A stretch of DNA of 64,000 bases from Squalus acanthias (Eukaryota). A program made the translations under genes and the position numbers. This document shows, in pieces, positions 1-64,000 of the stretch. How positions within the stretch are numbered: the first letter of the stretch is position 1; each line of letters opens with the position of its first letter. Location: contig CM059431.1 of assembly GCA_030390025.1 (NCBI GenBank), forward strand, positions 158,908,001 to 158,972,000, given 5' to 3'. Below the pieces are notes generated by a model, which did not search any database, was not told the origin of the DNA, and saw only the letters and a program-made list of their open reading frames with translations.

Positions 1-18
1 GGAGGTGAGGAAGTTTAC

Positions 19-96
19 CGCTGATCCACTAATATTAACATTAATGAATAATGTTAATAATCCTGTAACTTTAAACAGTGAGGCGATGCACAACAT
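19..96 (-). CDS. Candidate signal-peptide (leader) exon, copy 1: MLCIASLFKVTGLLTLFINVNISGSA; rest of gene would lie left of the window
   Basis: ATG at 96-94, 26 open codons, hydrophobic core ending in small residues (SGSA), then donor GCG|gtaaac (phase 0). Clear paralog at 37327-37404. Could instead be a non-coding first exon. Confidence 0.5.
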
Positions 97-139
97 TGAT
101 TTCTGGAATATATTTAGGTGTCTGACAATCTCAGATTTG

Positions 140-350
140 GCCATAAATATACAAGTGGTAGATTTGACTGCTATTTTACAATCACAATTCTTCACTTGTG
201 CGCGTATCTCGATGTGTGTGTGCGCCCACACACGTATGTACAATGAAACTATTAGCCGCGTCCTATCCTTTCCCAACTGCGGAAATGTAGTTTCAGTCTC
301 GGCTCAGTAATTTCTCGAAATTATAGTTGAATTTATTTTCCGGAATTAAT
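140..350 (-). promoter_or_regulatory. Putative interferon-responsive promoter upstream of leader exon copy 1
   Basis: AGTTTCAGTCTC at 289-300 (ISRE consensus AGTTTCNNTTTC, 1 mismatch), identical in the paralog at 37594-37605; TATA-like AT stretch near 143-151. Confidence 0.4.
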
Positions 351-427
351 TGAGAACTAATTTTGAAATCTTATAATATTCATTTTTCTGCTTTTTCATA
401 CCTAGTATAATAAACACAACAGTCACA

Positions 428-1800
428 AAAATAACTTGCCTTTACACAGCGCTTTAAACATCGACAAACATCCCAAGGTGCTTCACAGGAGCCGAATCAG
501 ATAAAAGATTGGTGCTGAAGAAAGGAGCTAGAAGGTGGAGTGGTCCAAAATGTTGGTAAAATAAATCGGGTTTAGGAGCATCTTAGTAGGAGTGGAAGAA
601 GCTGGAGAGCGTTAGGTGGGGGATTTCAGATAAGAGAACCCGGACAGCCGAGATAACATTCGCCATAGATGTGCTGAGGAGATGGAGAAATGCACTCGCG
701 CCCAGAGCCGGAGGAATAGAGAGACCTTGGTGGTGGGGGCTTGTACGGCTGAAGGATGTGTCAGAGACAGGAAGGAAAAGGACCATGAAGGGATTTAAAC
801 GAGGATGCGAATGTTAATTTGGAGGTACTGGGGGACCGGGAGCCAATGTAGGTTCGCAAGGACAGGGAAGATCGTTGAGCAGCATTTTGGATCCACCCAA
901 GTTTACGGAGAGTAAAAGGACAAAGCCGACCCGGAGAGCACTAGAAATATCGAGTCTACAGGTGATCAAAGCAAGGATGAGGATTTCAGCAGCAGATGGA
1001 CTGAAGCAGGGATAAAGATGGGTGATGTTACGGAGGTGGAAGCAGGCGGTGTTTGTGATGGAGAAAATATCGGGTCGGAACCTCAGCTTGTCGTCATATA
1101 GAACGCTGAGGTTGTAAACTTTCTGGTTCAATCGGAGACACTAGATGGACGGGGATGGAATCGCCACAAGGGAAAACAATTTGTGGCGGGGGTCGAAGAC
1201 CCTGTCTTCGGTCTTACCAATGTTTATTTGGAGAAACGTGTAGCATATCTCAGACAGGCTGTCGGACAAGCAGCGTGAGAAAGCAGAGTCAGTGCAGGTG
1301 GCGGGAGAGGTGGTGTAGAGGTGGAGAAGATAATTGTTGGCGTACATGTGAAAGCTGATCACTTGTCTTCGGATAATGTCTCCAATGTGCAGCATGCAGA
1401 TGAGAAATAAGAGGGGGAGAGAGGGGATCTACGGGAGTCTCCAGGGTAACAGTGCGGCAGAGGGAAGTGAAGCCCTTGATGAAAATTCTCTGGGTAAGAC
1501 TGGATGGTTAAAAGTGAACCCAAGCAAGGACAGTCCCACTGTGCTGGACAACGGAGGAGAGGCGGTGGAGGATGTTGTGCTGGACCGTGTAAACGCTGCA
1601 GAGGTCAAGAAAAATGAGGGGGGATAATTTACCACTTTCGCAGGCATAGAACGTTTCATTTCTGACTTTTATTATTGTCAGTTCAGTGCTGTGTCAGGAG
1701 CAGAAACTCGATTGGAGATATTCAAATATGAAGTTGTGAGAAAGATGGGCAGAGATTCGTGAGGCGACAAAACATTGAGGGGAAAGGGAGGCTGGAGATG
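428..1800 (-). mobile_element. L2-clade LINE, degenerate 3' part
   Basis: L2-type 3' tail near 430-490; translated fragments FHMYANNYLL (decayed YADD region) and TACFHLRNI..LITCRLD typical of L2 RT C-terminus. Confidence 0.85.
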
Positions 1801-1867
1801 GAGATACACATGTCTAACTCTTCAGCCACGTGGAAAACTGTGTGCATCCCTTGGATCAAACTCTCTC

Positions 1868-2961
1868 ACAGAGTCATAGAGTTATACAGCACAGTAAGAG
1901 GCCTTTCGGGACCGCGCTGCCATCATGCCCTGTCTATTTGAATCCCATTTTCCAGACTTGGTCCGTAGCCTTTTAAGCTATGGCGTTTCAAGTGCTCATC
2001 TAAATGTTTCTTGAATGTTGTGAGGGTTCCTCCCTCTGCCACCCTTTCAGGCAGTGAGTTCCAGATTCCAACCAACCTCTGGGTGAAAATGTTTTTCCTC
2101 AAATTCCCTCTAAACCTCCTGCCCCTTACTTTGAAACTATGCCCCCTGGTTATTGACCACTTTACTAAGTGCAAAGTTCCATTCAATCTACCCTAGCTAT
2201 GCCCCTCATAATTTTGTACACCTCAATCAGGTATCCCCTCAGTCTTATCTGCTCTAAGGAAAACAACCGCAGCCTGTCCAGTTTCTAGCTGAAGCGCTGC
2301 AGCCCAGGTAACATCCTGGTGAGTCTCCTCTGCACCCTCTCCAATGCAATCACATCCTTCCTATAGTGTGGCGACCAGAACTGCACACAGTATTCCAGCT
2401 GTGGCCTAACTAGCGTTTTGCACAGCTCCATCATAACCTCCTTGCTCTTAAATTCTATGCCTCGGCTAATGAAGGCAATTATCCCATATGCCTTGTTAAC
2501 CACCTTATCTACCTGTCGTGCTTCCTTCAGAGATCTATGTACATGCACACCACGGTCCCTCTGATCCTCTGTCCTTCCTAGGGTCCTACCATTCATTGTT
2601 TATTCCCTTGCCTTGTTAGTCCTCCCAAAATTCATCACCTCACTCTTTTCAGGGTTAAGTTCCATTTGCCACTGTTCTGACAATTTGATCAACCCGTCTA
2701 TAGTGTCCTGTAGCCTGAGGCTTCCCTCCTCGCTATTTACCACCCCACCATTTTTCGTGGCATCTGCAAACTTACTGATCATACCTCCTACATTCATATC
2801 TAAATAATTAATGTAAACTACAAACAGCAAAGGACCCAACACCGATCCCTGCAGTACACTACTGGACACAGGCTTCCAGTCACAAAAACAACTTTCGACC
2901 ATCAAGCTCTGCCTCCAGCCACGAAGCCAATTTTGGATCCAATGTGCCAAATTGCCCTGGA
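1868..2961 (-). mobile_element. HER1/CR1 LINE, 5'-truncated
   Basis: RT C-terminal ORFs 2600-2950 ([18 protein letters not shown]), 2285-2596 and 1923-2186; 3' (CTCTATGA)-type tail at about 1868-1885. Confidence 0.92.
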
Positions 2962-2973
2962 TACTCTGAAATA

Positions 2974-3260
2974 GAGAGGTCGCACAACACCAGGTTATAG
3001 TCCAACAGTTTTATTTTAAATCACAAGCTTTCGGAGTTACAACTCCTTCGTCAGGTGAACTGAGGAGATACAGAATCGTCAAAGCATATATAGATAGAGA
3101 ACAATGCATGTGTAACTTACAATGCGATTCCACCTCATTGTCTCAGTTGTATCTTGCTATGTCTTTGATGTGGTACCTTCCTGGCTGACCTGATTAACTT
3201 TATCACACCTCGGCAGATAAACAGTCAGGATGATTGAATTCAGTTGTCTGCAACACAGAC
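2974..3260 (-). mobile_element. Short Penelope-derived insertion (pLTR-type end) with 12-bp target-site duplication
   Basis: TACTCTGAAATA at 2962-2973 and 3261-3272; 2974-3058 matches the arm of the element at 10201-10422. Confidence 0.75.
3021..3058 (-). ncRNA. Minimal type-I hammerhead ribozyme motif (PLE-associated)
   Basis: Minus strand reads TCAC-CTGACGA-A-GGAGT tgta ACTCC-GAAA-GC-TT-GTGA: CUGANGA/GAAA core, paired stem II, 4-bp stem I, palindromic AAGCTT in place of stem III. Confidence 0.7.
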
Positions 3261-3739
3261 TACTCTGAAATACACATGTCTCATTTGGCGTTTAATGGTA
3301 TCAGGCATTGTTAAACTCATTTTACTTTGACAAACCATTCCACGTGTTCTGGCTGGGCAACTGGAATCTCCCATTTGAAGCGGAGGGGTTTGTGTGCTGC
3401 AGGTTACAGAATTATTACAAAGCTTCCGATATTCTCCTTTTACAAAACTGCTTCAGAAAATGCAGCGCCGTCACTTCCCTTTTTTAATACAGAGAACTGC
3501 ATAGAATGTACAGCTCAGAAACAGTCCATTCGCTCAACTGGTTCATGCCTGTGTTTATACTCCACCTGAACCTCCTCCCGTCCCTGTTTATCTAACCCTA
3601 TCAGCAGAATCTTCCAATTCCTTTCTTCCTCTTGCTTAACTATATTATCCTCAAATACATCTTTTCTTTGCAGTGAGGTTCGGTAACCTCGAGCTTGCCA
3701 CCCATTGACCCTGTGTAGTTCAAGTGCATTTGTTCATCC

Positions 3740-5900
3740 ATCCCACTGACACAGCCAAACATCGAAGCCCCACTGGCACAGCCCCACACCCCACTGAACA
3801 CCCCAAACCCAACTGACCCAGCCCCACACCCCACTGACCCACCCCACAACCCACTGATCAAGCCCCACACCCCCTGACCCAGCACCGCACACCACTGTTC
3901 AAGACCCCACAAACCACGGAAACAGCCTCACTCTGCCATTCCAGTGAACCTTCCTCAACTCCCACCGACCCAGCCCCGTCTACCCAGCGAACTAGCCCCG
4001 CCCATCAGCAATACATCCCCACCTCCAACCGACCCAGCCACCCTACCCACTCAGCTCCGCACCCTCATCAAATCATCCCCAAACCCCACCGACCAGAACC
4101 GTCTACCCACCGACCCAGCCCCGAACCCCTCAGCAAATCAACTCCACCCCCCAACGACCCAGCCCAGTATTCCCACCGACCCAGCCCCGTCTACCAACCA
4201 AACCAGCCCCGCAAATTCAGCAATCAATCCTCGCCCCCGCCCGAAACATCCCCGCCACACCACCGACCCAGCCCCGCACCCTCAGCAATCGATCCCCACA
4301 ACCCACCGACCCAGCCCCGCATACTCAATGACCCAGCCCCGCCCCCTCATCAATCGATCCCCACACACCACCGACCCAGCCCCGCATACTCAATGACCCA
4401 GCCCCGCCACCTCAGAAATCGATCCCCGCACCCCACCGACCCAGCCCCGCATACTAAATGATCCAGCCCCGCCCACTCAGCAATCCAACACCAACACCCA
4501 CCGACCCAGCCCAGTATTCCCACCGACCCAGCCCCGTCTACCAAACAAACCAGCACCACAATCAGCAATCAATCCCCGCCCCCGCCCGAAACATCCCCGC
4601 CACACCACCGACCCAGCCCCACCCCCTCAGCAATCGATCCCCACACCCCACGGACCCAGACCCGCATACTCAATGACCCAGCCCCGCCCCCTCAGCAATC
4701 GATCCCCACACCCCACCGACCCAGCCCCGCATACTCAATGACCCAGCCCCGCCCCCTCAACAATCCAGCACCAACACCCACCGACCCAGCCCCGTCTAAC
4801 CACCGACAAAGCCCCGCCCCCTCAGCGATTCCATTCGCGCCCCTCACCGACACAGACGCACCGCGAACAAACTCTCCCCACCGCACCCGACCCAGCCCCG
4901 CCCCCTATCGTACCAGCCCCGCCCCGTCAGCAACTCATCCACACCACCCACCGACACAGCCCCGCCTCCCACACCGAGAAAGCCCCCCCTCAGCAATCCA
5001 TTCCCACCGCACACCGCCCCAGTCCCGCCCCCACAGACCCAGCCCCACCCCCACACCGACCCGGACCGGCCCCCTCGACAAATAATCACCAGCCCCCACC
5101 GACGCAGCCCCATCTACTCACCGAACCCAACCTTCCCCCACAGCAAATCATCCCCAGACCGTGCCGAACAACCCCTTCCAGCCACCGACCCAGCCACGAC
5201 CCAAGCAATTCAGGCCCACGCCTCACCGACCGAGCTCCGCCCCCCCACAGACCCAACCACGCCCCCTCAGCAATACATTCCCAACCCCTACCGACCCAAA
5301 CTCACACCCCACCGACAGCAATCAATCCCCACCCCGCAACGCCCCAGCCACGCCCCACACCGAATCAGCCCCGCCCCCTTAGTCATCCATCACCAAACCC
5401 CACCGACCCAGTCCAGCCTCCCACCCACTCAGCCCCGCCTCCCCACTGACCCCCCAACCGAACCCTCAGTAATCCATCCTCACCCATCTCCGACACCACA
5501 GATATCCATTTCCACCCCCAACCGACTCAGATCAATCTAACAACTGACCCAGCCCAGCACCCTCAGAAAACAATCCCCGCCTCCCCACCGACCCAGCCCC
5601 GCCCATTTTAGCAATCCAACCCCGCCCCACCACCGACCAGCCCCGTCTACCAACCGACCCAGCCCCGTCCCCTCAGAAAACAATCCCCCGGCCCCCCAAC
5701 GACCCAGCCCCGCTCTTTCAGCAATCCAACCCCGGCCCAACACCGACCCAGCCCCGTCTACCTACCGACCCAGCCCCGCCCCCTCAAAAAACAATCCCCC
5801 ACCGCTCAACCGACCCAGCCCCGCCCTTTCAGTAAACCAACCCCGCCCCACCACCGACCCAGCCCCGTCTACCCACCGACCCAGCCCCACCCCCGCAGCA
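3740..5900. repeat. C-rich minisatellite, variable unit, core CCGACCCAGCCCC
   Basis: Dozens of GACCCAGCCCC cores; the ORFs here are Pro/Thr/Gln-rich by-products. Confidence 0.95.
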
Positions 5901-5929
5901 ATGACACTTTAACGTTAAGAGACCCTGCC

Positions 5930-6720
5930 TGTTCAACCGTTCCGGATTGGTATAACCTCGCAGTTTTGGTAGCATCCTTGTAAATCTTTCTTGCACCTAC
6001 TCCAGTGCCTCTATATGCTTTTTCTATGATATGGCCAGAACTGTACACAGTACTCCAAGTTTGGTCGAACCAAGTTTCGATAAAAGTTTAGCATAACTTC
6101 TCTACTTTCCAATTCTATCCCTCTACAAATAAACCCCTGTGATTGGTTGCTTTTATTATGGCCTTATTGACCTGCATCGTAACTTTTAATGATTTGCGTA
6201 TTGCTACTCCGATATCCCTTTCCTCCTCTGCCCCATATAGATTCTTATTTTCGGAAAAATATGAGACGTCTTACTTTTCTTACCTAAATATAATACATCA
6301 CACTAATCTATGTTGGAATTCATTTGCCAAATATATGCCCATCCTACAAGTTTATTCATGTCTTCTTTTAATTTCTTTAAGTCCTCCTCAGTATTGACTT
6401 TCCCTCTCAATTTGATGTTGTCTACAAATTTAGAAAATGTGTTTTTGATTCCAAAGTCTAAATCGTGAAATAAATTGTGAACAACAGTGGTCCCAGCATT
6501 TATCCTTGTGGAACCCCACTATCCACCTTCTGCCACTCTGAATAGCTACCCTTTACCCTTACTCTCTGATTTCTCTCTTGCAGCCACCTCGCTATCCATT
6601 CTGCTACGTGTTCCACGACTCCGCATGCACTCACCTTATTCATTAGATTATTATGTGATACCATATCAAAGGCATTTTATAAATATAGATATATTACTAT
6701 TACTATCTTACCCCTGTCTG
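5930..6720 (-). mobile_element. Old CR1 LINE RT fragment
   Basis: Reverse complement encodes decayed LVRPxLEYCVQFW and PQGxxLGPLLF motifs. Confidence 0.7.
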
Positions 6721-6724
6721 CAAA

Positions 6725-8215
6725 GTGCATACGAAACAGGAGCAGGAGTAGGCCTACCGGCCCTATCGGCATGCTCAGACATTCAATTCAGTCATGCCTG
6801 ATCATCGACCGCAGTTCCACTTTCCCGCCCCATCTTTTTAATCCTTTGATTCCCCAAGATTCCAAAAATCTATGTCTCTCAGCCTTCCCATCATTGGGAA
6901 CATCCTCACCGCGTCCACCCGATCAAGCCCCTTCACAATCTTATATGTTTCAATAAGCTCGCCTCTCATTCTTCTGAACTCCAATGAGTAGAATCCCAAT
7001 CTACTCAACATCTCCTCGTATGTCCACCCCCTCATCCCCGGAATTAACCGAGTGAACCTTCATTGTACTGCCTCGAGAGGAAGTATGTCTTTTCTTAAGT
7101 ATGGACACCATAACTGTATGCAGTACTCCAGATGCGGACTCACCAATACCCTATACAACTGCAGCAATACCGCACTGTTTTTATATGCTATCTCCCTAGC
7201 AATAAAAGCCAACATTCCATTGGCTTTCTTGATCACCTGCTGCACCTGCATACTAACTTTTTGATGTTCTTGCACCAAGACCCCAGATCCCTTTGTACTG
7301 CAGTACTTTCCAGTTTCTCGCCATTAAGATAATAACTTGCTCTCTGATTTTTCCTGCGAAAGTGCATAACCTCACATTTTCCAATATTGTATTGCATCTG
7401 CCAAATCTCTGCCCACTCACCCAGCCTGTCTATATCCCCTTGTAGGTTTTTTATGTCCTTCTCACTCTCTACTTTCCCTCCCATCTTTGTATCATCTGCA
7501 AACTTTGATATGTTACACTCGGTTCCCTCCTCCAAATTGTTAATATAGATTGTAAAGAGTTGGGGACCCAGCACCGACCCCTGCGGAACACCACTTGCTA
7601 CTGGTTGCCAGTCCGAGAATGAACCATTTATCCCAACTCTCTGCTTTCAGTTTAGATAACCAATCTTCCACCCATGCCAGAATATTACCCCCAATCCAGT
7701 GATTTTTTATCTTGAGTAATAATCTTTTATGTGGCACCTTGTCGAAAGCCTTCTGGAAGTCTAAATACACTACATCCACTAGTTCCCCTTTATCCACTCT
7801 GTACGTTATGTCCTCAAAGAACTCGAGAAAATTTGTCAGATATGACTTCCCCTTCATAAAGCCATGCTGACTTTGTCCTATTAAATTATGTTTATCTAAA
7901 TGTTCCGTTACTGTCTCCTTAAAAATAGACTCCAAAATTTTACCCACCACAGATGTTAGGCTAACTGGTCTATAATTTCCAGCCTTCTGCCTACAACCCT
8001 TTTTAAATAAGGGTGTTACATTAGCAGTTTCTCTCAATTTTAAAAGAAATCTTTTTTTCTATTCTACATAACAAAGTGAAAAACCTCACATTTCCCTACA
8101 TTATAATCCATTTGCCACCCTACTGCCCAGTCAATCAGTCTATCTATGTCACTTTGCAGACTCTTTTTCTTCTCCTCACTACTTACAGTCCCAGCTTGCT
8201 TTGCATCAGCAGCAG
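6725..8215 (-). mobile_element. CR1 LINE 3' part, plus an adjacent CR1 fragment at 8064-8215
   Basis: ORFs 7540-8037 (NYRPVSLTSVVGK, YLDFQKAFDKVPH), 7233-7574 (SKFADDTK), 7060-7278, 6838-7035. Confidence 0.92.
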
Positions 8216-8810
8216 TCCTGTGAAATCCCAGGCCCTGTCCTATAGATACTAAATCACATCTTTCATGCCTCTGACATTCCAAGTGTCTTTGGAATGACTT
8301 GTACATTTACAGGCACAACATTCAATCCTAAATCCAATTCTTTGGATTAGAGTCATAGAGTTATACAGCACAAAAACATGCCCTTCGGCCATCGTGCCTT
8401 CGCCCGCCATCAAGCCCTGTCTATTCTAAATCCCATTTTCCAGCACTTGGTCCCTAGCCTTGTATGCTATGGCCTTTCAAGTGATCATCTAAATGCTTCT
8501 TGAATGTTGTGAGGGTTCCTGCCTCTACCAACCTTTCAGGCAGTGAACTCCAGATTCCAACCACCCTCTGGGTGAAAAAGGTTTTCCTCATATCCCCTCT
8601 AAACCACCTGCGACTTACGTTGAAACTGTGCCATCTGGTTATTGATCTCTCCTCTAACGGGAAACGTTCCTTTCTATATACCCTATCTATTCCCCTTTTA
8701 ATTTTGTACACCTCAATCAGGTCCCACCTCAGCCTTCGCTGCTCTAAGGAAAATAAACCCAGCCAGTCCAGGCTCTCTTCATAGCTAAAGCGCTCCGGCC
8801 CAATTAACAT

Positions 8811-9184
8811 TGGGCAACACGGTGGCATAGTGGTTAGCACTGCTGCCTCACAGCGCCAGAGACCCGGCTACGAATCTGACCTCGGGTGACTGTCTGTGTG
8901 GAGTTTGCACATTCTCCCCGTGTCTGCGTGGGTTTCCTCCGGGTGCTCCGGTTTCCTCCCACAGTCCAAAAATGTGCGGGTTAGGTTGATTTGGCTATGA
9001 TAAATTGATCCTTAGTGTCAAGGGGGGATTAAATACGTGGGGTTACGGGGGTAGGGTGTGATATGTGTACTGTGGGGATTAAAGCAGGGACAGGGTACTG
9101 GATTTGGATGATCAGCCATGATCGTATTGAATGGTGGAGCAGGCTCGACGGGCCGAATGGCGTGCTCCTAGATTCTATGTTTAT
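8811..9184 (+). mobile_element. HE1-type V-SINE nested in the HER1 LINE
   Basis: tRNA-derived head (GGTGGCATAGTGGTTAGC), V-domain core TGTGTGGAGTTTGCAC..CTCCGGTTTCCTCCCAC, CR1-like 3' tail; 8-bp TSD ATTAACAT at 8803-8810 and 9185-9192. Confidence 0.92.
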
Positions 9185-10200
9185 ATTAACATCCTGGTGA
9201 ATCTCCTCTGCACCCTTTCCAAAGCAATCACGTCCTTCCTGCAGTGTGGCGACCAGAACTGCCCACAGTATTCCAGCTGTGGTCTAACTAACGTTTTGTA
9301 CAGTTCCATCATAACATTCCTGCTTTTATATTCTATGCCTCGGCTAATGAAGGCAAGTATCCCATATGCCTTTTAAACCACCTTATCTAACTGTCCTCCT
9401 GCCTTCAGAGATCTATGTATAGGCACACTAAGGTCCCTCTGATCCTCTGTTCTTCCTACGGTCCTACCATTCATTATGTATACCCTTGCCTTCTTAGTCC
9501 TACCTAAATGCATCACCCCACACAAATTTCAGGCTTAAATTCCATTTGCCACTGTTCTGCACATCTGACCAACCCGTCTATATCGTCCTGTAGCCTGAGG
9601 CTTCACTCCTCGCTATTTACCACTCCAGCAATTTTCGTGTCATCTGCGAACTTACTGATCATACCTCCAACATACATATCTAAATCATTAATGTGCACTA
9701 CAAATAGCAAGGGACCCAGCACCGAACCCTGCGGTACACCACTGGACACAGGCCTCCAGTCACAAAAACAAAATTCGACCTCACCCTCTGCCTCCTGCCA
9801 CTAAGCCAATTTTGGATCCTATTTGCCAAATTGCCCTAGATCCCATGGGCTCTTAACTTCTTGACCAGTCTCCCATGCGGGGCTTTGTCAAAAGCCTTAC
9901 TGAAGTCCATGTAGACTGCATCAACTGCACAACTCTCATCTGCACACCTAGTTACCCCACGAAAATTCAAACATATTGGTTAGACATGATCACCCCCTGA
10001 CAAAGCCATGCTGACTATCTTTGATTAATTATTGCCTCTCGAAGTGAAGAATAATTCTGTCACTCAGAATTGTTTCCAATAATTTCCCTACCACTGATGT
10101 TAGGCTCACTGGTCTGCAGTTCGCCGCTTTATCCCTACTACCCTTACTGAATAATGGAACTACGTTAGCTGACCTCCAGCCCACTGGCACCTCCCCTGTG

Positions 10201-10422
10201 AGGTCGCACAACAGCAGGTTATAGTCCAACAGTTTTATTTGAAATCACAAGCTTTCGGAGCTATCGATTTGCTCCTTCCTCAGGCTACTTCACCTGAGGA
10301 AGGAGCAAATCGATAGCTCCGAAAGCTTGTGATTTCAAATAAAACTGTTGGACTATAACCTGGTGTTGTGCGACCTCTCAATTTTGTCCACCCCAGTCCA
10401 ACACCGGCATCTCCGCATCATG
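10201..10422 (+). mobile_element. Penelope-derived palindromic insertion nested in HER1 ORF2
   Basis: 12-bp TSD ACCTCCCCTGTG at 10189-10200 and 10423-10434; inverted arms 10200-10284 and 10293-10377 with an 8-nt loop. Confidence 0.85.
10290..10332 (+). ncRNA. Minimal type-I hammerhead ribozyme motif (PLE-associated)
   Basis: TCAC-CTGAGGA-A-GGAGC aaatcgata GCTCC-GAAA-GC-TT-GTGA. Confidence 0.7.
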
Positions 10423-13227
10423 ACCTCCCCTGTGGCCAGAGAGTTTCTGAAAATTTGTGTCAGATCCCCTGCAATCTCCTCCCTTGCCTCACAGAGCATC
10501 CTGGGATACATATCGTCTGGGCCTGAGGATTTATCCATATTTAAGCCGACTAAAACCGCTTTTGCCTCCTCCCTCTCAATGATAATTTGTTCAAGTATAT
10601 CACATCACCCCTGCCTGATTTATATGCCTACTTCGCCCTTCTCTATAATGAACACAGGTGCTAAATATTCATTTAAAAACACACCTACATCTCTCCGGCC
10701 CTGCACACAGATTGCCACTTTTGTCTCTAATAGGCCCTACTCTTTCCCTGGTTATCCTCTTGCCCTTAATATACTTAGAAAACACCTTGGGATATTCCTT
10801 TAGTTTGGACACCAGTGTTTATTATTGACCCCTCTTCGCACTCCTAATTTCTTTCTTAAGTACCTTCTGCACATTCTATACTCCTCTAGGGCTTCCACAG
10901 TTTTTGGTCCTTTTTTCCTAAATCCATTCTTGTATATCCCTTGACTTCCAGGGTTCCCTGGCCTTGTTGGTCCCACCCTTGACCATTACGGGAACATGTT
11001 GGAGCTGTACTCTCTCTATTTCTTTTCTGAATATCTCCCACTGCACTGATATGGATTTTCCTACAAGTTGCTGATCCCAGTCCACTTTGGCCAGATCCTC
11101 CCTTATCATATTAAAATCGGGCTTCCCCCAATTTAGAACCTTTATCTCCGGTCTATCTTTGTCCATTTCCATGACTACATTAAATCTCACCGAATTACGG
11201 TCACTGTCACCAAAATGCTCTCCGACTGACACTTCTACCACTTACCCCGCTACATTCCCTAGAATTAGTTCTAGTATACCGCACCCTCTCTTGTAGGACT
11301 TTCTACAAGCTGGCTCAAAAAACTCTCCTGGATGCACTTTAAGAATTCTGCACCCTCTAAGCCTTTCACACTCTGACTATCCCAGTTAATATTGGGGAAG
11401 TTGAAAACCCCTACTATTATTACCCTATTATATCTACACTTCTCTGAGATTTGCCTATATATCTGTTCCTCTATCGCCCCAGAATGTTTGGGGGCCTATT
11501 GTACACTCCTAGGAAAGCGCTTGCCCCCTTTTTGTTTTTAAGTTCTACCCATATGGCCTCATTAGAGGAACCTGCTATGATATCATCCCTCCTTACTGCA
11601 GTAATTGACTCCTTCATCAATATTGCGACACCCCCTCCTCTTTTACACCCACATCTGTCTCGCCTGAAGATTCTATACACCGTAATAATGAGCTGCCAGT
11701 CCTGGCACTCCCTCAACCTTGACTCCGTGATAGCAACAATATCATACTCCCATGTGTTCATCAACAACTTTATTTATCTGCCTTACTCGCAAGACTACTT
11801 GCATTGAAATGAATGCCCGCCAGACTTGCCATCCTCCCTTGAGCCGTTACATATTTGCTCTGACTTCCAAACTGATTTGTTTTTTCCTCTATATTTGGCT
11901 GCGCATCACCCCCTACTATAGCTCCACTCCGTATACCATTCCCCTGCATAGTTAGTTTATATTACCCCTAACAGCTCTAGCAAACCTCCACGCAAGGATG
12001 TTGATCCTGGTGCAACCAGTCCGACTTGTACAGGGCCCACCTTCGCCAGAAACAGACACAAACATCCAGGAAACTAAAGCCCTCCCTCCTGCACCAACTC
12101 TTTAGCCTCGTATTCATCTGCTCTATCCTCCTATTCCTATATTCACTAGCACGTGGCACCGGGAGTAATCCAGAGATTACTACCTTTTTTGTCCTGCTTT
12201 TTAATCTGCTACCTAGCTCCCTAAATTCTTGTTGCAGGACCTCATCTATCTTTCTAACTATGTCGTTGGTACCAATATAAACCACGACCTCGGAATTCAC
12301 GCACGGCCCTTTCAGAATGCCCAGCAGCCGTTCAGTTACATCCTTGACCATGGCACCAGGGAGGCAACTTACCATGCTGGAGTCACGTCTGCGGCCGCAG
12401 AAACGCCTGTCTGCACCCCTCACTATTGCGTCTCCTACCACTAATGCACTTCCACTTTTACTCCTCCCCCCTTGTGGAGCTGAGCCACCCACAGTGCCGT
12501 GAACTTGGATCTGGCTGCTCTCCCCAGAGGAACCGTCACTTTCACGCGTTTCCTACACGGAATAACAGTTGCTGAGTGAGATGCACTCTGGGGCTTTCCT
12601 GACTACCGACCTGCCCCCCTTCTTCTGACTGGTGGTCTCCCATTCCCTCTCTGACTGCACTTTCTAATTCTGCGGCGTAACCACGTCCAAAAACGTGCTA
12701 TCCATGTAAGTCTGAGCTTGCGGATACACCGCAGCGCCTCCAGCTGATGCTGGAGCTCCGAAAACCGGATCTCCAGTTGGCCAAACCAGTGGCACTTACT
12801 GAACATGTGGTCATCCTGACTGCAAGAAGCGTCTAGGAAATCGCACATGCTGCAGGAAGTGCAACTCACGGGACTGAGATCAGCTGCCACAACCTTAATT
12901 AAAAAACTCTTGCCTCAAATTTAAACTCTCGGATTCTCGCTCTCCCGAACTACCTTAACTATGAAGTACCTTAAAAAAATAGACTTAAAATTGAAGAAAA
13001 AAAAACGCTAAACCACTATTCACTAATCAGCTTCTTCCCCTGCGCCGACGTCACTTTGGAACAGGTATTTCTTTCAATCTTCATCAAGGCACTTAAATTT
13101 AGACGCCCAACTTTGGATAAAAGCGAGAAATATTGAAATACTCATCAACCAATCATTTACCTGCTTACTGTTGACGTGATACTTCGATGAATTTTTACTT
13201 CTTTACACTCACCGGTCCTTTGTATCT

Positions 13228-13484
13228 CAGCCGCTCCCGCTGCTTTTACTGCCGCTGAAGTCTCGCGCTCTCCAGCCGCTCCCGCTGCTTTTACTGCCCC
13301 CGAAGTCTCGCGCACTCCAGCCGCTCCTGCTGCTTTTACTGCCCCCGAAGTCTCGCGCACTCCAGCCGCTCCTGCGGCTTTTACTGCCCCCGAAGACTCG
13401 CGCTCTCCAGCCGCTCCTGCTGCTTTTACTGCAGCCGTAGTCTCGCGCTCTCCAGCCGCTCCCGCTGCTTTTACTGCCGCCGAA
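13228..13484 (-). repeat. 45-bp tandem monomer array (about 5.7 copies) forming the LINE 5' end
   Basis: CAGCCGCTCC recurs at 13228, 13273, 13318, 13363, 13408, 13453. Confidence 0.95.
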
Positions 13485-13729
13485 TATTGACACTTTTTTA
13501 TTTCATTGTTTTTAACACTAGGTGACTTCATCTCTCACTATTCGAAAAGAACCTTCCTTTTTCCTGCTCAAAATGTTTCACTATTTCATAAATATTATGT
13601 TTCAGCTCCAACAGCTTCATTAATTCCACTCTGTCGTCTCAGATGCGGATATTTGTCACACTAATATCAGCTGATACCCTTGCCACTGCTTCATTCACCT
13701 ATTCTGTGAAACCATTGTTGTTGGTGGGT

Positions 13730-14340
13730 TCAGCACGCGGCCGTCCCTTCCCTTTTCACTGAACTCAACCTTCATGCCCCAAGAATTTGAACCCTTCCCC
13801 CTTACTCCAGCCAAGCAGTCTCACATTGACCTGCCTCATATTTCCCTCATTAAGCGGCCCAGTGCAAAACAATCCAGAGATCTCCAGCTTGAGAGCTTGT
13901 CTTTAATCTAGTGCCTCAGTCTCAATATTCCCTCTGTAAACGTATTTCTATCCGTGTTACTGATTCCGACCCTGGGTAATTTCCTCTCTCCTTTCCTTCC
14001 AGATTGTTCTTCTCTCTGGCACCAGAATGCATATTTCCAATTGGCACCTGCTCAGGGCTGAAGACGAGTCTGTCTATTCACCTGACTATAGAATCTCCCA
14101 CCACTATCGCAATCCTATTTTTGTTCCCACCTGCCTCTCACCTCTGCCCAACTCGAGGTGGCCTCCTGCTCTCTGGAGTCACACTGTTGCTCAGGAAAAC
14201 CCTCCTTCGAGTCACTAGCTCTATCTAGCTTACAGTCCCCAAAAAAACAGGTATGTATTGGTCCGTTCCAATACTCAGGGCTCCCTGCACCTGTGACTGC
14301 TGTGCCCCTCTAGAGGGTCACTCACTTCCCGTTTTGTACT
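13730..14340 (-). mobile_element. Decayed CR1 ORF1 (esterase) fragment; paralog at 31082-31500
   Basis: Reverse complement retains IAIVVGDSIVR-like motif (about 14080-14115). Confidence 0.65.
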
Positions 14341-14446
14341 CAGCTCATGTCCTGTTCCCTCTTCCTGTGTGAGCTGCAGGTTCTGCACGAGATCTGCTCC
14401 CTTTGTCGGTACAGAAATTATATTTTAATGAGTTTTGTGAACCTAC

Positions 14447-14542
14447 CTCTGTTATTTCTCAATTTTCCTGAAATTGTTGGCTCCTTTCCCCTGTTTCGAA
14501 CTTCGGCCATGCCGTTGACAGGCGTTCCCAGGGTCTGATGCT
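14447..14542 (-). CDS. 96-nt phase 1-1 exon, copy A: (E)HQTLGTPVNGMAEVRNRGKEPTISGKLRNNR; resembles N-terminal exon of cartilaginous-fish NLR (NACHT-LRR) genes
   Basis: Acceptor ..tattaaag|, donor AGAG|gtaggt, open frame; same length and frame as paralog 31622-31717. NLR likeness is recalled, not searched; no NACHT/LRR exons in the window. Confidence 0.6.
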
Positions 14543-14939
14543 CTTTAATAAATATATTAATAGGAGGGTTAGGCAGAAATATTAAGATGAGAAGCAGAAC
14601 GTTGCCTTATTAAACATGATATCAAGGCCCTCCTCACCCATCAGTACAGCAAACTGTTAGCTCTGGTTATCAGCATTTCCCGACTGTTACCATCACCACT
14701 CCAGATCAGGTGTGACACAGACAGCTGCCCAGTGAAATCCAGTGAGTCCCGCTGAACTTGAGTGTGCATTTTGTATGCCGCTCCAGACCCGAGCCGTCCA
14801 CTTCTATTTCCACTTTTTTCTCCCGTTTTTTCCTTTTCTGTCTAAACCTACCTGATCGCTCTCTCCATTCGTCATACCTCCGTTCATCTCTGCGCTTTCG
14901 GATACGCTGCTTTCCCTAATCCCTATCACAATCCTTCCA

Positions 14940-17150
14940 CATCCCCCTTCCCCCTCAAACTTACTTCATTCTGTGTCGAAAAATCTCTCTCCCAACACTC
15001 TTAAAAACTGCATTTACGACATCCCAGCTATCTAGCTTTTGGCCCTCCATTCACCACAACATTTCTACAGCTCCCGATCAGCTGAACCACACCCTCACCA
15101 CCACCTTCGATGCCCTACTCCCGATTAAATCAGTCACATTTTCTCACCCTCGCTTTTCCAATTGGTACAGCCCTCATATCGTTCCCTTAACTCCAGGAGA
15201 CGCAGAATTGAACTGATGTGGCGGACAATGGGTTTAGCCATTTGCCGCCAGTTCTGGCTGGACCACTTAAAGCATTATCGGGTCCTGCTCTCGTCTGAAA
15301 AAAATGCTCACTATTCCAAAAGAATTCTGGAATGCAAAGACAAAACCCGGCTTCTATTCTCCACTGCTAAACATCTTCTTAAACCTCTCTCCCATGTCTT
15401 CTCCACCTTCACCTCCAACAACAATTGCGAGAGGCTCATAAATGTATTTGTCTCTAAGATTCAGACCATCCGATCAGCTGCCTCTGCCACTTCTCATCCT
15501 TCTCCTATCCCACCGGGAAAATATTCAAGAACGTTCCCTCTGCCCTAGCCCTGAACTCGCATCTTTCTCCAGCTTCTCTCTGGTCTCCTCCCCTGACCTC
15601 TCCGTTACTCATCGTGTCTATGAGAACCAGTTCCTGCTCGCTCGATCCTATTCCCAGCTAACTGCTGACCACCAATTTCCTTTTTTGGCTCCCATGTTAG
15701 CTGACATTATTAATGGCTCTCTCTTCTCAGGTACTGTCCCTCTCTCCTTCAAATCTGCCGTCATCACCACTCTCCTCAAATAAATAACTCTCGACTGCTC
15801 CGTCCTTGCAAATTTCCGCCCCAACTCTAACTTCCCATTCCGCTCCAAATTCCTTGATAATGTTGTTGCCTTCCAAAGCCATTCTCATCCTTCCTGGAAC
15901 TCCATATTTGAGTGCCCCAATTGGGTTTCCGCCCCTGTCACAGTAATGAAACGGCTCTCATCAACGTCACAAATGACATCCTTTGTGACTGCGAAAAAGA
16001 CAAATTATGCCTCCTCGGCCTTCTCGACTTCTCAGCACCCTTTGACACGCTTGATCACTCCACACTCCTCCAACGCCTTTCCACCGTCGTTCAGCTGTTG
16101 GGACTGCACTCGTCTGGTTCCATTCTTATTCATCATAGACAGAGAATCACCTGCAATGGCTTCTCTTCCTACTCTCGCATCACTACCTCTGGTTTCCCCC
16201 AAGAATCTATCCTTGACCCCTTCCTATTTTTCATCTACATGCTGCCCCTTGACAACAACATCGGAAAACAACGCTTCAGTTTCCAAGTTTACGCTGACGA
16301 CACGCAGCTCTAGCTCACTATCACTTCTCTCAACCCCTTCACTGTCTCTGAATTATCAGACTGCTTGTCCGACATCCAGTTCTGGATGAGCAGAAATTTT
16401 CTCCAGATAAATATTGGGAAACCATTTTTTTCATTCCCCGTTACTGACTCCATCCCTCTCCCTAACATCTGTCTGAGGTTGAACCACACTTTTTTCAATC
16501 TTGTATTCAGATTTGAGTCTGAAAGGAGCCACCGACAAAGTTTCCGCGGCCTAACTAAGACCGCCTATTTCCACCTCCACCATCGCTTGTCTCCAAATGT
16601 GCATCAGAACATCTGCTCCTGAAACCCGCATCCATGCCTTTGTTACCTCTAGACGTGACTGTTCCAAAACACTCCTGGCTAGCCACCCACATTATACCCT
16701 ACGTAAATTAGAGGCCACTCGAAACTCGGGTGCCAGTGTCCTATCTCGCACCAAGTCCCATTCACCCATCACCCCAGTGCTCGCAGACCTTGGACAATGT
16801 GGACAACTTTCCATACCTCGGGAACCTATTTTCAACAACTGCGTCGATGACGAAGTCCAACACCGCCTTCAGTGTGCCAGTGTTGCCTTCGTTCGGCTGA
16901 GGAAGGCCGTGCCTTCAGTTGCCAAGGCTCTAAGCTGTGGAAATCTCTCATTAAACCTCTCCGCCTCTCTACCTCTATTTCACTCCTTCATATCGCTCCT
17001 TAAAACCTACCTGTTGGAGCAACCTTTTAGTCAACTGCGCTAATTTCACCTTATGTGTCACGTTGTCAATGTATTTTCTTATAACAACAACTTTTATACG
17101 TATAGCGCCTTTAACGTTCTAAAACGTCCCACGGCAAAGCACAGGACTAT
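14940..17150 (+). mobile_element. L2-clade LINE (RT region), degenerate
   Basis: ORFs 15162-15548, 15442-15783, 15912-16313 (LLDFSAPFDTLDH, YADDTQL), 16597-17043; same position relative to the 96-nt exon as the L2 at 32300-36864. Confidence 0.9.
16788..16904 (+). mobile_element. RTE-clade LINE fragment embedded in L2
   Basis: LDNVDNFPYLGNLFSTT / VDDEVQHRLQCASVAFVRLRK, the RTE RT C-terminal pattern. Confidence 0.7.
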
Positions 17151-17255
17151 TGTAAGACAAAAATGAAGTACTGCAGATGCTGGAAATCTGAAATAAAAAC
17201 AGAAAGTGCTGGAGAACCTCAGCAGGTCTGGCAGCATCTGTGACGAGAGAAACAG

Positions 17256-17292
17256 AATTAACCTTTCAGGTCGATGACCTTTCGTCAGAATT
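17256..17292 (-). ncRNA. Minimal hammerhead ribozyme motif at PLE 3' end (variant)
   Basis: AATT-CTGACGA-A-AGGTC atc GACCT-GAAA-GG-TT-AATT; the loop-III segment AAGGTT is not palindromic. Confidence 0.6.
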
Positions 17293-17892
17293 GGAAAAAA
17301 GCAGGACATGAAACAGATTTTAAGCAAGTGTAGAGGTTGGGAAAGTGGGGAGGGGATGAAAGAACAAAAGGGAAGTTCTGTGACAGGATATAAGGCGGAA
17401 GAGGTTAAGAGACATTAAGAGATATTCAAGGCAAAAGGAGATGGTAATGGGACAGATTAAGAAACAAACGATGGCTCTCGATGAAGTGTAAATTGCGCTG
17501 GCAGAATGAAAGACAGCTGCCATGTGGGGGAAAAGAACAAAAAGACAGACAAAGAGTGTGGATAAAAAACATATATATATATATATATATATGTTAGGGG
17601 CCGAGGTTATAACCTGAAATTGTTGAACTCTATTTTGAGTCCAGAAGGCTATAAAGTGCCTAATCGGAAAATGAGGTGCTGTTCCTCGAGCTTACGCTGA
17701 GCTTCCGTGTAACAATGCAAGAGGCCGAGGTTGGTGAGGCTTGAGTGGGTTGGAGCGGTGAGATAAAGAGACAGGCGACCGGAAGTTCGGGATCCCCCTT
17801 ACGGAATGAACGCAGGTGTTCCGCAAAGCGATCACCGAAGCTGCGTTTGGTCTCCCCAATGTAGAGGAGACCACATCGTGAGCAGCGAATAC

Positions 17893-18420
17893 ATTGGCCT
17901 AGAAATTCGGGTGGCCGGCTTGCCGCGGGGGTAAGGATCGCGCGTGCTCTTACCTACCGCGCCTGCCGTTGTGTTTCGGGCCCATAGGAACTTCGGGTCC
18001 TGGGCCTCTCCCTAGTGCCGGCGCGCAGTGCTTGCGTGTCCCAGGGGCGCCGTTAGTGCGATGCGAATCCGGGGATCACGTGGGCCATGGAGAGCCAATG
18101 GCAGCAGACCATCTTTCATTCATAGTTTTGACAGGAGAACCTGTCAAATCTGTGAATTGAAATCGGTCCAAAAAGAACAGCTGAACCGCAAATAAATTTT
18201 AAAAAAACCATCACATTAATAAAATAAATATAGTTAAATAAATTAACCACTTTAAACTAAAATTTAAATTTTTGAAAAAATTTAAATTCTTTTTAAAAGT
18301 TATAAAAATAAACTTACCTTTCTTTAAAGTTTCTAAAGAAGATAAATCTGTTGAAAACTATTTAAACTTATACTTAATTAGCTACTTACCTTGTTCAAAA
18401 GGGGTCTTACGCCTTCTTTT
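17893..18420. mobile_element. Probable non-autonomous DNA-transposon (MITE-like) fragment interrupting the PLE
   Basis: Abrupt GC-rich start GGCCTAGAAATTCGGG followed by an AT-rich block; PLE coding sequence resumes after it; second terminus not found. Confidence 0.45.
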
Positions 18421-18890
18421 TACTTAAATCGCTGTATCACCTGGAAGGGTTGTTTTGGACCCTGGACAGCTGGAAGGATGGTGGTATAAGGGCATGTTTT
18501 GCATCTCCTGCGTTTGCACGGGAAGGTGCCGGGCGAAGGGGAAGGGTTGTTGGGAGTGATAGAGAAGTGAACTAGGCTTTCGCAGAGGGAGCGGTCCCTA
18601 TGGAATGCTGAAAGTGGAGGTGAGGAGAAGATGCGTTTGGTGGTGTGATCACGCTGGAGGTGTCGGAAATGGCGGCGGTTGATCCGTTGAATGTGGAGGC
18701 TGGTGGGGTGAAAGTTGAGGACAAGGGGAACTCTGTCGTGGTTCCGGGAGGGAGAGGTAGGGATGAGGGCAGAACTGCGGGAGATAGAACGGACACGTTG
18801 AAGCGCCGTGTCAACCAATGTAGTGGGGAATCCTCGTTGAGGAAAAAGGAAGACATGTCAGAAGCACTGGTATGGAAGGTGGCATTTTAG

Positions 18891-21800
18891 GACACCCTCA
18901 CTGACCCAGTCCCGACACCCTCACTGCACCAACTCCAACAGCCTCTCTGACCCAACCCCAACACACTCTCTCACCAGCCCCAACACCCTCCCGGACCAGC
19001 CCCGACATTATCACTGACCCAGCTACACAACGACAACCAACTCACGCAGGCCAGCACCGACACCACACTCACCATGCCCTACACCGACACCCCACTGACC
19101 CAGCCCTACACCGACACCACACTTACCCAGCCCTACAGCGACACCCCACTGACCCAGCCCTACACCGACACCCGACTCACACAGCCACACTCCGACACCC
19201 CACAGACCCATTCCGCACACCAACACCTCACTGTCCCAGCCCAACACCGACACCGCACTGATCAAGTCCTACTACGATACCCGTCAGACCCAGCCCAACA
19301 CCGACAACACACTGACCCAGCCCAACACCGAAACCCACTGACTCGGCGCCAACCCGACACACAACTGACCGAGCCCAACACAGACAATCCACTTACCCAG
19401 AAGAAAACCGACATCATCTCTGATCCAGTCCGACACCGACACGACACTGACCCAGCCCAACACCAAAACCCATTGACACAGCCATACACCGAAACTCGAG
19501 TTACCCAGGCCAAATCCGACATCCTCTCTGACCAAGCCCTACACCGACACCAACTGACCAAGACAAACACCGACACCCCACTGTCCAAGCCCAACATCGA
19601 CAACCCAATGAGCCAAACCCGATACCCCACTGAACCAACACCGACACCCCACTGACCCAGTCCTACACCGACACCCCAGTGACCCAGCCCAACACCGAAA
19701 TACCAACGACCCAGCCCTACACCGACAGCCCACTGTCACAGCCCAACACCGACACCCCACTGACCCAGACGAAGACTGACACCCCACTGACCCAGTCTTA
19801 CTCCGACACCCCACTGACCCAGTCCAACACCGACACCCCACTGACCCAGCACAATACCGACACCCCACTGACCCAGACGAACACCGACACCCCACTGACC
19901 CAGTCTTACACCGACACCCCACTGACCCAGTCCTATACCGAAACCCCACTGTCCCAGCTCAACAGCGACACCCCACTGACCCAGTCCCAACATCAACAGC
20001 CTCATTGACTCAACACCGACACCACACTGACCCAGCCCAACACCGACACCGCACTGATCAAGTCCTACTACGATACCCGACAGACCCAGCCCAACACCGA
20101 CAACACAGTTACCCAGCCCAACACCGACACCCACTGACTCAATGCAAACCCGACACACAACTGACCGAGCCCAACACAGACAATCCACTTACCCAGAACA
20201 AAACCGACATCATCTCTGATCCAGTCCGACACCGACACGACACTGACCCAGCCCAACACCAAAACCCATTGACACAGCCATACACCGAAACTCGAGTTAC
20301 CCAGGCCAAATCCGACATCCTCTCTGACCAAGCCCTACACCGAAACTCGAGTTACCCAGGCCAAATCCGACATCCTCTCTGACCAAGCCCTACACCGACA
20401 CCAACTGACCAAGACAAACACCGACACCCCACTGTCCAAGCCCAACATCGACACCCCAATGAGCCAAACCCGATACCCCACTGAACCAACACCGACACCC
20501 CACTGACCCAGTCCTACACCGACACCCCAGTGACCCAGCCCAACACCGACAAGCCACTGACACAGCCGTACTCCGACACCCCACTGACCCAGCCCAACAC
20601 CGACTCCGCACTGACCCAGCCCTACATTGACACCCCACTGTCCCAGCCCAACACCGACACCCCACTGTCCCAGCCCAACACCGACACCCCACTGTCGCAG
20701 CACAACACCGACACCCCACTGACCCAGACGAACACCGACACCCCACTGACCCAGTCCTACACCGACACCCCACTGACACAGCCCAACACCGACACCCCAC
20801 TCACCAAGTCCTACACCAACACCCCACTGACACAGCCCAACACCGACACCCCACTGACCAAGTCCTACACCGACACCCCACTGACACAGCCCAACACCGA
20901 CACCCCACTGACCAAGTCCTACAACGACACCCCACTGACACAGCCCAACACCGACAACCCACTGACCAAGCCCTACACCCACACCCCACTGACACAGCCA
21001 AAACCGACACACGCACTGACCCAACACCGACAGCCCAGAGACGCAGCTCAGCACAGAAACCCTACTGACACAGCACAACAACGACACCCCACTGACCCAG
21101 CACAACAACGACACCACAATGACCCAGCCCAACACCGACACCCCACTGACCTAGTCCTAAACCGACACACCACTTACCCAGGCCAAAACCGACATCCTCT
21201 CTGACCCAGCCCGACACCGACACTCACTGACCAAGCCCAACACCGACACCTCACTGACCCAATCCAACACCGACACCCCACTAACCCAGCCTAACACCGA
21301 CACGCCACTGGACAAGACTTAGAAGGCCATCCCACTAACACAATCCAACACTGACACCCCACATACCCAACCCAACACCGATACCCTCACTGAACCAACA
21401 GCGACTCCTCAGACACCTTACCTAAAGATCGACACCCCACTGACACAAACCTACAACGGCACCACACTGAGACACCCGAACACAGAAATACCACTAACAC
21501 AGCCCAAAACCGACACCCAAATGACCCAGTCCGACACTGTATCCCTCACTGGCCAGACAGCGACACCCCACTGACCCAGTCCAACACAAACACCCCACTT
21601 ACCCAGCCCCACACCGAAATCCCACGGGCACAGACATATAACGAAACCCCACTGATCGAGCGCAACACCGAAACACCACTCACACAGCCAAACACCGACA
21701 CCCCACACACCCAGCCCAAAACCGAAACCCTACTCACCCAGCTCAACACCGAAGCCCTACTCACCCAGCCCAAAACCGAAACCCCACTGACACAGCCCAA

Positions 21801-24800
21801 TACCGAAACCATACAGACCCAGCCCAACACCGACACCACACTCACCCAGCCCAACACCGAAACGCTACTCACCCAGCCCAACACCGAAATCCCACTGACA
21901 CAGCCCAATACCGAAACCATACAGACCCAGCCCAACACCGCCACCCCACTGACCCAGCCCAACACCGAAACCCCACTGACACAGCCCAATACCGAAACCA
22001 TACAGACCCAGCCCAACACCGCCACCCCACTGACCCAGCCCAACACCGAAACCCCACTGACCCAGCCCAACACCGACACCACACTGACGCAGTCTTGCAC
22101 CTACACCCCACTGACTCAGTCCTATACCGACACCCCACTGTCCCAGTCCCAACATCATCAGCCTCATTGACCCAACATCGACACCACACTGACCCAGCCC
22201 AACACCGACACCGCACTGATCAAGTCCTACTACGATACCCCACAGACTCAGCCAAACACCGACAACACACTGACCCAGCCCAACACCGACACCCACTGAC
22301 TCGGCGCCAACCCGACACACAACTGACCGAGCCCAACACAGACAATCCACTTACCGAGAACGAAACCGACATCATCTCTGATCCAGTCCGACACCGACAC
22401 CACACTTACCCAGCCCAACACCAAAACCCATTGACACAGCCATACACCGAAACTCGAGTTACCCAGGCCAAATCCGACATCCTCTCTGACCAAGCCCGAC
22501 ACCGACACCAACTGACCCAGCCAAACGCCGACATCCAACTGACCCAGCCCTACACAGGCACGCCACTGGCCCAGCCCAACATCGAAACCCCAATGACCCA
22601 AACCCGATACCCCACTGACCCAACTCCGACACCCCACTGACCCAGTCCTACACCGACACCCCACTGACCAAGCCCAACACCGAGAACCTCACTGACCCAG
22701 TCCAACACAGACACCCCACTGAGCCAGCCCAACTCCGACAACCTCACTGACCCAGCAAAACACCGAAATCCACTGACCCGGCAACAACCCGAAAACACAC
22801 TGACCCAGGCTTACACAGACACACCACTTACCCAGGCCAAAACCGACATCCTCTCTGACCCAACCCGACACCGGCACCGCACCTACCCAGCCCAACACCG
22901 ACAGCGCACTGACCCAGCCAAACTCCGACACCACACTGATCCAGCAAAACACCGACATTCACTGAACCAGCAACCAGCCGACAGCACACTGACCCAGCCC
23001 TACACTGACACCCCACTGACCAAGCCCAACACCGAGAACCTCACTGACCCACCAGCGATACCCCACTCACCTTACCCAAAGACCGACAGCCCAGTGACAC
23101 AGACCTACAACGGCAGCCCACTGAGACAGCCGTACACCGAAACCTCACTAACACAGCGCAAAACCGATAGCCCAATGACCCAGCCCGACACCAAATCCCT
23201 CACTAGCCGGACAGCGACACTCCACTGACCCAGGTTAACACAGATACCCCACTGACCCAGCTCTACACCGAAACCCCACCGACGCAGACATAGAACGAGA
23301 ACCCACTGACCCAGCCCAAAACGACACCCCACTGACACAGCCCAACACTGAAACCCAACTGAGCAACACAAACACAACACAGACACCCCACTGACCAGCA
23401 CAACAACGACACCCCACTCACCCAGACCAACACCGACACCCCACTCACCCAGCACAACACCGACAACATACTGACACTGCCATACACAAACACCCCACTG
23501 TCCCAGCCAAACACCGACAACCTAACTGACACAACACCGACACCCCACTGACCCAGTCCTACACCGAACATCCCACTGGCCTAGGCCAACACCAACACCC
23601 CACTGACCCAGCCCTACACCGACACTCCACTGGACAAGTCTTACCCCGGCAGCCGATTGCCCCAATTCAACACCGACACCCTCTCTGACACTATAGTGAC
23701 ACCCCACTTACCTTGCCAAAAGACCGAGACCCCACTTACCCAGGCCTACAACGTCACCACACTTTGCAAGCCCTATACCAAAAACCCACCTAAAACAGCA
23801 CAACACCGACACCCCTCTGACCCAGCCCAACATGGAAACTCTCACTGGCCTGACAGAGACACCCCTCTTACCCAGCCCAACACAGATACACCACTGACCC
23901 AGTCCTACACCGAACCCCCACGGACAGAGGCATACAACGACAACACGCTGACCCATCCATAAACGAAACCACACTGAACCAGCCCTACACCCAAACACCA
24001 ATGACCCAGCCCAACACCGTCACCGCACTGAGCCAGCCCAAACTTTCCACCCCATTCACCCAGCACAACACCGACACCCCACTGACCCATCCCAACACCG
24101 ACACCCAACTGACACAGCCCAAAACCGACACCCCACTGATCCAGCCAAGCAACGACACCCCCACTGATACAGTCCAATACCGAAGCCCCACTGACACAGT
24201 CCAACACTGACACCCCACGAACACAGCCCAACACCGACACCCCACTGACACAGCCCAACTCCGACACCCCACTGACACAGCCCAACACCGATACCCCACT
24301 GACACCACCCAACTCCGACACCCCACTGACACAGCCGAACACCGGCACCCCACTGACCCAGCCACACTCCGGCACCTCGCTGAGCCAGCACAACACCGAC
24401 ACCTCAATGAAACAGTCCTACACCGACACCCCAGTGACAGAGCCCAACACAGACACCATCACTGATCCAACAGCGACACCATACTGACCCAGCCCAACAC
24501 CGACACCTCACTGACCCAACAGCGACACCCCACTGACATTGACCAAGACCGATACACCACTGAGCCAGCCCTACACTGAAACACCACTGACCTAGACCGA
24601 AACTGACCTCCACTGATGCACCCTACCCCGACACCCCACTTACCCTCTCACTCTCTCTCTCTCCAACACCGATACCCCACAGACACAGCCCAACACCGAC
24701 ACCCCACTGACCCAGCACAACACCGACACCCCACTGTCGCAGCCCACCACCCACACCCACTGAACCAGCCCAACACCGACACCACACTGACCCAGCCCAA

Positions 24801-27800
24801 CACCGACACACCACTGACCCAGCCCAACCCCGACACCCCACTGAACCAGCCCAACACCGACAACCTCACTGACCCAGCAAAACACCGAAATCCACTGACC
24901 CGGCAACAACCCGAAAACACACTGACCCAGGCTTACACAGACACACCACTTACCCAGGCCAAAACCGACATCCTCTCTGACCCAGCCCGACAGCGGCACC
25001 CCACTTACCCAGCCCAACACCGAGACCCTTACTGACCCACCAGCGATACCCCACTCACCTTACCCAAAGACCGACAGCCCACTGACACAGACCTGCAACG
25101 GCAGCCCGCTGAGACAGCCGTACACCGAAACCTCACTAACACAGCCCAAACCCGATAGCCCAATGACCCAGCCCGACACCAAATCCCTCACTAGCCGGAC
25201 AGCGACACTCCACTGACCCAGGCTAACACAGATACCCCACTGAAACAGCTCTACACCGAAACCCCACCGACACAGACATAGAACAAGAACCCACTGACCC
25301 AGCCCAAAACGACACTCCACTGACACAGCCCAACACCGAAACCCAACTGAGCAGCACAACACAGACGCCCCACTGATCAGCACAACACCGACACCCCACT
25401 CACACAGTCCAACACCGAAACCCCACTCACCCAGCACAACACCGACAACACACTGACACTGCCATACACAAACACCCCACTGTCCCAGCAAAACACCGAC
25501 AACCTAACTGACACAACACCGACACCCCACTGACCCAGTCCTGCACCGATCATCCCACTGGCCTAGGCCAAGACCGACACCCCACTTACCCAGCCCAACA
25601 CCGAGACCCTCACTGACCCACCAGCGATACCCCACTCACCTTACCCAAAGACCGACAGCCCACTGACACAGACCTACAACGGCAGCCCACTGAGACAGCC
25701 GTACACCGAAACCTCACTAACACAGCCCAAACCCGATAGCCCAATGACCCAGCCCGACACCAAATCCCTCACTAGCCGGACAGCGACACTCCACTGACCC
25801 AGGCTAACACAGATACCCCACTGAAACAGCTCTACACCGAAACCCCACCGACGCAGACATAGAACGAGAACCCACTGACCCAGCCCAAAACGACACCCCA
25901 CTGACACAGCCCAACACTGAAACCCAACTGAGCAACACAAACACAACACAGACACCCCACTGACCAGCACAACAACGACACCCCACTCACCCAGACCAAC
26001 ACCGACACCCCACTCACCCAGCACAACACCGACAACATACTGACACTGCCATACACAAACACCCCACTGTCCCAGCCAAACACCGACAACCTAACTGACA
26101 CAACACCGACACCCCACTGACCCAGTCCTACACCGAACATCCCACTGGCCTAGGCCAACACCAACACCCCACTGACCCAGCCCTACACCGACACTCCACT
26201 GGACAAGTCTTACCCCGGCAGCCGATTGCCCCCATTCAACACCGACACCCTCTCTGACACTATAGTGACACCCCACTTACCTTGCCAAAAGACCGAGACC
26301 CCACTTACCCAGGCCTACAACGTCACCACACTTTGCAAGCCCTACACCAAAAACCCACCTAAAACAGCACAACACCGACACCCCTCTGACCCAGCCCAAC
26401 ATGGAAACTCTCACTGGCCTGACAGAGACACCCCTCTTACCCAGCCCAACACAGATACACCACTGACCCAGTCCTACACCGAACCCCCACGGACAGAGGC
26501 ATACAACGACAACACGCTGACCCATCCATAAACGAAACCACACTGAACCAGCCCTACACCCAAACACCAATGACCCAGCCCAACACCGTCACCGCACTGA
26601 GCCAGCCCAAACTTTCCACCCCATTCACCCAGCACAACACCGACACCCCACTGACCCATCCCAACACCGACACCCAACTGACACAGCCCAAAACCGACAC
26701 CCCACTGATCCAGCCAAGCAACGACACCCCCACTGATACAGTCCAATACCGAAGCCCCACTGACACAGTCCAACACTGACACCCCACTAACACAGCCCAA
26801 CACCGACACCCCACTGACACAGCCCAACTCCGACACCCCACTGACACAGCCCAACACCGATACCCCACTGACACCACCCAACTCCGACACCCCACTGACA
26901 CAGCCGAACACCGGCACCCCACTGACCCAGCCACACTCCGGCACCTCGCTGAGCCAGCACAACACCGACACCACAATGAAACAGTCCTACACGGACACCC
27001 CAGTGACAGAGCCCAACACAGACACCCTCACTGATCCAACAGCGACATCATACTGACACAGCCCAACACCGACACCTCACTGACCCAACAGCGACACCGC
27101 ACTGACGTTGCTCAAGACCGACACACCACTGACCCAGCCCTAAACGACCCCACACTGACCCAGATCAATACCCAAACCCCAATGACCGAGCCCAACACCC
27201 TCACTCCACTGACCCAATCAAATACCTACACCGCAATGACCCAGCTCAACACCGACACCAAACTGATCCAGCCAAACAGCGGCACCCAACTAACCCAGCC
27301 CAAAACTGCCACCCCACTCACCCAGCTCAACACCGACACCCCACTGATCCAGCCAAATAACGGCACCCCAACTGATGCAGTCAATACCTACACGCCACAG
27401 ACGCAACCCAACACCGACATCCCACTTACACAGCCCAACACCGACACCCTACTGACATAGCCCAAGACTGACACCCTCACTGACACAACATCGACACCCC
27501 CTGACATTGACCAAGACCGATACACCACTGAGCCAGCCCTACACTGAAACACCACTGACCTAGACCGAAACTGACCTCCACTGATGCACCCTACCCCGAC
27601 ACCCCACTTACCTCTCACTCTCTCTCTCTCCAATACCGACACCCCACTAACACAGCCCAACACCGATACCCCACAGACACAGCCCAACACCGACACCCCA
27701 CTGACCCAGCACAACACCGACACCCCACTGTCGCAGCCCACCACCCACACCCACTGAACCAGCCCAACACCGATACCACACTGACCCAGCCCAACACCGA

Positions 27801-30800
27801 CACACCACTGACCCAGCCCAACCCCGACACCCCACTGAACCAGCCCAACACCGACAACCTCACTGACCCAGCAAAACACCGAAATCCACTGACCCGGCAA
27901 CAACCCGAAAACACACTGACCCAGGCCTACACAGACACACCACTTACCCAGGCCAAAACCGACATCCTCTCTGACCCAGCCCGACAGCGGCACCCCACTT
28001 ACCCAGCCCAACACCGAGACCCTTACTGACCCACCAGCGATACCCCACTCACCTTACCCAAAGACCGACAGCCCACTGACACAGACCTGCAACGGCAGCC
28101 CGCTGAGACAGCCGTACACCGAAACCTCACTAACACAGCCCAAACCCGATAGCCCAATGACCCAGCCCGACACCAAATCCCTCACTAGCCGGACAGCGAC
28201 ACTCCACTGACCCAGGCTAACACAGATACCCCACTGAAACAGCTCTACACCGAAACCCCACCGACACAGACATAGAACAAGAACCCACTGACCCAGCCCA
28301 AAACGACACTCCACTGACACAGCCCAACACCGAAACCCAACTGAGCAGCACAACACAGACGCCCCACTGATCAGCACAACACCGACACCCCACTCACACA
28401 GTCCAACACCGAAACCCCACTCACCCAGCACAACACCGACAACACACTGACACTGCCATACACAAACACCCCACTGTCCCAGCAAAACACCGACAACCTA
28501 ACTGACACAACACCGACACCCCACTGACCCAGTCCTGCACCGATCATCCCACTGGCCTAGGCCAAGACCGACACCCCACTTACCCAGCCCAACACCGAGA
28601 CCCTCACTGACCCACCAGCGATACCCCACTCAGCTTACCCAAAGACCGACAGCCCACTGACACAGACCTACAACGGCAGCCCACTGAGACAGCCGTACAC
28701 CGAAACCTCACTAACACAGCCCAAACCCGATAGCCCAATGACCCAGCCCGACACCAAATCCCTCACTAGCCGGACAGCGACACTCCACTGACCCAGGCTA
28801 ACACAGATACCCCACTGACACAGCTCTACAACGAAACCCCATCGACACAGACATAGAACGAGAATCCACTGACCCAGCCCAAAACGACACCCCACTGACA
28901 CAGCCCAACACCGAAACCCAACTGAGCAACACAACACAGACACCCCACTGATCAGCACAGCACCGACACCCCACTCACACAGCCCAACACCGAAACCCCA
29001 CTCACCCAGCACAACACCGACAACACACTGACACTGCCATACACAAACACCCCACTGTCCCAGCAAAACACCGACAACCTAACTGACACAACACCGACAC
29101 CCCACTGACCCAGCCCTACACCGACTCTCCACTGGACAACTCTTACACCGGCAGCCGATTGACACCATTCAACACCGACACCCTCTCTGACACAATAGTG
29201 ACACCCCACTCACCTTGCACAAAGACCGAGACCCCACTTACCCAGACCTACAACGTCACCACACTTTGCAAGCCCTACACCAAAAACCCACCTAAAACAG
29301 CACAACACCGACACCCCTCTGACCCAGCCCAACACGGAAACTCTCACTGGCTCGACTGCGACACCACACTGACCCAGACCAACACAGATACACCACTGAC
29401 CCAGACCTACACCGAACCCCCACGGACACAGACATACAACGAAAACACGCTGACCCATCCCTAAACGAAACCACACTGAACCAGCCCTACACCCAAACAC
29501 CACTGACCCAGCCCAACACCGTCACCCCACTGACCCAGCCCAAACCTGCCACCCCATTCACCAAGCACAACACCGACACCCCACTGACACAGCCCTACAT
29601 CGACACCCCACTGAAACAGCCCAACACCGACACCCCACTGACACAGCCCAAAACCGACACCCCACTGATCCAGCCAAACAACGACACTCCAACTGATACA
29701 GTCCAATACCGAAGCCCGACTGACACAGTCCAACGCTGACATCCCACTAACACAGCCCAACACCGACACACCACTGACACAGCCGAACTTCGAAACCCCA
29801 CTGACACAGCCCAACACCGATACCCCACTGAAACAGCCCAACACCGACACCCCACTGACACCACCCAACTCCGACACCCCACTGACGCAGCCGAACACCG
29901 ACACCCCACTGACCCAGCCACACACCGGCACCTCGCTGACCCAGCACAACACCGACACCGCAATGACCAACAGCGACACCGCACTGACCTTGCTCAAGAC
30001 CGACACACCACTGACCCAACCCTACAACGGCAGTCCACTGAGCCAGCCCTACACAGACACCGCATTGACCGATCCCAAAACTGACACCCTTATGACACAG
30101 CTCAGCATCGAATTCCTCACTGGCCCGTCAGCGACACCCCACTGACACAGCGCAACACCGACATGCAACTGACCCAGCGCAACACCGACACCCCACTGAC
30201 CCAGCCCTACACCGAAACTCCACAGAGCCACCCATACAACGACAACCCGCTGACCCAGCCCTAAACGACCAAAACACTGACCCAGATCAATACACAAACC
30301 CCAATGACCGAGCCCAACACCCTCACTACACTGACCCAATCAAATACCGACACCGCAATGACCCAGCTCAACATCGACACCAAACTGATCCAGCCAAACA
30401 GCGGCACCCAACTAACCAAGCCCAAAACTGCCACCCCACTCACCCAGCTCAACACCGACACCCCACTGATCCAGCCGAACAACGGCACCCCAACTGATAC
30501 AGTCAATACCTACACGCCACAGACGCAACCCAACACCGATATCTCACTTACACAGCCCAACACCGACACCCCACTGACATAGCCCTACACTGACACCCCA
30601 CTGACCTAGAGCGAAACCGACCTGCACTGATGCAACCTACCTCGACACCTAACTGACCCTCTCACTCTCTCTCTCTCCAATACCGACACCCCACTAACAC
30701 AGCCCAACACCGACACCCCACTGACACAGCCCAACTCCGACACCCCACTGACACAGCCCAACTCCGACACCCCACTGACACAGCCAACACCGACACCCCA

Positions 30801-31081
30801 CTGACCTAGAACAACCCCGACAGCCCAAAGACCCAGCACATCACCGACACCTCACTGACCCAGCCACACACCGGCACCTCGCTGACCCAGCACAACACCG
30901 ACACTGCAATGAAACAGTCCATCACCGACACCACACTGACCCAGCCACACACCGGCACCTCGCTGACCCAGCACAACACCGACACCGCAATGAAACAGTC
31001 CAACACCGACACCTCACTGACAGAGCCCAAAAAAGACACCCTCACTGATCCAACATCGACACCACACTGACCCAGCCCAAC
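18891..31081. repeat. 12.2-kb satellite of a 27-bp monomer (CACCGACACCCCACTGACCCAGCCCAA) with higher-order duplications
   Basis: 9-aa periodic ORFs (TDTPLTQPN); near-identical blocks offset by 2569, 2994, 581 and 796 bp. Confidence 0.97.
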
Positions 31082-31621
31082 ATATTCCCTCTATAAATGT
31101 TTTTCTATCCGTGTTACTGATTCCGACCATGGGTAATTTCTGCTCTCCTTTCCTTCCCAGAGATGTTCCCACCTGTTCCAGGATGTTCTTCCCTCTGGCA
31201 CGAGGGAGGCATCTTAACATTCGGCACCTGCTCTGGGCTGCATAGGAGTCTGTCTATTCCCCTGAATATTAAAAGTCCCACCACTATTGATCTACTTTTC
31301 CAATGCATCATATGTCTCTCACCCCACTTTGGGTGGCATCCTGCTCCCTGGTACCACATTGTTGCACAGGAAGACTCTCCTCTGAGTCACTGTCTCTATC
31401 CACATTACAGTCCCCAATACCAGGTATCTATTGAACAGTTCCAGTACTCAGTGCCTCACTCCACCTGTGACTGTGATGCCCCTCCAGATGGTCACTCACA
31501 TCGCTTTTTCTACTCAGCCCCTGTCCTGTTCCCTCTTCCTGTGTGAGTAACAGGTTCTTGCACGTGATCTGGACCATTTGTAAGGACAGGAATTATATGT
31601 TAAAGCATTTTCTGAACATAC

Positions 31622-31717
31622 CTGTGTCTTTCCTTATCCTTTTTGAAGATGCAAGATCTTCTCCCCTGTTTGGACCTTCAGCCATGGTCGGGACAGGCGT
31701 TCCAATATTCTGATGCT
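31622..31717 (-). CDS. 96-nt phase 1-1 exon, copy B: (E)HQNIGTPVPTMAEGPNRGEDLASSKRIRKDT; resembles N-terminal exon of cartilaginous-fish NLR genes
   Basis: Acceptor ..tgtttacag|, donor ACAG|gtatgt, good Kozak context (ACCATGG, ATG at 31685-31683), open frame; NLR assignment from recall. Confidence 0.65.
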
Positions 31718-32299
31718 CTGTAAACATTATAATATTAACAGGAGTGTTAGATGGAAGTATTAAAATGAGAAGGAGAACGCTGCCTTGTTAAACATGATAT
31801 CAAGTCCCTCCTCCCCCATCAGTACAACAGCTGTTAGCTCTGGGTGTGAACATTTCCCGAGTGTTATGATCAACATGTCACATCAGGTGTGACAAAGACA
31901 GCTGCCCAATGAAAGCCAGTGAGTTCTGCTCATCTTTCGTGTGCATGTTGGCTGGCGCTGCGGATACGAGCTGTTCACTTCTATTTCCACTCTTTTCTCT
32001 CCTTTAACTTAACTCTCTATCCCTCCCTGATTGCTCTCTGCACTCATTATGTCTCCTTTCATCTCTCCTCTCTCGGATACACTGCTCTTCCAAATCCCTA
32101 CACCAACCCTTCATTACTCTTCGACCTTCCTAATTTCCTGGTGACTTCCCAGCCTTGAAACCCTCTTAGATAAGTCTACAGCTTTCCTCTGTGCCTGTCT
32201 TTGCATTCTCCGAACGGCCTACGGTGGCATTTGTTGCTTCCTCCTCACGAGCAGCAACCCCAAATGTATTATCCTACTCTTTCTCTGACCTTCCCTCCC

Positions 32300-35200
32300 A
32301 GTCCACACGCTGATTGCTAATCTTGCCAATCTCCTTCCCGTCTAACTCACCACTCCCAGCGATAAACCTGTGGACACTGGCAATGCGTTAGCCATCACCG
32401 AACCTCTCCCCATTTCTCTCCAGAATGTCCATTCGCCATCGAACAAGGTCCTTGCCATCCATGAGCTTATCATGGATGATTGCATCGACATCCTGGCCCT
32501 GATGGAAACTTGGCAAGGGGTGATGACACCTTAACCTAAAATGAAGCATCCCCACCTGGCTATACCTTCCAGCACTTGCCAAGCCAAGACAACCATGGCG
32601 GCAGTGTGGCTCTTATCACCAAATCTCACCTTGGTCTGTCTCCCTACTCCTCCACCACTTTATCATCCTTTGAGCATCACACATTATTCCACAACTCTCA
32701 CCACATTTAAAATTCTCGTTCTCTATCCCCCACCCAAGTAACATTATAATTTTATCACCGAGATAGCTTCACTGATCTCGTCCCTCAGCCTCTGCACCGA
32801 GCGACTTCTGATCCTCGGTGATTTCAACCTTCATCTCAAATTGTGATGCTCTCTCTCCTCTGAGTTCACTGCCCTTCAAACTCCCTTAATCTTCCTTCCA
32901 TGTAAACGCCCCAAACCCATATTAAGGGCCACACCCTCGACCTTACCATCTCTCGTGGCCTCACTACACCCATCGTGTCAATCGCAAATAAAGCCTTCTC
33001 TGACCATTTGCTTCTGTCACTCTCCTCCCACCTCCACTTTCTCCCCAAACCCTACTACAATCTGTTTCCTTCCCTGGAAAAAAAAACTCTCTCCCAACTC
33101 TCTTACAACTGCACTTATGAAATCCCAAAAACCAGCCTTTGGCCCTCCATTCACCACAACATTTCTGCAGCTACCGATCTGTTCAACCACACCCTCACCA
33201 CCACCTTCGATGCCGTAGACCCTATTAAATCAATTACACTGTCTCACCCTGGCTGTTCCAACAGGTATGGGTCTGATCTTAGCTCCCTTAATTCCAAGAG
33301 ACGCAGACTTGAACAGATATGGCGGACAACTGATTTAGTCTTTCGTCATCACATCTGGCTGGACCACATAAAGCATTATGGGTTCTTGCTCTCGTCTGCC
33401 AAAAATGCTCACTATTCCAGAATCATTATTGGAATGCAGAGCTAAACCCTGGCTTCTATTCTCCACGGCTAACCTAATTCTTATACCCCTATTCCCTGTC
33501 TCCTCCACTCTCACCTCAAATAACAAGCGCGTGGAGCTCATGAACTTCTTTGTTTTTAAGATTGACACCCTACTATCAGCTGCCTCTGCCACTTCTCTTC
33601 CTTCCCTTAGCCCACCAGGCCAAACTTCCCCTAAGTCTCCCCCTGCCCCACCCCTGAACTGGCATTTTTCTCCAGTTTCTCTCCGATCTCCGCTCCTGAC
33701 ATCGCCGTGCTCATATGAGACCCACGTCCTGCTCCCTCGACCCTATTCCCAGCAAACTGCTGAACACTCAACTTCCTTGTCTGGCTCCTTTCTTAGCTGA
33801 CATTGTTAATGGTTCTCTCTCCTCAGCTACTGTGCCCCTATCCTTCAAACCCGCCATCATCACCACTCTCCTCAAAAAAACAACCCTCGACTCCTCCGTT
33901 CTTGCAATCTATCGCCCCATTTCCTACCTCCCTTTCCGCTCCAAAATCCTTGAACATGTTGTCACCTCCCAAATCCATGCCCATCTTTCCCGGAACTCCA
34001 TGTTTGAATCCCACCAATCAGGTTTCCGCTATTGCCACAGTACCGAAACGGCTCTCATCGAAGTCACAATTGACACCGTTTGCGACTTTGACAAAGACAA
34101 AATATCCCTCCTCGTCCTTCTCAACTTCTCAGCAGCCTTTGACACGGTTGACCACTCCATAGTCCTCCAGCGCCTTTCCAGCGTCGTACAGCTGGGGGGT
34201 GGGGGGTGGGTGGTGCTGCACTCGTCTGGTTCCATTCTTATCTGTTGTAGCCGGAGACACACCTGGAATGACTTCTCTTCCCGCTCCCACATGGTTACGT
34301 CTGTTGTTCCACAAAAATCTATCCTTGGCCCCCTGCGATTCCTCATCTACGTGCTGCCCCTTGACGACATCATCGGAAAACACAGCGTCAGTTCCCACAT
34401 GTACGCTGACGACATCCAGCTCTACCTCACCGCCACTTCTCTTGACCCCTCCACGGTCTCTAAATTGTCAGACTTCTTGTCCGACATCCAGTTGTGAATG
34501 ATCAGAAATGTTCTCCAGTCAAATACTGCTAAGATATTGTTTTCATTCCCGCCACCGACTCCATCCCTCTCCTTAACATCTGCCTGAGGCCGAACCACAC
34601 TCTTGGCAAACATATAGTCATTTTTGACACTGAACTGAGCTTTTGACCACCTATCTGCGGCATAACTAAGACCGCCTATTTCCACCTCTGTAACATCGTC
34701 CGTCTCCGCCTCTGCCTCAGCACATCTGCTGCTGGAACCCTCATTCATGCCTTTGTTACCTCTAGACTTGAAAATTCCAACGCACTCCTGGCTGGCCTCC
34801 CACAATCTACCCTACGTAATCCTGACGTCATCTATATCTCGGATGCACGTGTCCTAACTCACACCAAGACCCGTTCACCCATCACCTCTGTGCTCGCTGA
34901 ACTACATTGGCTCCTGTTTAAGCAACGCCTCGATTTCAAAATTCTCACCCTTGTTTTCAATTCCCTCCATGGCCTCGACCCTCCCTACCTCTAATGTCTT
35001 CCAGCAAAGGCTATGTGCCCCGACAACATCCCGGCTATCTTGCTGAAGACTTGTGCTCCAGAAATAGCCGCGCCTCAAGCCAAGCTGTTCCAGTACAGCT
35101 ACAACACTGGCATCTATCCGACTGGTAAACTGCCCAGGTATGTCCTTTCCACAAAAAGACTAACAAATCCAACCCGATTAGTCTGATCTCAATCATCAGC

Positions 35201-36864
35201 CATGTGATTGAATGTGTCATCTATAGTGCTATCTAGCGGCACCAACTCACAAATAACCTGCTCAATGTTGCCCAGTTTGGGATCTGCCAAGTCCACTCAG
35301 CTCCCGACCTAATCACAGCTTTGTTTCAAACATGGACACAGGAGGTGAGAGTAACTGTTCTTGACATCAAGGCAGCATTTGACTGCGTGTGGCATCAAGG
35401 AGCCCTAGTAAGACTGAAGTCATATGGGAATCGGGGGGGGGGGGGGGGGCGAAACGCTCCATTGTTGGAGACATATCCAGCACAAAGGAAGATGGTTCTG
35501 GTTTTTGAATCTCAATCAACACAGCTCCATGACATCGCTGCAGGAGTTCCTCAGGGCAGTGTCCTAGACCCAACCATCTTCAGCTGCTTCATCAATGACC
35601 TTCCCTCCAACATAAGGTCAGAAAAGGGGATGTTCGCTGATGACTGCAGTGTTCAGCGACATTCACATCTCCTCAGATAATGAAGCTGTCCATGCCCGCA
35701 TGCAACAAGACCTGGACGACGTTCAGGCTTTTGCTGATAATTGTCAGGTAACATTCGCGCCACAGAAGTACCCGGCAATGACTATCTCCAACAAGCGAAA
35801 GTCTAACCACCTCCGCTTGACATTCAACGGCATTACCATCGTCGAATCCCCAACCATCAACACCCTGGGGGGTCACCGTTGTCCTGAAACTTAACTAGAT
35901 CAGCCACATAAAAACTGTGGCAACAAGAGCAGATCAGAGGCTAGGTATTCTTCGGCGAGTGTATCAACTCCTGACTCCCCAACGTCGTTCCATCATCTGC
36001 AAATCACAAGTAAGGAGTGTGATGGAATACTCTCCACTTGCCTTGATGAGTGCAGCTCCAGCAACACTCAAGAACATCGACACAATCCAGGTCAAAGCAG
36101 CCCGCTTGTTGGCACCCCATCCACCACGTTAAACATCCACTCCCTCCGCCACCGGCGTACTGTGGCTGCAGTGTGTACTTTCAAGACGATGCACTGCAGC
36201 AACTCGCCAAGGATACTTTGGCAGCACCTACCAAACCAGCGACCTCTACCACCTAGAAGGACAAGGGAAGCAGGCGCATGGGAACACCACCACCGCCAGG
36301 TTTCCCCTTCAAGTCACACACCATCCTGACTTAGAAGTATATCGCCGATACGTCATCGTCGCTGGGTCAAAATCCTGGAACTCTCTAAATAACAGCACTA
36401 TGGGAGTATTTTCACCACACGGACTGCAGCTTTTCAAGAAGGCAGCTCACCAGCACCTTCTCAAGGGCAATTAGGGATGGGCAATAAATGCTAGCCTTTC
36501 CAGCGACGCCCACATCCCGTAAACGAATAAAAAATCCCCCCGCCCCCGCGAGATAAATGCGCTCCTATATTTCTGCCCTCTTGAGCATCCCTGATAATAA
36601 TCGCTCAAGCATTGGTGGCCGTGCCATCTGTTGCCTAGGCCCTAAGCTCTGGAAATCCTTCCCTAAACCTCTCCGACTCTCTACTTCACTTTCCTTCTTT
36701 AAGTCGCTCCATAAAACCAACCTATTTGACGAAGCTTTTAGTTATCTAACCTATTTTCTCCTTACGTGGCTCGGTATCAAGTTTTTGTCTTATAATATAC
36801 ATGTGAAGCGCATTTGGGACGTTTTACTCCGTTCGAAGGGCTATATAAATACAATTTGTTGTTG
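32300..36864 (+). mobile_element. L2-clade LINE (APE + RT), degenerate, host of a nested LINE
   Basis: APE motifs (ILGDFN near 32810-32830, GHTLDL near 32927-32945); ORF 33715-34497 (YRPISYLP, FSAAFDTVDH, YADDIQL); 3' tail ..TTGTTGTTG at about 36864. Confidence 0.92.
35006..36535 (+). mobile_element. Second-family non-LTR retrotransposon (CR1/Jockey group), 5'-truncated, nested in L2
   Basis: ORFs 35321-35680 ([22 protein letters not shown]), 35640-35894, 35917-36132; 3' end ..GAATAAAAAA; L2 sequence resumes at about 36536. Confidence 0.85.
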
Positions 36865-37326
36865 ATCTCCACAACCGAGTTCCAGATGGGCTCCCGTCGG
36901 CCGGGATTCCGGACTGAGAGTGCCCGTTTGTATGCTTTACTGACAGTGCACGCCAAAACAAGCCTTATTCCTGAGGTAGACAATATTCTGCAGGGAAATA
37001 TGGAGCTTGTGATCGTTGATGAATGAAATGATCCTTCAGTAGGTTTTACACTCTGGCGGTATAATATTATATTTATTCACCGATTTTTGTTTAATATTTT
37101 GGATTTGCTCAGATTTGTTATTAAATTCTGGTAGTTTGTGACTATGATATCTATCCACACACAATATATGTCTGGATGTGATCCCTCTGATCTCTATGGG
37201 CTGTGACATTGTCCGTGTGTTACTGGTGATGTGTCCTGTTTGGTGCTTCTATTTGAATATATTGACCATATCTCTCATGGTGTCAGCACCTGAGGAATCA
37301 GCACTGTAGCAGGTGAGGTCACTTAC

Positions 37327-37404
37327 CACTGTTCCACTAATATTAACACTTATGAATAATATTATGAATCATGTAACTTTAAACAGTGAGATGATGCACA
37401 ACAT
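37327..37404 (-). pseudogene. Leader-like exon copy 2 with in-frame stop: MLCIISLFKVT*FIILFISVNISGTV
   Basis: Colinear with 19-96; GGA>TGA at 37371-37369; consensus donor GTG|gtaagt. Confidence 0.5.
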
Positions 37405-37444
37405 TGATTTCTGGAATATAATTAGGGGTCTGACAATCTAAGAA

Positions 37445-37660
37445 TTGGCCATTAATATACAAGTGGTAGATTTAACTGCTGTTTTACAATCACAATTCTC
37501 CACTTGTGCGCGTGTCTCGCTGTGTGTGTTCACACACGCGCGTCCAATCAAACTTTCAGTCAGCGTACTTTCCTTTCCCCACTGGGGAAATATAGTTTCA
37601 GTCTCGGATCAGTAATTTCTCCAAAATATAGTTGAAGTTATTTTGCGAAATTAATTTAGA
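37445..37660 (-). promoter_or_regulatory. Putative IRF/ISRE promoter upstream of leader exon copy 2
   Basis: AGTTTCAGTCTC at 37594-37605 and ACTTTCCTTTC at 37567-37577 (GAAAGGAAAGT on minus); paralog of 140-350. Confidence 0.42.
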
Positions 37661-38839
37661 ACTAAGTTTGAGACATTGTAAAACTCAGTTATCTGCTGTT
37701 TCATACCTAGTATAATAAAGACATAAGCCACATAAGTCACAACAACAACTTACATTTCCACAGCTTGAGTGGAGCACAAACGCCGGCATGGTCTGGTTGG
37801 GCGGAATCGCCTGTTCTTTGAGGTATCTCCTACGTAACCGCATGTAATTCACATTTCGCTCTCCATACTTTTCCCGCATCGTACCCTACTTCATCCGGGC
37901 ATCTGCCTACTACATTGTTTGTTAATTCTGCCTCCCCATGCTTCACTAACTCCTTATGGTTCACATGTATTTCGTTATTCCCTCTATTCCCCCCGCCCAC
38001 AAAGATACTTCCTCTTGACGTTGCTCACTTAACCGGCATCCTGCTGTGATTTACCTGAAATTAATTTATCAGATAATAAAATAGTTATCTTCCCTTTATT
38101 CGCAGGGATGTTGCGTTGTCAGTTTACGGGGGCGTCCGACTCGAAACCCATCGATTGATGAATGTTACATTCATTTATTTCCCTTAACTCCAAGATCAAG
38201 CGGGTGCTCAAAAGTACAAGACATACCACTGAACAGCGAAAGGAAACGGTGATCGGGTTAACAAGTGAATTGGAAATATTGTGAACTCAATTGCAATCAC
38301 ACTAATTTTTGTGGATATCATTACACCGAGTAATAAGGAAATAATTATGGGAAATCAGTTTGCGATATGAATAGAAAATAATCACGCAGTCATCAATAAT
38401 TTAGCCAATGCATAACTGTAGCTGGTATAATTAAAGAACTGATAGTACATCACTATAAAACTCAGAGGGATTTGCGGGAGTCGGGTCGGAGAAAGGCGTG
38501 AGAGGTATCTCTATTAATAAAGACAAAACCTCATCATCAACAACTTGCATTTGTACGACGTCTTTAAAGTGGAAAATAAAGGAGTTTTACTGAAGCAAGA
38601 ACGCACACATCCGGGACAACGAAAATGATAATAAGGGTTCAAGAAGATGTAGATGAATTGCAGTCAAAAAAGTAGGTTTTTGAGCATAAGTTTAATGATT
38701 GCCAGGGGACGTAGAGGTGGATAGTTTAGGGAGAGAATAACAAAGTGAGTAGTATATTTCTTTTACTCCACCAAAAATGCAACTGGTTATTTCACTATTT
38801 GTATTTCCTGCATCATTACTGTCGGCGGTGCAATCTTAC

Positions 38840-38968
38840 CGCGATTTTTCTGGTTTGGCCAACAACACGTCACCAGAACTCCTACTGCTCCCAGCAGTAT
38901 TGCAACTGAGACTGCAACCGTGACGATTATCTTGCCTTGTTCGTCCATTATTGCAGTATCGTCAATCT
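38840..38968 (-). CDS. Intact transmembrane exon of a type-I membrane (probably Ig-superfamily) protein: (E)IDDTAIMDEQGKIIVTVAVSVAILLGAVGVLVTCCWPNQKNR
   Basis: 129 nt, phase 1-1, acceptor ..tcatttacag|, donor CGCG|gtaaga, about 23 consecutive apolar residues, juxtamembrane Cys-Cys and basic residues. Confidence 0.72.
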
Positions 38969-39070
38969 CTGTAAATGATAGAATATGTTTGAGATTTATT
39001 TTTCAAATATTCATTGACAGTCCAAATAGTCTCAAACAATTCGGAAAGCTGCTGTTATTTCATAACACTC

Positions 39071-41078
39071 AGAGAAAAAAAGACTCTAAGAGAAAGATGA
39101 ACCATCCGTGAATATGTAAGAAAGTAAAGGATGGTGTCAACTTGAGAATAAAAGCATATAATGTTGCGAAGAATAGTGGAAGGGCAAGGATTGGAAATGT
39201 TTAAAAACCAGCAAAGGATGACTAAAAAATGATAAAGAGAGAGAAGATAGCTTATGAGAGTAAGCTAGCAAGAAATATAAAAACAGACAGTAAGAACTTC
39301 TACAGGTATATAAAAAGGAAGAGTGTACCTAAAGTAACGTTAGTCCCCCAGAGGAAGAGTCTGGGGAATTAATAATGGGAAACAGATGAATGGCAGAAAT
39401 ATTGAACAAATATTTTGTATCGGTCTTCACGGTACAAGACACTAAAAGCTTTCCAATAATGGTTAATCAAGGGGCAATTGGGTTAGGGGGGACTTCAAAC
39501 AATCAATGTCACTAGAAATTACTAGGCAAATTAATGGAACTAAATTTGGACAGCCCCCCTGGTCCCGATAGCCCGCATGCTAGAGTCTTAAAAGAGGTGG
39601 CTGCAGACATAGTGGATGCATTGGTTGTAATCTACCAACATTCCCTTGGTTCTGGAGAGGTCACAGCGGACTGGAAAACCGCAAATGTAACGCCCCTATT
39701 TAAGAAGGAAGGAGCCAGAAAGCAGGCAACTATCGACCAGTTACTTAATATCTGTCATTGTGAAAATGCTGGAGTCCATCATTAAGGAAGTGGTAGCAGG
39801 AAATTTAGAAAATCGTAATATAGTCAAGCAGAGTCAGTATGGTTTTATGAAAGGGAAATTATTTTTGACAAATTTGCTGGAGTTCTTTGAGGATATAATG
39901 AGCAGGGTGGATAAAGGGGAACCAGCAGATGTGTATTTGGATTTTCATAAGGCATTCGATAAGGTACCACATAAAAGGTTCCTACACAAGATAAGAGCTC
40001 ACGGGGTTGGAGGTAATAAATTAGCATGGATAGATGATTGGCTAAAAAACAGAAAAAAGAGAGTCGGGATAAATGGGTCATTTTCAGGTTGGCAAACTGT
40101 AACTAGTGGGGTGCCGCAGGGATCAGTGCTTGGGCCTGAACTATTTACAATCTATATTAATAACTTGGATGATGGGTCTGAGTGTAATGCAACCAAATTT
40201 GCTGATGATACAATGATAGGTGGGAAAGCAAGTTGTGTGGAGGAGGCAAAGAATTTCCAAAGGGGTATAGATAGGCTAAGTGAGTGGGCAGGAATCTGGC
40301 AGATGGAGTATAATGTGGGAAAATGCGAGGTTATCCACTTTGGTAGGACATTTAAAAAAAAAAAAATATTTAAATGGGGAGAGATTACAAAATGCTGAGG
40401 TACAGAGGTATCTGGGGGTCCTTGTACATGAATCACAAAATGTTATCATGCAGGTACAGCAAGTAATTACGATGGAAAATGGAATGTTGGACTTTATGCA
40501 AAGGGAATGGAGTATAAAAGTAGGGAAGTCCTTTTACAACTGTAGAGGGCGTTGGTGAGACCACACCTGGAGTACTGTGTACAGTCTTGGTCTCCTTATT
40601 TAAGGAAGGATATACTTGCATTGGAAGCAGTTCAGAGAGGGTTCACGAGGCTGATTCCGGAGAGGAAGTGGTTGTCTTATGAAAAACAGGTTCAGCAGGT
40701 TGGGCCTATGCTCATTGGAGTTTAGAATAATGAGAGCGGACTCATTGAAACATATAACAATTCTGAAGGGGGAATCTAGAACTAGGGGCATAATTTCAGA
40801 CTAAGGGGGCACCCTTTTAAAACGGAAATGAGGAGGAATTTCTTCTTCCAGAGAGTCGTGAATCTTTGGAATTCTCTGCCGCAGAGAGCTGTTAATGACA
40901 ATATTTAAGGTGGAGACAGACAGATTTTTGAAAGGTAAGGGAGTCAATGGTTATGGGGAGCGGGCAGGGAAGTGATGCCAAGATGAGATTAGCCATGATC
41001 TTATTGAATATCGGTGCAGGCTCGAGGGGCCAAATGAGCTACTCCTGCTCCGACGTCTTATGTACTTATGTTATGTTC
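39071..41078 (+). mobile_element. CR1 LINE ORF2 3' part
   Basis: ORFs 39534-39785 and 39760-40398 ([29 protein letters not shown]); (CTTATG)-type tail near 41057-41078. Confidence 0.93.
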
Positions 41079-41084
41079 TTCCGT

Positions 41085-41323
41085 TTATCGTTTGTCTACC
41101 TCATTATTCAGTTTACATTTTGATCTCCTCTGCTGTTTTCACCGTTTTTCTTTGTCAGGTGACCTTAACTTTGTGGATTTCTGCACTTTGCCTGAATAAC
41201 GTGCATATAAAGTATGCACAAGAGATTTATCAGAGAAGAATGTGTGCCACGGTTGGGCTGACTGTGCATTGGGTGATCTTCTGTTAGTTCACCAAATGAC
41301 CGCGACACATAACACTGGACAAC
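41085..41323 (-). pseudogene. Decayed Ig V-set exon fragment (B7/nectin/CD200-like), cut off by the CR1 element
   Basis: Acceptor ..atattacag| at 41326-41324; one frame reads KITQCTVSPTVAHILL**ISCAYFICTLFRQSAEIHKVKVT*QRK with B-strand Cys (41205-41203) and TGA at the C-strand Trp position 16 codons later. Confidence 0.45.
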
Positions 41324-41451
41324 CTGTAATATATTCAAGTCTATACATGTTCAGACATCGCCATTTAGTCCTGCTTCTGGGCTTTGATTCGTTACGATTT
41401 TCCTATTCTAATGTTAATCTGAACAAATTGGCTGCTGTATTTGCTTACTTG

Positions 41452-41469
41452 TGCCACCAGGCGGCGCTG
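41452..41469 (+). promoter_or_regulatory. CTCF-like site
   Basis: TGCCACCAGGCGGCGCTG versus core consensus CCACCAGGGGGCGC (1 mismatch), in non-repeat DNA. Confidence 0.5.
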
Positions 41470-42460
41470 CTTAGCACCAGAAGCTGCTTTTTCCCAATTG
41501 ACGGGCCAAATTTATCAGTGGGCATGACGGGGTACACTGAGAGTACACTGTCATACCGCCTTTGAAAATGACCACAAGTTCGCGTTTTCCGCATGCGCTT
41601 CAATAGGCGCTAAATACCGAACTTGTGATGCCTTAACAGATGATTTGCAACAACGCGGAAATACTCATCCTGGAATAGTGTTGGGCTAATTGCCACTAAC
41701 TGCCCGGCAATTACGTATGAAGATTTTACTGTTGGTGTAAGCAGTTGCAGGAGCCTGTTTCACTGTGAAAGGGATCCAGTTGTGTTGAATATTGAGAACA
41801 ATCAGCGGATATAGTTGCAAGCAATAAAACTTTAACCCTAAAACGTGCACAATATTCAAATTGTTCCGTGAGTTTAAATAAAATTGAAGTGATACTGTTA
41901 CCAAAATACCACCCACAGAAACAAACAACATGTACCGAACACATACCACTTGAAATAACCTAAGAATTAAAGGTTTTTTTTTCCGCAGAGAAGTAGGCTG
42001 AATGTGGTCGCTCCACCGATTTCACAGAGCCTCTGAAATGATTAGTAATCGTTCTGGTATAACTTTACAATAAAATACATGTCTCTAGTGGCAACATTTA
42101 GAAATATTAATAATAAAAAAAATATGACAGTTAATATTTAAAATGATCAATGTTTTCTGCACTCCAAATGTATGATCAAGAACTGGGCATCTGACAAAGA
42201 TCATTTATACTTCCTCCAAATGTATGAAATAAAACCATTTTCCTATTTAATTATTTTATATAATACATTTAAAGCTGCCCCACAGCTGGTGTGCTAGGTG
42301 CATGGTGTATAGTAAATCAAAAGGTGCATTGCCAACGCCTTTTTGTGCTGCTGAATCCCAATCCATCGGAAAGTTACTGCGACATTTTAATATTTTTTTC
42401 ACTAATAGACATTTGACAGGATATTAAATGCTAGCCTTAGAAGAATAAAAAAAAAATTAC

Positions 42461-42571
42461 CTGATTTACATAAACTATTTACACATCCGGAATTTGAAAG
42501 CCGGGATGGTGAAGTAAAGCACCAGCTATTCTTTGGGCTGGCAAAACACTCTGCAACGCTCTTCAATGTTC
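42461..42571 (-). CDS. Candidate 111-nt phase 1-1 exon: (G)TLKSVAECFASPKNSWCFTSPSRLSNSGCVNSLCKS
   Basis: Pyrimidine tract with GAG acceptor (weak), donor TCAG|gtaatt, only the phase-1 frame is open. Confidence 0.35.
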
Positions 42572-42974
42572 CTCAGAGCAAATAAGAAAAGGAACAAGAT
42601 TCTTAGTATAAAATACAAATAACTTAAAGTTTAATAAAAATCCCAAGTGATAGACACTGTTATAAACTCAATAGAAGTTTGAACAGATAAACTATCTATT
42701 TCAATTTAGTAAATATTTAAATTATTATTACCCCCTGACGGTCAAAGGACGAAAATGTTTCGATTGACCTCAAATTATAATTTGTTTCATTCAAGTGGAA
42801 ATCAGATGCCAAAATATTATTGGTATTTTGTTACATAATCGTACCAAAATGCTGATATATTAAATATGTCCAAGTACCAGTTTAATTAAAAGTATTAAAT
42901 TATAATTTCAATGGAAGGATCTGCAGGAAGTTTCTGTGGGTGTGGCTTAGATGTGACAAATTATGTGGGCGTGT

Positions 42975-44915
42975 CATAGTCATAGAGTCATAGAGTTATA
43001 CAGCACAGAAAGAGGCCGGCCATCAAGCCCTGTCTGTTCTAATCCCATTTTCCAAGACTTGGTCCGTAGCATTGTGTGCTATGGCGTTTCAAATGCTCAT
43101 CTAAATGCTACTTGAATGTTGTGAGGGTTCCTGCATCTGCCACCCTTTCCGGGAGTGAGTTCCAGATTCCAACCACGCTCTGGGTGAAAAGGTTTTTCCT
43201 CAAATCCTCTCTAAACCTCCTGCCCCTTAGCTTGAAACTATGTCCCTGGTGATTGACCCCTCTGCTAAGGGGGGAAATTTCATTTCTATCGACCATATCC
43301 AAGCCCCTCATAATGTTGTACACCTCAATCTGGTCCCCACTCAGCCTTCTGTGCTCTAAGGAAAACAACCCCAGCCTGTCCAGTCTCTCTTCATAGCTGA
43401 AGCGCTCAAGCCCAAGTGACATCCTGGTGAATCTCCTCTGCACCCTCTACTTTGCAATCACATAATTTCTATAGTGTGGCGACCAGAACTGCACTCAGTA
43501 TTCCAGCTGTGGACGAATTAGCATTTTGTACAGCTCCATCATAACTTCCCTGCTCTTATATTCTATGCCTCGGCTAATGAAGGCAAGTATCCCATATGCC
43601 TTCGTAACGTCCTTATCTACCTGTCCTGCTGCCTTCAGGGATCTATGTAGATGCACACCAAGGTCCCTCTGATGCTCTGTCCTTCCAAAGGTCCTACCAT
43701 TCATTGTGTATTCCCTTGCCTTGTTAGACCTCCCAAAATACATCACCTCACACTGTTCAGTGTTAAATTCCATTTGCCACTGTTCTGCCCATCTGAGCAA
43801 CCTGTCTATATCGTCCGGTAGCCTGAGGCTTCCCTCGCGCTATTTACCACTCCACCAATGTTCGTGTCATCTGCGAACTTACTGATCATACCTCCTACAT
43901 TCATACCTAAATCATCAATGTGCACTACAAACAGCAAGAGACCCAGCACCGATCACCCGCGGTACACCACTGGACACGCGTATCCAGTCACAAAAACAAT
44001 CTTCGACCATCACCCTCTGCCTTCTGCCATTAAGCCAATTTTGGATCCAATGTGCCAAATTGCCCTGGATCTCATGGGTTATCACCTTCTTGACCCATCT
44101 CCCATGCGGGACCTTGTCAAAAGCCTTACCGAAGTACATGTAGACGACATCAACTGCACTACCCTCATCCACACACCTAATCACAACCTCGAAAAGTTCA
44201 ATCAAATTGGTCAGACATGATCTCTCCCTGAAAAGCCATGCAGACTGTCCTTGACTAAACCTTGCCGCTCCAAGTGGATACTAATTCTGTCCCTCAGAAT
44301 TGTTTCCAATAATTTCCCGATGACTGATGTTAGGCACAATGGCCTGTAATTCCCTGGTTTATCCTTACTACCCTTCTTGAATAATGGTACTACGTTAGCT
44401 GTCATCCAGTCCTCTGGCACGTCCTCTGTGGCCAGAGAGGTTCAGAAAATTTGTGTCATAGCCCCTGCAATCTCCTCCCTTTCCTCACAAAGCAGCCTCG
44501 GATACATCTCGTCTTGGCCCTGGGGATTTATCCACTTTTATGTCAGCTAAAACCGCTCGTACCTCCACCCTCTCAATGCTAATGTGTTCAAGTATATCCC
44601 AATCCGCCTTCCTGATCTCTATGCCTACATCGTCCTTCTCCATAGTGAACACAGCTGCAAAATATTCATTTAAAAATTCACCTACATCTCCCGGCTCTAC
44701 ACACAGATTGCCACTTTCGTCCCTAATTGGCCCTACTCTTTCCCTGGTTATCCTCTTGCCCTTAATGTACTATCAAAACAACTTCGACTTTTCACTTTTT
44801 TTCCCTGCCAGTGTTTTTTCATGCCCCCTCTTCGCTCTCCTAATTTATTTTTAATGTACCCCCCTGCACTTTCTGTACTCCTCTAGGGCTTCCACTGTTT
44901 TTAGTCCTTTGTATC
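42975..44915 (-). mobile_element. HER1/CR1 LINE, 5'-truncated
   Basis: ORFs 44211-44420, 43915-44205, 43495-43800, 43108-43443; (CTCTATGA)n tail at 42975-43000. Confidence 0.93.
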
Positions 44916-45930
44916 TGGAGGGGAACGGGTGAGAGCAGAAGTGCGAGAAATAGAACGGACACAGTCAAGAGCTGTGTCAACTACAGTAGAGGGGAATCCT
45001 CGGTTGAGGAAAAAGGAAGACATGTCGGAAACATTTCTTTAGAAGGTGGCATCGTTAGAGCGGATGCGGTGGAGATGGAAAAACTGGGAGAATAGAATAG
45101 AGTACTTACAGGAAGCGGGGTGGGAGTCAGTGGGCTTATAGTGAATGTTTGTCGAAAGCTTATCCCCATAGATGAATACAGCGAAGTCGAGGAAGGGAAG
45201 GGCGGAGTCGGAGATGGAGCATGTGAAGGTGAGGTAAGGGTGGAAATTGGTAGCAAAGTGAGTGAAATGTTCTAGTTCAGGGCGAGAGCAGGAAACAGCT
45301 CCAATACAGTCATCAATGTACCAGAAAAAGAGGTGAGGGAAGAGACCTGTGTAGGACTGGAACAACGAATGTTCCACATACCCCACGAAAAGGCAGGAAT
45401 AGCTAGGACCCATGCGGGTTCCTATCGCATCAACTTTAATTTGGAGGAAGTGAGTGGAGTCAAAGGAGAAGTTTTTCAATTTGAGAACACGTTCAGCCAG
45501 GCGAAGGAGGGTGTTGGTGGAAGGGGACTGGTTCGGCTTTTGTTCAAGGAAGAAGCAGAGCGCCCTCAGGCCATCCTTGTGGGGGATGGAGGTGTAGAGG
45601 GATTGGACGTCCATAATGAAATGGAGACGGTTGGGGCCACGAAACTGGAAACAGCTAAAGTGGTGGAGGGCGTCGGAAGAGTTGCGGATATAAGTGGGAA
45701 GAGACTGGACAAGGGGAGAAAAAATAGAGTAGAGATAGGAAGAGATAAGTTCCGTGGGACAAAAACAGGCTGTAACGATGGGTTGTGGATATTAGGAAGG
45801 AGGTAGAAACGTGCTGTGTGGGGTTGGGGAACTATGATGTTGGCGGCCATGGAGGGAAGATCTGCAGAGGAGATGTGGTCAGTGACAGTCTTGGAAACGG
45901 TGGCTTGATGTTTGGTAGTGGGGTCATGGA
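44916..45930 (-). mobile_element. Penelope-like element RT core fragment
   Basis: ORF 45039-45614 (MDVQSLYTSIPH, GTRMGPSY, YIDD, LPFLD); FYLLPNIH in ORF 45566-45850. Confidence 0.92.
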
Positions 45931-46179
45931 TGGGTATCCTGGCACCAATCGTTGAAGGTGGCAGAACAGTATGAGAAAGCAGTTAAAATGCTTACCGGAT
46001 CCTGGGCTTCATGAATTGAGGTATCGAGAACAAAAGCATGGAATTTATGATGAACCAGAATAAAACACTGGTTCGGCCTCAACTGCGGTATTGTGTCCAG
46101 TTCTGGGCACCGTACTTTAGGAAGGATGTGATGGCCTTAGAGAGGGTGCAGAAAAGATTTACGAGAATGATTCCAGGGA

Positions 46180-49100
46180 CGCTCAGAGCGTCGGCGGGAG
46201 TTTCAAAGGCGGCAGTGGGCCTATAAAAGGCTCCAGAGACCAGGTAAGGCCTCAGAGCGTCGGCGGGAGTTTCACCGGCGGCAGTGGGCCTATAAAAAAC
46301 TCCAGAGACTAGGTAAGGCCTCAGAGCGTCGGCGAGAGTTTCAGCGGCGGCAGTGGGCCTATAAAAGGCTTCAGAGACCAGGTAAGGCCTCAGAGCGTCG
46401 GCGGGAGTTTCAGCGGCGGCAGTGGGCCTATAAAAGGCTCCAGAGACCAGGTAAGGCCTGAGAGCGTCGGCGGGAGTTTCAGCGGCGGCAGTGGGCCTAT
46501 AAAAGGCTCCAGAGACCAGGTAAGGCGTACCAGTCTCCGAACTCAGAGGGGAAAATAATCGAAGTGTGACGTCACCAAAAAACACGTAAGTGATTGGTTG
46601 GTGAGTATTTCTCTCTTTTTAAGCTTAAATTCTGTGGTGTTAAATTTCTAGGGTCTCTGTGGTGTAGTGGGGACAGTTGGTAAATAAAGTGCCCTAGAGT
46701 ATATCTGTAACTGGGTTATTGAATACATTTTTAATTTAATTAAGGGAGTAGGTCATGGCAGGTGAGATCAGCCCCGTGTTATGCTCCTCTTGCTCCATGT
46801 GGGAATTCAGGGACGCTGCCAGTGTCCCTGGGGACCACGTGAGGGAGAAATGCATCCAGCTGCAGCTACTTGTAGACCGCATTGCGGCGCTCGAGCTGCG
46901 GGTTGATGAGTTTTGGAGCATACGCGATGCTGAGAGGGTCCTGGATAGCACGTTTAATGAGTTGGTCACGCCGCAGGGTAGGGCTGCACAGGCAGAAGGG
47001 GAATGTGTGACCATCAGGCGGAGCAGCAGAGGCAGGCAGGGAGTACAGGGAACCCCTGCGGTCATCCCCCTTTCAAACAGGTATACCGATTCGGATACTG
47101 TTGAGGGGGATGACTCACCAGCGGAGAGCGGCAGCAGCCAACTTCCTGGCACCAGGGTTGCTTCTGCTGCTCAGAAAGGGAGGAAAAACAGTGGGAGAGC
47201 AATAGTGGTAGTGGAATCTATCGTAAGGGGAACAGATAGGCGTTTCTGTGGCCGTAAAAGTGACTCCAGGATGGTTTGTTGCCTCCCTCGGCCAGGTTCA
47301 TGGATGTCACTGAGCGGCTACAGGGCATCCTTAAGAGGGAGGGTGAGCAGGCAGAGGTCGTGGTTCACATTGTGAACAACGGCATAGGTGGGAAAGGGGA
47401 TGAGGTCCTGCATCAAGAATTTAGGGAGCTAGGCAGCAGATTAAAGAGCAGCACCTCAAAGTTTGTAATCGCTGGATTACTCCCAGTGCCACGTGCTAGT
47501 GAGTACAGTAATAGGAGGATAGAACAGATGAATGCGTGGCTAAAGAGTTGGTGCAGCAGGGAGGGTTTTAGTTTCCTGGATCACTGGGCCTGCTTCTGGG
47601 GAAGGTGGGACTTGTACAAGTCGGACGGTTAGCACCTGAACCAGAGTGGGACAAATAGCCTTGCGGGGAGGTTTGCTAGCACTGTTGGGGGGCGGGGGGG
47701 GGGGGTTAACTAACTTGGCAGGGGGATGGGATTCAGAGTGGAGCTACAATAGGGGGTGAGGTACAGTCAAATATAGAGAAAAAAACAAGTCAGCTTGGAA
47801 GACAGGGCAAACATGTAAGAGCAAGGCTGGAAGGCATCTATTTTAATGCAAGGATTCTAGCGAATAAGGCGGATGAACTGAAGGTGTTGATAAACACATG
47901 GGAGTATGATATTGTTGCTATCACGGAGACATGTTTGAGGAAGGGCCAAGACTGGCAGCTCAATATTCCGGGGGACAGAATCTTCAGGCGAGACAGAGGG
48001 GGTTGTATAAGAGGAGGGGGTGTCGCAATATTAATTAAGGAATCAATGACAGGAATAAGGAGGGACGCTTTATTAGCAGGTTCCTCCAATGAGGCTATAT
48101 GGGTGTAGCTTAAAAACAAAAAGGGGGCAAGCACTTTGCTGGGAGCGTACTATAGGCCCCCAAACATTCAGTAGGAGATAGAGGAACAGATATGCAGGCA
48201 AATCTCAGAGAAATGTGCAAATTATATGGTAATAACAATGGGGAATTTCAACTTCCCCAATATTAACTGGGATAGTCAGAGTGTGAAAGGCTGAGAGGAT
48301 TCAAAATTCTTAAAGTGCATCACGGAGAGCTTTTTGAGCCAGCATGTAGAAAGTCCTACAAGAGAGGGGGCAGTACTGGACCTAATTCTAGGGAATGTGG
48401 CCGGCCAAGTGGAAGAAGTGCTAGTAGGTGAGCACTTTGGTGACAGTGACCATAATACGGTGAGATTTAAGGTGGTCATGGAAAAGGACAGGGATGGGCC
48501 GGAAATAAAGGTTCTAAATTGGGGGAAGGCCGATTTTAATAGGATAAGGCAGGTTCTGGCCAAAAGGGACTGGGATCAGCTGCTTGTAGGAAAATCCAAA
48601 TCCGGGCAATGGGATTATTTCAGAAGGGAAATTGAGATCATACAATGGCAGCATGTTCCCGTAAAGGTCAACGGTGGTTCCAAAAACCGCAGAGAACCTT
48701 GGATGTCAGGGGATATACGAGAGTGGATCAGGAAAAAAAGTAGGGCTTTTGGCAGATACAAAATGCTAAAGATGGAGGAAGCACTAGAGGAGTACAAAAA
48801 GTGCAGGGGGATTCTTAAAAAAGAAATAAGGAGATCAAAGAGGGGCCATGAAATAACACTGGCGAGCAAAATAAAGAAAAATCCTAAGATGGTTTATAAG
48901 TATATTAAGGGTAAGAGGATAACTAGGGAAAAATAGGGCCCATTAGGGACAAAAGTGGCAATCTGTGTGTGGAGCCGGATGATTTAGGTGGGGTTCTAAC
49001 TGAATTTTTTGCATCTGTTTTCACTATGGAGAAGGACGATGCAGACATAAATTTAGGGCAGGGGGACTGTGATATACTCGAACATTTTTACATCGAGAGG

Positions 49101-50698
49101 GAGGAGGTATTGGCGGTTTTACCAGGTGTAAAAATGGATAAATCCCCAGGTCCGGACGAAATGTATCCCAGGCTGCTGTGTGAGGCAAAGGAGGAGATTG
49201 CGGGGGCTCTAACACATATATTAAGAACCTCTCTGGCCACAGTGGATGTGCCAGAGGACTGGAGAACCGCTAATGTAATACCATTATGCAAGAAAGGGAG
49301 TAGGGAAAAACCGGAGAACTTCAGGCCAGTGAGCCTAACATCAGTGATAGGAAAATTATTGGAAAAAATTCTGAGTGACAAAATCAGTCTCCACTTGGAG
49401 AGGCAAGGATTAATCAGGGTTAGCCAACATGGTTTTGTCAAGGGAAGATCATGTTTGACTAATTTGATTAAATTTTTTGAGGGAGTAACTAGGTGTGTGG
49501 ATGAGGGTAACGCAGTGGATGTGGTATACATGGATTTCAGTAAGGCCTTCGATAAAGTCCCGCACAGGAGACTGGTCAAGAAGGTAAGAGCCCATGGAAT
49601 CCAGGGTGCCTTGGCACATTGGATACAAAATTGGCTCTGTGGCAGAAGGCAGAGGGTGATGGTCGAAAGTTGTTTTTGTGACTGGAATCCTGTGGCCAGT
49701 GGGATACCACAGGAATCGGTGCTGGGTCCCTTGCTGTTTGTGGTCTACATTAACGACTTGGATATGAATGTAAAAGGTATGATCAGTAAGTTCGCGGATG
49801 ATGCAAAAATTGGTAGGGTGGTAAATAGCGAGGAGGGTAGCCTCAGTCTGCAGGACGATATAGATGGGTTGGTCAGATGGGCGGAACAGTGGCAAATGGA
49901 ATTTAATCCGGAAAAGTGCGAGGTGATGCACTTTGGAGGGATTAACAAGGCAAGGGAATACACAATGAATGGTAAGACCCAAGGCAAGACGAAGGGTCAG
50001 AGGGATCTTTGTGTGCAAGTACACAGATCACAGAACAGGTGGAGAAGGTGGTAAAAAAGGCATATGGGATACTTGCATTAATTAGCCGAGGCATAGAATA
50101 TAAGAGCAAGGAGGTTATGATGGAGCTGTATAAAACACAGGTTAGGCCACATCTGGAATACTGTGTGCAGTTCTGGACGCCACACTACAGGAAGGATGTG
50201 ATAGCTTTGGAGAGTGTGCAGAGGAGATTCACCAGAATGTTACCTGGACTGAAGTGCTTCAGCCATGAAGAGAGACTGGGCAGATTGGGTTTGTTTTCCT
50301 TGGAGCAGAGGAGGCTAGGGGGGGAAATGATTGAGGTGTACAAAATTATGAGGGGCATAGGTACGATGGATACTAAGGAGCTTTTTCCCTTAGTAGATGG
50401 CTCTATAACAAGGGGGCATAGATTCAAGGTAAAGGGCGGGAGGTTTAGAAGGGATTTGAGAGAGAACTTTTTCACCCAGAGGGTGGTTGGAGTCCGGAAC
50501 TCACTGCCCGAAAGGGTTGTGGAGGCAGGAACCCTCACAACATTCAAGAAGCATTTGGACGAGCACTTGAAATGCCATAGCATACAAGGCTACGGACCAA
50601 ATGCTGGAATATGGGATTAGATTAGACAGGGCTCGATGGCCGGCGCCGACACGATGGGCCGAAGGGCCTCTATCCGGGCTGTATAACTCTATGACTCT
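46180..50698 (+). mobile_element. Full-length HER1/CR1 LINE with a few frameshifts/stops (ORF1 zinc-finger/zipper + esterase; ORF2 APE-RT)
   Basis: ORF1 46755-about 47712 (CSSCSMWE..KC); ORF2 pieces 47884-48108, 48334-48936 (GDSDHN), 48969-50054 (FADD), 50009-50620; tail CTCTATGACTCTATG. Confidence 0.97.
46182..46526 (+). repeat. Five tandem 69-bp monomers in the LINE 5' UTR, each with a TATA box and splice-donor motif
   Basis: Units start at 46182, 46251, 46320, 46389, 46458; each has CCTATAAAA and AG|GTAAGG. Confidence 0.95.
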
Positions 50699-51186
50699 AT
50701 GAGGGACTTCAATTACGTGGTTAGACTGGAGAAGCTGGGTTTGTTCTCCTTAGAGCAGAGAAGGCTGAGAGGAGATTGTATTGAGGTGTTCAAAATCATG
50801 AGGAATCTGGACAGAGAAGATAGAGAGAAACTGTTCCCATTGGCGGAAGGGTCGAGAACCAGAGGACACAGAATTAAGGTGATTGGCAAAAGAAGCAAAG
50901 GCGACGTAAGAAAAAAACTTTTTTAAGCAGCGAGTGGTTAGGATCTGGAATGCACTGCCTGAACAGGTGGTGGAGGCACATTCAATCACGGCTTTCAAAA
51001 GGGAGTTGGATAAGTATCTGAAGGAAATAAATTTGCAGGGCTATGGAGAACGGGCGGGGGTGTGGGACAAGCTGAAGTGCTCTTGCAGAGAGCCGGCATG
51101 GGCTTGACGAGCCGAATGGCCTTCTTCCATGCTGTAACCATTCTATGATAGAAAACAACTCTTAAAGAATGACAGAAGGCAAACGT

Positions 51187-51258
51187 TTCCCCGTGGTCTC
51201 ATGGTTAGGATTCGGCTCTTTCACAGCCTAAATTCGAGTTCGAAACACAGTCAGGAAA
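51187..51258 (+). pseudogene. Degenerate tRNA-Glu(TTC) pseudogene
   Basis: GTGGTCTCATGGTTAGGATTCGGCTCTTTCACAGCC matches tRNA-Glu D and anticodon arms (anticodon TTC 51220-51222); GTTCGAA T-loop; acceptor and T stems mismatched; T-rich tract follows. Confidence 0.75.
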
Positions 51259-51282
51259 TTATTTTTATTTATTTTATGATTT

Positions 51283-52436
51283 ATGAGGGCACTGTGGTTG
51301 ATGTGGAAGAGCTCACGGGGTTGGGGGTAATGTATTAGAATGGATAGAGGATTGGCTATCTAACAGAAAACAGAGCCGGGATAAATGGTTCATTTTCAGG
51401 TTTGCAAACTGTAACTAGTGGAGTGCCGCAGGGATCAGTTCTGTGGCCTATTTACAATCTATATTAATGTCTTGGATGAAGGGACCGAGTGTAATAAGCC
51501 AAATTTGCTGATGATACAAAGAAAGGTGGGAATGTAAATTGTGTGGAGGACGCAAAGAATCACCAAAGGGATATAGATAGGCTAAGTGAGTGGACACAAA
51601 ACTGGCAGATTGAGCATAAGTGGGAACATGCGAGGTTATCCACTTTGGTAGGAAAAAAAAAATATTATTTAAATGGGGAGAGATTACAAAATGCTGAGGT
51701 ACAGAGGAATCTGGGGGTCCTTGTACATGAATCATAAAAAGTTAGCGTGCATGTACAGCAAGTAATTAGGAAGGCAAATGGAATGTTGGCCTTTATTGCA
51801 AAGGATATGGTATACAAAAGTAGGGAAGACCTGTTACAACTTTACAGGGCGTTGGTGAAACCACACCTGGAGTCGTGCATAGTTTTCGTCTCCTTATATG
51901 GGGAAGGATATACTTGCACTGGAGGCAGTTCAGAGAAGGTTCACGAGGTTGATTCCGGAGATGAAGGGGTTGTCTTATGAAGAAAGTTTGAGTGGGTTGG
52001 GCCTAAACTCATTGGAGTTTAGAAGAATGAGAGCGGATCTTACTGAAACATATATGATTCTGAAGGGGCTTGACAGGGTAGATGCAGAGAGGATGTTTCC
52101 CCTCGTGGGAGAATCTAAAACTAGGGGGCATAAATTCAGAAAATGGGGGCACCCATTTAAAACAGAAATGAGGAGGAATTTCTTCTCTCAGAGGGACGTG
52201 AATCTTTGGAATTCTCTCCCCCAGAGAGCTTTGGAGGCTGGGTCATTGAATATATTTAAGGTGGAGATAGACAGATTTTTGAATGGTAAGGTATCAAGGG
52301 TTATGGGGAGCGGGCAGGGAATTGGAGTTGAGGCCAAGATCAGATCAGCCATGATCTCATTAAATGGCGGAGCAGGCTCGAAGGGCCGGATGGCCTACTC
52401 CTGCTCCTATCTTCTATGTATCTATGTATCTATGTA
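51283..52436 (+). mobile_element. CR1 LINE 3' part
   Basis: ORFs 51543-51737, 51747-51980, 51898-52437; (CTATGTAT)n tail. Confidence 0.9.
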
Positions 52437-52679
52437 ATAAAATTTGAACTGGATCGGAGAATAATTGGGATAGGTCTTCGATGGGATAGAAAGCCAATAG
52501 AAAAGTGAACTGCTGACATCAGCAATGGCTGGAAGATATGTTATAACTGTAGATGAATTAGGAGAATTCCCAATTAACAGATTGCTATTTTAGAGTATAA
52601 TAAAGATATGGGGTGAAATTCGACTTCTGTGGGACACAAAATAAGTGCACCGAGAAAAGAAAATCGGGAGATGTGTATA

Positions 52680-55330
52680 ACATAGGAGTACGAGTAAGCC
52701 ATTCCTCTACTCGGGCCTGCTCCGCCATTCAGTTAGAGCATTGCTGATCTGTATAACAAGTATATTTCGCCCTCCTTGGTTCCAGTTCCATATCCTTTAA
52801 TAACCTTACCTAACAAACATCTTACAATTTATGTTTTGAAAATTTCAATTCACCTAACATTAGCATCTTTTTGGGGAGAGTATTCCAGTCTTTCCACAAC
52901 ACTTTGTGTGAAGAAGCATTTCCTGGCATCATGCTGAACGACCTAGCTCTAATTTTAAGGTTCTGCCCCCCTGTTCTGGACTCCTCCACCAGAGGAAATA
53001 GTTTATGTCGAGCTTATCTTTCAAATCATTTAATCATCTTAAACACATCAATTGGATCACCACTTAATCTACTAAACACAAGAGAATACAAAGCTAGTAC
53101 ATGCAATCTGTCCTCATGTTGCAATTTTTTAGCCCCGGTATCAATCTGATGAATCAGCATTGCATCCCCTGCAAGGCCATTGTATCCTATTGAGGTGCGG
53201 TTCCCAACACTGAAAACAATAACATACGGTCTAACCAGAGCTCTGTAGAACTATATCATAACTTCGAACCCTATGTATTCCAGACCCCTTGAGTTATAGA
53301 AACAGAGAAGATAGGAGCAGGAGTAGGCCATTCGGCCCCTCGAGCTTGCTCCGCAATTAGATGAGATCATGGCTGATCATCCAAACTCAGTACCCTGTAC
53401 CTGCCTTCTCCCCATATTCCTTGATAACTTTAGTTTTAAGAAATATATCTAACGCATTCTTGAAAATATTTAATGATTTGGCCTCAACTACCTTCTGTGG
53501 TAGAGAATTACAGAGGTTCAACACTCTCTGGGTGAAGAAATCCTTCCTCATTTCTGTCCTAATTGGCTTACCCGTGATCCTTAGATTATGACCCCTGGTT
53601 CTAGACTCTCCGAACATCGGGAACATTCTTCCCGCATCAAGTTTGTCCAGACATGATAGAATTGTATATGTTTCGATGAGATCCCATCTCATTCTTTTAT
53701 ACTCCAGCGAGTATAAGCCCAATCGACCCAATCTCTCCTCATATATCACCCCTGCCATCCCAGGTATCAGCCTTGTGAATCTTCGCTGAACTCCTTCCAT
53801 GGCAAGAACATCCTTCCTCAGATAAGGCGACCAAAACTGCACACAATATGAAGGTGTGGTCTCACCAAGGCCCTGTACAACTGCAGCAGGACATCTCTGT
53901 CCCTATACTCAAACCCTTTCGCAATGAAGGCCTTCGTCACCGCCTGCTGCACCTGCATGCTTTCCTTCAGCGACCGGAGCACAAGGACAGCCAGGTCTCG
54001 CTATACTTCCCCTTCTCCCAATCTATTGCCATTCAGATGATTGTCTGCCTTTCTGTTTTTGACACCAAAGTGGATAACCTCGCATTTATGCTCGTTATAT
54101 TGCATCGGCCACGCTTCTGCCCACTCACCCAACCTGTCCAAATCATCCTGGAGTTTCTCGGTATCCTCCTCGCAGCACACACTCCCACCCAGCTTTGTGT
54201 CATCTGCAAACTTGGAGATATTACACTTAGTTTCCTTATCTAGATCATTAATGTATATTGTGAATAGCTGGGGTCCAAGGACCAATCCCTGCGGTACCCC
54301 ACAAGTCACTGCTTTCCACTCGGAAAAAGACCGATTAATTCCTACTCTCTGCTTTCTGTCCGCCAAACAGTTCTCTATCCAAGTCAATACCTTGCCCCCA
54401 ATCCCATGTGCCTTAACCTTACACGCTAATCTCTTATGCGGGACCTTATCAAAAGCCTTTTGAAAGTCCAAATACACCACATCTACTGGTTCTCCCTTAT
54501 CTATTTTCCCAGTTACATCCTCAAAACATTCCGGTAGATTATTCAAGCACGATTTACCTTTTGTAAATCCATGTTGACTTTGTCCAATCCTGTCACTGTT
54601 TTTCAAGTGCTCAGATATTACATCCTTTATAATGGACTCTAGCATTTTCCCCACTACCGATGTCAGGCTTACCGGTCTGCAATTCCCCGCTTTCTCTCTA
54701 CCACTCTTTTTGAATAGTGGGGTAACATTAGCTACCCTCCAATCCATGGGTACAGTTCCAGATTACATCGAATGTTGGAAGATGATCAGCAATGCATCTA
54801 TTATTTATAGGGCCACTTCCTTAAGTACCCTAGGATGTAGATTATCAGGCCCTGGGGATTTATCGGCCTTCAATCCCGTCAATTTCCCTAACGCCATTTC
54901 CCTGCAAATACTGATTTCTTTCAGTTCCTCCCTTTCATCAGACCGTATGTTCTCCAACATCTCTGGGAGGTTATTTGTGTCCTCCTTTTTGAAGACAGAA
55001 CCAAAATATGCATTTAATTGGTCTGTCATTTCTTTGTTCCCCATTATAACTTACCCCGCTTCTGACTTCAAGGGACCCACACTTGATTTCACTAATCTTT
55101 TTCTCTTCACATATCTATATAAGCTCTTACAGTCAGTGTTTATGTTCCCAGCCAGCTTACTTTCATATTCTATTTTCCTCTTCTTAATTAATCCCTTTGT
55201 CCTACTTTGCTGAATCCTAAACTGCTCCCAATCCTCAGGGTTACCACTTTTTCTGAGCAATTTATATGCCCTCTATTTGAATCTTATGCTATCCCTAGTT
55301 TCCCTTGTTAGCCACGGTTGCGTCACCCTG
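52680..55330 (-). mobile_element. Two CR1 LINE pieces (old 3' fragment about 52680-53297; younger ORF2 about 53298-55330)
   Basis: ORFs 54001-54747 (YLDFQKAFDKVPH, KFADDTK), 53387-53842, 54805-55044, 55051-55260. Confidence 0.9.
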
Positions 55331-55529
55331 ATAAAGGGGAACATTCCATGTGCCTGTTAATTATCTTTTTATATCTGGCCACTAGCTTTTAGTGATGTCT
55401 GTATTTGGGCCCGAAACCTATCTGTTCGTCCACAGTTCCTAGATTCACGCAATATCGGAAATAATCTGATCTATAATTCTTGGGACCAAAGTGTATGGCA
55501 TCACTTTCCCACATCTGCCACAGTGTTAC

Positions 55530-56115
55530 CCATGGAGCACAGAACCAGGGAAGTTATGATAAACATTTAGCCATTGCCGGTTAGGCCTCAGGTGGAGTAT
55601 TATTTCCAATTCTCGGCACCATACTTTGGGACTGCTGTTAAGGCCTTGAGGAGTGTGCAGAGATCAGTTGCTGTAATGGTACTAGAGATTCGGGGCTTAG
55701 GTTACATGGGGAGACTGGAGAAGCTGCGATTGTTCTCCTTAGAGCAGAGAATATTACGGGTAGATTTAATAGAGGCGTTCAAAATAATCACTTTTTTGAA
55801 AAAATAATTGAGGAGAATCTATTTACACTGGCAGCAAGGTCGGCAATCAAAGGACATACATTTAATGTAATTGGCAAAAGAGCCAGAAGTGAAATGAGGA
55901 GTTTCTTTCATTATGATCTGGAATGCACTGCCTGAAATTGTGATGGAAGCAGGTTCAGTAGTACATTTCAAAAGTGAATTGGATAAATACTCAAAGGGAA
56001 GAACATCGCAGGACTATATCGAGAGTGCAGATGAGTGGGACTAAATGGATTGTTCTTTCAAAGAGCCGACACAGGCTCGATGAGCCGAATGGCCTCATTC
56101 TGCATGATTCTAGGA
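55530..56115 (+). mobile_element. Old CR1 3' fragment
   Basis: ORF 55574-55807 (VRPQVEYYFQF..RLEKLRLFSLEQR) and GCCGAATGGCCT 3' motif. Confidence 0.8.
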
Positions 56116-57097
56116 TATCGAATTCTAACGCTTTGATTCTAAACCTGTTATAAACGACAAATATACTTGAATACTATTTTACAGCAGCAGGCATTTAGCG
56201 TGTGAGATTGCATTTGCAAGTTTTATTCTGTTAATTGACTCAACTGTCAATAAATGAATTTTTGGTCAAAAAAAATTGATACCTGATCCACTATTGTTAG
56301 GTTAACAGTACGAATGATTTTCCGGTAAGAATAGCAGTGAGACTATCAGAACTCATCATTATTATGGAGTAAATCGGACACCAACCTACAGAGTCCGCAC
56401 ACGTGGAAAAAGGGAAGTAGCTGTACGGTTTTGCCTACTCCACCACAAGCTTCGCTACACCGGTAAACCGCTGATAGATTCAATATGAATGGTACTTGCA
56501 CACTTGATAAACAATAAACACGCCAGAAAATTTAAGGCATGCTCACTTAAGTGTAAGTGAATCTTTCACGGAGTAGTAAACAACATCACTGGCATTGACA
56601 ATTTACTTTCACAAGTGTGGAGTCGCATTCCTTCACATTTTAATTATTGTTGGAGATTTAAAAAAAAACTCTCAATTTCTCTTTCTGTTTCTTTTATCTC
56701 TCTCTTAATTGGAACTTATGTTCTCTCTCTTTCTCTTAATTTCGGTTTCTGCACATGATTTTAAATTCAATTAAATGTTCTAATTTTCACTTCCTGTTTA
56801 AACTCTGGGTGTCTCAGTAAGGATTTATCAACACGCTGTTCCTCGCCCTGTCCACAGAGGTCCCAGGTCCCCTGGAGAGGACGCCACGGTGAAATGGATT
56901 TCTAATTACCGCAGGCAGCAGAGGAAAAGCCAGCTGAAATTTTGTGGGCCGCTGTAAGCAAAATGAACAGTGAGCGCCGATCATTCGCCGCTGAGCGCAA
57001 AATCCGGGCCAATTTTATTTGCACTACTTCACAAATAAACGGCAATTTCGCTGAATTAAAACACCAAAATGGTGCTCAGAATATTTCACGTCCTTAC

Positions 57098-57157
57098 CTT
57101 CTGCTGCGGTTCCTTTGTGTAGTTCCAGATATTCTGGGTTAATTAGCGTTGTGGGTT
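57098..57157 (-). CDS. Candidate 60-nt phase 1-1 stalk exon: (E)PTTLINPEYLELHKGTAAE
   Basis: Acceptor ..ttaaccgccag|, consensus donor GAAG|gtaagg, open frame, about 300 bp downstream of the C2-set exon. Confidence 0.4.
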
Positions 57158-57456
57158 CTGGCGGTTAATGAACACACCCTGGTTAAAGGTCAGTTACACA
57201 ACAAAGTCATGAACACAACCTTCAGTCAAGATCAGCCTGATCATTAAAATCCCTCCTCGGCATGATTCCTGGTGCAGGTCTCGATCTGAATCACAAATGG
57301 TCTGATGCAAATTGAAATAATTCAACTTTTACGCAAAGTTATTAATCCTCTGTGTGGTAACAATGAATACATATTATCTTAGCTCTTCCATCTGCTGTTC
57401 AGAAGACCCCACAGTGAAAAAGGGATCTGTAGCCGGGATCTAATTTAATTACTCAC

Positions 57457-57762
57457 CATAAAAATAGGTATTAAAGGACTATGAAAGGGAAGAGATAGGG
57501 TGGGACAAAGATCGATGATTATAATCTCCGGCAAATAGTCTCTAGTTAATGAGTAACAGTTTGGGCCTTTATCAGGTTGGTCGAACCCATGGTTATCAGG
57601 CTCCAGGTTTCACGTACTGGAACTACTGAGCAATTGTGTTGGTTAAACTCCGCTTCATCGGCCTGTTAACTTGTAGTGCTGGTGAAGTAATATCCCATTT
57701 TAATTTAATCTTTCTTTTAACTGTTTGCCAACGGATTTAATTTATTGTGAGAGTGAGAAACT
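57457..57762 (-). pseudogene. Decayed Ig C2-set (CD80-like) domain exon
   Basis: 306 nt, phase 1-1, acceptor ..atgttcag|, donor TATG|gtgagt. Across two compensating frameshifts reads EFLTLTIN*IRWQTVKRKIKLKWDITSPALQVNR / DEAEFNQHNCSVVPVRETWSLITMGSTNLIKAQTVTH*LETIC / NHRSLSHPIS; inferred Cys>Trp and Trp>Arg at the core positions. Confidence 0.55.
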
Positions 57763-58254
57763 CTGAACATTAAATTAAATTGTGAACCAGAATTTTTATT
57801 TAATATGAATGTTAAAAGTTCATGTTACATCTTGTGACTCCTCTGTGTCTCTTCCCTTTACTGCTTCTCTGTGCTGCTGCTCCAAGTCTGTTTCCGGCTC
57901 CCCCTGCTTCGTGCCTGAAATCACTGCCTTTTACCTGTCTGTTGCTCTCGCTTATTCAGCTCCTTAGTTTTAATGTTTGCTTCCCTTCGCAGCCGGATCC
58001 ATTTTTCTTTCTTTCCCGGTTTCCATTCCCATCAGCTCTATGTCTTATTCTGCCGCAACTTCCCTTCCGCAGATGTATTTTGATTCCACCTGCTCAATGC
58101 CTGAATGTCACATTGCACCTGTAAACGCCTGCAGCTCTACAATCTTCCTACGTCCCTAACACTCTCCCCAACCATTTATTCAGTCCCCCACCTGCAACAA
58201 TCCTAATTGGCCCTTTGCCCTTCCTTTCCTCCTCTTCTTCAAGCTGAACTCTGA

Positions 58255-60530
58255 AGAATTACAGAAATGAGTACAGGAACACTTTCTTAATCGAGATGTT
58301 TCTAGCCCAACGAGGAAGGAAACAGTTCTTGGGAATGAAGTAGGACAAGATCGGATTGTGTTTAAGTGGAAGATTATCTGGCAAATAATTAAGTTTTTCA
58401 GAAGTTATGGTATGGGTCAAAGAAAAATCAACAGTGAAAAAAACCATTTGGAAGAGAGCCAATATCATTGATTTGAGGAGACAACTGGCACAGGTGCACT
58501 GGAAACAAAAACTGGCTGAAGAAACATTAAATAAGCAATGCCAATCCTTTAAGGCAGAGAGTGTTCGGGTACAAACCAAGCATCTTCCCACAAAGAAGAA
58601 AGCATGAGCATTCAAAGCTAGAGCTCCATGGATGACAAAAGCAATAGAGCTTAATATAAAACAGGAAATGGATGTTTATGACAAATATCAGGTATAGAAT
58701 GCAATCGAAAACCAGGTACATTACAGATAGTGCAGGGTGTATGAAAATGGATTTCAAAAGTGGAATGAGAGCGTATTAGAAATGATTAGCAGGTAACATA
58801 AAAGGAAACCCAAACACTTTTCTAAACATATAAAAAGTAAAAGTTTAGTTTAAAGAATGGTGGGGCCCATTTGGGGCAGAATGGGAAATGTCCTCAGGAA
58901 TCAGAAGGTGCTCTGAATGAGTACTTTGCATCTGTCTTCACAAAAGAGGAGGAATAAGATAATGGTGGAGCAGAGGAGCGAACTGTCTTGCTATTAGATG
59001 GGATATTGGATAGGGTAAAGGTAGGTAGAAATGCGGTGGCATCACTTAAAATCAGAAATTCAGCGGGTCGAGATGGGATACATCCCAGCTTGTTGACGGG
59101 ACCTAGGAGTGAGTTAGCAAAAGCACTAACCGTAATCTTTAAATTGGAGAGGTGCCAGATGGTTATCGGATTGCAAAAACGTTGCATCCTTGTTCAAAAA
59201 GGTGAGAAGTGTAAATCAGGTCAGTCAGTCAACTTCAGTGGTGGGAAAACAACTAAAGACCGGGGGAAAGGACATTCATTCTCACTTCGGGAAGCATAAG
59301 GGACAGCCAGCACGGATTTGTTAAAGGCAAATTGTGTCTGACTAACCTGATTAAGTTCTTTGATGAATTAACACAGAGGGCTGATGAAGGTAGTGCAGTA
59401 GATGTTCTATATATGGACCTTCAAAAGGCATTTGTTGAAGTACCCCGTATCAGACTTATTCGGAAAATAGGAGCACTCAGTATTACACGGAGGGTGGTAA
59501 CTTGGGTACCAAATTAGCTGAGGGATAGGAGGCGGAGATTATTATTGAAAGAATGTTTAATTTCTGACTTGAGAAAAGTAGGCAGTGGGGTCCGAAAAGT
59601 GTCGAAATTAGGACCATTGCTTTTCTGTTAATATATAAATTGCGGCCGATACAAAACTGGGAAACGTAGTAAATAGTTAACATGATAGCAGTGGACTTCA
59701 GGAGCATGTAAACAGACTGGTGAAATGGGCAGACACATGACAGATGCTATTTAATGTCATACATTTAACTGTGAAGTGATGCACTTTGGGAGAAACAAAA
59801 TGGCGAGGCAGTATAATCGAACTGATATTTATTTGAGGAGGTGCAAGAGCAGAGGGAACTGTGTTGCATATTCACAGATATTTGAAGGTGGCAGGGCAAA
59901 TTGAGCAGGTGTTTAAAAAGCGTATGGGATACCTGGCTTTGTAAATAAAGGCATTGAAAACAGAAACAAGGAAGCCATGCTAAACCTTTCTAAGTCTATG
60001 GTTTGGCCTGAGCTGGAATATTTTGTATTTTGTACAATTCTGGGGAGCAAACTTTAGGAAGGATGTCAAAGGTCTGGAGAGTGTACAAACGGGGGCATAC
60101 CAGGATGATACCACTGATGAGCGACTTCAGTTATGTGGAGATTGGAGAAGGTTGGATGGTTCTCCTTAGAGCAGAGAATGGTACGGAGCAACCTAATAGA
60201 GGTATTCGAAATCATGAGGGGTTTTGATAGAGCAGGTAGAGAGAAAATATTTGCTCTGGCATGTCTGTAGGTAACTAGAGGCCATACATTTAAAATAATT
60301 CATAAAGGAAATTGTTAAGAGCTGGAATGCAATACTTGAAAGGGTGTTGGAAGCAGATTCCATAGGAACTTTTAACAGACAATTAGACATGTACTTGAAG
60401 AGAACTCATTTGCAGGGTTATGCGGAAATATCTGGGGCATGGCACTTTATTAGACAGCTCTTTCAAAGAGCCGAAATAGGTGTAATGGTCCGAATTAACT
60501 CATTCTTTGCTGTATGATTCTATGATTATA
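58255..60530 (+). mobile_element. Old, heavily decayed CR1 ORF2
   Basis: ORFs 58988-59299 (SAGRDGIHP) and 59332-59517 (CLTNLIKFF, YMDLQKAF); GATTCTATGATT tail. Confidence 0.85.
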
Positions 60531-60724
60531 TTCTACGCTCCGTGCCCGATCTATCTCATTTTCATCCGCCCTCTTGGTCTATATCTGATTCTCGTCCTGC
60601 TTTACTTTCCATCTGTCCCATGCCTGATGATCTTTTCTGCTTCCTTTTCCATCCTGCTGCATACCTAAATCGCCATTCACCAAATAAGATACAGCAAAGC
60701 AATTCTAAGTATTCCAGCAGCAGG

Positions 60725-63700
60725 TTAGAACATAACAACATAAGAAATAGGAGCAGGCGTAGGTCATTTGGCCCCTCGAGCCTGCTCCGCCATTCAATAA
60801 GATCATGGCCGATCTGATCTTGGCCTCAGCTCCACGTTCCTGCCTGTTTCCCATAACCCTTGACTCTCCTGTAGCTCAATTATCTCCACCTTAAATATAT
60901 TCAATGACTCTGCCTTCACAGCTCTCTGAGGTAGAGAATTTCAAAGATTCACGACCCTCTGAGAGAATAAATTCCTCCTCATCTCCGTCTTGAATGGGCG
61001 ACCCCTTATCCTTAAACTATGTCCCCTAGTTCTGGAGTCCACCACTAGGGGAAACATCCTTTCAGCATTTACCCTGTCAATCCCCCTCAGAATTGTATGT
61101 TTCAATAAGATCACCTCTCATTCTTCGAAACTCAAATGAGAATAGGCCCAACCTGCTCAACCTTTCCTCATAAGACAACCCTTCTTTCACAGGAATCAAC
61201 CTCGTGAACCTTCTCTGAACTGCCTCCAATGCAAGAAGATCCCTCCTTAAATAAGGAGACCAAAACTGTACGCAGTACTACAGGTGTGGTCTCACCAACG
61301 CCCTGTAAAGTTGTAGCAAGATTTCCCTACTTTTATTCTACATCTCCCTTGCAATAAAGGCCAACATTCCATTTGCCTTCCTAATTACTTGATATATCTG
61401 CATGCTAAGTTGTTTGTGTTTCATGTACGAGGACAACCAGATCCCTTTGTACCGCAGCATTCTGCAGTCTCGCTCCATTTAAATAATATTTTGCTTTTCC
61501 ATTCTTACTACCAAAGTGGATAACCTCACATTTTCCCAAATTTTACTCCATCTGCCAATTTTTGTGCCCACTCATTTAACCTATCTATATCCATTTGCAG
61601 ACACTTGATGCCCTCCACACAGCTTGTTTTCTCACCTATCTTTGTATCCTCAGCAAACCTGTCTACAGTACACTCGGTCCCTTCATCCAAGTCATTGAAA
61701 TACATTGTAAATAGTTGAGGCCCCAACACTGATCCCTGTGGCACCCCAGTAGTTACAGTTTGCCAACCTGAAAATTACCCATTTATCCCACTCTCTGTTT
61801 TCTGTTAGTTAGCCAATCCTCTATCCATGCTAATATATTACCCCCAACACCGTGAGCTCTTATCTTGTGCAGTAACCTTTTATTTGGTACCTTAGCGAAT
61901 GCCTTTTGGAAATCCAATTACGCTGCATCTACTGATTCCCCTTGATCCACCCTGATCGTTACATCCTCAAACAACTCAAATAAATGTTTCAAACACGATT
62001 TCCCTTTCATAAAGCCATGTTCACTCTGCTTGATTGTACTATGATTTTCTAACAGTCGTGCTGCTACTCCCTTAATAATGGAATCAAGCATTTTCCCAAT
62101 GACAGATGTTACACTAACTGGCCTATAGTTTCCTGATTTCTGTCTCGCTCCTTTCTTGAAAAGGAAAGTTACATTAGCGGTTTTCCATTGCGCTGGAAAC
62201 TTTCCAGCATCTAGAGAACCTTGGAAGATTACAACCAATGCATTCACTATTTCTGCAGCCACTTATTTTAAGACGCTAGAATGCAGGCCATCAGGCCCAA
62301 GGGATTTGTTAGCCTTTTGTCAAATTAGTTTGCCCAGTACTTTTTTTCTAGTGATAGTGATTGTTTTAAGTTCCTCCCTCACCTTTACCCCTTGATTATC
62401 TATTATTAATGGGATTCTTTTAGTGTATTCTGCCGTGAAGATAGCTGCAAAATATTTGTTCAAAGTCTCTGCCATGTCCTTGTTTTCCATTATTAATTCC
62501 CCAGTCTCAGCCTCTAAGGGACCAATACTTTTTTTTTAGCTACTCTCTTCCTTATATATACTTGGAGAAGCTTTACTGTTTGTTTGTATATTTCTTGTTA
62601 GTTTACTCTCATAATCTATTTTCCACCTTTTTATTATTTTTTAGTCATCCTTTGCTGGTTTCTAAACAATTCCAAATGTTCTGGCATACCACTTATCTTC
62701 GTAGCATTATATGCATTTTCTTTCAAATTGATACCATCCTTAACTTCCTTAGTTAGCCACGATGGTTCATCCTCCTCGTAGAGTCTTTCTTTCTCACTGG
62801 AATATATTTTGTTGAGAGTTATGAAATATCTACTTAAATGTCTGCCACTGCTTATCTGCAATTTTACCTTTAAATCTTTTTTCCCAGTCCACTTTAGCCA
62901 ACTCTGCCTTCATACCTTTGCAATTGCCTTTAGTAAAGTTTGAGACACTATTTCCAGACTAAAGTTTCTCACCCTCAAATTGAATGTGAAAATCTACATT
63001 CTATGATAACACTTCCTGGAGAATCCTTTATCATTAATTAGTCCTATCTCATGACACATTACCAGATCTAAAATAGCCTGTTCCCTGGTTGGTTCCACAA
63101 CGTATTGTTCTAAGAAAACGTCCCGAATACACTCTATGAACTCATCCTCAAGGCTACCCTTGCCAATTTGATTGGTCTAATCTATATGGAGATTAAAATC
63201 GCCAATGATTATTGCAGTACCTTTCTTACAAGCCCCCATTATTTATTGATTTATACTCTGTCCTACCGTGTAGCTACTGTTAGGTGAACTATAGACTACT
63301 CCCACCAGTGAGTTCTTTCCCTTACTATTTCTTATCTCCACCCAAACTGATTCTACATCTTGATCTTCCGAGCCAAGTTCATTTCGCACGACTGTGCTGA
63401 TCTCATCCTTTATGAACAGAGGTACACCACCTCCTTTTCCTTTCTGCCTATACTTCAGAAATGTCAAATATCCCATGAAATTCAGTTCCCAGCCTTGGTC
63501 ACCTTGCAACCACATCTCTGTAATGGCTATCAGATCATACCCATTTATTTCTATTCGTGCCGTCAATTCATCTATCTTGTTACGAATGCTGCCTGCATTT
63601 AGATAAAGTGCCTTAAATCGTGTATGTTTACGATTTTCCCTATTCTGACCCAATTTGCTCGTGCACACTTACGTTTGTACGCTCTGTCCCTTCCTGTCGC

Positions 63701-64000
63701 ACTCTGGTTATCATTACCCTTAGCGCTACCTTGCACTATTGCCATGTCCATTCTCGCTAACTTTCTAAATTACCCCAAACCTGACACCAGACCCCCACCC
63801 CCCGCCCCCGTCCACTTTTTAGTTTAAAGCACTATCTGTAGTCCTAATTATTCGATTCGCCAGGACACTGCTCCCAACATGGTTGAAGTGAAGCCCGTCC
63901 CAACAGAACTATTCCCTCTTTCCCCAGTACTAGTGGCAGTGCACCATGAATCGAAATAAATTTCACCCACTCCAAGTTTTTAGCCAACCATTCAATGCTC
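60725..64000 (-). mobile_element. CR1 LINE (end of ORF1, APE, RT, 3' tail), continues beyond the window
   Basis: ORF 63243-63668 (LYLNAGSIRNK, IAITEMWL, GGGV), 61918-62262, 61526-61744 (PQGSVLGP). Confidence 0.93.

Follow-up and report, generated by a model that had tools for sequence, protein, structure and literature searches.

In the stretch of Squalus acanthias DNA analyzed here (the window; 64,000 nt of contig CM059431.1), the unit on the minus strand is probably a duplicated chimeric 5′ fragment from a shark NLR cluster, in which a block carrying a transmembrane (TM) exon stands ahead of the start of a cytosolic MAEG-type NLR, and no Ig-TM-NLR product is likely to come from it. The order of the parts, their homologies and phases, a breakpoint near position 38265, and the absence of Ig and NACHT were seen directly in the window; the TM block was likely joined by recombination to the front of an ordinary cytosolic NLR, ahead of its leader and MAEG exons. 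The features are listed below by window position.

56900..57820, minus strand: multi-copy NLR-family 5′ element, the earlier note's 57.5-kb Ig exon; exon end at 57098 with GT donor; not Ig
41090..41502, minus strand: intron that immediately precedes the TM exon of TM-NLR genes, the earlier note's C2 exon; every frame stopped; not Ig
39072..41072, no strand assigned: interspersed repeat in the intron 5′ of the TM exon; several copies in the window, missing in paralogs, where its flanks adjoin
38840..38968, minus strand: TM exon of 129 nt with intact AG/GT, phase 1-1, open, encoding a hydrophobic helix and a Cys pair
38265..38839, minus strand: TM-NLR intron remnant that normally leads to a CARD-like exon; homology ends near 38265, the chimera breakpoint
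37327..37727, minus strand: leader/promoter unit of a MAEG-type NLR; acceptor 37410, donor 37327; stops in the frame of the TM and 96-nt exons
31622..31717, minus strand: 96-nt exon whose MAEG start codon is at 31685; AG/GT, phase 1-1, open; resembles shark NACHT-LRR N-termini
14447..14542, minus strand: second, diverged 96-nt exon; AG/GT, phase 1-1, open; tandem duplicate that includes the upstream intron
19..450, minus strand: second leader unit, 83% identical to 37311-37764

The TM exon proved to be the intact phase-1 exon described in the earlier note, with a peak hydropathy of 2.8 over 19 residues and a Met at 38948 that is conserved across its family. Judged by homology, it was displaced from a family of predicted membrane-anchored NLRs found in sharks and rays. 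In TM-NLR genes both the signal-like exon and the TM exon are homologous to it, and the block is collinear with genes carrying that clade's NACHT, flanking introns included, up to about 38265; the intron remnant matches C2044:265374-266201 and C7:155776276-155775454 with 67% identity over about 840 nt and ends at 38267. The exon has 12 close and several distant copies, and its profile weakly matches the TM segments of Heterodontus, Stegostoma and Scyliorhinus models; searching proteins with the alignment of the exon, a weak method, gave no match. An intact model of the parent clade (C2044:261784-289054) comprises 8 exons and 935 aa with no internal stop, and Walker A and Walker B motifs are present in its translation as well as in that of the C6 gene described below. 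In such parent genes a signal-like exon and the TM exon are followed by CARD-like, NACHT and LRR exons, and the predicted product would be a single-pass, membrane-tethered NLR whose outer part is a short stalk and whose cytosolic part carries a tyrosine motif, a CARD-like domain, NACHT and LRR.

In a quick tree of 48 hand-picked NACHT rows, which took in 44 of 204 proteins, one clade (SH-aLRT 100) united the C2044 model with 22 database proteins, 17 of which bear a TM segment; two other clades held the MAEG-type NLRs and the NACHT that follows the window. The database proteins in support are all automated gene models. Those of Scyliorhinus torazame (XP_072354258.1), Heterodontus francisci (XP_067916153.1) and Mustelus asterias (XP_078087540.1) belong to the clade; they have a signal-like segment, a TM segment or both, in many cases a CARD-like domain, and then NACHT and few LRRs. 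Their database names leave the membrane segment unmentioned; a DY[AV]QL motif after the helix is common to C2044 and S. torazame. With these models the window shares the TM block only, lacking the CARD-like and clade NACHT exons after it. The earlier note had supposed that intact relatives of the TM exon may encode a membrane-anchored NLR with a B7-like ectodomain; they do sit in predicted membrane-anchored NLR genes, but no Ig or B7-like ectodomain was found on them.

Past the breakpoint, the sequence belongs to a different gene type. The leader unit shares 68% identity with the 5′ region of an intact gene of the MAEG type on C3498, its donor lies within the promoter/leader unit that had been placed at 37.3-37.7 kb, and it stands downstream of TM in 12 of the 12 close TM copies, which suggests that the junction likely arose once. 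The second leader unit heads nine two-exon modules just outside the window (C7:158902412-158835163), in which all nine CARD1 exons are open; we call these modules CARD-like because their Pfam CARD score falls below the cut-off (16.7 bits in P0009 against 23.9, with 5 of 44 proteins matching at E <=0.05). Both 96-nt exons, representatives of 404 candidates genome-wide, are open and phase 1-1 as previously described, and the attribution of the MAEG-type start to the N-terminus of cartilaginous-fish NACHT-LRR proteins was confirmed by NACHT in 14 of 16 matches from a check run with the exon. Leader and MAEG-bearing 96-nt exon together make up the 5′ end of a MAEG-type cytosolic shark NLR. The unit alone does not constitute an NLR gene, with no NACHT or LRR before the next gene start, and a search of the window agreed with the earlier note that it contains no NACHT exon.

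The two segments that had been taken for Ig-like exons gave a different picture. The 57.5-kb element, with 258 candidates genome-wide, many of them 5′ of NACHT exons, has stops in all three frames and retains its GT donor in 18 of 20 aligned copies despite 10- and 12-nt indels upstream; it is likely a promoter plus non-coding first exon. The 41.2-kb segment runs, in divergent paralogs, directly into the acceptor of the TM exon. When profiles made from this genome's own Ig hits (25 C2-set_2 and 25 V-set) were run on 120 frames of both segments and their copies, no score exceeded 2.1 bits; in a control with Ig exons that had been held out and then decayed artificially, C2 exons reached 13 bits or more in 11 of 12 cases and V exons 47 bits or more in all 12. 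C1-set domains were covered only indirectly, apart from these profiles. No stop-free run of Ig length was present on the sense strand in 20 copies, the longest spanning 35-76 codons for the 57.5-kb segment (10/10 copies) and 48-82 codons for the 41.2-kb segment (10/10). The claimed Ig-like exons are thus not upheld, and the IgV and IgC exons that a B7/butyrophilin-like gene would have 5′ of its TM exon are absent from the window. The idea that NLR genes were inserted into a B7-like cluster fared no better, since 1.46 Mb of cluster DNA yielded no Ig hit better than E 7.8.

Splicing of the TM exon to either 96-nt exon (31717-31622 or 14542-14447) introduces no stop, as had been pointed out, yet such frame compatibility is weak evidence because all modules of the cluster are phase 1 and the adjoining intron is equally open. 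The 11 codons before MAE were indeed open in 35 of 35 unique copies; as a sign of an internal coding exon, however, this openness is at chance level, given that the 20 intron codons just 5′ were open in the same frame in 35 of 35, and the remaining two frames in 30 and 31 of 35, and the argument was rejected on these controls. We also dropped dN/dS as a coding test for this exon, as values of 0.98 before and 1.31 after the ATG cannot separate coding from non-coding sequence when the accepted coding part also exceeds 1. Among the 16 MAEG matches, 9 include the pre-ATG codons, with extensions of several unrelated kinds, none hydrophobic, and one database model (P0058) uses the 96-nt exon internally in tandem with no need of a TM. 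The proposed TM-to-96-nt splice finds no support: CARD-like exons follow TM in the intact relatives, and TM and the MAEG motif occur together in 0 of 204 NACHT proteins. Transcripts from the 57-kb element would instead run through the TM exon into the leader exon, where a stop after 10 codons would limit any membrane peptide to at most 46 residues, and transcripts initiated at the leader would presumably be translated from MAEG. No RNA data set was listed as containing the TM exon. Reads from three same-label runs of uncertain kind on 31300-42800 were swamped by repeats, and neither of the two junctions sought was among the 15 joints listed, with 218 more unlisted; this has no bearing either way.

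Some properties of the TM exon count against our best explanation. Its splice sites are intact, 11 of the 12 close copies are stop-free, and 5 synonymous variants were observed against 11.4 expected (permutation P 0.014, a single test made without a tree), a deficit that neutral decay does not predict. The intact splice sites and the deficit would fit a TM exon that is still live, with the 57-kb exon spliced to TM, past the leader, to a 96-nt or CARD-like exon and on to NACHT, giving an Ig-less membrane NLR assembled from three module lineages. The donor at 57097 and the TM splice sites are intact, the Met context is good, every module is phase 1, RefSeq isoforms of two other sharks begin at this exon's Met (P0210, P0214-P0216), and the same strand carries, further downstream, an intact body of CARD-like and NACHT exons that a long splice could reach. 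The distance downstream to open NACHT exons is 238 kb from the window's TM and 58 kb from its sibling at C7:159181644. We nevertheless consider this reading unlikely. Between the window's TM and the nearest same-strand NACHT (C7:158708659) there are five leader exons, a second TM exon and nine exons of the 96-nt type; no database protein combines TM with MAEG; and one of the 12 close copies carries a stop and two an Arg inside or at the end of the helix. Divergence in the TM exon (0.079) equals that in its flanking introns (0.076 and 0.077), in keeping with our best explanation.

Sibling TM exons might alternatively encode C-terminal anchors after CARD-like modules in tandem; the stop would come from the leader exon, and the window copy would be a passenger. 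A TM exon does directly follow CARD-like exons at C7:158833016, 155026339, 155300023 and 159181644, and the nine open CARD1 exons adjoin the window; but the helix would have to be oriented opposite to that of the parent genes, and the window copy would be left without function, as no CARD-like hit lies 5′ of TM either within the window or in a further 80 kb, so we hold this to be improbable. Least credible by far is the proposal that the decayed Ig, TM and 96-nt exons formed a single B7-like Ig-TM-NLR gene or mark NLRs inserted in a B7-like cluster. The compatible frames speak for it, as do Ig-TM-NACHT models in Narcine and Polypterus, the former with its orthologue on C6; against it, Ig signal is absent from the segments, their copies and the cluster DNA, both segments are better identified as non-coding, and the C6 protein, searched by tblastn at E up to 1, has no match to the window, while its NACHT forms a separate long branch of the tree. 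A chimeric, duplicated 5′ fragment remains our preferred account of the window.

The search for an Ig, TM and NACHT combination did succeed elsewhere in this genome, at C6, in a gene with no exon in common with the window. This unbroken gene is predicted to encode a receptor with a B7-like ectodomain, TM and NLR, and is conserved in an electric ray. Its exons are ordered IgV (B7-like), IgC1, TM, cytosolic IgC, NACHT and LRR; seven of them join in frame over 1044 codons with 0 stops (this set covers neither the exon for the signal peptide nor the final LRR exons), and domain scores were all above cut-off (V-set 35.6, C1-set 49.4, post-TM C1-set 28.4 and NACHT 109.3 bits). Its Narcine bancroftii orthologue, XP_069757801.1 (P0198, named 'NLR family CARD domain-containing protein 3-like isoform X4'), is 72% identical over 1044 aligned residues and has the identical order of V-set, C1-set, TM, C1-like, NACHT and LRR; this entry is an automated model, the sole member of its database cluster. 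It has no relation to the exons of the window, and its NACHT is only about 29-36% identical to those of the NLR cluster around the window. An Atlas search with this protein returned two NACHT plus V-set clusters (0.93, 0.92) in which Echinodermata was the commonest phylum, a lead only. The best PDB sequence match of the C6 IgV exon was CD276 (E 7e-14), and the next include VTCN1, B7-H6 and PD-L1, with CEACAM chains matching too. Nothing in the window is like the B7 family (CD276/B7-H3, VTCN1/B7-H4, NCR3LG1/B7-H6, PD-L1), and B7 proteins are not known to carry a NACHT-LRR tail.

Vertebrate NLRs are regarded as cytosolic sensors. The paper on the expanded NLRP-related family of the whale shark, NACHT-LRR proteins proposed to substitute for NLRP inflammasome activators, takes NLRs as intracellular, and both of its mentions of 'transmembrane' concern other things (Tan et al. 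2021, PMC8455134); the MAEG-type genes described here likely belong to that family. Membrane-embedded NLRs turned up in the literature searched only in cnidarians, a sea cucumber and, weakly, sponges, and a search whose coverage leaves out most subscription journals gave no report of cartilaginous-fish NLRs with TM or Ig segments. These reports describe sea cucumber AjNLRC4 and AjNLR-new, which combine NACHT, TM segments and Ig domains and were observed at the cell membrane, with the NACHT of AjNLR-new reported as extracellular (PMC13133943), and anthozoan TM-NLRs, NACHT proteins with three to four TM segments (Yuen et al., PMC3879445). By architecture, the C6 gene can be likened to these invertebrate proteins, from which it differs in its B7-like V+C1 ectodomain and single helix.

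We lean towards the view that sharks and rays possess two independent classes of membrane-embedded NLR. One would be the expanded, fast-evolving clade of TM-CARD-like-NACHT-LRR genes, whose phase-1 TM exon has been shuffled onto other NLR starts, as in the window; the other would be a conserved single-copy receptor with B7-like V+C1 domains, one helix, a cytosolic disulfide-less IgC, NACHT and LRR. The window itself illustrates the shuffling of phase-1 modules (TM, MAEG, CARD-like, NACHT) within the cluster, and is an example of why a splice cannot be inferred from frame compatibility alone. If the two-class view is correct, a cell-surface ligand could directly trigger an NLR through the second class of receptor, and the C6 gene, intact in shark and ray, would join surface recognition of the costimulatory or checkpoint type to NLR signaling within one chain in a jawed vertebrate.

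The window (C7:158908001-158972000) lies in a large NLR cluster of the 3.7-Gb genome; genome-wide, there are at least 404 candidates for the 96-nt exon and at least 481 for NACHT, and the best protein matches for window-derived queries were from sharks and rays. The TM exon and the two 96-nt exons, which carry the MAEG start, were present where the earlier note had placed them, and the TM exon gave a stop-free splice to either 96-nt exon:

38968-38840, minus strand: TM exon, AG/GT ends, phase 1-1, open frame
31717-31622 and 14542-14447, minus strand: 96-nt exons, AG/GT ends, phase 1-1, open frames

Phase 1 is used throughout the cluster modules (TM, 96-nt, the CARD-like pair and the NACHT start), and any pair is therefore frame-compatible. 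A strand-skewed 27-bp satellite of 12 kb (19012-31082) starts approximately 540 nt past the first 96-nt exon. A 45-bp tandem repeat (13228-13484) lies within a minus-strand, stop-free, Ala-rich frame about 125 codons long, 1 kb past the second 96-nt exon, with far longer open versions at C7:158753545 and 158794857.

The interpretation of segments at 57.5 kb and 41.2 kb as Ig exons failed, with no Ig profile signal and a longest stop-free run of at most 82 codons in every copy. Profiles built from the same genome's own V-set and C2-set_2 matches scored at most 2.1 bits over 120 frames of the two segments and their copies, and found no match better than E 7.8 on 1.46 Mb of cluster DNA. As a positive control, a quarter of the residues in held-out Ig exons were randomised, and these exons still reached 13 bits or more in 11/12 (C2) and 47 bits or more in 12/12 (V); half-length C2 controls score lower (at most 3 bits in 3/12). 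For the 57.5-kb segment there are 258 candidates, and many of them are 5′ of NACHT genes; four copies precede one intact gene on contig C3498 of the MAEG type (ordinary cytosolic shark NLRs starting at the 96-nt exon). It runs into a GT donor at 57097 that is conserved in 18 of the 20 copies aligned, frame-breaking indels are present among these, and we infer that it reads as the promoter and non-coding first exon of an NLR family. The 41.2-kb segment (15 matches) abuts the TM acceptor directly in divergent paralogs and is therefore intron; in the window, a 2-kb repeat separates it from the TM exon.

Open codons before the ATG had been taken as a sign that the 96-nt exon is an internal coding exon, an argument that did not survive comparison with its surroundings. 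Among 58 matches, 49 had an AG-96-GT exon, representing 35 unique copies; the pre-ATG codons were open in all 35, but so were 20 upstream intron codons in the same frame, with other frames open in 30 and 31 of the 35. As dN/dS was 0.98 upstream of the ATG and 1.31 downstream of it, that test had no power. Database matches to the exon contained NACHT in 14/16 cases and an Ig family in 0/16; nine included the pre-ATG codons, while in seven the MAE methionine was the start. None of the nine extensions, which were of several unrelated kinds, was hydrophobic: over the first 300 residues, hydropathy peaked at 1.26. Leader-derived transcripts would begin translation at MAEG, since the leader exon (within the unit at 37327-37727) has stops in the frame entering the 96-nt exon.

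The TM exon itself has 12 close copies, along with several more distant copies. In most of the distant copies, a signal-like exon and the TM exon come ahead of CARD-like modules of two exons each, and a divergent NACHT lies about 20 kb on; at three such loci, neither a leader nor a 96-nt exon lies between TM and NACHT. One locus, C2044:261784-289054, yields an intact TM-NLR model of eight exons and 935 residues with no internal stops; the NACHT exons are broken in its two paralogs on C7 (156.63 and 155.75 Mb). Searches with the C2044 NACHT returned 57 and later 150 proteins. Among 204 stored NACHT proteins, 20 had a hydrophobic segment (at least 1.9) N-terminal to NACHT and none combined it with the MAEG motif, so the proposed TM-to-96-nt splice is probably wrong. 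A quick tree was built from 44 hand-picked proteins plus four genomic exons. In it, C2044 and 22 shark and ray database proteins formed one clade (SH-aLRT 100), 17 of the 22 having a TM segment (including P0044, at 1.89); proteins of the MAEG type, like the NACHT that lies downstream of the window, grouped outside this clade. Elsewhere on C7, a signal-like TM1 exon heads seven or more CARD-like modules and a second TM exon is absent (158022319-158077563), and a fragmented TM-clade NACHT, 65-67% identical to C2044 (159063985-159072924, plus strand), faces an intact NACHT of another clade.

The window is a chimeric NLR-cluster fragment. From 41502 to about 38265 it tracks the TM-NLR gene, introns included, and this homology ends approximately 850 nt before the expected position of the CARD-like exon; past the breakpoint come a repeat and then the leader of a MAEG-type gene. 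The same leader lies behind the TM exon in 12/12 close copies, which suggests that the join was likely a single event, later duplicated. A transcript joining the 57-kb exon to TM, and TM to the acceptor of the leader (37410), would meet a stop 10 codons into the leader. Four sibling TM copies have CARD-like exons upstream in place of the original intron. Downstream of the window are nine two-exon CARD-like modules (C7:158902412-158835163, adjoining its 3′ side), ending in another TM exon, and three more leaders; on translation, all nine CARD1 and all nine CARD2 exons were free of in-frame stops. The window's TM exon is 238 kb from an open gene body with CARD-like, NACHT and LRR parts. A less likely reading is that the exon is live and is spliced to a downstream NACHT. 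In favour of that alternative, the 12 close copies show 5 synonymous and 40 non-synonymous variants where 11.4 synonymous were expected (P 0.014), a deficit weaker in other frames and possibly reflecting diversifying selection; against it, the exon diverges as fast as its own introns.

An Ig-TM-NLR architecture is predicted elsewhere in this genome, in a gene unrelated to the window's exons. Ig, TM and NACHT occurred in one chain in 2 of the 204 proteins, Narcine XP_069757801.1 and Polypterus XP_039601942.1. The Narcine NACHT had one strong genome match (C6:33805803-33807557, 78%; next best 33-36%, in a search with a stricter first look), and the N-terminal part of the Narcine protein matched three same-strand exons 7-17 kb upstream (71, 67 and 52%), outlining an apparently single-copy gene:

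C6:33825000-33801700, minus strand: IgV, IgC1, TM, post-TM IgC, NACHT and LRR exons, in frame

Seven of its exons, two of them LRR, have canonical splice sites and give 1044 codons with no stops and 72% identity to the Narcine protein end to end. NACHT and all three Ig exons pass Pfam cut-offs, and the best PDB match of the IgV is CD276, with other B7 proteins just behind. Given a single helix after V and C1, the cytosolic side is predicted to hold NACHT, LRR and the third Ig; both species have Phe at the second Ig cysteine position of the post-TM IgC, and the missing cysteine would suit such a location. Two neighbouring genes fused by annotation are a possible but less likely explanation, because order, phase and identity are conserved in shark and ray. 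The C6 protein had no match in the window, and DNA matches between the two loci all fall outside the C6 exons. The Polypterus senegalus model (P0136), with butyrophilin-like V and C domains, has a NACHT on a different branch from C6 and forms a one-member cluster; the model may be a product of annotation fusion.

Among the papers listed by our literature searches, none dealt with TM- or Ig-bearing NLRs of cartilaginous fish. Tan et al. 2021 (PMC8455134) report that an NLRP-related family has expanded in sharks, and they regard NLRs as intracellular; TM-NLRs are reported in anthozoans (PMC3879445), and Ig-TM-NACHT proteins of a sea cucumber are reported to be located at the membrane (PMC13133943). 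The earlier expectation of membrane-anchored NLRs among relatives of the TM exon is borne out at the level of prediction, by the C2044 model and its TM-bearing clade.
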